A stretch of DNA of 64,000 bases. Origin: Amphiscolops sp. MND2022. Its lineage: Eukaryota. Below are positions 1-64,000 of this stretch, piece after piece. The translations under genes and the position numbers were made by a program. The stretch lies in assembly GCA_964187785.1 (NCBI GenBank), contig OZ076412.1, forward strand, positions 42,656,001 through 42,720,000, given 5' to 3'. The notes under the pieces are model-generated. The model was not told the origin of the DNA. It ran no database searches and saw nothing but the letters and a program-made list of their open reading frames with translations. Positions within the stretch are counted from its first letter, which is position 1. Each line of letters begins with the position of its first letter.

Positions 1-672
1 TGTTTTAAACAGATGTTTGACAACTATTTTAACACCGGAGAAAATAACTCTCCTATGTTTTGTATGTTTTCTATTTTAGATCTTATGAACTCCGTTGGGG
101 TCTCAGAGTTAACCATTATATTTGATGTTTTCATTTCAGTGTGAAGCAGTGAAGAAAATGATCCCGTTTAGAAAATGTTTCTGTTTCAATAATTAGATTG
201 GCATGGAAAAATCAGAAGACTGAACCGGAAAAAAGAAATAGCGTTGTATGTGAAAACATTAGACCGGAAGTTTTAGTTCGTTTAGAGTCATTTTTGAAAA
301 TTTTCCGTGCCGTTTACGTTAGATTCTGTATCTGAAAAAATTATCTGCAATTATCTAGTTGTACTTAAGTAGAATTAAATTAGCTTACGCGTTGGTGGGT
401 TTAGTTTAATGGTATTTACAATACCCGCGCCCTCTTCCTCTGCCCATCACATAGCAGAAGCTGCACCCTCGGCCGGGAGCGGGCCGTGACACAAGTGGCT
501 ACCAAAACATTTTCAGGAAGTGGCAAAATATAAAATTATGAGTTTGAAAGGAAATGCATAATGCAAAAGTAGAAAGAAGATACAATTAATTCAGCTACAA
601 AACAAAGAAGATTAAAAAAAGTGCAAAAGCAATGCTGTTTTGAAAGTAAAACGACCAGGCAAAAGGGGGTAC

Positions 673-1095
673 GGAAAATTCAACACATTAAAATTCAACA
701 CATTGCCGTATACCGAAAACTCAACATATGAAAATTCTATATACTCAACACATAAAATTTGAGTTTTAAAGTTAAAAATTACTCAATATGTCTCACTCAA
801 TTACTAATTTGTGATTTTGCATTTTTTATGTTCACACTTGTTCATACCAATGCCTCCAATAATTATATATTACATAAAACGGAAATATCAAGCGTTACTG
901 TTCTTTTTTTACATTCATTCACAATAACGATCAACTAAGTCTTCAACCGTTGTTCAGACTTTTCATGAACCGTGAAAAGAATAAGTTATGCGAGAATTCA
1001 CTGAGAATTTTGATGTAACTGTGTTAAATGTCCTGAGTTGAATTTTTTTATGTTGAACTTTCTTGTGTTTAATTTTCTTGTGTTGAGTTTTCTGG
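673..1095. repeat. Two arrays of a 14-15 bp AAAATTCAACACA unit in inverted orientation (foldback/MITE-like)
   Basis: Left array ~673-776 (aaaattcaacacat repeats); right array ~1036-1095 is the reverse complement (tgtgttgagttttc, tgtgtttaattttc). No clear TSD. Confidence 0.4.
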
Positions 1096-1271
1096 TAATA
1101 GTGAACAGATGATTGCTCGAAAAAATGACGGGAGAAACAATGGGCCGTTCTCGTGTCGTTTCTATAGTACGCACACAGTCCGATATCAATAGATGTGAGG
1201 AGTAAAAAACCGTAATTTTCAAAATCTTGTTGGTAAGTAGACTGAATTTCACCGGTATGTTCGATGGTCGT

Positions 1272-1508
1272 TGTGACATGCATAGCCGGCAACCACTGTG
1301 ACTTTCAAAGACACCGTAGAATAAACGGACGCAGACAGAAGGACGACTTGGCTTTATTTACCAACAGACGCTAAACATTGTCAATTTATGGTGATTAGTT
1401 TTGTATGAATTAGTATGTTGAATGATGATGAAGTACAGTTTGATTGCTGAAGATAGTTTACTCTTAGAATAAAAATCTGTTTTAACCGTAGAACACCCGA
1501 ATACAACA
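1272..1508 (+). mobile_element. Solo LTR of a Gypsy family
   Basis: 237 bp, TGTGAC...TACAACA. Flanks GTCGT / GTTGT are a 5-bp TSD with one CpG-type mismatch. A second copy at 1813-2007 is followed by a PBS and gag. Confidence 0.75.
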
Positions 1509-1812
1509 GTTGTTAGGATTTTTGTGGTATGTCACTTAAGGTCATTGTGACACTTATGTACCTGCCCGAATTGTAACCTAACTTGTATTACACTTGAAGA
1601 TTACAAATTTATAATTGAACTACAGTAGTGATTCTAGAAGAAGCAACATTGCACGCAGAAAGAAAGCAAATAAACAAATCTCATTGGCCGATCAAGGTCT
1701 CACGCGCTCATTTCATTGATCGAGAGCGATTTATAAAACAACATTTTTAGTTTTTTGGATTTTTGACGCACTTACAATTTTGATTTCAAAATAATTTTGA
1801 AAATTACAGTTT

Positions 1813-2347
1813 CGTAGAATAAACGGACGCAGACAGAAAGAACGACTTGGCTTTATTTACCAAGACTCTAAACACTGTCAATTTATGTTGATTAGTTTTG
1901 TATGAATTAGTATGTTGAATGATGATGAAGTACAGTTTGATTGCTGAAGATACAGTTTACTCTTAGAATGAAAGTCCGTTTTAATCTTAGAACACCCGAA
2001 TACAACATAGCGCAGTGGCAAGGATTAATTTTACCGTGTACGATTCATTTTAACCAACAGAAGAAACAATGGCAACCACTACAAACAATATACTACTTTC
2101 TCGAAGACACCAGACTCGACGTTAAAAAACTATACACTCCAAAAGAATGGACCGAACGACTACAACACTTTATCAAACGGATCTACGACATTGGTAAAAA
2201 ACCGGCTTTACCCGGAAAAGCAATACAAACAAACAATAGATGGACGGAGAAAGTACCATAAATAAGACAAGATTTTATTTGAGGAGCCGGACCATCAGCA
2301 ATAGAAACTATTACCAAAAGAAAGTTCAACACGGACCCCGACATTGC
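1813..2347 (+). mobile_element. Truncated Gypsy 5' end: partial LTR, PBS, gag fragment
   Basis: 1813-2007 matches the solo LTR and ends TACAACA; then TAGCGCAGTGGCAAG (PBS variant). The gag piece LEDTRLDVKKLYTPKEWTERLQHFIKRIYD matches LEDTGLDGKKLSTPKEWTERLRHYIKRIHD of the element at 27295. Confidence 0.8.
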
Positions 2348-2538
2348 CGACACGCCCGTATTGCATGTTACGCGGAAAAAAAGGAGAAACCTTTTTGGTT
2401 CAGTTCTCTAGGCCACATGGTTCAATTTGACACCATAAATTTGGTAAACTTTCAAAAACTATTTTGGTCAGTTCGTGTGGATTGAAAAAAAAGAGTCAAT
2501 ATAATAGTAGCGTTAAACTTCATGAAGCGCCGACTAAA
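2348..2538 (-). mobile_element. HINE family B 5' fragment, adjoining the broken end of the gag remnant
   Basis: Reverse-complement match to 26099-26280, including the TTAGTCGGCGCT terminus. Confidence 0.6.
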
Positions 2539-2972
2539 AATGAAAACCCCAAAGTTCAATTAGTTTTCATAGAAACTGTTTAACGATACATTACTTTTGA
2601 TTAATATTGACTATTTATTGGAAAGGCAACTGCAAAAGCAGAAAAACAAATTTAAGTAGAAAAGAAAAATAACATTCCATAATAATTTGGCTCTTCATTT
2701 CCGAATTTTGAAAAAACCTCATTTTGTTGAGATTCGCTACGTAAGAGTTAGCTCGCTGACATGGAAAAGCGGATAAAATTTTTGAATTTCCCTAACATCT
2801 GTTCCATATCTTTACTGCTCGATCTCTTTACAGAAGCAAATCCAAAACAATCAAGATATATTCACATATATGTATACTGATAAGATATATTTAACTCCCT
2901 TGCCCTAAATGTTCAACATTCTTATGTTCATTTCCAGTATACATATCCGGGAAAAATGTTGCAGTGACCAAC

Positions 2973-3041
2973 CTCCTTTGGGTCGCACAATTTTCTTGCC
3001 AGTGATTGGGTCGATGATGGTTTCCATTTCACATGCAAGCT
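2973..3041 (-). CDS. DPxTG-repeat exon (69 nt): (E)LACEMETIIDPITGKKIVRPKG
   Basis: ttttag acceptor, G/gttggt donor, phase 1-1. Confidence 0.8.
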
Positions 3042-6000
3042 CTAAAACAACAAAATGTCATACTTGAAAAATATGTCGAAATTAACTTCTTAATGATGAA
3101 AATATGAATAGAATAAAAACTATTTTAGGTTCATAGTAACGGCATGCAGTAAAGAGAAACAATGTTCCGGTTATGAGGTTGGAAAAAAGGGTCTGAAAGA
3201 TTCGAAAAAACGCTCATTTGCTACAGTAATGAGACATGACAGAGAACTGACCTTTAAGTGTGCCCGATTTAGTTCTGATGAACATCTTTCCAGTGACCGG
3301 GTCAATTGTCACTTCCATGTCTTCGTCCAGTTCTGGTCGGAAACAACAGGAAGACTTAGAATTATTGTCATTCATGAACTAGAATCAAATAAATTGGCTA
3401 AAATCACTTCATGAACTTGAATGAGTTTATTTGGCTGAGCTTACCATTTGATTATAATATCAGCAACGTGCGAGATTCTGTTGCAACAATTCTGAACACT
3501 CTTTTTCCTTCTTTCACAAAATTTAAAATTTTCTTTGGGCGGAATTTGACCTTTTTCTGACAAATATCTACAGAAACTGAATGAGCATCTTGGTAAACGC
3601 TTTTTAAGAATCCAGAAAACTACGGTAGTCTTAAAGCATGAATGTGTTTTAAAAGTCAAAATTGAGCTCCTAACCAATGAACCTGCCGGAGATCGTTTTA
3701 ACATATGTCTTTCCAGTCCTTGGGTCTGTGAACATTGTGACGTCATCGCCCATTTCTAAATTAAACATACGGTGAGTAAACTATTTTTTAAAGAAAACAC
3801 TTATCAGTTACAGTGAAGTATTTCAACAAGGGAAACAGACAGGAGATTGTAGCAAGAAATAAATGAAACCACGGATCGGTTGGATTGACTTCGAAATGAT
3901 GAGAAACACCACTTTTGCTAGAATCAAGGCGTTCGTTCACAAGATAAGAACGTTAAAAACCACTGATCAAAATTCCAAATGTAGAATTTAGAAAATGAGT
4001 TTTCCGAAAGCAACAGGATCTTTGGTATGATTGAATCTCTCATTAAAAAATCCATCAGGAAATGAGAAAAGATGTATATTGAAAGCGATGGTTGCCATGA
4101 GTATGAGAGAATATGATCTGTCAAAAACAAACTGCAGTTTAGTCCCGACAAGTGAAACTAAATCATGTATATAAGTGATCACAGGCGGTGAAGAAGTGGG
4201 AATGTTCTCAGTTTTAATTCAAATAGTGGAGGCTGCTTTGCAATCCTACAAAATGTTTCCAAGCAGGCTCCAGGAATTTTCCAGGTTTTTTTAAAAAAAA
4301 TTAGCCTGCATTTTTCCATGCAGCATGTAAAAGCACAAGTGGTGTAACAGCAGAAAATTTGCGGAATTGTTCATGAATTCTCTCCGTTCAAATGAAATTA
4401 AAAACACCACAATTGTGTTGAAAGGACTAAACAAAAATTTTAAATCGACATGGGGTTAACTGCTCAATTCTTTCATGAGCCAATCATAGTTCAATTGTTT
4501 TTTACAAGGCCATTCAGTTTCTTTGTTTGTTCAAACTTTTGTCAATTCTCACGAAAAAAAGATGAATTTTACTTCTTCACGCTTTTCTAGCAAACCGAAA
4601 ACAAATTTTGATTGAACAACTGTATTGAGAAACATTTTGGCGACGCGACAACCCCCGAACAGAGCCCAATGGCAGAATTACTGCAAAGAATAAGAGGTGG
4701 TCATATCAGCATAGTTACATGTCAAGAAAACAACACGAAGCAGATTTTCGAGAGACATCCATCGTCAGTCGCCAGTTTAGAGTTATCAAAACTCAAATTC
4801 AGTCTCAAAAGATGCATGGAACAATATGAAAAAATCAACACAATCAATCATGAAATTCTTCAAGGGCTTGAAACAGCTGAAGTAACAGATGATGCAATTC
4901 AAAGGGAGCATGACAAAGTCAACACAATTGGTTTCAAGGTTGGCAGTTTCATTCAAGTGCTTGAAGATTTCATCGAGAAAGCTGAAACGGCGCAGCTGAC
5001 ACTGATGATGCAGACGATTGAAGGAACTCAGTTTCCAGGAATGTTTCACTTAAGTTGCCAAAGTATTTTCAACCGATTTTTTCTGGCTAATACAGTGAAT
5101 GAACGCCATTTTTCGATCTGTTTCAAAACACTGTCAACTGCAATAGATCCCTGAATGACATTCAGAAGCTACAGTATCAAAGACATGTCCCCAGGATCAA
5201 CCCGTGAGACTTCTCTCACATCTCCCCACAACAAGTGCAAATTATGATGTGGCTTTGAGAATGCTCGAAAGAAAGGTATGACACCAAACGTATGATTATT
5301 CGATCACACCTTGACTCCATCGTCAAAATTCAGCCCCATGCAGCAAGAATAGGCCGATCAACTCCGTTAATAAATAGCTGTATTTATGGAGAACTCATTG
5401 GCTCTCACAGCCTTGGGAGAAGTTACAGACAATGCAGACTGCAATTGGGTCTACTTGCTAGCAGAAAAGCTAGATTCTGATACTAGACGCCAATGGGAGC
5501 TGCACAGCCCTAGCGACAAGCGACAAACGGCAGAGGATTTGCTGAAATTACTAGATGAGGGAGGACGACATTTGGATTTCTCTATGTCAAATAGCACACA
5601 CATCGCAAAAGCAAGAGATACAGCAAAGTTTAAAAACAAGGGTAACTTGCAACTCTACCACAGCCAAGCAAGTACGATTTGTCCCAAATGCAGCGAGCAC
5701 CATGGAATATCAGCTGTAGCGACTTCAACTCGTTATCTACTGAAGATAGGGTTCAATTCGTCAAAAGCAGCAAGCTGTGCTTCAATTGCTTGAGAACCGG
5801 TCACAGTAGTAAGGATTGCAAGTGAAAATCAGGATGTCGTTTATGCAAAAAACAACACAACACGCTCCTCCATCGTCCCCTGCCTCTAAAGAAGGAAGCA
5901 GTGACACCTCAGTCCTCTTTGGGTCATGGGGGATACACTTCATTTTCAGCCATTCTACTACCCACAGCTGTCGTCCGAGTGAAGTCTCTCAAGGACAAAG

Positions 6001-9000
6001 TAGTGTCGGTGCGTGCTTTATTAGACACTGGCTCACAGGTAACCTGTCTTACTGCCAAATGCAGGGATCGTTTGGGACTACAATCAAAGCAAGCTGATAT
6101 CTGTGTCACAGGAATCGGAGGTATTATCTCAGTGAATTCAGAATCAATTGTGGGACTACAAATTTTTTCACACAGGCAAGGGAGATTGCAACCACGGCAG
6201 CGGTACTCAATCAAGTTACAAAAGCATTACCAAGATATCAAGTCCATTACAAGAGTCTTGATGCTGTTGAGGATCTCAATTGGGTAGATCCAGATTTCAA
6301 AACACCAGGTGAAACCGACGTCATTTTTGGTGGTTATTTTTATGAGCGAATCGTTGAAGAAAAACGAGCAATATATAACCAAGAACTTTACGTCTTCTAG
6401 TGAAAATGACAACTAAAAGATTTCACTGTTAGCTACAATCTAATGTCATCTTCATCGTCCGTCAAGACCCAAATGCAGAAGAAAAATTGAGAAAGATTGT
6501 AGATCCAAAAACGTTTTTTAAGAGTTATTTCAAACAATGGCATTGAGCAGTATTCAATTCAGCCAACGCTCTATCAATCAATGTCATCATTACTCTTATT
6601 TGGCGAATTTCGTTTTAATTTTTCAAATTTGAAAACAGGACATTACAGCGCCAGCGTGGGACAGCATTGCGTACTGGTTAGAGCCTTCGGCCTGTTCTGG
6701 GGCGGTATCAGGTTCAAAGCTCTCTCAACTCACCATTGTTTGGTCAAAGATAAAAAATTGGTCAAAAAATTTGGTCAAAGATAAAAGACATTTGGTGGAG
6801 AAAAGCAACGGTGAGCAGTCAGACCTGTGTGACCTTGAGGAAGTCAGTTTGAAGCCACACTTTCAAGCCCACCATTGCTTGACCACTTTGCTTCAAATAC
6901 GGCACCATAGCTTGGTATGGGGAGATAGAGGTAATGGGGTGTACGTGTTTTCAAGATGCCAACCCAATCATGCAAATGTTGGGTAATTGTACGTCTTTTT
7001 TCAACAAAGATGCACAATCAGCAGCGAGGAATTTTCCGTTCCATTTATTTTCAGCTACGATATTTTCGAAGGCTCGAGCGGAGAAAATATTCTACGAACT
7101 TGCTAAACATTTCAGTGAAAATTGAATTTTTGAGACTTTTCTGTCCTTCTAATTTCATTTTCAAAAAAAATAGCCCTGAAGAACAAGAGTGTACTATGTT
7201 GTACTGTGGAAATTCAAACCCTCAAAAGCATCCACAATGTGAACAAACTTCACAAAAAACTTTCGAAAAGTAAAAAACATGACTTTTCTTGGCTGTTTTT
7301 TTTCCTTTTTTAGCAAACAAATCTCCGTATGTCTCCGTTTGAGCATGCTAGGTTATTTGAAAAACATACCTACTAAAACATCCAGAAATGTACTCAAATT
7401 ACCAACACGATCAAGAAAACAAAACTTTACATTTTCTGTTATTTTTGTCTCCCTTCATTTGAGAAAAAACTTTTTTTTTCTGTACAGCTGAGAACTAAGT
7501 AGCAGAATATTCTCTGGTTGAACTCTCTGGTTACTCATAACCTCAAAAACATCCAAAAACATTTGCAAGAAACAATTTCTATGTGAGGAGAAAGAAGGAG
7601 AAGGTTCTTTTCCATATTTTCCTGTGATTGGGATGCGAACAAAAGGCGTTGTTTCTCACGACCATTCAAGCTTGTTGTAACTCTCTTCTATAACTAGGAA
7701 TAGCATGTACAATTCAAACTTTATTCTATCTTGTTCTGAGACTTTATGATAGTTCATCATCTACATACAATAGGCAGGTACTTGATAAAAAGAACAACAG
7801 TATGTAATCATATAAATACAGACTAATTAGCATGTATGTAAAGAGTCTGAGTCTTCTACTACATTCCCCCTTCACTATTGGCTGTCGACTGGCCAATGGG
7901 GTTTTGTGTAGCTTCTGTATGGCGGTGATTCCTCCAATGGTCCATATGTTTGTGGACGGATAACCGATCCTCGCATTGGCTTTTGTCACAGTGTTCTTTT
8001 ATCCGTGACGTCTGTTTGTTGTCTGCTGTTGGGTTTAGTTCTGGTTGCTTGTTTCCATATCTGTTTGGGTTTGGCCCGGTGTTTCTTCCGAGTTCAGCCT
8101 TTCTACGGTGGTTCCTGTAATCATGACATATTGGGTTATTATATCTGATAATTGGGTTAGTTTTTGGTAGTCTTTTCGATCTGCGTACTTTTTTTTTCTT
8201 CGCGTTTAACATCTGTTTCTAGTTCAGTACTTGAGCTCAGGTTAATGGCAAAATCTATATCAAGGCTATTCTCTTCCCCCTCGTTAGGGAATATGTTATT
8301 ATTATTAAACGCCTTACCGTTTTCGTCTCTAATAAAAAGTTCTTCGTTGGCTTGTTTCGCGTCGTTGATGGCACGGTTGATTTCCGTGTCCGTCATGTTG
8401 GTAGTTATGGTGAGCGGGCCGATGTCTTTGTTTGTGCCCCCCGGTGTGCTGTGTGGTGAGCTTGACTCCGACCGTTCTCGTTTCTGTACTGGTTTGCCTC
8501 GGCCGAATGTACCCTTTTTGACCGTAGTGTTGTCTGTTTGGTCCGGTGTTGGCTCTGACTCGTTGTCTGACTCCAGTATATATGTCCTTCTTGTTTTGGG
8601 TGGTGACTTCGTGAACCGGCCATCTGGTCCTCTCGGCCCGGTTCCTCTGTTGTTGTTGCAATCCTGGTTAAAATTATTAAGTGGTTTACTAATACATTTT
8701 TTATGTACTATTCTTCCGTTCGGTGTTGTCACCGTGTGTTTTGTTCCGGACACGGCTATGTTCGGTTTATCCATGTAGGCACTTTCGAATTTTGATTTTT
8801 GATGTTTTTTTTCTAAGAAAAGGAATGGGTAGTTACTAACTCCTTTATCGTTTTTTTCGGCTTCATTGGTAGCTGGTCGGACACACCGCCGGCTCCACTG
8901 AATGAGTATACCTGTAGGGTATCTGGTTTTGCTGAAATGGAATTTTCCGTTAGTTTCTTCAGACTATCTAAGTTTAGTAGGTTACTAACTTCCGTGTTTG

Positions 9001-12000
9001 GGCTTCGACCGTAGTGTAATTCGAAAGCTGATTTTTTCAGTCTCGTGTGTGGTGTTTTACGCATTCTTTCTAGAGCTATATCTAGGGCTTTTCCAAAACG
9101 TTCTCCGGCTTTTAGGTTTGTTAAGAGATTTTCTTTGAGTGTTCTGACTCCTCTCTCTACGAGGCCTGTCGGGGTATGAATATACGGTGTGCCGTATATT
9201 AGTTTGATGTAATGTTTTTTACAAAAATCGCGGAAGAGACTTCCTGTGAAAGCGGTTGCTTTATCCGTTCTGATCGTTTTCGGTATTCCATTTAGTTGGA
9301 TATACTGTTCGATAAATTTTACCGCCGTTTCTCCGTCCGTATTTTTGCAAAAACTGGCTGCCGGCCATTTACTAAATCGGTCTATGGATAGTAATATATA
9401 AAACCGGCGGTTATTTTCTGTAATCGGGCCAATGAAATCCAGTTGAATTTCCTCGTTCGGATTGCTTACCGGTGGTAGATTGTTTTTCTCCGTATACGGT
9501 ATGTTAGGTTTAATGCTCTTACCGGACATTTTGCATGGTATGCAGGAGTCGCACTTTTTCTGAATGGCTTCGGTTATCCGTGGCCACCAGAAGTGTCGGG
9601 CTGCTAGGGTCATCTTGTTGATGGCCGGGTGTCCTTTGTGTAGCAGGCTTATAACCGTGGTGCGTAGATTCTTTGGGACTACGATTTTGTCTTCCATGAA
9701 TACGAGGCCGAATCTGCTTGACAATTTCTTTTTGACTGGTAGATATTCTTCGGGTATCAGCTCATGTTGTTGTCTTTCCAGACATACTAGTGTTTTCAGT
9801 AGGCTGGCGTCGTTCGTCGTCTCTGTCATAAGCAGCTGTAGATCGGTAGAAAATTTTTTCTCCGTTTCTCGCACTGCTTGTTCCAAATCCCAGTTGTTTT
9901 GTTCTTCGGCGGTTATTTTTGGAGCGTGTCCCATCTTCACGTATTGGACGCTCTTTACTCCGACATATTGTGCCCAGTTTATTGCCGGTACTTCTAAGAT
10001 TGATGGGTCTTGATCGGTGTCGGTTTCTATTTCGCCTTCCTCCATTGGTGTTGTCTGGATGTAAGTTTGTTGGGATGGTCCGGGTCTGTCGTGTTGGACT
10101 GGGGTGGGACGGTCCAAGTCCCAGTATGGATCAACCGTCCATTTTTCGCTGTGTCTGGTGGGTGGTACAAAGCCTCCCGTCTGTTTGGGGCTAATTCTTT
10201 GTCTAAGATCTGCCGTTCCGTGGTTTTTCATAATTTGTTGCAGTCTTTCTTCTATCACCTTTCTTTCATTGCGTAAGAATTTTGGTTCGTGATAGCGCTT
10301 CCATTTTCCCCCGGTTAATCGATAAATCCCGGGTTTAACGATTTCTCGCCAGCGCTTTGTCAATTCAATTGTTTCCGCGGTTGGATTTGCTGCTTCAATC
10401 TCGTTTATTGTATTTGCATCCTTTGTCAATTTGATGCTTTGGCAGTGCTTTTGTTTGAAGCGTGTTAACGTATCAGTGTTAAGGCAATCAATGGCAGTTC
10501 GTCTATGTGTGTCGCTGGTCCGTGGTTTGTTGTTTGCTTTGCGTTCACTTTTCTCCGTTCTGTTTTCTGATTGGTCAGTTTGGTTGCTAAGGCAACCATA
10601 CTTGGAGATAAAGTTGTAGTGCGGTAATATGTTGTTGATTACGTATTCTTCATCGTATGCGTCATCTGTTTGCGGTGGTAGTATCGGATTTCTACTGAGA
10701 TAATCCGTAAGTGCTAAATGTTTACCGGCTATATGGTGTACGTTAATATTGAAATGTGCTAATCGGTCCAGCCATCGTGTTAAGCGTGCGCTGTATGTTT
10801 TATTGGACCGGTTCCGTTTGATTAATGGTTCTAGTGCCTGGTGATCGGTTAAAAGTTTGATCGGTTTTCCGTAAATGTATAAGCGGAAATGTTCTAAACC
10901 CCATACTACCGCCAATAATTCAAGTTCATTTATTGCGTATTTCTTTTCGGTGTCTGAAAGGAAACGACTGGCGAAACCGATCGGTTTTAGTTTCCCGTCC
11001 GGTTGTTCTTGCCATAGGGTAGCTCCCAAGCCTTTTGTGCTTGCGTCCGTTGTTATCACATTTGGGTAATCTGAGTTGTAGTGACCCAAACACGGTATCT
11101 CCGTGATTTTTTGTTTTAAGTTTTCAAATGCTTGTGTGTGTTCTTCCGTCCATATCCATTCGTTCTTTTTTTTCAATAACTGTCTCATGCTGTTGGTTTG
11201 GGCGGAGAGGTTGTCGATATATTTTGACAAGTATTGAATGGCTCCCAGGAATGATTTTAGTTCTTTTTCATTTTTTGGTTGTTTTAGTTCTTTTATGGCT
11301 AGCAACTTGTCTTGGAGTGGTCGGATACCGGCCTGGTCAATTTTGTGGCCTATCCATTCAATTTCCTTTTTGAAAAATTCGGACTTGTTTTCACTTAAGC
11401 GGTATCCTGCTTTTTCTAGTCTGGTTAGGACGTCAATCAATTCTTTTTTGTGTTCTTCTTTTGACCCTTTGGTTACGACGATGATGTCGTCTAACCAAGC
11501 TGGATGTTTGTTATCCAGTGTTTGGTCAATCTTTTCCTGAAAGACCGTTGGTATATCCGCTAGACCGTAAAAGCCCTTTAGGAAGCGGTAGTAACCGGTA
11601 AAATTTCCCCCGGTTACGGCAAATATACACAAGTTTCTAGCTTCTCTTGATAGCAGTAGTTGTCCGTATGCGTAATCTAAATCGAATTTTGAGATCCATA
11701 TCTCATCTGCTGGGCCATCTGCTATTTTTCTTGATATCCGTGAAATCAATTCCTCCATGTTAGGCATTTGTGCCTTTCTTTTCACGGTTATTTCGTTCAA
11801 TTTTCGCGAATCTAGGGCAATTTTTATTGACTTGTCTTTCTTTACCGTGATCACGGCTGGACTTACGAAGCAGTTTTCGTCGATATTGTTGGCTTTTTCG
11901 ATATGTCCTTGTTTTATTAGTTTTTCTATTTCCTTCCCCACCGATTGTTGGAGGTGAATCGGTATTGGTCTTCCTTTCTGTTGTATCAGTTTCGCGTCTT

Positions 12001-15000
12001 CTTTTAGTTTTATCTTTACTTCCAGTCCATTTACTGTATGGTTTTCGGTGAAAAGTTTCTTGAATTTCGTTTTCAATGATGTTATGTCTGGGTCTTCTTT
12101 TATTTGTTGTATTTGTGGGACGGTTTTGTCCGTCTCCAGCGTTATTCCCAGCTTTTTCATCCAGTCTAGCCCCAGTAATGGGTTGGTTCTTTTAGTGGTC
12201 ACTAATATTTCGAGTTCTTTTTGTTTTCCGTCAATTTCCACTTTGGCTATCGTTTTTCCTTCGAATTGTATCCGGTTGTTATTTACATCCCTGTACTCCG
12301 TTTTTAGTGGGTGTAATTTTGTGATGTTGTTAAATAGTGATTTTGGTATTATTGTTACCGGTGATCCGCTGTCAATGATAAATTTGATTGGTCGGTTATT
12401 GACCAGTGCGGTGATTGTGAAGAAGTCCGGTCCGTTGCTGTTTATTGATCGTGTTGAATGGATCTTTTGTTTCACTGAATGGATTGTGTTCGGTGTCCAA
12501 TCGTCTTCATTCGCGCTACTTGTCTCTTCCTCCAATATATGGTTCACTCTTTTATTTGTGCGGCAACATTTGGCGAAGTGGCCTATTTTTCCGCATTTTG
12601 CACACTTCTTTCCTCGGGCTGGGCATTCGTGTTGTCTTGACCAGTTTGGTGCTCCGCAACGGTTGCAATCGACTTTTTTGAATTTTGTCGGTTTTTCCGG
12701 CTCTTTTGTTGGTTTTATTTTACGTTTATTCAAGTAGCGTATTTTCTTCTCTTCTTCTGTTTCGGGTGAGTCGTTTAATTTGTCGTAAGTGTATTCTAGT
12801 ATCGCGTCAGTTATTGCTTCTACCGACATGTCGCTCTTTCTGATTTTTTTCTTTAGGTCGTAGTCTCCGGTTGATTTTCCGATGACTGACAAAAATTTTG
12901 ATGCTAGAAGTTCTGCCGCGGTTATTGTTTCAAATTCGCAGTTTTTTTCAATTTCTAGTATTCGTTTCCACACGTCTGCTGCGGATTCACCGTCTTCTCG
13001 TTTTAGATCGAAGAAATCGGCTCTACTATGTTGTACGTTCCTTTCCGGTGTGAAGTGTAGTCGGAAAAGTGTGTAAAGTTTATACAATGGTAGTGAGCTC
13101 GGTTCTCTTTCTCTGATTGTTTTTGTCATTTCCGTGATAGCATTTTGTCCAATTGCCCAGATGAAAATGTCTTTAATTTCCGTTTCGAGTTGGTCACGGT
13201 ATTGTGTCAGTATCTCTTTGTTATTTGTCATGGTTGATAGGTCTATTTCTTTCGTCATTTTTATGTATTGGACGAATTTTCTCCACCACAAGTTTGCACT
13301 GGTGTGATCGTATTTCTCCAATGTTGGAATGGTCAATTTCTGAGTGCAGGTCCGGTCAGCCGTCCTGTTCATTGTATCGTTCGGCAGTGTTTGGTTGTTT
13401 TGCCGTGTACCCGATGAAGACAGTGTGTTGTTTCCATCTCTTGGGTTTTCTTCCGTGTTTTCATCCATATCTTCTTTCTGGATGTTTTGTTTTTGTGTTA
13501 TTCAGCTTTTTGTTCTAAGCTGACTGCGCCATGTTGTAACTCTCTTCTATAACTAGGAATAGCATGTACAATTCAAACTTTATTCTATCTTGTTCTGAGA
13601 CTTTATGATAGTTCATCATCTGCATACAATAGGCAGGTACTTGATAAAAAGAACAACAGTATGTAATCATATAAATACAGACTAATTAGCATGTATGTAA
13701 AGAGTCTGAGTCTTCTACTACAAAGCTAGAGAAGAATACCGTGTTCAAAACTCAAGAGGGCTGAGTATTCAGACATTGATTCTGCAACAACGTCGGTCGA
13801 ATGACCTAGTCACTACATCATGACTTCAACATGAGAGCTTACTTTTTGAACACTTCTTGATTCAATTTATTGATCTTTTGACTGGAAACTTCATTTTTCT
13901 CCGAATAAAAGCTGGCAAAGTTGCATAAATATTTCTGTTTTTCAGTTTTCTAGATCTTCATGCCCACAGACACTGTCAAAAAGAGTGTAGAAGTTGCATG
14001 AAAAGTCGATTGTTTTGTATTTAAACTCTGTGATTTGTTATACACACGGAAACAGGACAAAATGTGCAAATTAAGGTTCAAAATGGAAAAATCTGACCCT
14101 TTTAGTTCATTTCAAGTGTATCTTTGGAAAAAAACCGACTTTTCACTCGAAAAGTATGCAAAGTAATCAAAATTTAGATTGTTGAACTCTGTGGATATCC
14201 ATAGCTTCAAAAACTTTTTTCATTGCAAAAGCAAAAAAAGTCGAAAATCGGAAACTTTGGTGTTTTTAGCCCTTTTTCAGCTGTTTTGTTGATTTCGAAA
14301 AACGTTTCTCTCTTTAAAAATTATGCTGAAAAATAATTGTTTGAACTTCCCATTCTTTGAATTATCATACCCACAATAAAAATCAAAAATTTCCAAAAAG
14401 TTAATTTGGGCTAAATTGGAGAAAAGGTAGTTTTTGTATTGGCATGTAGAGGATTTTTTGGAACGAAGGCGTCCTGGTTGGCAAATTTATTCATCGTTAA
14501 AGTTTGTGGATGTTCAAACTTTTCAAAACCTTGAAAAACTGTACAATTTAGTCAATTTTCATCAACATATCCATGACTGGATCGTTTTTAATCAATGTTT
14601 TTTCGAAGTTTCGCAATTAGAATTTCAGATACTGATGTGTTCAAACATGAAATTATGTGAGCTTGTAATGAAATTTTGATAGTGTTTCGACAACTAAAGA
14701 CAGGGGTGTTCAATATTTGATTCGATTATTATTGCCTAAAAATAAATTATTTTATTTTCAGTGTAGAGAAATAAATAATTTCATTATTTTTTTGCTAAAA
14801 TAAATATTTTTATTCTCAGCGAAAAACATATATCAACAAAAAGCTAAATTAGCCATCCATAATCAGGTCAAAACACGAGGACAGGACTTTTTTAATGGAC
14901 TCTTTGACCTTTTGAGTCAGTAGCCCAGGGTACTTGACAAAGGCATTTCTAAAAATTAGCTCAAGATTTCTGTATTTTCGAATTTAATTGGCTGACGATA

Positions 15001-18000
15001 TGTTGAATTAAACGCTCTCAGGTTCAGTTACCTCAAGAATAACTATTGTTTCAACAGATCCAAAAATAATTATTTTTATTCGTTTGAGTGTAAAAATAAA
15101 TTATTTTATTATATTTATTATAATTATTCTTACCCATAATTATTTATTGAACACTCCTGACTGAAGATATATGTATAAATGTCTGGAATGGAAATGGTTA
15201 TGATGATGGAATTACTATTTCTACCAGTGACTCTATGCATGTATTTCATTTACCAAAGAAGGGTTTTTTGTTCAATTTCTTTGACTCTTTCGGGGGCGGA
15301 TCTTTTTGGATTTTGAAAAGGTCTAAAGAGTAAAATCAATTGATCATCTGGTTAAAAATTAGATAATAATGTAATTATATGGCATAGTTTTTAATCTCGC
15401 CTAAATTCCTAATTTTCAAACTTGTGATGGACTCACAGAGAAATCAATCAGCCCGAACAGTTCGACTAACACCTCCCCAGCAAGAATACTTTAGAAAACT
15501 CAAAATGATTAGTTGTTATCAACGGAATTCTATATTCTTCCGAAAATCTTCATAATAAAACGGATTGCATTTAAGTTTTTGGATCTTTATAGTCTTTCTC
15601 ATTTACTAGGAAGATGTATGGAATCTCTGAAATAAAAGAATATTCGAAGAACCCTTCAATATTGTATAATTTTTCAACTCACCCAAAATGTTGCCACTTT
15701 TCGTTCGCATGAACAGCTTGCCTGTTTCAGGATCCACAAAAATTTCACAATCATCAGAAAGTTCTGAAATGGAAATCAATTTGGTGAACATTTTTGTTGA
15801 ATATTCATGCTAAGGAATATAAATGTGATTTTTTTGCAAAAAAATGCAAGGAAATTATTCGATGTCATTCAAAAATCAAGGTTTCAAACTTTTTACAAGC
15901 GGTAAAACGTACCATGCAGTCTCCCGGACTTAGTTCTGACGTAACTCTTTCCTGTGGTGGGGTCAATGAAGACACTGCCGTCAGACACTAGCTCTTGTAG
16001 CTCCCCACACGCAGTTCTCAAATACATTTTCCCGGTGGCAGGATCAGTTAACACTGTGATGTCCCCTTCTGCCCCTGAACAAACGTGAACAACAATGAGC
16101 AACCAAAGTAGATTTGACTAATTTACCAATTTACTAATAATTCAAGTTAATTAGTTCTCGAGATACGGAAAAACTTCATTGCACGTTGCCCTTCAATCCA
16201 AGAGTTTCGAAGAGTTTTCAAAACCAAGCAAAACCCGGGCACATTGAATTATATCGATGAACTTTTTATTTTAGCAACCGGGTTTTAAATTGACGCAATT
16301 GAATTTTCTTCGGATATCAGAATTCTCATAGTGTTTGCAATGGCGAAGAAAATATGGTAACATTCAATGCAAGTTTCTCAATCCAGAATAGTTCAACCGT
16401 ATGTGACAATCGTTTCCAATTATAGTAGAGACAGACCTTTCTGCATTACGTAAGTCTTCCCAGTTTTGGGATCGACGAACACGTCGACGTCTCCTTTTAT
16501 CTCCATCAGGCGCCCTGACTTTGTCTTCATGTACACTTTGCCCGTCAAAGGATCCTTGATAATTTCAGCATCCATCGGCATCTCTGAAACATACGCACGA
16601 CACGCTGGCTTGCTTGAAATATGACAAAACGGATCATTTCCACGACAGTTGTATTTTCCAAAATGTTTCACTAAAACCAAGAGCCAATAAAGTACTAATT
16701 TTCGTAATTGGAAAAAAACTTCGTAAATTTTGAATTCAAAAGCATACATTTTGTAATTTAATGTCAAAATCCCAGAAAATTGAGAGATAGAAAGCATCTT
16801 CAAAACAAAGAGAGATCTTCAAACATCTATCTACGATTGTTACTTCAAGTTTTGAGTATTTTTTTTCAAATGACGCAATGGGTAAAAACTTAACTTAAAA
16901 GCCTAAACTACCTTTCAGAGTTCCGGATTTGGTGCGTAGGTAAGTCTTGCCAGTGACTGGGTCCACGTATATTTCCATCTCTTCATCCATGGCCGCCTCC
17001 ACAATTCTGCCAGACTTGGTTCTGATGTACGTTATTCCTGTGTTGGGGTCGGTAAACACTCCTGATTGCTGTGCACCTGTGAAATTGAGGGAAAATGAAA
17101 TCAGAGCGCCTTGGTTTTGCCCATTGAAATGTAAAGCACTCTTCATAATGTTTAAATCGTTATATAAGTTTCCATGGAAAAACTTTCGACGAAGTAGAGG
17201 CGAAATTTGAATTAGTGAATTCTCACCAGCTTTTGGAGCCAGATACATTTTCCCAGTTTTTGGGTCAGTGTACATGACCATGTTCTCATCCACTTCCGAG
17301 ACAATTTTGCCACTTTTGGTCCTCAAGTAAACCTTTCCAGTGTTTGGATCGGTCCACATTTCCAAAATTTGGCCTGAAAAAAAAACGTTTAACCGTTAAA
17401 AAAGTCTACTTTAAGAAATTTTACACACAAGAAAATTAAAATTTGAATACTCAGTGAACTCACGTATGATTTATGCAACTTAGTGTTTTTGACGGAATGC
17501 TAAATTTTTGGCGATTGTCAGGCGAACGCAAGTTTTTTCTTCAGACTGTAGAAAATGCACAAGAAAGTGAAAGCACAAGTAAAGCCAAATACATAACTTT
17601 TTTCGTGGGTCTCGTGTTCCCCATTCTTTACTAAAGGACTTCGTGACCCGTACGTAGCAAATGGTACATGTATTAAAGTCTCAGTTTGAACTGGACATTC
17701 GTCAGACAATATTGTATTTTGAACTTTAATCAATAAATCCCCCTTTTCGGTCAGAAAGGGTTTCGGTCACGAACTTTTTCGTCAAACGGAGGTACCATTT
17801 CTGAAATATAACAGTTCGAAATGGATGTGCACTTTTTGATTGACAGCTCAATTGGGATTCATACTTCATTTCGAGATGCAGTTCATGGTTTGATTTTTCA
17901 TATTTGGTTTTTGGTTTGAGCGAATAATGATTCCTGGTTCACCTGTTGTATTACTAGCTGAATCAAAAAACGGAACGTTCAAAAATTTGCGTCTTCAAAA

Positions 18001-21000
18001 TTGTTTTATTTGTAAACAAGAAACTGAAAATCGTTCAATTTTTCTGTCAGTCATTTAGAATGAAGCTCCTGTTACGTAATCACATCTTCAACTACGGATG
18101 TATCGAACCTTCAGAAAAAGTGAAGACGTCTTGACCAGCCATTTCATTCTCACTTTCAATGTGAAAATTCATTCGCTTCGAAGAAAAGTTGCCAACTTGA
18201 ATGATTGACAGCAGCTTTCAAAGATGTTGTGAAACTTTTGTTGACAAATATTTGAAGCTTTGAGAGAGCGAAAATTTTTATACGTTCCATTTTTTTGGTT
18301 CACCTAGTATGCTTTTACAGCTACATTGAAATTTGAGTCTTTTAAAGCCTCCAAAACTCTACTAGGTGAATAGAAAAAGGAACGCACAAAACTTTGCGTC
18401 TTCAAAATGGCTTTATTTGTAAACAAGACACTGCAACCCTTTCACATTTCCTGTCAATCAATCATAATCAAGCTCATGTTACGTTCAAGAAGGATCGTTT
18501 GAACTATCGGAAAAAGTCTAGACGTCTGTACCAGTCATCAGGTTCTCGCTGTTGGTGGAAGCTCTTTTGCTTCTGAGAAAAGGAGATTGGTAGCAACATT
18601 TAAAGTTGTTTTCAAACGTTTGTTGACAAATATTTGAAATTTTGAGAGCTCGAAAATTTTCAAGAGTTCCTTTTTTTGGTTCACTTAGTATGAACAAATT
18701 TTTTCTTATCTTTAGAAAAATGCAAAACAGTGAGTGCCTGGGTCTGCCTCAGGTGAGAAAATTTTTACTGGTGATTAATTTATTCACAGTTATTCTCACA
18801 ACTCCAGTCACGGTACTGTCCGTTGTTCTCCTATTACGTCACGATGACCAGGTGCGCGAGGGATACCTTATAAGGAAAAACTACGCAACCTATGCCAGCA
18901 TTATATTGGCTGGGTCTTCACTCATAACGATGATGACTGGGCTCATAGGAGAGTTTGCTATTTGGAAGTCAAATACCAAAGGTGAGAGAAAATGAGAAAA
19001 AGAAAAGATCTCCTGTGTAAAATAAACCATTAAATTTTTCCTCTCAGCGTCAAAAAATATCTCCTAAATGTGCTGTGAACCAATCAAACGAAATGAAATA
19101 ACACCCAAAATTTGGTTTCCAATATGGAAAAATACATTTATGTCACAGATTTTTGACCAAGTTGAAACAAAAATCAAACCTACAAATCCGATTGCGAATC
19201 AAATGCCAATCCAATTTCTCGAATTCAGAAACACCTTTGCTTCACTCGAAATTTCTAAAGTGTCCACTTGAAATCAATCTGTGCATTTTTAAAACAGGTA
19301 CAGTTATATACATGTGGACTTCTCTGGGACTGATTACAACGCAGATGGTAGTGATTGGGTGTATCTTTGTGTGGAAGGACCACCTGTACGAGATAATCAA
19401 GATAGACTTGGATGGAAGTCTGGAGTACTACCATAGGGAGCCGTTGGTCAGACAACACTGGGACCATCTGCAGAGCAACCTCCAATGTTGTGGACACGAG
19501 GGTCCCCGTACGTGGCAGAGGATTTTCATGAACGAGACATTTTCTGCTGAAGCCGACGGTCCGCAAGCGCTCATATCTTGAAATGAAATGATTGATATTT
19601 CATCAAATTTTTTAAAAGCTCCTGGCTTTCAATCAAAGTTTTAACGAGAGATATCTAGACAAATATTAGGCAACAAAAAGTAGCAAAAACGTCACTGCTT
19701 GACGGACTTGGAGATCGTTTCTCTCTGAAAGTTTCTGCTCAATTCCTTTGAAAGAAATCAAGTCGGCTTCTGGAGAGTTCACATTTTAATTATTCCAAAA
19801 TACGTTTTTTCCCCAATCAATCTTCTCAGTTTTCCACAATTCAAGCCTATTTTCATTTTATTATTTTCCGCCCATATTTCATATGGGAAAGGAAAATATT
19901 TAAATCAAACGGGTTTTTTTTTTTTTTACAAAATTTGCCAAGATTTTATTTATATTTAAATTTAAGGGTGTTACCCATAGAATTCAACCCACATAAATTT
20001 AGCTTCGTGCGATATGTATTTGTAGAGATTTTTGAAGTTTTTTTAAAAAATGACGAAAATGACCCCTTAATGACAAAATGACCCCTTAATGACAAAATGA
20101 CCCCGAAAATGACAAAAATTCCCAAATTTCTCATTTTTAAACATTTTTATGCAATTTTTGCCATTTTTTGAGACACCGCGAATTAGAAAAATGGACAAGA
20201 TGAATCGAAGCTTTCTTTTCTTCGAACTTCTCAGCGTTTTTATAGTGCATTAGTTATTCTTGAGCCTCAAATTTATGTAGTTGTAGAACAGTTCGGGGCG
20301 GAAAATATCCCGCTCCTCAGCGGGTGTCTTGTTATATGTTTAGATTGAATGAAGTGAACCATTTTGGTTGAAATTTAGGTTTCTGCAAAAAGTTTGAAAC
20401 TGTTTAGAAAAAAATTTTAGAGAGCTTCTTACTGAACGAATTTCTTTTTGGCTCGTAGAGAAAATTTTTGGCGAGTCATCAGTTGCCAAGAAAACATGAC
20501 TCGGGAGTTTGCAAAAGTTTCTTGATCTAGTTTTGTAGTTGAGTTCTGTGGAAATCCATTTTTCGAATACTGAATCAGACTACATTTTTCCCGATACTTC
20601 ACAATCTAAATTACAATGTCTTCCAATTTGAAATTGATTTTCATGTTATAAAACAATAAACACTGATCACCAGTATTTTCCAAATGGGTGCTTTTTGGTT
20701 TATGGATCTCAACTATCACGCTTATGATGGTCACGAAATCTTGTCAGTTGTGAGTCATGCTGATCCAATGCTTACTCTTGTCCCTAAGTCATGTTCAGAC
20801 AGACCAAAACTCTTTGTGACAGTTAACTGCCCCATTTTGTCTGTTACGGAGACCTCCTTCTCTATTTACAATGATACTTCTACTACTCTGGAGGTCGATG
20901 ATGACTTCCAATACACTGCAGAGTGCCTGAAACTAGATCTTAATCACTTTTTGTTATCCCACATCCATTCGAAAGGTAACACCAAATCCAATCTTTAATT

Positions 21001-24000
21001 CTTTCCCCAATCTTGTATTTTGAAAACGTATGGAATGTTTGAAATGGCAAAGGTTGTTAGGCGTCTTTTTGTAATGCACTAATAATCTTCCCTTTTTGTC
21101 AATCAATGGAACACATGCTAGAATAATGCAACATTTCTTGCCAGATGTCAAAAAACAACAAAAATGTCACTAGAGTATGCATTTCAAGGACATGTCTTTC
21201 TAGGGCATGCATTTCTAGGACAACTATGCATATAGTAGTTAGTTAATTGTTATATTAAAAAATAACTTTGGGAGAAAAGGTCATAACTTCTGACAGACAT
21301 TCAAACTTCTTCACCTACTTTTCACCTAGAAACGGTGTAATCGGTACATCCATCCAGACGTTGGTGCCATGCTTCTCTTGAAAAAAGTTAAAAGATTCAT
21401 TATTATTTTTTAAATTTTCAACTATTTCCACTATCTTCATTCTATTTGTCGACTTTTCGCTGTAAAAATTTTCATTTCATTTACCAAAAACTGGCTTCAA
21501 AGTCACTCGATGATCATTATCTAGCAAAGGAGCTCCCTTCTTGTGGGCGAAAACTTTTGGGTTTTTGCTTATTTCTTTGGCAAAACAATCTTTTTCTTGA
21601 CAGGTTGCGTGGAAGCAGTCAGTGAATATCTCATCGACCACGTGACAATCATAGCCTACGCTGGCATCGCTTTCATAGCTGCACAGATGCTGGCCATCTT
21701 TCTTGCCTTCAAATTTCGTCACTTGGCTACGCAAGTTGGGCTCAATTCTGACATCTGAAGCCACCGAGATGTGAAGCTCTGTTTAGATGTTCACTGTAAG
21801 ATGATTTTGAGATCCCATCTCAATTTTGATTGCTTCGTTCAGACTTGAAATGGATTCCGTATGAACCTTCCGGGGGTCTTATTTTAATGGAACGATTCAA
21901 TTTGCAACGCAAGTAGATGTTGGACAACTAGGTATAAATCACATTTGCAGCTTTGAGTGCACAAACTATCGTGTGATTATATTGGTTGATGGAAAAATCA
22001 AGTCTCTGCATTTTACGATCTTTTTAAAAGTTAGTAAGCATTTCAGTTGATTGTTGTCATAACTCAACAAATGTTGAACAATTGTTGTGAATTGTTAGAT
22101 TTCTTTACCAAATTAGTTTCTGAATAATTCTCTTTGGGTTTGGAAAAGCTTTAATATTGCTTTCAAAAAAGCTTACTGGCTGTTTTCAAGAGAATTCTGT
22201 CACACTGTCAAAAAATAACCCGAAAATTTTTTAAAAATACTTTGGTGAAATGAAACATTTACCGAAGAAGTCGCACATGTCCGATAATACCCAAAATGGT
22301 GAACCCATCTGGCCTAAAAATGCTTTTTAAACACAAAAATCAAAACTAAAGAAAGGAACTCCTTTGCGAATGTTTTTTTTGGAAACAAGACGCCCGCTGA
22401 GCAGCGGGATATTTTCCGCCCCGAACTGTTTTACAACTACATAAGTTTGAGGCTCAAGAATAAGCCAATGCACTATAAAAATGCCAATAAGTTCGAAGAA
22501 AAGAAAACTTTGATTCATCGTACCCCATTTTAAAGGAAACCCCTAATTTATCATTTCAGAGAGCTGGCCACTTTTAGTTTTTTTCGGCACTATGCGACTT
22601 ACCGAGAAAAAAGAAAGTTTTCAATAAATTTCTTGGAAATAATTTTTTAGAAACAATTTTCAAAATTTTTAGTTTTCGAGTTTTTCTGTAAAGGAAACAA
22701 GTTTCCCGAGTCTTGAGGGTGACCTCTTTGTTACTTTTGATCACGTGGAACTGATGAGTTTTCTTCTTGATTGTGGGAAATACCTCATTTAAGTTTTTTT
22801 CGACTCTGTACCTTTTTCCGAAACTTTCATTTGGTCAAAGTGTACCCCTTGCTTTCATAGCACATTTCGGCTTGAGAAAAGCAGTTTCGCGAGCTGAAAC
22901 TCGTTTCGCCATAAATGGTAAATGGGAAAATGGTAAAAGCTTGAAATTAGGTCTGTTTCAAATTTAGGAAAGTTGAGCGATCCCGGTTTGTTATATTATT
23001 GTAAATTGTTTCACCAGAAGTGTCAAAAATTGCAAATAGTTTTGACAACTTTAGGGTCAATTTGAGGAACTTTTCGAACATGAATCTACAGATGTCTCTT
23101 CAAAAATAGGCCTACTGGACACCGAGTTTAGCTGTTGTTGAATGTTTACACCATTCTAACCCACGAGTAGCTCGAACCATCTTTCTTAGGAAGATGTACT
23201 CCATATCTAGTGAATTTGCTTGGAGGTTTTTGAATGACAAATATTGGACAAATGAGGTTGAAACTTACGTTTTCAAGTAAATTATTTGAAAGTTGTGCAA
23301 ATAAACTTGTCTAATATTTTTTCGGAACACTACCGGTACCTAGACGTTTCAATCCTGAGCCTATGATATTTCTGATTGAAGTAAGTTTTAGGAAAGTGTC
23401 CAAAATTGGGACTATATTGTCGAAAATAAAGAAAGTTCGGAAACTTTGACATCTTTGCTGTAAACTCAGTGAACTTCATGCCCATTTTTCCCACAATTGC
23501 GTTTTGAATACCTTATTGATTAAACGCTGAGGTCATTGAAATTTCTCTTCCTTAAAAAAACTTTCATGGCTTGAACAAAAATGGGATTAGTTTGTCAAAC
23601 ATTGTGCTTTTTTTGTTGTTTCATGGATTTTCGGGTGTTTTTGAGACCAATTCCAACAAAAAATGCAGTTATCTCTTGAAAATTGCCTACTGGAGATACC
23701 CGGATTAGTTAGTATTGAGTGTTTAAAACCATTTTATGCAAGGAAGTAGGTCAAAAAACAACAAAAAACTGCCTGAAAATGTAAAAAAAAACTTGAAAAT
23801 TTCCAGTTTTTCCAAATTATTCAGTTTTCCAAGGCTCACCGAAACAACAAGTTTGCCCACGCCTTAAGCGTTTAAACACTGTAGTCCACGAAGTCTATCG
23901 ATATTTTGACAAAAAGTGGAAAAAAAGGAATTTGATTATTTTTCGAAATTTTGTCTTTTTCGATCTCGATTCCGGACAATTTCCTATTGAAAAACTGTAT

Positions 24001-27000
24001 TTATCTCTTTTCTAAGCATACTAGACAACACTTATTTTCCTTGTTGACCCTTTTCAACGTTCCAATTGGCGAAGTTTGACAAAAATTTGGAAAAATTGCA
24101 TGAAATCTTTGAAAATTGGAAATTTTTAGGATTTTTGTCATTTTCGGTGTCAATTTGAGACATTTTCAACCAGAATATTGCAATTATGTCTTCATTAAAG
24201 ACTACGGGACGTACCAATTTTTTCATTGTTGACCCTTCAAAACATTCCAATCCACGAAGTCTGTGAAACTTTAACAAAAAATGCATAAAACTTTACTTTG
24301 AAAGTTGGAAAATTTTGTGTTTTTTGTCAATTTCGGTGTCAATTTGAGACATTTTCAATCAGAATATTGCAATTGTCTTCATTAAAGACTACGGGACGTA
24401 TCGACTTTTTCCTTGTTGACCCTTCAAAACATTCCAATCCACGAAGTCTGTGAAACTTTCACAAAAAAGGCATAAAACTTTACTTTGAAAGTTGGAAAAC
24501 TTTGTGTTTTTTGTCAATTTCGGTGTCAATTTGAGACATTTTCATTTAAAAAATTGCAATAAACTCTTAAAAATGGTCACTGGACAACCAACGTTTTCCT
24601 TGTTGACCCCTTAAAACGTTCCAATCCACGAAGTCTCCAAAATTTGACGAGAAATGCGTAGAAACTTTGAAAAATGGAAAATTTAGGGACTTTTGTCATT
24701 TTCGGTGTCAATTTGAGACTTTTTTCAGTAAACAAACAGCCATTATCTCTTCGGAAACGCCTACTGGACAACAAACCTTGTACCATGTTGATCGTTTTCA
24801 ACATTCTAGTCCACGAATTCTATCGAAAATTTGACAAAAACTGCTTAAAAACGTTAAAAATCTGCAAATTTTTGGTTTTCTTTGTCATTTTTGGGTCTTT
24901 TTCTTTCGTAAAAAACCTTTTATCTCTTCATAAACGACTACTGGCCACCGAGTTTTTGTCTTTGTGAATCTTTTCAACATTCTAATCCACGACATTTATC
25001 GGAAACTCGACAAAAATTGCATTAAAACGTAAAAAAAATGCAAATTTTCTTTTTTTTGGGGTCATTTTTAAGTTATTTTGGGGTCATTCTGTGGTCCTTG
25101 GGGTCAACTAAAAAAGTCCGGAAATCTCCACAAATACAATTCGCACGAAGCTAAATTTATGTGAGCTGAATTCTATGGGTGAAACCCTTTAGCTTTGATA
25201 TAAATAAATTCTTGGCAAATTTTGTAAAAAAAAAAACCCGTTCGATTTAAATATTTTCCTTTCCCATATGAAATATGGGCGGAAAATAAAAATCTCAGTA
25301 CCCAATATTTGACTTGACATCCAAATAAGTATGTTAAAACTGAGAGGAAGGGTTTTTGGACAATTTTTTATCATTCTGGCACTTTGCAGAACTTTAATTC
25401 GCTTCGACCGGGTTGGAATAAGTTACGACGAAAAACCACTGTAATAGCCGCGTTTTATTTGATATAGCGTCTAAAAAACTGCATTCTTTCTCGAATTATA
25501 TTGCTCATCAACCAGAATTTTGAACGCGGTGGTAATAGGGATGAAATGATTTTGCATGAGAGGAGCTGAGATGGTTCATGATTCATTTGGAAGAATAGCG
25601 GAGCCAAATTGCAAAATATCAATTCAACTCAGGGCCCTTTCAGCTGTAGGGTGCCAATCAGCCTAATATTTACTTAGTTGAAAATGAAAAAGCTTTCACT
25701 TAGCTGAAAAATTGCATATTTCAGCGTGTAGAAATGATAGTCATATTTTTATATTGGTTGTATGACTCAGCCTTAGACAAAACTAGCCGCTGTAGTAGTA
25801 ACAAGACGGGAACGTCTAAAGTCGGCGCTATATCTTAGGCTCAAAAAACGCAAAAGATTTTTAAAAAAAAAACTTGAAATTTTTGATTTTAAAAATTGTA
25901 AAAGCGGGACCCTTTTGGCTTTTTTGAAAATCCAGTTTGTTGCAAAATATAAAAAAATATCATGTACTTGCGCATACATTCGGAATGTGTCTTTGTCCAA
26001 TCAAATTTTAGAATGAATTGGATCACCCTTTAAGAATGAATTCAATCGCGCGTTGAAAATGAATTTATACTGGTGAAACCGATAAAAACTATTCGTTTTT
26101 TAGTCGGCGCTTCATGTAGTGCAACGCGACTACTATAGTGACTGTTTTTTTTCAATCCACACGAACTGGGCAAAATAATTCTACAAAGTCCTACGAAATT
26201 TTACGGTGTACCATTTGAAGTAGAGAACTGAACCAAAAAGGTCTTTCCTTTTTTCCGCGTAATATACAAAACCGGGCGAGACTGAAGGGTCCTTTGTGAG
26301 ACTTTTTTCAGAAACAAAATCTTTCCCAAAGAATCCCGCTTTCAATTTTTCGATAATTTGCAGGAGAATGGATGTTAAAAATCCCAGAAGGTCCCCTTTC
26401 AGTTTTTTTTGGCATCGTGAGACTTTTTTTGAGAAATTTAAATGTCTTCAAAGGGTTCCCCTTCAATTTTTTGATAATTTGCAACAGAATGGATGTTAAA
26501 AAATCCGAAATGGCGCGCCAATGCTGTCCAACTTTTCGGGTTTTTCGGGTTTTGTAAAAAATACTTGACACTTTGAAGTACTTTTCCTATTTTTGAGCCT
26601 TAGTTATGGCGCCGACTTTATGCCATTTCCCGGTATTAAAATACCATCTACATCCAAAAACAGGCAAGTAGAGACGTTTCTCATTATTTCTGTATAACAT
26701 CGACAATAAACTTGTCCTCAAATGAGGACAGCCAATTTTTCGCAATCAATAAAACATTAGGAAACACAAAAAAAACATTGGAAAACGAAAATTTGTTTTT
26801 CTTATCGACAAACTATTGGACAATCTATTGGGGCGTCTGATTATTTGTGTCAATATAGTTCGTTTCCGAGCCATCGGCAAAAAAGTACAGAGTAAAATTT
26901 GCAAAAGGCATTTCACAAAATTTACTTTTTTTCAATAACTGAGCACTTGTCCCTTCATCTCAATTGATTTGAAAAATTTCAATAGCTTCTTGTCATTGTG

Positions 27001-30000
27001 ATATCATGCAGATATCATGACCTTCAAAACTATGAACCTAGACAGAGAGCATACTATTGTTGTTAAACATAAAACTCTAATTACTGTCAATTTGAGTTTA
27101 CTACATTTTGTGTTGTACAATAGAGTATTGACCATTGTACTTGAGATTGATACTATAGATTAGTTGCTAAAGAAGATACGAATTTATCGTCTTAGATAAA
27201 GAGCATTTTTACCGTAATAGACCGAGATTACAACATGGCGCAGTAGCAAGATTTACTTTTATCCGTAAATCCAATTTTAACCGACCAAATACCAATGACG
27301 ACAACCAAGAGTAATATATTGCTACCATACCTTGAAGACACCGGACTCGATGGAAAAAAATTATCCACCCCCAAAGAATGGACCGAACGATTACGGCATT
27401 ACATAAAACGAATCCATGATATCGATATAAAACCGGCTTTATCCGGGGAAACAATGCCAACAAGTAACGAATGGACAACAAAAGAACCGGAAATAAGACA
27501 AGATTTCATCTGGGGAGCAGGACCATCGGCAATAGAGACGATCACCAAAGGAGAATTCAACACAGATCCCGACACCATCGATACAGAAAGTCTCATCCAA
27601 TTATTCAAAGATTATTACATGCCAAAGCGAAACACCTACCACAGCCGAGGGGATTTCTTCTGGGCGAAACAAGAAGACAACGAAACCCCGGAAGAACACT
27701 GGCGAAAATTAGTATCCCTCGAAAAGAACTGCGAATTCAAAGATATCAAACAAGAAGACCTACTAATATCAAAATTTATCACTAGTATTACCAATAAAAA
27801 ACTACGGGAAAAACTCATCCGCGAAAAAACCCTGAATTTGAAAACTACCATGGATCTGGTAACCCAAGATAGCTATGAAAAGAGACACAAGCAATCAACA
27901 ATACAACTAGCACTGGCGAAAGAAAAAGAAATAAAAGAAGAACCCATACAGAAGATACAACCACGAAACTCGGAAAAATACCGAAATAACAGCAAAAAAC
28001 AACAACTGCGGTTTCTGCGGACAGCAAAACTGGTCACCATCACACAAATGCCCGGCAAAAACGGCAGAATGCAACAATTGCCACAAAATGGGACACTTTG
28101 CAAGAGTTTGCCGCAGCAAAACCAATAAGAACACAAGAAAACAAAAAACCAACTACCTGGAAGAAACATACACCGAAGAAGAAGAAAGTGAACCAGAAGA
28201 AATACAACAAATCACGCAAATCAATAGAGTACTACCGGATGAAAACGACAACTACGGGATCAAACTAAAAATTAACGGCAAATACCAAAATTTTACCATT
28301 GACACCGGCTCTCCAGTTACAATAATGCCAAACAACCCAGAACTCTACAACCAAAGAGATATAAAACCCCTGAAAGAAAGATATCAAGACGTAAACAAAA
28401 ACGAAATCCAATTCCTCGGGAAAATATGGGCCGATATCGAATATAACGGAAAGACGACAAAATTACCAATCCTAATTACAAAAAGAAACGACATCACCCC
28501 ATTATTAGGCGTGAACTGGTTGAAACAATTACCAATCACCATCAACAAAATTCAATTGGACGAACCAATCAACCAATCAGAAACCATCTACGCGAAATTC
28601 AACAAACTATTCGAAACAAACCATACAATTAAAAATATAGAAGTGAAAATCCAAATAAAGCCAGGATGCTACCCCATCCAGCAGAAAGCCAGACCGATAC
28701 CGTACCATTTACAAAAAGACGTAAAAAACGAACTGGACCGATTAATAAAATCCGGACATCTCGAACGATTAGAAACAATCGAAGAAGATTGTTTTGTATC
28801 ACCCGTTGTAATTACGGTAAAAAAAGACAAGACGGTAAAAATCGCACTAGACGCACGAAAACTCAACGACAGCTGCGTAAAGAAAAGGCCACACATGCCA
28901 AATATGGAAGAACTATTAAATCAAATATCAGCCGAACTATCCAAAAACGACCGTGACCCAATTTGGATATCCGTAGTAGATCTTGACTACGCATACGGAC
29001 AAATGAAACTGGCCCCCGAGACAAGCAAACACTGCAACTTTGCAATGACAGGAGAGAAAATAAATGGATATTACCGATTCTTAAAAGGATTCTACGGTCC
29101 CGCTGACATACCAACGATTTTCCAAGAGAAAATAGACAGAACCCTGGGTCACCAAACACCAGTTTGGTTAGATGACATTATAATTGTCACACGCGGAACC
29201 AAAGAAGAACATACCCGAAAATTATATTCGGTACTAACAAAACTGGAAAATGAAGGCTACCAAGCAAGCAAAGAGAAGTCAAAATTTTATCAAAAAGAAA
29301 CAATATGGCTCGGACATACGATATCACAAGACGGAATCAGACCAAACAAAGAAAAGACAGATGCGATAAACAAACTAGAACCACCAACAAACGCCAAAGC
29401 ACTAAAATCCTTCCTCGGAGCAATACAGTATTTTGCGAAATTCATACCGAATTTATCCGAGAAAACAGACAACATGAGACAACTACTCAAAAAAGGGACG
29501 AAATGGGAATGGACAACCGATCGAAATTCGGACTTCAACAAGATAAAACAAGAACTAACATCATTACCCTGTTTGGCACACTACAACGGCAACAAAGAAA
29601 ACATCGTCACAACCGACGCATGCAAAACCGGTTTGGGAATAGCACTCTGGCAAAAACAAGGCAACGGAGAACTAAAACCGATAGCATTTGCCAGCCGCTA
29701 CCTAAACGACGCCGAAAAAAAATATTCTATCGGAGAACTAGAACTACTAGCCGTCGTATGGGGCTTGGAAAGATTTAGATTCCATTTATATGGCAAACAA
29801 GTCCAATTATTCTCGGACCATCAAGCACTAGAACCCTTCCTGAAGAGAAATAAGACAAATAAACAATATAGTGCGCGACTAACACGATGGTTAGACAGAT
29901 TGAACCACTTCGACATCTGTTTAAAACACACTGCCGGCAAAGAAATCAAATTCACGGATTTTACCAGCCGAAATCCCACCGAAAATCCAGATCCGGAAGA

Positions 30001-33000
30001 AAATTACGAAGAAGAATTTGTTATTAACGCCATCGGGCAACTAGCAACGGTAAACGCCCGAATAGGACGGATTTTCGACCAATCAGAAGACGCGACCACG
30101 GCAGCCGAAGCAAACATGCGTGATACGCGCTCGCTAATTGACACGCGACGCTACCAAACAAACAAAAGCCATATTGATTTTAATTACCGTATACAACAGC
30201 ATTCATCCAATACTGACTGTATAAAAATGAATAACAATGAAAACAATACACGCTTCTTCCGCACAGACGGACAATTACGACACCATTGGGGTGCAGATGA
30301 TGATATCATGGCTATTATCAATGCAAGAGACAAATCACCCGAAACTACGGAACTCGTGAAAAGAAGAGTACAATTGGCGAGACCGGGTGTAATGAGACCA
30401 CATTTCAACAAGAACTTGGGCCGAGAAATTTACATACCGAGAAGACCGGAAGAAGATGAAAGAAGAGAAATAAAGCGAATTGACATTCAACTGAGACAAA
30501 AGATCAGAGAGCAACATATCGGCGGAGGATATTTTCAAAACTTTGGGAACGACATTCCCCAGAGACAAAACACCGAACAACAACAAACCGAGAGAAATGA
30601 ACCGGCCCCAGGAAATGAAACCAATCGAGATACAGAATCCACCGTCTCAAACAACTCGGAGGAGCAGTAGCCACCCACGAACCCGGAACTTACCCAGCAA
30701 TACCAGTCCAAGAATACAGAGACGGGCCAATCGAAGAAATTGCCGTACACTACGTGAGAATTAACCGTGTAGTTGAAGAAAAACCGAAGCGCAACAGACA
30801 ACAAGAAGATAACGTCAGATCGGCAGAACTAGATTTCATGCTAGACTTGGAAACGATAATCAAAGAGACGGCCGCTGACCCTGATCTCATCGAATTAAAC
30901 TGCTGCATCGAGGACAACAAATTGGACCAAATTCCGCAGAACTACAAAACTGTAGCCAAGAAATTGACATACCGTTGGGGCATTATATTGGTTGATGACC
31001 GCATCGTAATTCCAAAATCATTACGCTACGCAGCACTCAATGCACTACATTTTGGACACCCCGGGATAAACAAAATGTACAACGACGCAGCAATATTCTG
31101 GTGGCCGAACATGCGGGAAGATATTGAAAAGAAATCAAAAACCTGCTCAGCCTGCCTCAACGCTGGTAAGAATCTAAAATTCCAAATACCTCAAACCGAA
31201 AAATCAAAAATTGAACCGCCAAAAACACCTGGCGAAGAAATACAAATTGATTTTACGGGAAATCTCAACAATAAAAAATTGCAAAGCAATCTGTTTATAC
31301 TAATTGCGGTGGATAAAAATAGCCGATGGCCAGTAGCAAAAATATGTAAAAATACGAACCATGAAACCGTAATTTCATTTCTGGATGAATACATAAATGT
31401 ACACGGAGTACCGAAACAAATAAAGTCGGACAAAGGCGGCGCCTTCATCTCCAAAGAATACATAGAATACTGCAAGACGCATAATATCAACCGCATATAC
31501 GGTACGGCAAACCTACATACTGGCACCGGATTGGTCGAGCGCACAATCCAATCGTTGAAGAACTTAACTCTGGCAAATTTAGAAGACAACCAAAATCTTC
31601 GTGAAAGCGTAAATAGAGCACTATCGTCCTAAGATTTACAATACACTCAGAAACAAAGAAAACTCCGTTTGAATTGCATTTCGGACGGACACCAAGAACC
31701 AAACTGTCTAACTTAAAAAATTCTATTTCAGTGGATTCCAAAGATTTCTCGGTGTACATCACCAGAAATTCAACCGGACAAATCACGGATCATCTGGTAA
31801 TGTCAAAGAAAAAGATAGCCGAACCAAGATACAAACGAGGGATGACATTCTCCCAAACAAAAAAACCGACCAGTGCGGTAAGTAAATTTGAATATCCTTT
31901 CAAATTTTACGAAAAAAAACCACAAAAAAGGATCCATGGAAAGTAAATTCAAAAATAAAGTACAAACCGCTGTATCTGGAACAAGACACACCGTGACAAC
32001 GGATAAAATTAAAATTATCCACAGGAAATTAATATCCAACCTACCGTTTCAGCAAACAACAACACAGGCAAAGAAGATCAACACCCGCCAAAACACCGCA
32101 GACCAACCCACCTGCTCCCAAACACTGGACAATACAACCACCAGCGGAGCACCCTGCATCTACAGCAGGAAAGAAACACCGAAGAACACCGCAAACTACG
32201 AAAGAAGCGAGGACTGGTCGAAAAGAAAGGAAATACCCAGAAACAACAAGGGACAATTTACTTCACCAAACAAAAACACAGAAAACTTGAACCTGAGCAT
32301 CATATCTGACGACGACGACGACTTCGAATGTTACAACAAAGCGGAAGGAAAACCGATACAAGTCAACATCGAAGATGAACTTCAGCTCCACCCGAAGGAA
32401 ACTAACCTGACACCGGAACAAGGTAGCTATAAAAGGAAAAATAGAACAGAAAAACCGATAGACCCGGTCAGAAGATCTAATAGACTACCTTTTGCAAAAC
32501 AAACCGAAAAATTAGGCGGGATACTGTACCACTTTAGTAACAATAAGAAAAAATTAACTAACCACGGTAATCTATTACAGGAAACAACAGCGGAAACAGC
32601 GGAGAGAAATGAGACGGAGAACGACCGTCCAATGCGGCAAAACAATGAAAAAATCTGTACCATACGGCCACTACAACAAACCCCCATTGGACAACTCCGA
32701 AGAGGGGGGAATGTGATATCATGCAGATATCATGACCTTCAAAACTATGAACCTACACAGAGAGCATACTATTGTTGTTAAACATAAAACTCTAATTACT
32801 GTCAATTTGAGTTTACTACATTTTGTGTTGTACAATAGAGTATTGACCATTGTACTTGAGATTGATACTATAGATTAGTTGCTAAAGAAGATACGAATTT
32901 ATCGTCTTAGATAAAGAGCATTGTTACCGTAATAGACCGCGATTACAACAGTCATACATTTCCTCAATATGAGGAGTACTAACCGTCGGCTGTGCGAACA

Positions 33001-36000
33001 TAGGTGATTCCCGTTTCGGGGTCTACAAACACTTCCATGCCTGGATTTCGTCTTTCTCCCAGATACATTTTGCCAGTGATTGGGTCCACGTACATTTCCA
33101 AGTGATCGCCCAATTCTGAAATACGTGAATCATATGTTTATCAATGAAACAAACGCTGTGAAAAGATTGAAGATTTCTGTTCAAATATGTATTATAAGTT
33201 CCGAAAATTTAAAAATTTTTTTACCGTGTTCTAGTACCGTGTTTTCTGCAGATGTTTTACACCCAGTTGTAATCTAGACATTTGCCGGAAGGCAAAGCAC
33301 AATGAGCATTCAGAGCGCCCAGACTATTGTCAGTTTCAAGGGAAAGTTTACAATTTTTTTGTGTGAATAAAAATTCCTAGTTAAAACTCGGGAACTTTTT
33401 GGTTATACCGCAACGAGTAAGATACTAACCCATACATAACCAGCAAGTCTGCATCACATGGTCAAAATAGGAAAAACGCCACCAAAGTTTTTCAAATCAG
33501 TTTTTTGATATAAACTCCCTGCAAATTCACGTCGTACCAATGATTCATGTACACTTTAGGCCTTTAGGGGATACAAAAACGAACCATATTCTGATATAAA
33601 TAACCACAATTCAAATGGCCACATTGAAAACTACAATGCGGTCAGGAATATCTGTCAAAAATTTTGAAAGTGACCGATTTTATGAACACTTCATTCTCAT
33701 TGACAAGCCTCGAATTTTTCGATGAAGCCGTCATGTTTAACCCAAACTGCCTTTGTTGACTAACATTGTTAAAAGACTCCCGTTGCAAGCTGCGGCAGAT
33801 AAATTTTCATCACGTGTCTAGATTGGCCGATTTAGTAAAAGCGACTGAAAGGGGGAAAATAGTCTGATGTGCTACTGGTCATTTGATAAACTTGATTACT
33901 TGTAGACGATACTTCTCACGACTTCAAAAGGTTGCGGATTGATGTCAGCGATATAGTTATTAGAATCGATCCAATAAGGTTGGAACCGCGTTGGGACACC
34001 TAGGCCCCGGACTATTAGCAGTGAAACTAGGACAACCACTCAACTGGCACATCTGCAACGCTTCAATTAAGTCATACTAGTTATGAAACCGATAGCCCAT
34101 GAAATATTGAGACAGTTGCGAACGTTTTCGGAACCCTGATGCAAGCGTAGGGTAAGGACTGGCCCAATGTAAACTAAACCCGAATATAATGTATATCTTC
34201 ACCAGTCAACCTACGATCATTAAATTTTCTCAAGATACACACCTACCACTTTTGAGTGAAATACATGCAAGTAACATTCATAGGTGCAGCGCGCGAGGAG
34301 TATTGTTCCTCGAAGATACGCGCGTGCCTAGTCCAAGACACACGTTCAACTTTGACTTATAATATATTGAATGGATCACAATAAGAAAAGTAGTCAGTCG
34401 CAACCGAGCGAGGGACTATATCAATACCCTATCCGTGGGGTAACCGCGTTAAGTAAACAAACCATCTTGGAATCATGTAACTCGGAATCGAATAACCCTA
34501 TGTTCATCTAGCACGACATAGATGACCATTATATGACACGGGAACGCATCAAGGCTATATGTGGACCTGAAGGTCTTTCCAGTGTGGCCACACCTGAACA
34601 TATTCAAAAACATGCATTTAAACATGTGAATGAGCCTCTCTTTCGTTCTACTCTATGCATTTTAATGCAATAGAAGCGACGGTGTGCCTCGTTCATACTG
34701 ACGGGAGAAGTTTCCTCACATGTAATTCATTTAACTGGAGGTCATTGAAAGATTGTACCTCCTTCAGAAAATTCTTTGAAAGACGAACTTCAGAGAAGTT
34801 GTTGAAAAATTTGTAATTGGAGGTAAAGAATGTCTAGTCGAATTATCACTATGTTGGCAGCGGCCAGCCATGGCGTAAAAAAGTAAACATATGCAAACTT
34901 GAGATGCCAACACCCAACACCTAGTAATGTAAAAGTCTAGTATGACAGAATGTGAGAATGAGATCACAAGAAACACGTGAAATGAACAGATATACCTTGC
35001 GAGGAAACGAAGTAATTGAAAAGAAACAAGAAAAGAGCTCGGAGCTTGTTTAGTGTCGCAAGGTTACATGAGTACTGTGCTGTCGCTAGCTCTGCAAGTT
35101 CGAGGGTCGGCAGTGCATTTACTGACAGATCCAGGACAGACTACTAGGTTTGTTGAAGTTGGAGCTTCAGCGAGATTGAATGCTGACCAACGTAACTGTC
35201 TGAATCGCGGTTTTTGTGTAATTGTGTCTTTTTATTGAGAACTATTTAATGCATTGAGTGAAATTATTCGGTTGGATTTTTTATTTATTCTCTATGTACT
35301 AAAATGAAATGATATATAATGATTTTTCAGTTGATAAACGGAGCCGATAGGGCAAAAACAGAAAAGAATTTAACAGTAATTTGTAAAAAAAAGTTGAAAA
35401 CTTTTGTTTGCCCATTAGGACATCCTTTTTTGGATTAATAGTCCGGTTAGAGGTAAAGTCTCTTGACCCCCCAAATTGTCATTTTCTTGTAGGTGTCAAA
35501 ACTTCATAGCAATTACTCGGAACTCTCAATTTACGAATTATTAGGTGAAGCAAAAAACTGAAGCAAAAAATTTCAGTCCTTGAAAGTAATATTTGTGAAC
35601 ATGGTGGTGGAACTTTTCAATTTCCTGTCACTCATTTGTATCGAAGGTATCGTTACGTAGTCACGTCTGCAACTAAAGGTGGTTTGAACCTTCCGAAAAC
35701 GTTGAAACATCTTAAGTCGTTTGGTTTTCACTTTTGATAAATGAAAGTTATTTCTCTTCCATGAAAATCTGAACAAATGTTGACAAATGTTCATAGATTG
35801 GAAACTCAAACTTCAATTGATGCGTTCCGTTTTTAGTCGGCGCTTTTCTTAAGAAAAGAGCCCGACTATTACAGTCACTCGTTTTTTTTCTTTTTTTTAT
35901 TTAAGACAGACTCGAAGCGACGTACGTTAAAATTAACGTTCAACTACTAAATACAGTACTAAACTACTGGACCGCTAAAGGCAAACGGGGAGCGCATTTA

Positions 36001-39000
36001 TTTACTTTTTAAACGTTACCTACAAGCCCGGACGGGACTAAAATTCCCCCCCTTTCAATTTTTTTCGGCACTGTGAGACTTTTTTTTCGAATTTTTTTTA
36101 ATGTCCCCAAAGGGTCCCCCTTTGAGTTTTTTGTTATTTTGCTACAGAATGCGTGTTTATAAATCAAAAAGGGTCCCCCTTTTATATTTTTCGGCACTGT
36201 GCGACATTTTCCGAAAGAATTTTTTTTCAGAAATTTCAAGTTTTTTTCCAAAAAAAATATTTTGCGCTTTTTGAGCCTTAGATATAGCGCCGACTTGAGA
36301 CGTTCCCGTCTTGTTTAGTCGTTGCTTCTCGTAGAAAACGCATACTATAGCACTGTCTTTTTCAAAGACCAGCGACGTGACAAATTTTTTAAGCTTTATA
36401 AGCTGAGCTGTTGCTTCCACTAACTGCCACACTAAACTTGTAACTTCTACTGCCATTTGGCATAGAGGTTAATTAGGAATTTTTTGAGGTCTGCCAAGCA
36501 GAAAGAAGTGGGTTCGAGTCTCGCCCTTGACCATTTTTTGTGCATGTTATTTCGGCTTTGTGAAACCTTTTTTCGCAAATTTTTTATTAATGTCTCCAAA
36601 GGGCCCCCTTCATTTTTTATGTATTTTGCAACAGAATGGATGTTCAAAAAATTCCAAAGGGTCCCTTTCACTTTTTTCGGCACTATGCGACTTACCGGAG
36701 ACTTCAAAAACATTCCGGAAAATTTTTTTGATTCAGGTACTGTAGAAGAATGCTTTGAAGTCTTTTTGCTATTTATGAGCCTTAGATATAGCGCCGACTT
36801 GGGCCGTTCCCGGGTTGTTTTGTTTCATCTAGTTTACTATATACTAGGTTGTTCGAAAAATTAACCGCCGTGGTCTGTGTATAATTTTGATACACACTCG
36901 TCATATGATTGCTTCCAACAATTGTGGGTAATATGAACAAAATGTTACCTTTCAAGGTTCCAGACTTGGTTCTAAGATACGTTTTACCATCTTCACCAAT
37001 AACCACTTCCATGATTTCGCCGTCTTTGGTCTTCACGTACATTTTGCCAGTTAAGGGGTCTGTGAAAATCTGTAGACCAGGGTCTGAAACAAATAGTTCA
37101 ATACTACATTTGGAAGCTTTAAACTTTGTCAGAGTTTTGTATGAAAGATGAGACGACATACAATTTTGAAACCACCAAACATGACTAACCTTTGTTTTGC
37201 TTCAAAAATACTTTTCCTGTGACTGGATCTGTTACAAGTTCCATGTCTGCCGGAAGCTCTGAAAAGTTAGAATTAAAAAGTGATTTAGTTCTTTCTTTGT
37301 AAACTGTCGTTCTGAATGACTAAAAGCATTGAAGTATTTACCTCTGAGTTTCCCGGATTTGGTTTTCAAGAAAACTTTGCCAGTGACGGGATCAGTGTAG
37401 ATTTCAAGAATTTCACCTGAAAAAAAACAGTGACAAATCGTCCTATCGAGAGGGTATCTTGAGAAAATGCTATGAAAAACATTGCAAAAGTTTTAATTTA
37501 AAAAAACATACTTTTGCGAGTGCCGATTTTTTTTATTTTAGTGACAGTTAAAACCCATCCAAATATCAATTCAAGTTATTTTTTCGAAACATTTCACAAC
37601 TTTTTCGATCTGATTTGGAATACAGAAAATATTTCATCAGAAAATACAGACAAGCGTTGCAAATAAGAAACGTAAGCACAATAGGCTGAGGTCTGAATAG
37701 AATTAAAATGCTCTATTATATACCAAGATTGGAAACTCTTAGAAGTAGAAGTAGAAGTAGAAATAGAAATCGAAAAAGAAATAAGAATAGAAACTGCGAT
37801 AGTTACCATCTTTTGTGCGGATGAACTGTTTGCCAGTGACTGGGTCAGTGAACACTTCGAACGACTCTCCCCCTCCCCCGGTTCCGGCTGCCCCCGTTTT
37901 GCCAATGAACATTTTCCCAGTAACCGGGTCCGTGAAAATCTGCATATCGTCCGGCAATGCTGCACACAAACATAATAGATAAACGTTACCGCCTTTTTCT
38001 TCCTTCTAATTCTTAGAAAACATTAAAAAATTTTATTCAGACTCAAAAATTAAAGTTCCACAACATAGACTTCCAAACATGTGGAAATTTTTAACGGTAC
38101 AATCTAGTATCAATTTATGGCTACAATCTGGTTTCGTGTTATCGCTTCAGTTTGGTATCATCTAGAGTATTGAACATGACGACAACTAGATACTTGATAC
38201 CAAATTTGGAAGTGAGATTTCATGAAGATTTCATTTCTCTCCAATTCTGATGTTTGCGAAAGAAATACCTCTCAGTTTTCCAGACTTTGTCTTGAGGTAT
38301 GTTTTTCCGTCCTCTCCCACCACAATCTCCAGCAGTTCTCCGTCTTCAGTTCGGATGTATTGTTTTCCGGTGATAGGATCCGTGAAAATCTCATATTGCG
38401 CTTCGTCTGGAAAGAAAAACAATTTGATCTTCTGGACTTGTTCCGATAAGCAATCAAACTTTTTAAAAAAATTTTTTAAATTTATTTTACACTGCACGAA
38501 TGTTTCCAAATGTTTTTTTTATAACTTGAAGTAATCATTTCAACAATAGTAGACTGTTGCTAAGATTGCTCACTAAGGTAATAGTTTTCACAAGCTACTT
38601 AAGTTTTAGCCAAGAGACAACAAGACAACCTGTGATGCTCCGAAGTTTCCGATTCTTCATAATTTTTGTCAGTCTGGCATTTTTTGCGGGAAAATGGTCA
38701 AATAACAGGTGTCAGGAAATTACGCCCAAAGTGGACCTTACGCACAATGAATACGGGGACGATTAATAACTTCCGAAAATTAAGAAGGAGGAAGGCCGAG
38801 TCATGCAACTTTTCTTCAAATTATTGGACGTAATGTCCGCTTTGGATGTAATGTCCTAGAACCCAAATAACTGTTTTGACCAAAAAGATATTGCTATTCA
38901 CCTGGCACCATGGTAAGAATTTCACTCTTCACTGACCTTTTGGTTTTGTGCCGATGTACATCTTGCCTGTTGTGGGATCTACATACAATTCCATGCCAGG

Positions 39001-42000
39001 GGGAAGTTCCTTTAAATTTCCACTGGCTGTGCGCATGTACACTTTTCCTGTTTTAGGGTCAGTGATGATCTCCATAATCTTACCGTCCTTGGTTTTAATG
39101 AACATCTTGCCAGTTATTGGATCCGTGAAAACTTCCATCCCAGGGTCTGCAACATTACAAAAAGTCTTATAATTTAAAAACTTAAATTCAAAAAACACTT
39201 GCAACAATGAAGTAAGATTTTTAAAAAATGAATTCATCCGATCTTTGTTGCCCAGCAAGAGAATATGGCATATAGAGACATCATATCAGCTGTATGATTT
39301 CATGGAGCGTTTTAAGTGTAATAAGCAAATTGAAAAGCTCACTAATGGGTTTTCATCAAAATGCAAAATTACCAAGTTAGCTTGGTAAAACTATACGAGC
39401 AAAAACTAAGGAAGATTATCAATTTGTTCAGTTCTGATAAACTTATTTGCAGTTTCGTCACTCTTACAACACTTACTACTGGAAATTTCCAGTGCGCTCA
39501 CCTTTCTTCTCTCCCAGGTACATTTTACCAGTGATGGGATCTGTGTAGAGATCTAGAGATCCAGGCACCTCGATCAGCTTTCCTGACTTTGTGCGGAACA
39601 TGAGTTTTCCTGTTTTGGGGTCCTTGAACACTTCAATTCTTTCTCCGCTCTCAGTGATGACGTACATTTTGCCATCTTTGTCCACAAAAACTTCCAACTT
39701 GGGGATTTCTTTCCTCTTCCGTCGCTGCTTCAGCTCCCCTGTTTCCGGGTCTATGTAATACTCCATCTCCCCGTCTAAAAGTTTGCTTTTGATATTCCAT
39801 TTCAAAGAGTACTGAACCGCATAGACTACTAACAGGTTGACTCATTATAGTTATTATATTACCTTCATGCCATTTGAAATGCTGAATAATGCCTACTTCA
39901 CAAAAAACAATCAACGGACTGTACGCAAAAATTGGTCATTTTGTTGTTTTAGTTGAAAAGATTATAAGATTGCTTCACAGAACTCAAATTTCATTTCGGC
40001 CATTCTCCATATGGAATGAAATTCAACTTCTCTGTCTCGTCCCCAAACTTTGCCATTTTTTTCCAATTTCATACTTATATGATTATAGAAGTTCTTCCAG
40101 AGATATTAACGACAAAAAATTTTGTTCACGGCATACCTATTTCTGGAGATACAAATACTCTTCTTTAATAAATACTTACAATAAAGATAACCTGAAATTT
40201 CGTAGTCTAAAGCTACGTTCTAAAAAGTTTATCGAGCTTTAGCTAGCCGTAAGAATCGTAAGTAAATCATGACTATCGTTGATTGTGCAACAGTGGCTAT
40301 AAATGCTTATTGCTAATTTTGATTTTCAGAAAAACGTTTCGAAAAATTACTTTGAATTGGTAATAGAATATCATCCATTATTATAGGGTTTTGTAGAAAT
40401 TAGTTTTACGCTGGAACATTTTGTTATTTTCCGCCCATATTTCATATGGGAAAGGAAAATATTTAAATCAAACGGGTTTTTTTTTTTTTTTTTACAAAAT
40501 TTGCCAAGATTTTATTTATATTTAAATTTAAGGGTGTTACCCATAGAATTCAACCCACATAAATTTAGCTTCGTGCGATATGTATTTGTAGAGATTTTTG
40601 AAGTTTTTTTAAAAAATGACGAAAATGACCCCTTAATGACAAAATGACCCCTTAATGACAAAATGACCCCGAAAATGACAAAAATTCCCAAATTTCTCAT
40701 TTTTAAACATTTTTATGCAATTTTTGCCATTTTTTGAGACACCGCGAATTAGAAAAATGGACAAGATGAATCGAAGCTTTCTTTTCTTCGAACTTCTCAG
40801 CGTTTTTATAGTGCATTAGTTATTCTTGAGCCTCAAATTTATGTAGTTGTAGAACAGTTCGGGGCGGAAAATATCCCGCTCCTCAGCGGGCGTCTTGTTG
40901 AAGTTTAGAACATTATTGAAGGTACGGTGCTAGAACAGTATCGGTGTCTATTAGTAGATGCTTGTAATTTTAAAGTTACGACAAAATTTATGACGGAATT
41001 TCCACGCAGAATGGCCCGCAAAGATTTTAATCCGCCAAAACATTCAATTTTGACAGTTTTTTACACTTTTCTTCAATAAGAATGTTCTTGATGATTTAAA
41101 CATCCACGGAGTTCAATGACAAAATAATTAGTTCCTTGGCGTTGTTTTTGGGCCAAAGTGGGTCAAAATTTCCATATTTTTTAGCCATGTTCGTTGTTTA
41201 TTAGCTACACTCGAGCCTTAAAAATTAGTTGTGTTTAAAATTATTTGGGAGCGGAAAACATCCTAATCCGTCTCATTACCTAATCTGATGCATATTTTAC
41301 TGATGCAATTTTCAATTTGGTTCAAAGATCCTGCTGTCCAATTGGATATACTGTCATTTCTTTTCACATTGTAACACAAATTTGTCAGTTTAATTTTGAA
41401 CCAATTTTATGAAAAAGTACTTCAACTATTTAATGATTTCAATTAGGTGTCCTACCATCTCCCATGAGGTCGGCGAGTTTTGTTCCCCATAGCCGTGCAG
41501 CCACTTTTGCATCCATGCCCAGATCTGCGCCCCCAAACAACTGGGAGAGGACTGCGGCTGCCACTAGAGTCGCCCTTCTGTAAAGACCCTTCTTTCCTAA
41601 ACGAGAGTCGCTCCGATGAGAGTCACCGCTTGATCACTGTGCATATCGAAGCATGTAAAAACATACTAGTGAATGCATACATGAATGCAGAACTACATGA
41701 CAGAATGAGACTACGTTTCTAATGGAAGAAGTTTCTAATTTGTTATTAGCCGCGCTACACTGTGTGTTTGTGAAGAAAAATTATAGACGAGGGCGAAAAA
41801 TGAGACATTTTCTGCTAAAACTAGAAAAGAAAATGTGTCCTGAAAATCAGCCATGAACCCCTCCCCATATATTGTAAACAATTTTAAATAAACACCATGA
41901 CGATGAACTGACGAAGTTTCAACAGTTTTCTGACTGTTGGGGTGCAAAGCACTTGCATTGATTCGATTTCAATCTCAGAAAAACTGTTGAAACGTGAACT

Positions 42001-45000
42001 TACACACAGTTCTTCGTCATGGTCTTTACTTCATAAAGTGACTTCGCAGCATCGTTCCTGTATATGAAATGCTCTGATCAACGCGCATGCATTCATAGCG
42101 GATGGCTCGATGGATGCAGTTACCTGACTAATCTACAGATGATTTCTTTTTAACCAGTCGGCAACTAAGGCACTCGTGCTTCCTACCTTCGGCTCGTTTC
42201 ACTTTAGGCGCTTTCAGATTATTTTGACTGCGCTCTCTGATTGTAACGTTGGATGAATCTTTTTTAGCTTTCGAGTTATCTTTCACGGTATTTTTCCAAG
42301 CCACTGCTTTTCTAGCTCCTTGCGACGTTAATGTCTTTCCTTTACCAAATCTGGGCGGCTTGGAATCTTTTTTGGTAGATTCTGGCTCTAGTTTTTCTTC
42401 TCGCGCCGTCGACTCAGTTTCTTCTGGCTCTTTTTCTTCGGGAATCTGGTCGAGATTTTGACTGGTTGCAGTTTTAGAATCTTTTTCTTTATCTCCTGTT
42501 TCCTCTGAATTGTTATTTGCTACGTCATTGGAATTTACGCCTTGTGATTGTTCGGATAAATCCTTGGCAGGTGATTGGTCTGTTTTACTGAATTGCGATT
42601 GGCTATCATCTTGTGCAAGCCCATTCACTCTTATTTGAGGTGTGCGAGTTTGAGGTGTCTGTTTTTCATTTTTCACAGCGGGCTGTTTCGAAATAGCAGT
42701 TATGCTAGATCGACATAGTTCATAGTAAGTGTCCAGTACGAAATCACAATTATCCGCACTCTTGAGAATGTCCAGAAATTCTGGATACTGCAATGAATAG
42801 TATATGAAACGATGATGGGTCATACCCTTGGCTAGCACTGGTAACAAAAAACTTCTGTCAGACCTCCAATTTCAAACTCTGCTTCTAGAGAAAGACTACT
42901 TTGCATTATTTCACGATACAAAAACCAAAACCTGAGTAAAGGCATAAGCCAGGATATTTTTCAATGCCATGATTATGACAGAATCTTAGGCACCATTTGC
43001 TTCGTATAGCACTTCTTGACTTCAGCGTAACTCAGAGAGTGTGAATTGGAAAACAGATAATTCACATTTTTGTGATTGAATGTTTTTTCACAAAGTTTTA
43101 GAAACACAATTAAGAGGGGCGCCCCTAGCTAACTGGCTGGATGACATGAATCTATGTATCTATTCATGAAGTACTTACCTCTGGAAAGAACTTTTGTGTC
43201 TTCCCAGTTAAACACTTTTTCGCTCACTTTAAAATTTGATTTTTTAGAATTTCAAAATTCATTGTTTAACCATATTTAGCATCGCGGTACGTATTTGCGC
43301 CACTTAAGATCTGCTAACTTCTAAAGGCCCCAGCGCACCGTATGGTAAAGAAAACTCTTGAATAAGTCTTTCAGACAAGACAACATAGAATTGCACGCAT
43401 TTTCACGGATTGTTGACTTGATGTCTCCAAAATCAGAAAAACGGTACCAAAAAATCAAAAAAATAGCGCAAAATATCAGATTTTCCTGTTTTCTTGTGTG
43501 GCCACTTTATAATACTGGGGACAAGATTAGGTCAAAGGGGCCCTAGCATGTTTTGAAACAAGCTGAACTGCAGCCAGGGACACCATGTGTGCAAAGTTTT
43601 CGCGCAAAGTCCGGAGCCAGTGCGGCAAAGCCGCACGCCAGTGTAGGACTTCGCGCAAAAAACTTTGCGCGCAAGAGGCCCGCACCAGCGGGCCCCCAGC
43701 CCAGCTGTTTAAAAATTGATTTGAAAGCCCTGATTGATGCTCCTCTTTCGAACGCTGTATAAATCATTTGTCGGACTCGAATAGTTTTGGAGATATTGCG
43801 GTTTAAAGTTTAAGCACCAGATTTTTGGATGCACCCAGAAATTTCCACCTACTTTCCGGGTTAAAGACAAATTCTAATTAGATTTTTGAGTATAGCATTT
43901 TATGATCTCACCTCGAAGTTTCTTGAGAAGATTCTGGGCCAGCAGGCTGCTGAACAAATTCTTCATGTTCTCGATCACTGAAACACAACACCAATCATCC
44001 TAAAGAAAAAACAGATTTAGACGTTTTTGTTTCAATTGAACACACGAGAACTTTCCACAAAATGAGTCAACAAACTTAATGATGATTGGTGAAGTAGCAT
44101 TCTTTGCCAGTGCATCGTTACAACAATACTGGCACCCGTTTTCTGCAATAATTCAAGAGGGGTGAAATTTAGTTGAAAAGGCTGTTTTTGGATGAACGTT
44201 CTCATAGTTTCATACAAATTGAAAGTTGAATACTCTGGTGTTACTGTTTCATTGAGACCCGCCAGTTCTTACAAATTGATTTCCTTTTTTTAAAACACAA
44301 ATTAAAAAATATTTTCATGCCTTTATAAGTAATTTCTACCCTAGTTGAGCTTGCATGAAATTTTTTCATGATTTCATAGGATTCCCAGCACTTTTATTGA
44401 AGTCTCGGAGCTTTTCTGAGACTCTTCCATGCTTAAAATTTCGCTGCTACAAGGCTAATATCTCATTTATTTAGCACTTTTCTTCTATAATTTGGCGGGC
44501 TTTTGGAGCATCTTCTAGGTTTTAATGACAGACATCGAGGGAAATTCTTCAAGATGTTGCGGAAAAACTGGAGATTTTTACATCTACAGACGCTACTTCT
44601 AGACGTAAACAAATTTATCTGCATGTGCTAGTGAGACAAAACAAATTCGTAAAACTGGGTGTCTTTATTTGAAACAAAATTTTTTTCGGAAACAAAGTCG
44701 AGTATTCTCAAAAATCAATAAGTTAATATTTGAAAATTGAAAAACTTAAAAAAAGTCTAACAAACGTTATTTGAATTGTTCGAAGGGACTACGTTTTTAA
44801 GCGGAATATTCAAAATCTTGTTTTGATTGGATGAAGATCCTTTTTAGAAAAATAGTTGAAACAAATACTCTGCTGGCATTGAAACTTTACATTCAGTAGT
44901 GATTTTTCCTACCAAAACATTCTTTTGGCCTTCTATATTTGTGGTTGAACTACTTCAATGAAGGCCTTCAAGATATTTCGAAGTTGGAGAACAGTTTTGC

Positions 45001-48000
45001 GTTCGATAAGATTCGTTTTGCACGTTTTTCAAATCTGTAGTTCTGAGTTTTGATCGGATGTTTTTGTTTCAGACCATGTCAACTTGATGTTTTTCGGAGT
45101 GGCTGATGCTTGATAGCGTGTTGGGTGAATCATCTAAATTGACAGCTTCAGATAGTGCCCTTTTTGATCAAGAAAACCGTTGACTTTCGGAATACAATTT
45201 TTTTCTCATCGTGCCTGATTTTGCTACTTCATTCATAACTAGTTTAGCTCTTCTTCCATTTCCTCCCACCACCAACTTTTTTTGAAAACTTGAAGCTATT
45301 AGAAAAAAATACTTAGAACTAATTCAGAATCTTCAGTTTTAACTTCAATGTCAAGATGACTTTCAATGGTTCGGATAGAACCTTTTTCACACTTTCTCTT
45401 TTTGTGAGTTCACGCATTTTCGATTAGGAAATCAACAGCATTATTTTTTGAATCACAGATCGAATATAATCACGCTCAAAATGTATGAAAATTGTTTTGT
45501 TCAAACGAAAAACTATTCGAACAGACTTCAACTTCCTGTTATGGAACGAAATTTCACTTTTACTTTGCCCAGTTTGAAAATACCTGTATATATTCCTGAA
45601 AACATTTCGATGGTGATGGGGGGACAGAAAGAGCCAATAGTTTTTGTGTATTGTGACACCTTTAAATTCAGTTTCGTTCTTATTGATTGTAAGGACCTAG
45701 GTCCTCCGTGTGTCTCAGATCACCAGTGGACCGAGAATCCTTCTTTGTAATTTTCGTTCTCAACCCAGGGTTGTTTTCTCTATTTTATTGACTATTAGGG
45801 GACGAACTAGCCTCAGTGTCCCTATTTCCTGACAGGGACATCGAACTCATGATCTTCTTCATTTCTGGAATGACTCTGTCAGAGATAGCTGAGCTTATAG
45901 CTCTGTTCATTTGCGAATGCATCTTAGCCATCATGGAATCCATTTCCTGGGACAACCTAAGGTTGAATTCCTTTGAGAAATTTTCCATGTAGTCTCTTGT
46001 TTCATTTGGCCAATGTTCGTTATTTTCACAATTAAGTCCTCTGAATTCGCTTCTTGGGTAAAAGTATTGGACTCAATGTCCCCAAGTACCGATGATTTTT
46101 CGATTGCATTTGATAATTCTCTCTCAATAGGATTAATATTCTCATTCCCTATCATCACGTCCATATTATCAAAATCGGACATCATGTCCATTTCTCTAGA
46201 CTTTCTAGCTTTTGCTTTCTGACTTCTAGTTGAAGGCATAAGAGATTCGTACAAGGAAAGAATTAATTATAATCTTTTATCTTGTAAACAACGTTTGTTT
46301 TAGTTAACACAACTGTATCAGAGAGTGGTAATTTTTGTTGCCCCGTACCTCAGCCCGTGTGTGTTTATATATTGAAAATTGCATGACACGCAAAATTGTT
46401 ACTATCATGATCTAAAAACAGCTGATAACTATTCTAAAAATAGCACAACTATTTATAGATACAATGACGTTATGACCTCTAGGCCACATCAAAGGCGTTA
46501 TACCGCCATCTTTATGTAACACAGCAATTGTCCCTAAGGGACAACTAAACTTTCATGGACATGACTGTAATATTGCATACAACTAACAAACAACAATTTC
46601 ATGCTGAGATAGTTACATGTCTACGTCTATGCAAATGCGTTAAAATGTGGTCAGTGTGGCGTTGGGGGGGGGGCGACTAATAGAAGCACCTTTATTTGAC
46701 ACAACATAAGTAATAAATTACTCTTCGAACCAAGGTTATTACTGCAACTTCTATTCTATATCTTAATTCGGACTCAGTATCCTATTGCTTTGATTAACGC
46801 ACTAATAATGGCAAGCTAGCGGCATATGGCTTCCGTGTCCATTACTTGAAAGCACAGTACCAAAGCACTCAGACAAATACTGCAAGGTGATTGGTTGAAA
46901 TTTAATGCGGACTGCATTTAATGTCCACAGCGACAGGAGAGGAAACATTTGAACACGTTTCCTCTACCTGTACGCTTTGGTGTCCATTTACTAACAGCAT
47001 ATTACTAATTTACATGCAACGTGTAATAGATTAACAATACATCAAATAAATACCAGCCAAATTCGCACTAAAATACGGGTGGTAAATATACCCCCATGTC
47101 TGGTTATTAGACCAATATTACTGAATAATTTAATAAACTAACAAGTATAAAAGTAGAGTAGTAATTTATAGTTTGTTGCCAAAAGTCCTCGATGGCTTTC
47201 CTTCAGCTCAAGGGGAGAGTACCAGGGAGAGATTGGTGATGGACGTAGCTGATGGAATAATAATTTGCCTGGTAATTTTGCAAAATTTTATGATATGCCT
47301 GTTAATTTACAAAATTTTCCCCCGAATTTTCCATGTTTCATAAAAAGAAATTAGCCGGAAAAAATTTTTGAAGGTGCCTGTAAAACTTCGTGGCTACTTC
47401 GACTAGGGTAGTCAAATTACAGAATGAGCTAGGAAAAATTCAAACTCAATCTTTGAATCCGCAAGCCAATGAGTCTCCAGAAACCGCTTCCAATGTATGA
47501 TTTCTGATGTCATGGAATATTTGCTTCAGCTAAGGGCAAACACAAAACAGTGAGGGGTTTTGCATAAATTCAAAATAATGAAAATAATGATTGGAAGATG
47601 AGTTTTACCGACAAATTGGTTGTCAGAGTTCTAAGCGTTGTTCCACGTTAATGATTTTTGGTTGGCCCTTTATGAGATAAAATGAGACTATAATAGTGGA
47701 TACTCAAAGAATGAATTGCTACTTTAGCACCTACTGAAAGGAATCAATCAACAGAAAAGAAAAAAAGATGCGAAGTCTTACCAAGTGTCGCTATGGAGTA
47801 ACTTCAACGTATCAAACTTACATCGTTCTTTCATCTCAAGCTCGTGACCGACATTGAGAAGCTCGTCTTTGAACTTCACAAAAGCACCCTTCTCGCCAGC
47901 CGCATCTGGAAAGAGCTTGGATCTATTTATATTCATTCTTTCACCATAGTTTTCCAAGTGTCACAGAATGGTTACAAATTAACATTTTGCGCCATGATCT

Positions 48001-51000
48001 AAAAATTCAATTTCGATGAAGGAAAGCAAGTAATCTCAAAAGTGTAACATTTTCTGGGGAAACCAAAATTCCATTCAAAGCACAAAACGTAGAACGTGGG
48101 CGGTAATTTTGTTTATTGTTCTGTAGCATCTAGAAACCTGAGCTGACGTGACTCAAAAATGATTAAGCAAGATACTTTTACCTTGGAAGACAGACTTGTT
48201 TTTTGCTACCATCTGAACTTTGGGTCGCTGCTTGACCTTTTTAGTGGCTTTCAGACCGGAGTGCACAGCAGCGGCTGCTTCAGTTGTCGTTTGAGGCATC
48301 CCGGCTGAAACGAGTCACTTGATATAATGTAGATTTTCGAAAAACAAACTCATGAGCAAGATTCCTTGTTGAAAGCCAAGGAAGTTGTAAGCGAAAAAAA
48401 AAACAAATTTTTAGTGTCTAAATTTCACTTTTTTCGAAAAGTGTAATGGGAAAATGGTTTGCAAACGACATTAATTAAAAAACGATTATTTAGTGTTCAG
48501 CTTTTATATGTGCCATTATCGCCCTATTTTCTCATTTTATCGAAAAAGACAAAGAAAGAACTAACGTAAAGAGCCGAACATGTCAACTGTTTTGTTTCCT
48601 ACAGCTGGGCCAGCAGTGCTCGGCTCTTTCTCCTCCTTCGGCTGACTCACAGCTCGGTCCTTCTCGGCTTTGCTTCGCTTCTGCAGAATCGCTTCTTTCG
48701 CAGCTTCTTCCTTCGCTTTTCTTTCAGCCTCCGCTTTCTCTTCCGCTTCCTCTGCGAGTCGTTTTTCTTCTGCCTTTTTTGCTTCTTTAGCTAACCTGAT
48801 CAGAATCGAATGATTACAAACCCAAATTTTGTTTTTATTATTTTCCGCCCATATTTTCGTCCTTGGGAAAAGAAAAATGTTTCAATCAGCCGCGTTTCTT
48901 TCCCAAAAATTGCCATGTTCAAAATTTATACCCAAACTGAAGTGCTTCATCAATGGAACTCAAATAACATAAAATTAATTTTATGCGACATATTTTCGTA
49001 GAGATTTTCGGGCTTTTATTATTGACCCCAAAGACGTCAGAATGACGCAAATGATCCCAAAATAGACAAAAATTTTCAGCAATTTTCAGCAATTTTTGTC
49101 AAATCTTTGATAGATTTTGTCCATTGGGTTGAAACCGTTCAACAAGGAAAGAATTTGTTGCCCAGTTGGCTTTTCAGAAGAGATAAATGCAGTTTTTCTA
49201 TAGAAAAATGCCTCAAATTTACAACGAAAATGATAAAAAGTCCAATATTTACTGTTTTTATGCAATTTTCAGATCAAATTTGGATTAGATGGATAAGGAA
49301 AGAATTCGTTGTTCAATGGGCTTTTTCAGGGTGATAAATAGTTTCGTTTTAGAAAAATGCCACAAAATGTGATCCCAAAATAGTCAAAAATTTCAAAAGT
49401 TTTCGACTTTTTCTAACGCAATTTTTGTGAAATCTTGAGAAATTTCGTAGACTAGAACTTCGAAACCCTTCAACAACAATTAAACTTGCTGTCCAGTAGG
49501 CATTTTGGAAAAAAAATAAATGCAAGTTTTCATTAGAAATATGCTTCAATTTCACACCAAACAATCGAAAAATCCAATTTCTTCACGAGTATGTCGTTTT
49601 TCAACCAAATTTTGTACAATTTTTCAAAAGTTTTTGTGGCTAAGAAGATGAAAAGTCTTCAAAGATATATATGGAGTTTCTTTCTGAAAAGTGCCTCAAA
49701 ATGACCCCAAAGAAGTCTGAAGCATCGCATTGTTTGGTGTTTCAGTAGCTTTTTATCCAAAAATATTAAAATAGGGTGTGCTGGATACTGGTATCCACAC
49801 AGTTCAACTACAAAACAACAAGGTATTTAGTGTGTCGTTTAAGTAAGTGTTTCTTTTTTATTGGGATGACATTAATGAAAAATGCCAAGACTTTTTTTCA
49901 AACTTTTTTTGCACTTTTGCATCTGTTACTCTTGAGTTTCAAAGTTATGTAGTTGCTAGAACAATTTGGACGGAAATGATGCCGCCGCTGGTCAGCGGGG
50001 GTCTTGTTGAGGTTTTGCAGTTTTCCCTGTTTTTAGTCTGCGCCTTTTCCTTTACAGGAAAAAAGCCCGACTATTACAATGACTAGTTTTTTTCTTCAGA
50101 CGACAGAATGTATGCATAGTGGAAACGCATCTGGCCAGCGGAAACGCATCTCAGTGCAAAGGTTCCCCCTTTCGTGTATTCTATTTTTAACGTAAGATAC
50201 AAAACCTTACGGGACTTCAGGGTCCCCTCTTTCAGTTTTGTCGGCACTGTGCAATTTATTTTGATTTTATTTGTCTCCAAAGGGTCCCCCTTCAAATTTT
50301 TTGATAATTTGCAGCAAACTGGTTTCAGAAAGCCCAAAGGTCTCCCATTTTGAATTTTTCGGTACTGAGACTTTTTCAAAATTCTCAATTTTTTCCGGAA
50401 ATTTTTCATAGTCTCCCTTAGATATAGCGCCGACTTTAGGCGTTCCCGTCTTGTTTTCCTCAAACTTTGGAACCGTTTGTACAATGAACCATTTTAATGA
50501 ACTTATTGGTTAATTGAAATAGTGAATTTTAAAACTGTAAAATTGCTTCTTGTAATGATTACAATCACAAATAACTTTAAAAGTCTTACTTCTCCTCTTC
50601 TTGGCGTTTCCTGAAACAAAAAATTCACGTGAGCGACAGACAAAGAAAGTTTTCATTGAAAAAGCATTCGAGAAAACAACAATGGAAGTTGATGACCTAT
50701 AGCACCTGCATCGATTGTGGCCTATCATCAATTGTCAACTTATCGGTGGTTTGCCGAATACTATTACTTGAATTGCTAGTACATAAATGCGAAATTTTTC
50801 AATGTAAAAGTTTTGTTAAACTCATGAGTAGCATCTGTAACATGGTCTCTGAAAATGTTACTTTCAACTACTGATTTAACGAATGAACTCAGTCCTTTTT
50901 TAAAAGTAGGATACCTCACAGCAATGCCTCCTCCGTTTTTTTGTCAATTTAAAAGCAGATTTCGGTATGTCCCCAAAGGTGACCATTCTTTTTTATTTTT

Positions 51001-54000
51001 AGCAGCCAAACTACTGCAAAAAAGGATATTTAACTGCACGTTGGTTCATCTCTTGAGTTTGTGGGGATTAATCTGCGGAGCTCACTTTTCCTCTGCCTTT
51101 CTTTCTTTTTCCAGTCTTTCCTTCTCCAGTTTGAGAGCTTCTTCCTTCTTCTTTTCTTCTGCCACTAGAGTCTTCAGCACCTTCGTCTCGTCCACGGTAG
51201 CCCCGCCCCAATCTTCGTCTGCAACACAATCAATCATCAAAACCCTTTAATGACATCATAATAAGTCGTGAGTGATGAAAAAATGGAAAAAACATACATC
51301 TGAATCAATAGAATTAGTAGTTAAAAAGTGAGAAAATTTGAAACAGTTGTAATCTAATCTGGACACCAGTGTTAATATAACTCAGCTTGAACAACAGATA
51401 GTTTGGGTACCAGAATTAGGTGGCTTCGGGGGTGAGTATTAGAACGAAAATTGTTAGAACTGTTATCCAAACCATGTGCAATATGAAGAGCATAGCAAGT
51501 AATGTCTTTCACTGAGTGAAAAAAAATCACAAGATGTCTCGAACAACAATTGCTTCTTCAGACAGATTTAAGGGCTACATGTCGGAACTGATGAACATTC
51601 GTTTCATTCAAGCATCCACTTCATTTTTTTTCAAGGAATTCCTTTGAGCGATGCATGTATGAGGGATAAATACCGTACAAGTTACCTGTTCTAACGAATG
51701 CATCTTACATGCAACATGTATGCAACATGCATGCAACATGTTTGCAACATGTATTTTAATGCTATCTTAAGTTCTTTCATTTACACACTTGATAGTAACT
51801 ACCATCAACTGCTCAAGGTTTATTGTTTGAGGAAGAGCCATTGTTTTTTGAGAAACAAGGAAAAGTCAAACAAGAGACCCGACACTTCTCTGTCAACGTA
51901 CCGTAAAATTGATCATGACAGACAGGTGCAAGATACAGTTAAAATAAAATACTACAAATAGAGAGCAGTGACTAGTAGAGGAAGTTTTTACTAATTCGGG
52001 CAGAAATGAAGAAAAGAATTAGCAATTTAAAGTAATAAGGTTAATTTTTATTGATAGAATTAATGGAAAAGGCATTTATTTCAAAACAAATCAAAGTTAC
52101 GATAGGCACACAGGTGAGTTCACGAGTTTTTGGTTATCTGTTCAAACCTTCACTCTGAACAGAAGAAGCAGTTTCCTGTACTGATGAAGCAGATGTGATA
52201 GCAGACGGTGGCTTCTTGGTCTGGGGTCCTTTCTTCTGCTGACTCTTCTTAGACGACGACGAAAGCGACTTGGACTTCTTTTCAACTGATTCTGCCTTCT
52301 TTTCTCCTTTTTTCGCTTCTTCGTCCGGTTTTTTCTGTTGTTGTTCCAAAAATGAGGTCTCGGTTGTTTGTGACGCGACTCCCGAAGCAGCATCATCTTT
52401 TTCGCTAGCTGCCTTGACTTCTTTAGGTTCTTCTGGAACTTCTCCTGGTTTTGCTAAAGAATATCTCGCTAAAGACTTGGTAATGCGGTATTATAAAATT
52501 CTACTGTATTTTTTTAACAGTTTGCTGCAGAAACTATCATCTTAAACCAATTCATAACCGCTACAATTTCAACTTTTTTGAATTTCCAAATACGCTCGAC
52601 CATGTAAATTCAGTATCCTCAAAATGCATGTAGAAACAAGTGTTTAAAAATTTACCGTAGTTCGATTGAGGACGAACAGGAATTGACTAACCGTTAAAAA
52701 TTATACCTGAAACTAAACATAGATGAAACGTCAACAACATAAGTCTCACTAGATATCCCAATCTAAAAATTTTTTGTTCAATTTCTGTCAAGATTTCCCA
52801 GAAAGTGAAAGTTTCCCACACTTTCAAGAACGAAATAAAAACAAAAAGAGTGCAATTTAACATTAGGAACCAATAATGGTTTCTAGTTAGCTTGTTTCTT
52901 TTTTTTCTGTAGCATATTTCTGCAGTTTGTGTCAGACGGTTTTCTTCATCACTGATTATTCTGACTTCAGTAGACTCATGGGCTCTTGGAAATTTAGATA
53001 GAGGAAAATGCGATTGGTTTTGGAATTCACAGCTTTTGCACATTTAATTGGAGAGTTTGAAGTAAATATCATCAACTTCTTTTTTTACCCGGATCCAAAT
53101 TCATAAGTCTTCCATGCGATTCCATGCATGGAACCATATGGTTCCATACGATAATTTCATGCCGTTTCCATGTATGGAATCGCATGGAATCATATGGTTC
53201 CATGGATGGAATCGTATGGAATCATATGGTTCCATGCATGGAATCGTATGGAAACATGTGGCTCCATGCATGGAATCGCATGGAATTATATAATTGTAGG
53301 CATGAAATCGGATTGAATTATATGGTTGAATCACTATAGTCACGAAGACGAGTTCATAAGCTTATTCCCACAAGCTTTGCTTAGTTGAACGTTTTAGTTT
53401 TAATACAGCTCAATGTCAAGTTCAAGCGTCCGCTTAGGTATATCTGGAATCTAATTTCATGAATCTTTTTCTCATGACCATTTGTCCTGGTTCAAGTAGT
53501 GATTCGTTGTTTTCAAATTTCAGTAAAAGAGTTTTAATGACTTGTTTCGTTTTTTTTTCACTTTTTTCTCATCTGCGTAATCGTCTTCATCTTCCAATGG
53601 ATTCACTTTTGTCGTCGAAAAAATTGCCCCAATGCATAACACAATGTCTTTTATGTTTCAGTATTCGTACTTGAGCTATCGTGTTTCTCCAATCGCAAAG
53701 ATTTCCTTTTTTCTCATCATTTTGTCTTCAATCTCTTGAAAACTGGATGTTTCATCACGTAACAAACTGATGGATTTAATCCCGTCAAATGACACAAGTG
53801 GTCATGCCATGGAAACAACTTATCACCCAGCGAGGCATCCATTCTGTTTTGTCTTACAACGCAACGAATTTTTTAATCTTTTGAAGTTGCTGCAAACTGT
53901 ATTGGATTGGAGTCAGCAGTTTTTGTTGAAAGTTTATTCATTCTATTCCAACCACAACGGGGTTTTGGGAACGCATCGTAAACAGTTTTCAACCCTTCTC

Positions 54001-57000
54001 CTAAGCGTTTTTGGGAACCGCCATTCAAGCGACAATATACCAAAAACCAAGTTGATAAAACCCCTAACTTCTCTCCACTTGTACCTGTTAGCTCCGACGC
54101 AGCCGGTTGGGAAACAGGCTTTAACAATATCTTCGCATAAAAAAGTTGAAGTTGATCGCCGTAAGCGCTAGGCCCCTGTGCGAGCCTGCTCTGTTACAAT
54201 CTGTGAGCGGTGTATAAAAGAATACGTTTCTTTACGTTGTGTGGTTCGAAGTCGTCGTCACAACCCTTTGCGATCTTCTGACTGAATTTTCGCTATATTG
54301 AACTATGTATACTTTTATTTGTAAACAACTTTGTTCTTCGTTTTTTTTCCGCAGTTTCTACATTTGTATCATTGTGAAATCATTCAATGGACGTTGTTTC
54401 GAACAAAGACAGTATTGGTTTTTCTTGCCTTTTGAAACAAACTTATGATTTAAAAATTTCAAGATCTTTACTAGTCAGGTTATTTCTGTTGAAACATGTG
54501 ATATGGGGAAGTTGCAAGGAGAGAGTTAAACTAAATCCATTAGTGGGGGCCTAACCAAAACCTTGCCTTAAAAGATCCATCAAAGGTTTGGATATGCAAT
54601 CAGCTAGAAGTAGATAATTGTGTGGTTTTCACCAATAATACTCCTTGAGACCCTAAATATAAAACTGGTAAATCATTTTGAGTTCGATGCTATTACATTT
54701 TAGTTACAAAGTCTAATTCAAAGTTCTAGAACCTATCTTATTGCGATAATACAACATGGCACAGTCAGCAACTTTTTAACACAAAGACACAACAATTTTT
54801 TTCCAACCCAAGCAATGGCAGAAAAAAATAGTAGAAAAAACCAAGCGTAGAAGCAAAGGCAGCGGACGGAAATCCGGTATTTACACCGAAACAATGACTG
54901 GAAAGGTTTCGGCAGTTTTGCAAAAGAGAACACAAGATTGACATTACATCGTTGCTGAAGGGAGAAGGAGTTACGCAGAACGAATGGACCGGAAAAAAGC
55001 AAGCTATACAATACAAATTTATACGGAGAGTGGAACCCGATGCACTCTACCAAATAACCAGAGCCGAATATAAAACGGAACCCGATAGCAAAAAAGTATA
55101 AAAGACTTAATACGCGTATTTACCGAGTACTACTTACCGAAACAGAACACTTACCACAACCGAGGACAATTCTTTTGGGCTAAAGAAGCAGAAGATGAAA
55201 CATGGAAGAATTTTGAAGACGATCAATCAAAATCGGAAAAAAAGCAAGTTCAACACAATCTCAGCCGAAGAAATACTGATATCAAACTATGTGACGACAA
55301 TCACTACAGTCAAGAAACTACGGGACAAAATAAAGAAAGAAAAACCCTCGAATTGAAGAAAACCATCGAAATAATTAAACAAAACTCATACGAAAAGGAA
55401 AAAAAACACAATACCGGAAGCGTTAATTATGACGAAAGAACAACAAACAATTAAAGAAGAAGCAAAACAAAGAATGGAGAAATTCGGAGCGAGAAAGAAT
55501 AATCTTCAGATAGTCCGGAAATAACGAAAATACCGAAAACCGACCATGTAGATTCTGCAAGGCAGCAATCTGAAGCCCCATACACAAATGTCCCGCACAA
55601 GAGCCAAACTGTAACAAACGCGTTGAGAAAGGCCAATATGAGAGAGCATGCAGCCAGAGAATGAACAATACCCTAACAGTAAGAAAGCTAAACGAGGATG
55701 AAGCAACAAATGAACGAAGCTAATTCATGAGTGAGTCGCATGAGAGTAATAACCATTTGGAAGAGATAAAGACAATCGAAGACAGACCAAAAAGTACACA
55801 GCAGTGGTACGAATAAAGGGAATAAAGAAAAAATTTGTAATAGACACGGGATCACCACTAACGATAATTCCACCACACGAGCGAATAATGGCGAAAATTG
55901 AAATTTAGAAAATACCAAACCGACATCAGGATGTGAACAAGAATGAAGTAAAGTTTGGGGCGAAATACCAACAGACATGAAAAATGAAAACAGCAAACAA
56001 TAGGTGGAAATATTGATAATCGAACGAAAGATATTAACACCATTACTCGGAATGGACTGGATGAGAAACTTCAAGCTGACAATTTGAAGAGTACAATTGG
56101 TTGAAAACTATCAACCAGAAAACGAGAAAGTATTCAGAAAGTTTCTGGACTTGTTTGAGAACAACCGAACTATAAATGATGCAGAAATAAAAAAATAACT
56201 TGAACCAGGACATTATCCGGTAAAGCAGTCAGCCAGACCAACACCACTACACCTACAAAAAGATGTGCCGAGGGAATTAGAAAACCTGAATACAGCCGGA
56301 CATTTGAAGAAAATCAATAACGTGGATGAAGACTGTTTCACATCACCCGTCGTGATTATGGTAAAGAATCTGTGAAAATTGCACTAGATTCACGGAAATT
56401 GAATGATAGGAAAGACAGCTGTATAAAAAGAAGACCGTACATGCCAAACATGTAGGAACTACTAAATCAGAAATCTGTGGAAATTACAAGAGACCGAACA
56501 GTACAGCTATTCGTTTCAAAAATTGATTTAGATAACGCATACGGGCAAATGAAGTTGTCCGAAGAAACGAGCCGACAATGCGTATTTGCAACCACAGACA
56601 CCGGAGCAAAATTCAGTGGATATCACAGATTCATAAAAAGGTTCGAGGGACCTGACAATATGCCGACAATATTTCAAGAAAAAATTGACCAAACATTGGA
56701 ATACATCACATCGGCTTGGTTAGATGACATAATAGTACTGACACACGGAAATAACAAGACCACGAACAAAAAGTATTCGATGTACTGTCGAAACTCAAAA
56801 AAGTTGGATACTGAACAAGTAAAAGGAAATCAGAAATTTTCCTGAAAAACCCACAGTGGCTGGGCTACGAAATCGATAAAACGGAAAAATTGAAGCGATT
56901 TTGAAATTGAAACACTGATTAATCCAAAAGAATAAAAATACGTTCTCGGTACAACCCAACATTTAGCAATATTTTTACCAAAATTATCGGAAAAGACAGA

Positions 57001-60000
57001 CAGACTTAGAGAGTTACTGGAAAACAACGAACCATGGAAATGAAGAGATGATCACGAACTTTAACTGAATCAAACAAATGGTAGACGAAAAAATTTGGCA
57101 CACTATGCAAAAGACGAAGAAAAAGACAACGCGAAAATTACACCGATCACATTCGGTAGCAGATACTAAAACGATACCGAGAACTACTTGATCGACGAAT
57201 TGGACTTTTTGACGGGAGTTTTTGACGGCTAATTTTTGAAAACAGCATTTAAATCTACGGAAAGAAGGTACATTTATTTACAGATCACCAAGCATTAGAA
57301 CTTCTAAAAAACGGAACCGGAGTAACCATCAATATAGCGCAAGACCAACAAGATGGTTCGATCATTTAGCCCATTTTGTGCCGTTCAACGTGTGTCCGGC
57401 AGTAACTTGAAGTTTACCAATTTCTAGAGCAGAAAGCCGGTCGGGGGAGCGATATCAGAATACAAATCAACGAAGAATACGTTATTAACATTTTAACCGA
57501 ACACGCGGAATTGAACGAAAAATACGGTTACCTATTTTTTAGTCAATCACAACGCGACAAACACAAAACCGAAGACAGAAAGAATACATCCGAGAAAAGA
57601 ATGGAAACGAACGTAAAGGAAACACGAAAGAGCGAAACAACGATATCCGGGCAGTCTGATATAAGCACCGTGAAGTCAAGTTCGATTACAGAAGAAAACT
57701 TAAGTTCAAAAATGAATCAATAAAACGTTGATCACTGGGGTGAAGTCAAGTTCGATTACAGAAGAAAACTCAAGTTCAAAAAATGAATCAATAAAACGTT
57801 GATCACTGGGGTTCCACCAGAAAAGTTATGGATAGTATCCGCTGGACATATGAGAGGCTCGAAACAATTCCGGTTGATACCGAAGAAGACAATTTCATCG
57901 TGGGAGAACGTAATTTACCAATAGTGGATTTGAGCAAGTACCACACACAAAAGAAAGAAGATCATAGCATATAAATCAACCATATTGTGAATCAACTGAC
58001 GACGAATAAGAAGATTACGGAGAACTGGATCCTAAAGCAAAATTAGACTTCATGTTTGATTTGAGAACTGATATCGAAGACAGCACCTGGCCCGGAGATG
58101 ACGAAATTCCCGTCAGGCATGAGAAGAGAAGACCTAGATACGGCTCCAGACGGATACAAACCGGTCTTTGAAAACCTATCAATCCGGTGGGGCCTAATCG
58201 TTGGAAACGACCAAATCGCAATTAAATTTGATCTACCAAAACGATGGTTGGATGTACTACTTTCCGATCACTCCGGAGTTACAGAAGTGATTGCCGAAAC
58301 ACAATTTTTTGGTGCCCGGAACTTCGGAAAGGTATCGAGCAAAACGTTAAAGATTGTACAAGATGCCTTGCAACAGATAAGAACCTGAAATACCAAATTT
58401 CAGAAATTAAATACGGAAAACCAAAAATATTGACTGAACCGGGAAAAGAATGGCAAATAGATTTCACTGGAAAGTTACACAACAAAAACCTAAAGCGGGA
58501 AGTACAAATTTTGATTGCAAAAAAACCGCTGTAGCAGATAGCCGACAAAAAAGTTGCAAAATTTCCGAAACAAAATACGTTATAAACTTTTTAACAAACA
58601 ATTTCAATTTATACGGAACACCTGAAAAAAGGTCCGACAAGGAGGCTATTATATCGAAAAAACCGAAGTATTGAAAATGAATATTGCCTTCCCCGAATAC
58701 ATACCGGAAAAGGGGCAATTGAACGTGCAATACAAACAATGAAAAACTGAAATTAACCGAAAGTACTAATCGGGTACCCAGAAGAAAGATTTACAGTACA
58801 TACCGGACTAAATAGGACACCATTTGAATTACACCATGGAAAAAAACCGAGAACCGATTTTACAAACATTGTAAAAGAAAGAAAATCATACCTGTCAGAC
58901 TGGTCAGAATTATCTGCTTTAGCACCGAATAGACCAAAAATCCCAATTTTTGTCGGTCGGGGATGCGGACGGCGAAATCTCCAACCATATGATTATAGGA
59001 AGTACTAAAGCCGAAGAGAAACATTTGGCTTGGAAGCCAAATCCCCTAAGAAAGTAGTGGTAAGATATGCATTCAGCTTTGGTGAAAAGAATCATAATCG
59101 AAAATCCTTAGAATGTAGATTCCAAACAAAATTACAAACCGTAAAAAGCTGAACTGAAAATACCGTTAAAAAAGACACGGGGGAGAAGTAATTCACCGAA
59201 AATCTTTTTCGGGTCCATTATTTCAGACCGCCAGAAAGAACCGGAACAAAACGGCACCAACAATCTGCGCTGAGATAACCCCGAAAAACCTCCACTGTCT
59301 TCGTGGCCTCGACGGAAAGTATGGGTAGTGGGACGAGATCCTACAGGACATTCTCAACAGCAAACTGAGAATAGTCCAAAAAAAGAACCGAAACAGATAC
59401 AGAAGGCGAAGACGACGACATTGAGGAAGACGGGAGATATGCCCACATCCAAACAGATCTGGTAAACGACGTCATCCAAATACATACGGATGGCGAAATG
59501 CCGCAAGGTCCAATGTGGAACAGGGCGAAAGGCATATTCCCCGACCGGTGAAGGTCCAGAAGCCCGCAGACTTCATGCCGGGAGACATGGTGGCAACCGG
59601 TGCCTCAAACATGTAGACAACACGAGAGCCTGTGTTTAGAAACAAAAATTATAGATAGAAAACTGTTATATCATTATTGTGAGAATACAACAATTACCAT
59701 TAAATTTTTTGAATGCCGTCAATTAGTTTTCAGTTTACTCGTCGAATTTGTTTTAATTGCTTGCGAGATGGTTTTGAAAGTTAACTAATTAGTCGGGATG
59801 CTTCTAAATGCCTAAATCAGATTGAACGCTTTTGACTGAGCATATTTGCCGTTGCCAATTGCATAAGATCACATCCCGTATGAACAATAACATTTCCCTT
59901 GTCTTACGAAGCAACCTTAAGCACTCTCAGCACGAATTCCCCTTTCTTTATTTTCTTTTTATGAATTGGCTTTCCTTTTACAGACCTATGGCTATAATTG

Positions 60001-60954
60001 CATTGCGCTCCTCAGACTTAAAAGCAAACTCTAAGTTTATCTGAATTTTCATGTAATTTCTTATGGAAAAAAACTCGAGTACTGAAGAAAACAGACCAAA
60101 AATTTTCACAGCCTTCAAAAATTAGAATGAAACAATGCCTTCGACCAATATTTGTTTTCGAAGATATGATGACCATGAGTGGTAGTCGTCGGATATAAAC
60201 CATGCTAAACGTCCAAGGGTTTCACGGTCTCCAGTTTGTTTAGTGATGCAAAACTTTTCGTTCTCTACTTGGCGAAATCATTTCGGAGGTACGGACAAGC
60301 ATTGTTTTTAGCTTTATACCTAATCCCTACCAGATAAGTTTTTCTCCCTTTTCCGCCATTCTTTTTTCGTTTTTCATTAATCCGATAGTGTTTCCACCAA
60401 CTAAAGGTTTTTGTCGCAAGAACAGGGCGAAAATTAAGTACAAGCGAACATACTCGAAAACTTTGGCCAAAAAGTTCAGAGCTCTTGCGACGATTGCAAC
60501 GGAGCTTTTAAACTTTCCAGACGAAATGAAATTTTTGACTGGTATTCAAAAACTAAAAAGTTCAATCAAAGATTTGAAAAGTTACAATCTTGCTTTGACC
60601 GTGAATCAACTTCAACTTGGAAAAAAAGAAAAATTGCTCATCAATTTAAAAATAGTACCGCGTTGGATTAAACCACAAATCATTGCACAATTCATTTTGA
60701 AAAATAGGTCTTTAGGTTCGTACCATATGGTTTATTGAACGAAATTGTCCTGGTATGCGTATGCCTGCTCAAAATTAGGTACTAACTGTCTTCGTTTTCT
60801 TTGGCTTTGGCCACTGCCTCCTCCAGCTTGGCGAAATCATCCGACTTCTCCACGTCTGTCACCTGCCCAATGGGAGGCAGTACTGGATAGGCCGGAAACG
60901 CCTGGCTTACAGAACTGGCCCCACTGGATACTCTGGACTTTTCATCCACGCTCT
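2973..60954 (-). CDS. Large multi-exon gene: charged helical N-terminal region plus ~29 DPxTG beta-hairpin repeats (uncharacterised; both ends unresolved)
   Basis: At least 24 exons with canonical AG/GT sites. The repeat exons splice in frame without stops. Linking the upstream exons (41-61 kb) to the repeat exons is inferred from strand, phase and order. Confidence 0.75.
3252..3332 (-). CDS. DPxTG-repeat exon (81 nt): (E)LDEDMEVTIDPVTGKMFIRTKSGTLK
   Basis: accag acceptor, G/gtcagt donor, phase 1-1. Confidence 0.85.
3675..3755 (-). CDS. DPxTG-repeat exon (81 nt): (E)MGDDVTMFTDPRTGKTYVKTISGRFI
   Basis: aatttag acceptor, G/gttagg donor, phase 1-1. Confidence 0.85.
4635..6420 (+). mobile_element. 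Decayed BEL/Pao LTR-retrotransposon gag-protease fragment
   Basis: LAEKLDSDTRRQWE gag motif; frameshifted Cys/His knuckles (CFNCLRTGH...C, CRLC..QHNTLLH); AILLPTAVVRV...RALLDTGSQVT protease typical of Pao. Possible PBS TGGCGACG at 4638. No RT or IN seen. Confidence 0.8.
7673..7863 (-). repeat. Gypsy-1 3' LTR
   Basis: TG...CA ends; preceded on the minus strand by the PPT AGTGAAGGGGGAA (7864-7876). Confidence 0.95.
7859..8850 (-). CDS. Gypsy-1 post-integrase C-terminal tail, split by two 1-nt homopolymer indels (ORFs 8157-8774 and 7859-8212)
   Basis: Adding one A at 8851-8857 gives PKKNDKGVSNYPFLFLEKKHQKSKFESAYMDKP. Removing one A at 8189-8197 gives EEKKVRRSKRLPKTNP. Homologous to the tail of Gypsy-2 (AVSGT.HTVTT). 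Confidence 0.75.
8813..13468 (-). CDS. gag-pol: Gypsy-1 Gag-Pol polyprotein, 1551 aa (ends early at an A7 homopolymer frameshift)
   Basis: Two CCHC knuckles (CNRC...HEC, CAKC..GHFAKC), protease IIDSGS, RT FDLDYAYGQ and WLDDII, RNase H TDAS...ELELLA...TDH, integrase HKGH...CDSC and QLDF...TDK...VER. Confidence 0.95.
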   Translation of the reverse strand: MDENTEENPRDGNNTLSSSGTRQNNQTLPNDTMNRTADRTCTQKLTIPTLEKYDHTSANLWWRKFVQYIKMTKEIDLSTMTNNKEILTQYRDQLETEIKDIFIWAIGQNAITEMTKTIREREPSSLPLYKLYTLFRLHFTPERNVQHSRADFFDLKREDGESAADVWKRILEIEKNCEFETITAAELLASKFLSVIGKSTGDYDLKKKIRKSDMSVEAITDAILEYTYDKLNDSPETEEEKKIRYLNKRKIKPTKEPEKPTKFKKVDCNRCGAPNWSRQHECPARGKKCAKCGKIGHFAKCCRTNKRVNHILEEETSSANEDDWTPNTIHSVKQKIHSTRSINSNGPDFFTITALVNNRPIKFIIDSGSPVTIIPKSLFNNITKLHPLKTEYRDVNNNRIQFEGKTIAKVEIDGKQKELEILVTTKRTNPLLGLDWMKKLGITLETDKTVPQIQQIKEDPDITSLKTKFKKLFTENHTVNGLEVKIKLKEDAKLIQQKGRPIPIHLQQSVGKEIEKLIKQGHIEKANNIDENCFVSPAVITVKKDKSIKIALDSRKLNEITVKRKAQMPNMEELISRISRKIADGPADEIWISKFDLDYAYGQLLLSREARNLCIFAVTGGNFTGYYRFLKGFYGLADIPTVFQEKIDQTLDNKHPAWLDDIIVVTKGSKEEHKKELIDVLTRLEKAGYRLSENKSEFFKKEIEWIGHKIDQAGIRPLQDKLLAIKELKQPKNEKELKSFLGAIQYLSKYIDNLSAQTNSMRQLLKKKNEWIWTEEHTQAFENLKQKITEIPCLGHYNSDYPNVITTDASTKGLGATLWQEQPDGKLKPIGFASRFLSDTEKKYAINELELLAVVWGLEHFRLYIYGKPIKLLTDHQALEPLIKRNRSNKTYSARLTRWLDRLAHFNINVHHIAGKHLALTDYLSRNPILPPQTDDAYDEEYVINNILPHYNFISKYGCLSNQTDQSENRTEKSERKANNKPRTSDTHRRTAIDCLNTDTLTRFKQKHCQSIKLTKDANTINEIEAANPTAETIELTKRWREIVKPGIYRLTGGKWKRYHEPKFLRNERKVIEERLQQIMKNHGTADLRQRISPKQTGGFVPPTRHSEKWTVDPYWDLDRPTPVQHDRPGPSQQTYIQTTPMEEGEIETDTDQDPSILEVPAINWAQYVGVKSVQYVKMGHAPKITAEEQNNWDLEQAVRETEKKFSTDLQLLMTETTNDASLLKTLVCLERQQHELIPEEYLPVKKKLSSRFGLVFMEDKIVVPKNLRTTVISLLHKGHPAINKMTLAARHFWWPRITEAIQKKCDSCIPCKMSGKSIKPNIPYTEKNNLPPVSNPNEEIQLDFIGPITENNRRFYILLSIDRFSKWPAASFCKNTDGETAVKFIEQYIQLNGIPKTIRTDKATAFTGSLFRDFCKKHYIKLIYGTPYIHTPTGLVERGVRTLKENLLTNLKAGERFGKALDIALERMRKTPHTRLKKSAFELHYGRSPNTEVSNLLNLDSLKKLTENSISAKPDTLQVYSFSGAGGVSDQLPMKPKKTIKELVTTHSFS
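13532..13722 (-). repeat. Gypsy-1 5' LTR
   Basis: 190/191 identical to the 3' LTR; followed on the minus strand by PBS TGGCGCAGTCA (13521-13531), the tRNA-Ser type used by Drosophila 17.6/297. Confidence 0.95.
14701..15159. mobile_element. hAT-type MITE (459 bp)
   Basis: TIRs CAGGGGTGTTCAATA / TATTGAACACTCCTG (14/15); 8-bp TSD ACTAAAGA / ACTGAAGA (7/8); AT-rich non-coding interior. Confidence 0.8.
15683..15763 (-). CDS. DPxTG-repeat exon (81 nt): (E)LSDDCEIFVDPETGKLFMRTKSGNIL
   Basis: tttcag acceptor, G/gtgagt donor, phase 1-1. Confidence 0.9.
15913..16074 (-). CDS. DPxTG-repeat exon (162 nt, 2 repeats: DPATG, DPTTG)
   Basis: gttcag acceptor, G/gtacgt donor, phase 1-1. Confidence 0.9.
16437..16583 (-). 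CDS. DPxTG-repeat exon (147 nt, 2 repeats: DPLTG, DPKTG)
   Basis: tttcag acceptor, weaker G/gtctgt donor, phase 1-1. Confidence 0.8.
16912..17076 (-). CDS. DPxTG-repeat exon (165 nt, 2 repeats: DPNTG, DPVTG)
   Basis: tcacag acceptor, G/gtagtt donor, phase 1-1. Confidence 0.9.
17227..17373 (-). CDS. DPxTG-repeat exon (147 nt, 2 repeats: DPNTG, DPKTG)
   Basis: ttttcag acceptor, G/gtgaga donor, phase 1-1. Confidence 0.9.
17965..18692 (+). repeat. Diverged tandem duplication (~350-400 bp x2) just upstream of the tetraspanin
   Basis: Both copies carry tttgcgtcttcaaaat..tttatttgtaaacaaga ... ttgttgacaaatatttgaa ... ttttggttcac.tagtatg. A related stretch lies at ~35570-35830. Confidence 0.6.
18720..18981 (+). 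CDS. Tetraspanin coding exon 1 (TM1, small loop, TM2)
   Basis: MQNSECLGLPQVRKFLLVINLFTVIL...IILAGSSLITMMTGLIGEFAIWK; G/gtgaga donor. Confidence 0.85.
19298..19560 (+). CDS. Tetraspanin exon 2 (TM3, LEL with CCG); 3' boundary uncertain (19558 GT or 19562 GC donor)
   Basis: aaacag acceptor; HWDHLQSNLQCCGHEGPRTW is the canonical tetraspanin W..lQ..l.CCG..G..W motif. Confidence 0.88.
19861..20333 (+). mobile_element. Helentron-like non-autonomous element (HINE family A), in tetraspanin intron 2
   Basis: 5' TTATTTTCCGCCC; 3' subTIR GGGCGGAAAATA, hairpin CCCGCT-cctc-AGCGGG, then GTCTTGTT; near-identical to 40424-40899. Confidence 0.75.
20674..20975 (+). CDS. Tetraspanin exon 3 (variable LEL); start either 20674 or 20748
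   Basis: Open frame with VPKSC motif, ending HIHSK G/gtaaca, which joins GC in exon 4. Confidence 0.75.
21604..21758 (+). CDS. Tetraspanin exon 4 (GC motif, TM4, stop)
   Basis: ttgacag acceptor; GCVEAVSEYLIDHVTIIAYAGIAFIAAQMLAIFLA...TGA. Confidence 0.9.
22384..25289 (-). mobile_element. HINE family A, expanded 2.9-kb copy
   Basis: 3' terminus (aacaagacgcccgctgagcagcgggatattttccgccc) at 22384 and 5' terminus (gggcggaaaataa) at 25289, both on the minus strand; contains a tandem array. Confidence 0.6.
24030..25050. repeat. Tandem array, ~186-bp unit, ~5-6 diverged copies
   Basis: ttgttgaccc anchor recurs at ~24041, 24226, 24413 and 24601, with degenerate copies at ~24786 and ~24960. Confidence 0.8.
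25800..25960 (-). mobile_element. HINE family B 3' fragment
   Basis: aacaagacgggaacgtctaaagtcggcgctatatcttagg is the reverse complement of the family B 3' end. Confidence 0.65.
26099..26637 (+). mobile_element. HINE family B copy
   Basis: 5' TTAGTCGGCGCT; 3' GGCGCCGACT subTIR plus terminal hairpin remnant. Confidence 0.65.
26997..32950 (+). mobile_element. Full-length Ty3/Gypsy LTR retrotransposon (Gypsy-2)
   Basis: 239-bp LTRs 26997-27235 and 32712-32950 with 3 mismatches; TSD GTCAT (26992-26996, 32951-32955); PBS TGGCGCAGTAGC at 27236; PPT AGAGGGGGGAA 32701-32711. Confidence 0.97.
27295..32781 (+). pseudogene. gag-pol: Gypsy-2 gag-pol broken by four 1-nt indels (ORFs 27295-28128, 28088-30670, 30754-31632, 31674-31946, 31888-32781)
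   Basis: Knuckles CGFC...HKC and CNNC..GHFARVC, protease TIDTGS, RT VDLDYAYGQ and WLDDII, RNase H TDAC, integrase HFGH...CSAC, QIDF, SDK, VER. Indels at ~27995 (+1), ~30660 (-1), ~31625 (-1), ~31915 (+1); net zero. Confidence 0.9.
32984..33115 (-). CDS. DPxTG-repeat exon (132 nt, 2 repeats: DPITG, DPETG)
   Basis: tttcag acceptor, G/gttagt donor, phase 1-1. Confidence 0.9.
33340..34950 (-). mobile_element. Heavily decayed non-LTR (LINE) remnant
   Basis: Stop-ridden fragments resembling RT (KFLTD...IVVFN, GSFL...VYMN...GVYI) and APE endonuclease (VCILRKFND, like the GDFN motif); composition differs from flanks. Confidence 0.35.
35833..36315 (+). mobile_element. HINE family B copy
   Basis: 5' TTAGTCGGCGCTTTTCTTAAGAAAAGAGCCCGACTA stem-loop; 3' AGCGCCGACT subTIR plus GACGTTCCCGTCTTGTT. 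Confidence 0.75.
36316..36819 (+). mobile_element. HINE family B copy fused head-to-tail to the previous copy
   Basis: Junction ...CCCGTCTTGTT/TAGTCGTTGC...; 3' end AGCGCCGACTTGGGCCGTTCCCGGGTTGTT. Confidence 0.65.
36458..36533 (+). pseudogene. tRNA-Gly(GCC)-like sequence inside a HINE-B copy
   Basis: CTGCCAAGC anticodon-arm-like, GGGTTCGAGTC B-box, ends TGACCA; cloverleaf stems poorly paired. Confidence 0.3.
36949..37083 (-). CDS. Repeat exon (135 nt): DPGLQIFTDPLTGKMYVKTKDGEIMEVVIGEDGKTYLRTKSGTLK
   Basis: tttcag acceptor, G/gtaaca donor, phase 1-1. Confidence 0.9.
37190..37258 (-). CDS. Repeat exon (69 nt): (E)LPADMELVTDPVTGKVFLKQNK
   Basis: ttttcag acceptor, G/gttagt donor, phase 1-1 (not in the ORF track). 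Confidence 0.85.
37342..37416 (-). CDS. Repeat exon (75 nt): (G)EILEIYTDPVTGKVFLKTKSGKLR
   Basis: ttttcag acceptor, G/gtaaat donor, phase 1-1 (not in the ORF track). Confidence 0.88.
37807..37959 (-). CDS. Repeat exon (153 nt, 2 repeats with a Gly-rich linker GAAGTGGGGES)
   Basis: gtgcag acceptor, G/gtaact donor, phase 1-1. Confidence 0.9.
38269..38406 (-). CDS. Repeat exon (138 nt): DEAQYEIFTDPITGKQYIRTEDGELLEIVVGEDGKTYLKTKSGKLR
   Basis: ttccag acceptor, G/gtattt donor, phase 1-1. Confidence 0.9.
38937..39146 (-). CDS. Repeat exon (210 nt, 3 repeats)
   Basis: ttgcag acceptor, G/gtcagt donor, phase 1-1. Confidence 0.9.
39502..39774 (-). CDS. First repeat exon (273 nt, 3 DPxTG plus 1 DKDG variant; basic QRRKRKE stretch)
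   Basis: ttttag acceptor, G/gtgagc donor, phase 1-1. Confidence 0.88.
40424..40899 (+). mobile_element. HINE family A, near-identical twin of 19861-20333
   Basis: The only differences I could see are poly-T length and one base near the 3' end; it yields the same spurious 62-aa ORF. Confidence 0.8.
41456..41596 (-). CDS. Probable exon (141 nt): (G)KKGLYRRATLVAAAVLSQLFGGADLGMDAKVAARLWGTKLADLMGD
   Basis: gtttag acceptor, G/gtagga donor, phase 1-1, GC-rich relative to flanks. Confidence 0.7.
42187..42837 (-). CDS. Probable large exon (651 nt): helical segment followed by an acidic/basic disordered linker
   Basis: Lies within ORF 42128-42847; taccag acceptor, G/gtagga donor, phase 1-1. Confidence 0.7.
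42930..44142 (-). CDS. Cluster of small candidate exons (43179-43226, 43912-43977, 44023-44142; others near 42930-43126 and 43340-43480 unresolved)
   Basis: SEKVFNWEDTKVLSR, IENMKNLFSSLLAQNLLKKLR and NGCQYCCNDALAK... are each bounded by AG/GT in phase 1-1; intervening pieces could not be phased. Confidence 0.45.
45688..46254 (-). mobile_element. Decayed ORF (MPSTRSQKAKARKSREMDMMSDF...) ending at a TTACA terminus; probable LTR-element fragment
   Basis: Frameshifted ORFs 45931-46254 and 45785-45988; reading past one TAA continues to GLRTKITKKDSRSTGDLRHTEDLGPY-CA; no TSD found. Confidence 0.35.
47143..47268 (-). CDS. Candidate exon (126 nt): KLLFHQLRPSPISPWYSPLELKESHRGLLATNYKLLLYFYT
   Basis: taccag acceptor, T/gttagt donor, phase 1-1. 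Confidence 0.5.
47822..47905 (-). CDS. Exon (84 nt): (D)AAGEKGAFVKFKDELLNVGHELEMKER
   Basis: ttccag acceptor, T/gtaagt donor, phase 1-1. Confidence 0.7.
48182..48304 (-). CDS. Exon (123 nt): GMPQTTTEAAAAVHSGLKATKKVKQRPKVQMVAKNKSVFQ
   Basis: tttcag acceptor, G/gtaaaa donor, phase 1-1. Confidence 0.75.
48566..48795 (-). CDS. Exon (230 nt): E/K/A/R-rich charged helix
   Basis: LAKEAKKAEEKRLAEEAEEKAEAERKAKEEAAKE; phase 2 start matches the phase 2 end of exon 51086-51218; C/gttagt donor. Confidence 0.8.
48838..50008 (+). mobile_element. HINE family A, older diverged 1.2-kb copy
   Basis: 5' TTATTTTCCGCCC; 3' GGACGGAAATGA, hairpin CCGCTG-gt-CAGCGG, then GTCTTGTT. Confidence 0.6.
50033..50455 (+). 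mobile_element. HINE family B copy
   Basis: 5' TTAGTCTGCGCCTTTTCC..GGAAAAAAGCCCGACTA; 3' AGCGCCGACTTTAGGCGTTCCCGTCTTGTT. Confidence 0.7.
51086..51218 (-). CDS. Exon (133 nt): EDWGGATVDETKVLKTLVAEEKKKEEALKLEKERLEKERKAEE
   Basis: ttgcag acceptor, AA/gtgagc donor, phase 1-2. Confidence 0.8.
51698..51752. repeat. Minisatellite, ~11-bp TGCAACATG(C/T)A unit
   Basis: atgcaacatgt atgcaacatgc atgcaacatgt ttgcaacatgt. Confidence 0.8.
52148..52453 (-). CDS. Exon (306 nt): K/E/S-rich low-complexity region
   Basis: ctttag acceptor, G/gtttga donor, open frame KPGEVPEEPKEVK...SSVQSE, phase 1-1. Confidence 0.75.
53111..53290. repeat. Self-complementary satellite built from ATGGAATC / GATTCCAT 10-bp units
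   Basis: Units alternate in orientation (ttccatgcatggaa palindromes recur). Confidence 0.85.
54192..59600 (+). mobile_element. Old, heavily mutated Ty3/Gypsy element (Gypsy-3); no 3' LTR found
   Basis: LTR end TACAACA at 54756 plus PBS variant TGGCACAGTC; gag from 54815; VIDTGSPLT protease (~55840); IDLDNAYGQ / WLDDII RT (56477-56845); WQIDFTG integrase (~58450). LTR start at 54192 is a guess. Confidence 0.8.
60787..60954 (-). CDS. Most upstream coding exon found (168 nt): (E)SVDEKSRVSSGASSVSQAFPAYPVLPPIGQVTDVEKSDDFAKLEEAVAKAKENED
   Basis: attcag acceptor, A/gttagt donor, phase 1-1, compatible with exon 52148-52453. Confidence 0.65.
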
Positions 60955-61177
60955 CTGAATGCAGAAGACCACAATCAGCACACATTGATATCAGTTTCAA
61001 AATAATGTTTTCTATCGCACTGCCAAGTTTGCGCGTAGTTGATTAAAAAGTGGAACTTCATGGCACAAGGCTCAGGTGAAGATGATTTCGTTAGTCGAGA
61101 TCAAATGACAAACTCTGAAAAAAATTGTTGAAAAATTCGAGAACACACAGTATTTTAATTTCGTCAATTTTAGACCT

Positions 61178-61548
61178 AACAAGACGAAAACCTCTAAACC
61201 CCGCCTGATGCTAGAAACGCAAAGTCAATCAAGTATGTCAAAATTCTGTTGTAACTGTTTGAAAAATAAATCAGTTCCCGAAAAAAGGGATATTTCAAAA
61301 AAAAGTGACACAGAGCCAAAACTCCCGATGGGGAACCGTTTGACGTGTCAAGGTTTGCAAACAAAGATATTCAGTCCTCGGCAGGCATCGAACAGACGGC
61401 TGGCTGTTGGGGACGCGCCTATCCTAACTACTGGCGGTGTGAACTAAATATCGTGAAAAATGGACCATTGGTATACATCCTGTGGTCTTACGAAAAAACT
61501 AGTCTTGGTAATAGTCGGGCATATAATTGATAATATTCGCCGACTAAA
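61178..61548 (-). mobile_element. Diverged HINE family B copy
   Basis: 5' TTAGTCGGCGAAT...GCCCGACTA stem-loop at 61548; 3' ...CGTCTTGTT at 61178. Confidence 0.55.
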
Positions 61549-62160
61549 AAAATGTAAACTTGATAAAAAACAGTTAAGGCGCTTTTGTTTTGAGTATTAC
61601 ATTTTGCTGATTGAATTTCATGTTGGGTTTGTTGATACAACTTGTTGAGTTTTGATAATTTTCGCTAACGGATTCAAGTGATTTTAGCTCTCTGGTACCC
61701 TAGATGAAGTCGACCAACAAAATTAGTGGGTTCATTCTGAAATGTGTCCTCATTTAATTAAACTTAAAGATGTTGATGAAGTGAACGTAGGAAGCAATCA
61801 GGGAGCAGTTGATCTTAAAATTAGCAGAAATCACACTTTTAAATATAAACTTTGGTGGGGACGGTAAATGAAGTCTCAAAAATTGTTTTATACAACGGTC
61901 ACAAACTTCTAGTGCCAGAAATGCAGGAGCGAAGCGATGTGCCGTTACCTGTGTCGTGTGCGACTTATGGCAAAGGAAAAGAAAGAAACTTACCGTGAAA
62001 ATCCGAAAAAGAAATAAACTCAAAACTTGTAATATGTAATTTTATCTTTTGTAATTTGCGCAGTTTTATCTTTATTATTTTCTCGCTCAGCTCTGAATTC
62101 TGAACACGCTCGAACGTGTTCATTCGTTTGCTCTGCAATGCTATATTCCTTATTTAGTCA

Positions 62161-62334
62161 TGACGTCAAATGACATCATTTTGTCGTGGACGCTACGCCT
62201 GCGAATAACACATACAAAACACTTTCGTTTGTATGGTCATATGACTTAATGTCATATTACGTCATGCTCGTCAGCCAATCACGATAGTGACTTGATTTTA
62301 TTGGCTGACGAAGCGGTCAAATTTAGTATAAAAG
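62161..62334. promoter_or_regulatory. Putative (bidirectional) Pol II promoter
   Basis: CRE TGACGTCA 62161-62168; inverted CCAAT boxes CGTCAGCCAAT (62269) / ATTGGCTGACG (62300); TATAAAAG 62327; outward-facing splice donors at ~61993 (minus) and ~62466 (plus). Confidence 0.45.
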
Positions 62335-62589
62335 CAGACCAAATTTTCAACTCTCAGAGCTCTTCTTTTAGATTAATACAAAATCAACAAATCCGGCCAC
62401 TCCAACGTTCCAATCTTCTTGCACGAGTTCAACTCCCATCATCAGCGCGGCGCAGTATTTGTTAGGTAAAATCTTTTCAATTTTCTTTTTCGGAGCTTTC
62501 ACTTTCACTTTCATTTTTTCTAAGTATTTTTCCTTAACTTAAATTCAAATCAGTAATTCTTAAAATTTTACAAGTCTTGGCGCAAGTAG

Positions 62590-62820
62590 ACGATTTTCAA
62601 CACTGCTTCAAGTAAAACAATTCTGTTTTTGACTTTTGTCAAGCTTGCTTCCTAGCTGAAGCAATTTTATCCTAGACAATTTTCAACACTGCTTCAAATA
62701 AAGCAATCCTATCTTAGACTTTTGTCAAGCCTGCTTTCTGGTCAAAGCAATTTTGTCTAATCAATTTTCATCACTGCTTTCAAGTTAGAGCAATTCTATC
62801 TTAGATTATTTTCAACCACT
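62590..62820 (+). repeat. Tandem repeat, ~85-bp unit, ~2.7 copies
   Basis: attttcaacactgcttcaa...gacttttgtcaagc.tgctt recurs. Confidence 0.7.
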
Positions 62821-64000
62821 ATTCTCGAGCCAAAACGAATTCAAGTCTGCTCTGAAGCTAGAGCAATCCTTCTCGTACTTTGGAGTTTCAGTTGACTTTT
62901 GACTTCGAACAGAAGCTAATATACCGTCTTTGTTTAACAAAGATTGAATAGTCCCTGCTTTATAGTGGACTCTAAACCAAAGTCTGGTGATATTCATTGA
63001 CTCTAAACTAAAAACCACAACCTCAGCTGGGTTATAAGAAACCTAAATAACTTAGCTTTTGTTTGACTCTTCAAGTCGGACAGCTCTCAACTTGAGACAA
63101 CGAGTAGCCGCATAGCGCTCTATAAAAATAGTACAACGAACTGTTGTTCTAAAACCAAAGAGTAGCAATTCGCTATCTTTCCCAGTCCGTGACAATCGGT
63201 GGACTATAAACACCGTGCAAGCTATTAGCTGCACTTTAGAAAAGAGGCCTAACCTCTAACTTGATAAAACATAATAAAATAAAAAACCTTATAACCTATT
63301 TCCTTGTAACTTAATTTAATAACTCATTTCATAGTAACTTAACTTATATTATTCAAAGATTGATATTTAACCAGATTTAGTTGTATTTTGTCCATTTAGC
63401 TTAATTTTTGCGTTTTGCTTTTGTATAACTGATGTCTATTACAATTTCAGTATAAATGGAGAAATGTTCAATTCCCGGGTCATAGAAATAAAGTCCTTCC
63501 ATTCGAACTCAAACCTGAAATTATTTTTGTGTAAGTGCCGGAAGGCATTATAACGAAAATTTTTAGTACAAGATTGCTTTTAGATTTTAACCAAGAAATT
63601 AGAAGAGAAGGAAGTGAACTGAGAGTTCACAAATTAGACTATAATTGAGACTTATAATTACCGGTGTTCAAGAAGTCAAAAAGAAAAGCTGGAGGAAGAA
63701 ATCACTAATTTTGAATACTCTTAATTAGAAAACTTGCAAATTGGAAGAAAGATATAGATTCATCAATTTTCTCACCAACTTAATTAGCACTTCACACCTG
63801 TCTAGCGGCTGGTTTTGAGAAGTCATACAACAATCTTTTTCCAACGACTTTTATGTTTCAGTTTAATTCTTCATAAGACTAAAAAATAGTCTAGTATTTT
63901 ATTTCCAACTCGCCTTTGACATTATTTTCACGTTGTTTCCTTCAACAACTTCAGTTAACGTCCCGTTTGAAGGCAACTAACGCAAGAAGGTAAAATGAAT

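Follow-up and report, generated by a model that had tools for sequence, protein, structure and literature searches.

Sixteen small exons, scattered over 37 kb on the minus strand of contig OZ076412.1 of Amphiscolops sp. MND2022, encode an array of protein repeats within the 64,000-nucleotide stretch analysed here, which is referred to as the window. As every exon can be joined in frame to any exon downstream, the locus raises the question of whether it operates as a combinatorial splicing system, as a sequence-only reading had proposed. What we find is a repeat gene that is old and ordinary, rather than a demonstrated splicing switchboard. The window is likely to cover the central part of a single, expressed, minus-strand animal gene of more than 90 kb, encoding a lineage-restricted repeat protein, with an old array that is constitutively spliced in the sole RNA sample and owes its uniform phase to descent. 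With these results, 37 kb of previously unannotated sequence gain a verified model of an expressed gene, and a repeat family is defined for which 1.8 billion representative proteins offer no named relative; no new splicing mechanism is demonstrated.

Exon array and open reading frame

All 16 exons are bordered by AG and GT on the minus strand of the window sequence (Table 1). Each starts at the second position of a codon and ends with a G that occupies the first position of the next, such that every exon is of phase 1-1, and when concatenated they yield a stop-free sequence of 2118 nt encoding 706 amino acids. The exon lengths, phases, G/GT ends and totals reported earlier were all rederived exactly, and the inference that any exon can be joined in frame to any other downstream holds for all of them. 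A profile of the repeat unit, searched over the 64 kb, detected 29 copies, all on the minus strand and all inside array exons, with nothing comparable elsewhere, and the array lies far beyond chance expectation.

The earlier description of sixteen consecutive symmetric exons was correct as to the exons but too short as to the run, which extends to E0 (141 nt) and to a 69-nt exon outside the window. The exon positions underlying the four clusters were likewise accurate, and the clustering itself results from the insertion of Gypsy-type retroelements in the large introns. Moreover, junction codons do always begin with G, as had been emphasised, but this G is simply the last exon base of the MAG/GT donor consensus.

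Table 1. Exons and candidate exons of the window gene. Positions are window coordinates; RNA contig positions refer to run X5.
Feature	Position	Strand	Length (nt)	Content	Basis
E-1	43912..43977	-		upstream exon, encodes ..IENMKNLFSSLLAQNLLKKLR	donor GAG/gtgaga
Candidate optional exon	42187..42837	-	651	phase 1-1	acceptor ttttttgttaccag, donor AAG/gtagga
E0	41456..41596	-	141	phase 1-1, non-repeat; encodes helical N-terminal domain GKKGLYRRATLVAAAVLSQLFGGADLGMDAKVAARLWGTKLADLMGD	
E1	39502..39774	-	273	4 units	RNA contig 3627-3899
E2	38937..39146	-	210	single complete A-B-C super-repeat	RNA contig 3900-4109
E3	38269..38406	-	138	units A-B	RNA contig 4110-4247
E4	37807..37959	-	153	units C + A	RNA joints 37959/38269, 37416/37807
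E5	37342..37416	-	75	unit B	RNA joints
E6	37190..37258	-	69	unit C	RNA joints 37258/37342, 37083/37190
E7	36949..37083	-	135	units A-B	RNA contig 4545-4679, loose end running on into E8
E8	32984..33115	-	132	units C + A	RNA loose end at 36949 = 33086-33115
E9	17227..17373	-	147		splice sites, paralogue conservation
E10	16912..17076	-	165		splice sites, paralogue comparison
E11	16437..16583	-	147		splice sites, paralogue comparison
E12	15913..16074	-	162		splice sites, paralogue comparison
E13	15683..15763	-	81	one unit	splice sites, paralogue comparison
E14	3675..3755	-	81	one unit	splice sites, open frame
E15	3252..3332	-	81	one unit	splice sites, open frame
E16	2973..3041	-	69	one unit	array goes on past window edge
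Downstream array exon	-16297..-16365	-	69	phase 1-1	about 16-19 kb below array/window edge

Repeat unit, predicted structure and database searches

The repeat unit comprises about 24-27 amino acids, with the consensus EvFTDPxTGKxYxRTKSGxL, and units group into an A-B-C super-repeat in which three units span about 70 amino acids (alignment A2). AF2 modelling of E2 yielded seven strands with a pLDDT of 85, while a model of P0119 showed a helical N-terminus and hairpin blocks with pLDDT values of 70-80 that dip exactly at the C-to-A linkers. Each super-repeat would accordingly form a small beta-meander bead of seven strands, with proline/glycine-rich linkers between beads, and the exon borders are out of register with these predicted three-unit modules. 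The protein would carry a short helical N-terminal domain followed by at least 30 beta-hairpin units arranged in three-unit super-repeats, and a C-terminal coiled coil is present in paralogues. Modelling of low confidence, taken together with the termini of the paralogues, suggests that it may serve as an elongated, beads-on-a-string spacer or linker, probably intracellular and dimerising via the coiled coil.

Searches against Pfam left all single window exons under the gathering cut-off, the best being DUF6440 at 25.3 bits against 26.5, and the upstream open reading frames gave nothing at curated thresholds. A 601-amino-acid open frame from a paralogue passed with 51.6 for DUF6440, no stretch passing alone, and with 32.2 for DUF4585, two stretches passing alone, mainly as summed weak matches; these scores mark a resemblance of the repeat motif, short of established membership. 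A profile search of 1.84 billion representative proteins recovered only fragments from the organism's own or closely related genomes together with motif-level bacterial matches, and a word-index search yielded nothing beyond the paralogue product of this genome itself and a relative 85% identical. A feature search of the ESM Atlas with E1 and a paralogue C-terminus gave no usable match. No significant fold match emerged from PDB, AFDB clusters, VIA wide or the Atlas (Foldseek E of at least 0.2; best VIA Z 3.9).

Choline-binding and cell-wall-binding hairpin repeats, DUF6440, DUF4585 and PepSY share with the window protein units of about 20-27 amino acids, consecutive beta hairpins and a D-P-x-T-G-x-x-Y type turn, with weak profile or fold matches. 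The choline-binding and cell-wall-binding repeats gave no significant structural superposition: CbpF, LytA, LytB and LytC gave Foldseek E values of 0.48-0.83 with a TM of about 0.3, and they were absent among the best VIA matches listed.

Transcription and splicing

The gene is expressed and, in sample X5, constitutively spliced. Run X5 was classed as RNA from its coverage behaviour alone, searches of the sequencing runs having flagged no RNA run: its depth is zero over introns, which the DNA runs X1, X2 and X6 do cover. A single X5 contig of 6105 nt, at a depth of 75, spans 41598-41456 and E1 to E7, every joint being an exact GT..AG, and at its loose end it reaches the start of E8. The exons follow in genomic order with none skipped, eight exon borders are confirmed to the base by contig junctions, and the depth over each array exon in the covered part is that of this one contig. 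The view that the array exons are transcribed together as one gene is therefore borne out, from E0 into E8, which is the direct reach of the RNA evidence; the splicing of E9 to E16 is deduced from their sequence and from conservation in paralogues.

The sequence-only reading had looked to multiple skip junctions in RNA as its support, and what X5 provides over the array is the full-inclusion contig. Neither a skip junction nor a second contig over array exons was detected in this one sample, represented by contigs, which drop rare isoforms and which minor or tissue-specific isoforms could escape. An extra piece of RNA in X5 ends at 41365-41300.

Exons beyond the array

E0 corresponds to RNA contig record 17 (positions 3484-3626) and is contiguous there with E1. 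Its 5' border carries a 2-nt AG ambiguity, 41598 or 41596, and the true start was placed at 41596. Further upstream, the 3' end of E-1 at 43912 was set by RNA, with the loose end of the contig at 41598 mapping to 43914 onward, and the exon shares homology with the N-terminal end of the C7 paralogue. An acceptor, tttcag, at 43978-9 would define its 5' end and yield an exon of 66 nt in phase 1-1; if the acceptor at 43999 were used instead, the exon would measure 88 nt. The 3.4 kb that precede E0 in the transcript were not located, nor were C-terminal coiled-coil exons of the window gene found, either in the 50 kb downstream or genome-wide.

Between E-1 and E0 lies a single-copy open frame of 247 codons. 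The 239-amino-acid ORF at 42131-42847 was dropped as a 5' exon, being single copy with zero RNA depth, and the 651-nt segment, rich in K, E, S and T, was retained solely as a candidate optional exon, judged from its splice sites and phase; it is missing from the RNA contig and X5 depth is zero over 42100-42890.

Paralogues and age of the array

Three paralogues occur in the genome, at loci C5, C7 and C4b, with units collinear with those of the window array. E7 to E9 show 84-92% identity to their C5 counterparts, with E8 at 88% and E9 at 92% at the amino acid level, whereas no other exon of their own gene matches them above 70%. In the paralogue comparison pS was 0.78-0.86, which is saturated, and pN was 0.15-0.21. 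In these old paralogues each array exon has a one-to-one counterpart under purifying selection, and the array itself is probably old, predating the four-fold gene duplication. Growth by exon duplication, suggested earlier, would be ancient at best: the introns show no similarity to one another, and the closest pairs of exons within the window gene reach 68-70% identity. The same small exons persist on a scaffold of a related species.

Intron content varies among these genes. The 601-amino-acid open frame of C7 encodes the N-terminal domain and the first 17 units free of introns, whereas C5 carries extra introns, also at unit borders.

Combinatorial splicing and comparison with known systems

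The locus belongs to a known kind, the symmetric phase 1-1 repeat-exon arrays in the style of tropoelastin and titin PEVK, with the 16 array exons, E0 and the exon at -16297 all in phase 1-1. In tropoelastin (ELN), all exon borders are in phase 1:1 and any exon is removable in frame as a cassette (bioRxiv 10.1101/2024.12.03.626628). The window gene shares with it short, repetitive exons in multiples of three, but the two are unrelated in sequence and composition, ELN consisting of hydrophobic and cross-linking domains in place of beta-hairpin units; the extensive alternative splicing documented in ELN is not seen in the RNA contig, and there is no evidence that the window protein is secreted. 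For titin PEVK, PMC6469411 and PMC3575840 describe short symmetric repeat exons that follow one another in a long series within a giant structural-protein gene, with old block duplications and transposable elements in introns. PEVK, however, is disordered, rich in Pro/Glu/Val/Lys and subject to RBM20-regulated skipping, whereas the window array is predicted to form ordered beta structure (E2 model) and is fully included in the RNA contig from E0 to E8. Homology to either is not supported: the unit shows neither PEVK-rich disorder nor alternating hydrophobic and cross-linking domains, its consensus being predicted as all-beta.

Dscam also has tandem homologous exons of similar size in one gene, but the window exons encode successive units and not alternatives for one position. 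A Dscam-like mutually exclusive cluster was rejected, with seven adjacent exons in one contig and no docking or selector elements; inverted intronic repeats were absent beyond A/T-rich low-complexity sequence.

We consider the array unlikely to be a combinatorial or cassette locus in which tissue- or stage-specific skipping of symmetric exons generates isoforms differing in repeat number, in the manner of tropoelastin and titin PEVK. Every exon join is frame-neutral, tropoelastin offers a precedent of splice sites all in phase 1:1 in an extensively alternatively spliced gene, as does titin PEVK, whose exons are skipped according to the literature cited above, and several donors deviate from GTRAGT (gtattt, gtctgt, gttggt); the 651-nt candidate exon, missing from the RNA contig, and the extra RNA piece also speak for it. 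The reading is nevertheless unsupported by the results: eight consecutive junctions lie in one unbroken contig with no further contig pieces over array exons, each exon is conserved, under purifying selection, in paralogues, and C7 and its orthologue encode the matching units in one exon, so that function needs no splicing choice. In addition, the exons cut across the predicted three-unit modules, introns fall into two classes such that a unit is kept intact only by some skips (E2, E9, E13, E14, E15, or pairs such as E3 + E4), and the introns yielded neither conserved nor complementary elements.

A narrower version, which we consider quite unlikely, is that of a hitherto undescribed, clade-restricted chain of beta beads in which the skipping of structurally clean cassettes (E2, E9, E13-E15, or exon pairs), together with optional inclusion of the disordered 651-nt exon (42837-42187), would adjust length in other tissues or stages. 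Were cassette splicing shown, the gene would provide a tractable, folded-domain invertebrate counterpart of the length tuning of titin PEVK and tropoelastin.

Origin of the uniform intron phase

The uniform phase 1-1 most likely follows from common descent: the units probably descended from one another, with introns at only two homologous positions per unit, one in the K-S/G turn and one after SGxLx/E, both splitting a codon after its first base. The family probably offers a clean natural case of uniform intron phase arising by descent in a repeat gene.

Alternatively, introns may have been gained repeatedly at AAG/R proto-splice sites between units of an originally intron-poor, C7-like gene instead of being ancestral remnants of exon duplication, the phase then reflecting a repeated target sequence and not exon shuffling. 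We judge this to be very unlikely, although intron presence varies among paralogues and even between close species: the first 17 units of C7 lack introns, and its 85%-identical orthologue shows a break after RKRKQFPR and two later exons fused. Unit borders of the form ..AAAG/AA.. are compatible with proto-splice sites, and the introns are unrelated in sequence. Against repeated gain, the borders of E3 and E6-E10 are shared by the window gene, its C5 paralogue and the orthologue of C5 in another species, despite saturated synonymous sites, which makes old introns with differential loss the simpler account. Intron density differs among the paralogues: at one extreme the first 17 units hold no intron at all, and at the other there is about one intron for every one to three units.

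The exon array and its reading frame

The window is AT-rich animal DNA with a GC content of 34-43% in 2-kb windows. Scanning all six frames for DPx[TS]G, the turn motif of a repeat unit of about 24-27 aa (EvFTDPxTGKxYxRTKSGxL), yielded 29 matches, none of them on the plus strand or outside 2973-39774. Tabulation of every AG and GT, with codon offset, around all open frames gave a single consistent set of 16 exons (E1 at 39774-39502 down to E16 at 3041-2973), with the lengths proposed in the sequence-only reading. All are preceded by a pyrimidine-rich AG acceptor and followed by a GT donor, start at codon position 2 and end with a G at codon position 1 and, when joined, they constitute 2118 nt encoding 706 aa without a stop. 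A profile HMM of the unit detected 29 copies within these exons; elsewhere in the 64 kb, in all frames and on both strands, it detected nothing comparable. The symmetric exons and the modular repeat array are thereby borne out, and the array far exceeds chance expectation. The earlier claim that a junction codon can never be a stop also holds, because each exon closes on the G of the MAG|GT donor consensus. Moreover, the symmetric run is longer than first proposed, with further phase 1-1 exons beyond both ends (see table).

Transcription and splicing

Searches of the sequencing runs flagged no RNA library. Run X5, comprising 129 M letters of contigs from a sample other than that of the assembly, nevertheless behaves as RNA when placed on 36900-42890. 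One 6105-nt contig (depth 75, minus strand) covers exons only, namely 41598-41456 (the non-repeat exon E0), E1, E2, E3, E4, E5, E6 and E7, with contiguous record coordinates over E0-E7 (3484 to 4679) and with joints of the form CT..AC, i.e. GT..AG on the minus strand. In each 200-nt bin of the array, the number of exon bases multiplied by 75 gives exactly the X5 depth, which is zero across all introns of this region, whereas the DNA runs X1, X2 and X6 do cover the introns. The loose contig end at 36949 consists of the first 30 nt of E8, and that at 41598 matches 43914 and defines an upstream exon. The gene is real and expressed, and co-transcription, the absence of which was to have counted as a refutation, is seen in a single contig that joins E0-E7 and enters E8.

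Combinatorial splicing had also been envisaged. A second X5 contig, for example one with a skip junction, was sought on the array exons within 36900-42890 and none was found; given this and the unbroken contig, every one of the first eight array exons is included in the X5 sample. Contigs lose rare variants, and X5 rules out only abundant skip isoforms, for E0 to E8. Combinatorial splicing is unsupported, both by the sole RNA evidence (this contig, E0-E8) and by the comparative data.

Repeat structure and exon borders

Alignment of 33 segments revealed that the units recur in threes (A-B-C), as a super-repeat of about 70 aa with a Pro/Gly/Lys-rich linker at its end. An AlphaFold2 model of E2, which encodes one A-B-C, had a pLDDT of 85 and seven beta strands with the 33-segment alignment as input. 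The model of a 577-aa paralogue product was poor overall (pLDDT 56), with a helical N-terminal region of about 100 aa and hairpin blocks (pLDDT 70-80) that dip exactly at the C-to-A linkers. Foldseek against the PDB gave nothing significant (E >= 0.2), nor did the VIA fold search (best Z 3.9), with weak AFDB and Atlas matches. The paralogues terminate in a coiled coil that carries a conserved F/I-x-YSY motif; the C-terminus of the window gene itself was sought over 50 kb downstream and genome-wide and not found.

The super-repeat coincides with E2 only, the remaining exons encoding A-B, C+A, B, C or B+C; joins compatible in frame are thus not necessarily compatible in fold. The proposal that any exon can be joined to any downstream exon stands for the reading frame; the unit is left whole only by skips flanked by introns of the same class (E2, E9, E13, E14, E15 and pairs such as E3+E4).

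Introns occur at only two sites in the unit, both phase 1: at the K-[SD]|G turn (e.g., RTKD|GEILEI, GEKK|DPGMEV) and after SGxLx (e.g., SGTLK|ELGDHL).

Paralogues and intron turnover

The window occupies C4:42,656,001-42,720,000 of the 1.07-Gb assembly, and the unit is present at three further loci (C5 33.32-33.34 Mb, C7 36.237-36.263 Mb and C4 86.54-86.56 Mb), exon-by-exon collinear with the window array. E7, E8 and E9 share 84%, 88% and 92% identity with their C5 counterparts. The best identities within the gene (68-70%, E3 with E7 and E5 with E9) suggest that [E3-E6] / [E7-E9] arose by an old block duplication. Between paralogues, synonymous sites are saturated (pS 0.78-0.86) with pN 0.15-0.21, so the array is old and under purifying selection. 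Within clusters, DNA repeats are confined to exons (60-75% identity); neither intron-to-intron similarity nor complementary intronic elements were found there.

The C7 paralogue has a single 601-aa open frame with an N-terminal domain and 17 units; its product P0119 and the 85% identical P0001 were the only matches among 5.8 billion proteins. The first C7 exon, intron-free here (G000:C7:36237164-36238829, L010), is broken after RKRKQFPR in the 85%-identical relative, the C7 orthologue of a related species (L011:9576-11329), where two later exons, separate in this genome, are fused. Intron presence thus turns over quickly within the family. In the C5 paralogue the homologues of E1 and E2 are further split, and a metagenome scaffold belonging to a related animal retains the C5-type small exons (E4b to E10 equivalents) in 2.2 kb. 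Old introns with differential loss are the simpler reading of such differences between copies; repeated intron gain is an improbable alternative.

One unit of the C5 paralogue (G000:C5:33321203 region, L019) and its orthologue (L025:1660-1893) has lost the DPxTG turn (CDIWANALQNKFFLRT) and is nevertheless conserved between both species.

Relationship to known symmetric exon arrays

Exon-phase symmetry is an established signature of modular evolution (PMC3632108). Tropoelastin, with uniform phase 1:1 borders permitting cassette splicing, is the textbook case (bioRxiv 10.1101/2024.12.03.626628), and the titin PEVK region combines symmetric repeat exons with block duplications (PMC6469411; PMC3575840). 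The locus belongs with these arrays, sharing uniform-phase symmetric exons with the former and symmetric repeat exons and probable block duplication with the latter; it is homologous to neither, and the repeat itself is undescribed. By Dscam-type criteria the locus falls outside that group.

Extent of the gene and neighbouring open frames

Features flanking or lying within the array (negative coordinates lie outside the window, on the downstream side of E16)
Feature	Position	Strand	Remarks
E0	41596-41456	-	141 nt, phase 1-1, non-repeat segment; allows for a 2-nt AG ambiguity
Exon upstream of E0 (E-1)	3' end 43912	-	X5 loose end and sequence
Next recognisable exon past E16	-16297..-16365	-	19 kb below window; 69 nt, phase 1-1, encodes VGLGFELYVDPETGKAYLRPRD
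E/K/P/A-rich low-complexity open frames, upstream	48564-48881, 52137-52490, 60785-61042; L013:2083-2751, 3607-3936	-	at least one single copy
Gypsy-type polyprotein	8813-13468	-	inside large intron
Broken RT/RNase H and integrase element	27295-32781	+	inside large intron
Open frame, 239-247 codons, K/E/S/T/Q-rich	42131-42847	-	single copy; intron between E-1 and E0

Upstream of E0, 3483 nt of the X5 contig could not be placed. Several single-copy E/K/P-rich minus-strand open frames, from 48 kb to 74 kb, are candidates for this part and, if they are the missing 3.4-kb 5' part, would extend the protein by a long disordered stretch at its N-terminus. The exons fall into four clusters because retroelements occupy the large introns. 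The Gypsy-type element at 8157-13468, in host-gene orientation, still encodes its 1551-aa polyprotein intact, with protease, RT, RNase H and integrase; in the second element, also Gypsy-type, RT/RNase H and integrase lie in separate frames. The E0-E1 intron carries a short, very high-copy repeat at 40420-40900, with numerous rearranged joints and a word depth of about 2-4 x 10^5 versus about 50-90 in its flanks (three DNA runs).

Within the open frame between E-1 and E0, a candidate exon of 651 nt (42837-42187) is bounded by a good acceptor and a donor, both phase 1. The frame has zero X5 depth and no Pfam match, and may represent an optional or alternative terminal exon, or else a nested gene. 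A separate X5 contig piece at 41300-41365 (minus strand), with a depth of about 81, stops at a donor-like GTAAAA (41300/41299); its continuation beyond 41365 lacks a canonical acceptor and is absent from about 124 kb of C4 around the locus (window -50 kb to +10 kb). The piece could derive from an alternative 5' exon or from a chimeric contig. Two related minus-strand open frames about 25 kb apart (MPSTRxQKAK..., ...FNLRLSQEMDSMM...MHSQ.NRAI...), at 45934-46266 and L013:6779-7399 (window +71.4 kb), had no Pfam match; they appear to represent an unnamed repeated gene or element.

What the first reader, a model, noticed from the sequence alone, without database searches (positions are those of the whole stretch)
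15683..39774. Unrecognised DPxTG repeat: Trp-less WW-like module or continuous beta-meander
The consensus is roughly L-x3-(M/L)E(I/V)(F/Y)(T/V)DPxTGKx(Y/F)(I/L/M)(R/K)TK(S/D)GxL, with 26 DPxTG copies and 3 (GE/DK)DG variants. Units such as LPPGMELYVDPTTGKMYI and LPDDMQIFTDPVTGKMFI line up with the first two strands of WW domains (LPxGWE...DxxGRxYY) but have Met for the first Trp and lack the second. Elsewhere, strands chain directly (TKDGKIMEIITDPKTG), alternating DPxTG and (K/E)(D/S)G turns, which suggests an extended beta-hairpin ribbon or fibre. I cannot assign it to a named family; it may be a lineage-specific structural, adhesive or scaffold protein.
Basis: partly seen in the sequence, partly recalled or inferred. 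Interest (0 to 1): 0.78.

Follow-up and report, generated by a model that had tools for sequence, protein, structure and literature searches.

The report
Undescribed beta-hairpin repeat protein gene
The DPxTG repeats are real coding exons of a large, conserved animal gene (probably a coral's) whose protein is about 30 tandem beta-hairpins between a helical head and a coiled-coil tail; the repeat fits no described family or solved fold, and its function is unknown.

Summary
The window has 26 DPxTG motifs, all on the minus strand (shuffles give 0.27). Twenty-three lie in the stated range and 3 at 2962-3756. Three GEDG/DKDG variants add to these.

They lie in 16 exons with AG/GT borders, lengths divisible by 3, all phase 1-1. 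Splicing rebuilds the consensus Glu at most repeat-unit junctions. The gene is larger than reported: N-terminal exons reach at least 43983, probably 47907. One more repeat exon and a coiled-coil exon lie 16-27 kb below the window start.

An orthologue in another species keeps the exons (84% aa identity, pN/pS 0.13, synonymous sites saturated) while introns do not align. The genome has four paralogues.

AlphaFold2 on a paralogue predicts only short strands joined by tight turns (pLDDT above 90 in most repeat blocks). Confidence dips at most Pro-rich linkers and global confidence is low.

Best reading: an undescribed beta-hairpin repeat family, probably an intracellular elongated scaffold. The function is inferred, not shown. 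The protein databases here hold almost no annotated eukaryotic proteomes, so unnamed orthologues may already exist.

The parts
47814..47907 (-). Candidate 5' coding exon (..DAAGEKGAFVKFKDELLNVGHELEMKE). It is weakly like the ATFGF(D/E)LP start of the paralogue; borders and start codon are not fixed.
   Evidence: 88% nucleotide identity to the orthologous locus L027 while the flanks do not align; translations.
43907..43983 (-). N-terminal exon (..IENMKNLFSSLLAQNLLKKLRGE).
   Evidence: 79% identity to L027. It matches paralogue residues ENIGAIQGSEYAKNLLKKFR.
42128..42847 (-). Large N-terminal exon. It has a short conserved head (HRFIYYSLQYPEFLDILK..YYELCR) followed by about 180 low-complexity residues. 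Exact splice borders are not fixed.
   Evidence: The reading frame is open for 239 codons here and in L027. The head is 67% identical at nucleotide level. No Pfam match.
41456..41596 (-). Exon for the hydrophobic/amphipathic helices (KKGLYRRATLVAAAVLSQLFGG..KLADLMGD), phase 1-1.
   Evidence: AG/GT borders and 141 nt. It matches the paralogue. In L027 it is fused to the next exon.
39502..39774 (-). Repeat exon 1: four hairpin units (DPETG, DKDG, DPKTG, DPITG) and the conserved polybasic RRKRK.
   Evidence: 89% aa identity to L027.
38937..39146 (-). Repeat exon 2: one complete three-hairpin super-repeat (70 aa).
   Evidence: 88% aa identity to L027. 67% identity to the positional counterpart in the paralogue.
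38269..38406 (-). Repeat exon 3: DPITG and GEDG hairpins.
37807..37959 (-). Repeat exon 4: two DPVTG hairpins separated by a Gly-rich linker.
37342..37416 (-). Repeat exon 5: one hairpin.
37190..37258 (-). Repeat exon 6: one hairpin.
36949..37083 (-). Repeat exon 7: DPLTG and GEDG hairpins.
32984..33115 (-). Repeat exon 8: two hairpins.
   Evidence: Near-identical peptide in the C5 paralogue and in fragment P0025.
17227..17373 (-). Repeat exon 9: two hairpins.
   Evidence: The border is supported by the paralogue exon ends.
16912..17076 (-). Repeat exon 10: two hairpins. The 150-nt intron 17077-17226 upstream of it is stop-free and in frame.
16437..16583 (-). Repeat exon 11: two hairpins.
15913..16074 (-). 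Repeat exon 12: two hairpins.
15683..15763 (-). Repeat exon 13: one 27-aa unit.
3675..3755 (-). Repeat exon 14: one 27-aa unit (outside the reported range).
3252..3332 (-). Repeat exon 15: one 27-aa unit (outside the reported range).
2973..3041 (-). Repeat exon 16: the penultimate hairpin. The last hairpin exon (L003 3635-3703) and a coiled-coil exon (L004 3025-3192) lie below the window start.

Best explanation
This is an intact, conserved, multi-exon gene on the minus strand. It spans at least 57 kb, about 61 kb if the 47.9-kb exon belongs to it. It runs from at least window position 43983 (probably 47907), past the window start, to about 27 kb below it. It encodes a protein of roughly 1,200 residues or more.

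The protein has three parts. (1) An N-terminal helical and disordered part without a signal peptide. (2) About 30 tandem beta-hairpin units. (3) A C-terminal coiled-coil region.

Each unit is a strand, a DPxTG turn, a strand, and a second tight turn ((K/T)(S/D)G). The DPxTG turn looks like the same kind of turn as in the chignolin mini-protein and the first hairpin of ubiquitin. The chain therefore runs as a beta-meander. In the first half, three hairpins form a module of about 70 residues and 7 strands, bounded by Pro/Gly-rich linkers. In the second half, 27-residue units of three strands follow one another.

Shown here: the exon structure, the repeat, its purifying selection, four paralogues, and the all-beta local prediction.

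Inferred: the protein is intracellular and works as a long, modular, semi-rigid scaffold or spacer. The head would anchor it and the coiled-coil tail would pair it. The aromatic/salt-bridge face of the hairpins is the candidate surface for a repeated partner.

The repeat belongs to the general class of beta-hairpin repeats but fits no described family.
For: The motif count is far above chance and limited to one strand.

Seventeen window exons plus one in L003 all have AG/GT borders, lengths divisible by 3 and phase 1-1. At most repeat-unit junctions the junction codon rebuilds the Glu of SGxLxE(L/M), which the unspliced paralogue encodes contiguously.

The orthologous locus L027 keeps exon order. 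Over 387 codons, amino-acid identity is 84%, pN is 0.106 and pS is 0.79 (saturated), giving pN/pS 0.13. Introns do not align.

There are four paralogous loci in the genome.

Units within the protein are only 42% identical, against 84% between orthologous exons. The array is therefore old and each position keeps its own identity.

AlphaFold2 on paralogue P0001 gives four helices and then about 45 short strands. pLDDT is above 90 in most repeat blocks, with dips at most of the Pro-rich linkers (about 250, 400 and 470), and pTM is 0.39. The second model, of the 27-aa half, is all-beta with pLDDT 70.5.

The paralogue and fragment P0027 start with Met and have no hydrophobic leader. In the repeat region Cys is 0.4% and pI is 5.4.
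Against: There is no expression evidence: no RNA run holds the stretch.

The 3-D arrangement is not settled. pTM is 0.39-0.46 and I could not inspect coordinates. Both models are of a paralogue, not of the window's protein.

The true start codon and the last exons were not found. The L003 and L004 exons do not join in frame.

The coiled-coil pairing test gave no verdict.

The function is pure inference.

The protein databases used hold almost only unnamed ENA open reading frames. Annotated orthologues, or relatives in other phyla, cannot be excluded.
Confidence: 0.6

Rival explanations
1. The array folds into a beta-hairpin superhelix (beta-solenoid) of the kind formed by choline-binding / cell-wall-binding repeats and clostridial toxin CROPs. 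Three hairpins would make one turn, and the array would bind a repeated small ligand or glycan.
For: The best Foldseek matches of both models are choline-binding modules (LytB E 1.2e-9, LytC, CbpF), CROPs and glucansucrase glucan-binding domains. ESM Atlas rows carry Choline_bind families. From general knowledge, three hairpins make one turn in those solenoids, and the first half of this protein has a three-hairpin super-repeat.
Confidence: 0.13
2. The repeats are blades of one or several closed beta-propellers (YVTN / NHL / PQQ-like), distantly related to the bacterial propeller repeats.
For: phmmer finds bacterial proteins of 1,000-2,000 aa at E 1e-9 to 1e-4 with 26-33% identity. The four examined carry Lactonase domains, and YNCE or NHL in some. 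There is weak sequence likeness to the designed Cake propellers. Foldseek hits include BT4663 and Cake propellers.
Confidence: 0.1
3. The 27-residue units are degenerate, Trp-less WW (or OCRE-like) domains in tandem. They would be true members of that superfamily and bind proline-rich peptides.
For: Weak Pfam WW and OCRE matches appear on several pieces. The 27-aa units are predicted to have three strands.
Confidence: 0.07
4. It is a secreted or extracellular structural or adhesive matrix protein, for example of the cnidocyst or skeleton.
For: The long tandem repeats rich in Gly, Thr and Lys and the lineage restriction recall matrix proteins. RRKR within the conserved RRKRK would fit a furin site.
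Against: The two N-termini seen in relatives (the paralogue and fragment P0027) have no signal peptide. Cys is 0.4%. The coiled-coil and polybasic tails are typical of intracellular proteins.
Confidence: 0.08
5. It is a decaying pseudogene or a repeat derived from a mobile element, with no function of its own.
For: Retroelements sit inside its introns. No RNA evidence is available.
Against: All 18 modelled exons are open with canonical splice sites. pN/pS is 0.13 against a species with saturated synonymous sites. There are four collinear paralogues. The retroelements lie in introns and one is antisense.
Confidence: 0.02

Closest known systems
WW domain (PF00397) and OCRE domain (PF17780)
   Same: A short antiparallel sheet with an (L)Pxx-aromatic/Met-E-x3-D-x2-G-(K/R)-x-Y pattern. 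Units of 27 aa with three strands are close to WW in size. OCRE is likewise a run of Tyr-rich hairpins.
Choline-binding / cell-wall-binding repeats and clostridial CROPs (PF01473, PF19127)
   Same: Tandem hairpins of about 20 residues. These are the best Foldseek matches. The first half of this protein has a three-hairpin periodicity.
   Different: TM is at most 0.2. There is no Pfam match and no aromatic ligand pockets. Those families are bacterial extracellular proteins, whereas this is an animal protein that is probably intracellular.
Single-layer beta-sheet proteins: OspA central sheet and the CPAP/CENPJ G-box (TCP10_C)
MORN repeats
   Same: A hairpin repeat of about 23 residues in intracellular animal proteins, followed by helical regions. 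It works as an elongated binding platform.
   Different: The YxGxWxxGKxHG signature (from general knowledge) is absent. No Pfam MORN match appeared. MORN proteins are not among the structural matches listed.
Pfam DUF4585 (vertebrate) and DUF6440 (bacterial)
   Same: These are the only Pfam models whose whole-protein score passes the cut-off. DUF6440 scores 35.3 bits on window 16895-17365 and 51.6 on the paralogue. DUF4585 scores 32.2 on the paralogue.
   Different: The scores are sums of many partial matches to one stretch of each profile (positions 15-49 of 53 and 9-41 of 73). That stretch appears to correspond to the DPxTGKxY hairpin. Single window pieces score 13-16 bits for DUF4585. Bacterial Anaerolineales proteins with a DPxTGKYY motif hit DUF4585 in the same way.
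Isolated DPxTG/TLTGK hairpins: chignolin (GYDPETGTWG), ubiquitin strands 1-2 (MQIFVKTLTGKTITLE), Cren7 (FKDPETGKYFRHKLPDD)
   Same: The turn sequence is the same; one window unit reads MQIFTDPVTGKMFIGK. Ubiquitin and Cren7 are what the repeat profile finds in the PDB (for Cren7). The chignolin sequence, the Cren7 sequence and the 3:5 type I + G1-bulge turn type are from my own knowledge.
   Different: Those are single hairpins inside other folds. Here the hairpin is the repeating unit of a whole protein.
YVTN / NHL / PQQ-type beta-propeller repeats
   Same: The sequence pattern (hydrophobic strand, D/N-P-x-T-(G/N)-K-h-Y-h) gives phmmer hits at 1e-9 to bacterial propeller proteins.
   Different: The period is different (21/27/70 against about 40). 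The models score under Pfam thresholds on the protein itself. No propeller closure was predicted.

Membership tests
WW domain (PF00397) | Score at or above the Pfam gathering cut-off (26.9 bits) | tested here: not met
   12.0 and 15.3 bits on window pieces. Not among the matches of the 577-aa paralogue.
WW domain (PF00397) | Two conserved Trp about 20-22 residues apart | tested here: not met
   Trp is 0.1% of the 728-residue repeat region, about one residue. Met or Leu occupies the first Trp position.
WW domain (PF00397) | Autonomous three-stranded sheet superposable on solved WW domains | tested here: inconclusive
OCRE (PF17780) | Pfam score at or above 24.7 bits; Tyr-rich five-strand unit | tested here: not met
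MORN repeat | YxGxWxxGKxHGxG signature detected by the Pfam MORN models | tested here: not met
   No MORN family among matches up to E = 10 or E = 1.
Choline-binding / cell-wall-binding repeat, CROP | Pfam Choline_bind match, and hairpins stacked as a superhelix with aromatic ligand sites | tested here: not met
DUF4585 (PF15232) | Match over the 73-position profile at or above 27 bits | tested here: inconclusive
   The paralogue scores 32.2 bits, but the best stretch covers profile positions 9-41 only. Window pieces score 13.3-15.7 bits.
DUF6440 (PF20037) | Match over the 53-position profile at or above 26.5 bits in a small bacterial protein | tested here: inconclusive
   35.3 bits on window 16895-17365 and 51.6 on the paralogue. 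These are summed from partial matches to profile positions 15-36 and 15-49. The architecture and the host kingdom differ.
YVTN / NHL / PQQ beta-propeller repeats | Pfam propeller model at or above threshold, and about 40-residue four-strand blades closing a ring | tested here: not met
CPAP G-box (TCP10_C) | Pfam match and a single-layer meander | tested here: not met

The most novel reading that the evidence does not exclude
The DPxTG units define a new protein repeat family and a new modular beta-meander architecture. Tandem chignolin/ubiquitin-type hairpins would be grouped three at a time into 7-strand modules. The family would be confined to a cnidarian lineage, with four paralogues serving as long intracellular scaffolds or springs tied to a cell structure specific to that lineage.
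Probability: 0.4. Interest if true: 0.62.

Novelty: new variant of a known kind. Interest (0 to 1): 0.5.

Why it matters
Beta-hairpin repeats (MORN, cell-wall-binding repeats, G-box) are few. Each has taught something about how flat or superhelical sheets are stabilised and how they bind repeated partners.

This repeat is built on the turn sequence that protein-folding studies use as the model autonomous hairpin, and that turn is the near-invariant core of 27 of about 30 units.

The family is under clear purifying selection and each repeat position has kept its own identity, so the protein very probably has a specific job.

One 70-residue exon (38937-39146) encodes exactly one module. That makes it an easy target for expression, structure determination and folding or mechanical studies.

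If the family is confined to corals and their relatives, it is also a candidate component of a lineage-specific cell structure.

Tried and rejected
Word-indexed protein search with the 577-aa paralogue: only itself and one 85%-identical ENA protein were found.

Exhaustive phmmer of the same protein against 1.84 billion representatives gave 64 hits. About half are short exon-sized fragments of relatives, and the rest include bacterial propeller-type or DPxTGKYY proteins. None is a named eukaryotic protein.

As a control I searched with the Gypsy polymerase of the window. The 120 listed hits were all unnamed ENA entries. These libraries therefore say nothing about annotated coral proteomes.

ESM Atlas feature search on both halves of the paralogue gave no usable hit. 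Atlas structure search gave TM at most 0.26.

Pfam on the N-terminal exons and the coiled-coil tails found nothing above threshold.

Papers: DUF4585 is only mentioned in passing in two papers. 'DPxTG' and DPxTGK peptides gave no relevant paper apart from Cren7 and plectin motif coincidences.

RNA evidence: no RNA run holds the stretch. The four holders keep 75-94% of the words of a mostly intronic stretch, so they are most likely DNA.

The homodimer test of the 138-residue coiled-coil tail of the paralogue gave 'no answer' (scores 0.00, 0.33, 0.01). This is no evidence either way.

I considered a target-site duplication (GGGAGATG at both ends) as a sign of recent gain of intron 39775-41455. 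I rejected it because the spliced and the intron-less orthologous sequences have the same length.

The last C-terminal exons of the window gene were not found in 40 kb below the window.


Full report
**Observation.** A six-frame scan finds DP.TG 26 times, always on the minus strand. Shuffled copies of the window give 0.27 on average and never more than 3. Twenty-three copies lie in the reported range. Three more lie at 2962-3756. A profile built from the units recovers all of them at 37-55 bits. It adds three half-units in which GEDG or DKDG replaces DPxTG (36953-36988, 38273-38308, 39638-39673) and finds nothing else up to position 64000.

**Gene structure.** The window is eukaryotic DNA with about 37% G+C. 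Earlier notes of this scan call the genome probably a coral's, which I did not test. Every repeat cluster sits in an open stretch bounded by a polypyrimidine-AG and a GT.
- The 17 window exons from 41596 down to 2973, and one more in L003 (3635-3703, about 16.3 kb below the window start), all have lengths divisible by three and are all phase 1-1.
- Joined, they read through 776 codons without a stop.
- At most repeat-unit junctions the split codon rebuilds the Glu of SGxLxE(L/M), which a paralogue encodes without an intron. This is strong internal evidence for the model.
- Upstream exons were found by conservation in another species at 43907-43983, 42128-42847 and probably 47814-47907.
- A coiled-coil exon lies at L004 3025-3192. 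It does not join the L003 exon in frame, so a small exon is probably missing between them.
- The last exons and the start codon were not found.
- The introns hold two Gypsy-type elements and, on the other strand, a tetraspanin gene.

**Conservation.** L026 is the same or a sister genome (97.4-99% identity including introns). L027 is a more distant species in which only the exons align, in the same order. Over 387 codons against L027, amino-acid identity is 84%, pN is 0.106 and pS is 0.79 (saturated), so pN/pS of 0.13 is an upper bound. The genome has three further loci of the same family:
- C7:36.237-36.264 Mb;
- C4:86.539-86.562 Mb;
- C5:33.317-33.341 Mb.

The C7 gene encodes its N-terminal half in one 601-codon exon. 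That gave a contiguous protein (P0001) for searches and folding. Units within the window protein are 42% identical to each other, and 24% at the variable positions. Positional counterparts are 56-67% identical in the paralogue and 67-89% in the orthologue. The array is therefore old and is not being homogenised.

**Protein anatomy.** No signal peptide is seen at the two N-termini available from relatives. The head has predicted helices, one of them hydrophobic (AAAVLSQLFGG). In the window gene and its orthologue there is also a disordered insert of about 180 residues. A polybasic RRKRK follows the first hairpin in the window gene, its orthologue and the C7 paralogue, with RRKRR in the C5 paralogue. 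The repeat region of 728 residues has pI 5.4. Gly, Thr and Lys are each 11%, Cys is 0.4% and Trp 0.1%. The tails of the paralogues are about 130-140 residues of charged heptad-like sequence, and one ends in KKKKK.

**Fold.** AlphaFold2 on P0001 with 58 related rows gives four helices and then about 45 strands of 3-7 residues.
- pLDDT is above 90 in most repeat blocks.
- It dips at most of the Pro-rich linkers (about residues 250, 400 and 470, less at 330), which bound modules of about 70 residues.
- pTM is 0.39.
- The 27-residue half (L018 2665-3300) is also all-beta, with pLDDT 70.5 and pTM 0.46.

Foldseek's best matches are choline-binding modules, CROPs, glucan-binding repeats, sensor propellers, designed Cake propellers and Rhs shells. 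TM is at most 0.2 in every case, so only the local strand-turn alphabet matches.

From the consensus and ordinary hairpin geometry I infer two faces. One carries the D-K, (F/Y)-Y and E-R cross-strand pairs. The other is aliphatic (V/I, L/V/I, M, T). An aliphatic face argues for some packing rather than a fully exposed single sheet.

**Comparison with known families.**
- Pfam: only DUF6440 and DUF4585 pass their whole-protein cut-offs, and only by summing many partial matches to the stretch of each profile that appears to hold a DPxTGKxY-like hairpin.
- WW, OCRE, PepSY, PQQ_2, Tachylectin and YL1_C stay below threshold.
- A profile of the repeats searched against all PDB sequences brings up the first hairpin of ubiquitin (MQIFVKTLTGK; one window unit reads MQIFTDPVTGK) and Cren7 (DPETGK). 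It does not bring up WW or OCRE.
- DPETG is also the turn of the designed mini-protein chignolin (my own knowledge).
- The long bacterial phmmer hits examined carry Lactonase domains, with YNCE or NHL in some, at 29-33% identity. Two are Anaerolineales proteins with a DPxTGKYY motif.

The repeat therefore belongs to the general class of beta-hairpin repeats and shares a common, very stable turn with many unrelated proteins. It meets the definition of none of the families tested.

**Limits.** There are no RNA data. The models are of a paralogue. The dimer test gave no verdict. The protein libraries here are almost wholly unnamed ENA open reading frames, as the control search with the retroelement polymerase showed. 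Uncharacterised orthologues may therefore already sit in GenBank, and relatives outside this lineage cannot be excluded.

**Verdict.** The most likely account is a conserved intracellular scaffold protein built from an undescribed hairpin repeat. What it does is unknown and is inferred only from its architecture.

Noticed in passing
window 18642-21758 (+): A tetraspanin gene lies on the opposite strand inside the 15.6-kb intron of the repeat gene. Three exon-sized ORFs match Pfam Tetraspanin positions 1-73, 76-152 (34.9 bits, with the CCG motif) and 181-220.
   Followed up: partly
window 26997-32950 (+): A Ty3/Gypsy LTR element with 239-bp LTRs that are 98.7% identical sits in the same intron, antisense to the gene. 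It is absent at the empty site of L026 (97.4-99% identical genome), so the insertion is recent or polymorphic.
   Followed up: partly
window about 8000-14000 (-): A second retroelement-like block with a strong AT skew of -0.34 to -0.38 fills much of the intron between exons 15683 and 3755.
   Followed up: no
window 39775-41455 (-); L027 9851-10300; L015 7092-8894: Intron presence varies. The 1,681-bp intron between the helix exon and the first repeat exon is absent in the L027 species. The C7 paralogue encodes in one 601-codon exon what the window gene splits into at least eight exons.
   Followed up: partly
window 17077-17226 (-): This 150-nt intron is in frame and free of stops, so retaining it would insert 50 residues without breaking the protein. 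Splicing is inferred only from GT/AG and from paralogues.
   Followed up: no
window 39700-39720 (-) and paralogues: A polybasic cluster directly after the first hairpin is conserved: RRKRK in the window gene, its orthologue and the C7 paralogue, and RRKRR in the C5 paralogue. It looks like a nuclear-localisation or membrane-binding signal, or a furin site.
   Followed up: no
P0022, P0046 (Anaerolineales MAG proteins): Bacterial proteins of 715 and 909 aa carry repeats of roughly 75-90 residues with a (V/L)IQDPxTGKYYF motif. They score 44-53 bits on the vertebrate Pfam model DUF4585, which suggests that this model is driven by the short hairpin motif.
   Followed up: partly
L003 3635-3703 (-) to L004 3025-3192 (-): The last repeat exon ends in phase 1, but the coiled-coil exon can only start in phase 0. 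A short exon (expected to encode about xNLDD) seems to be missing in the 10 kb between them.
   Followed up: no
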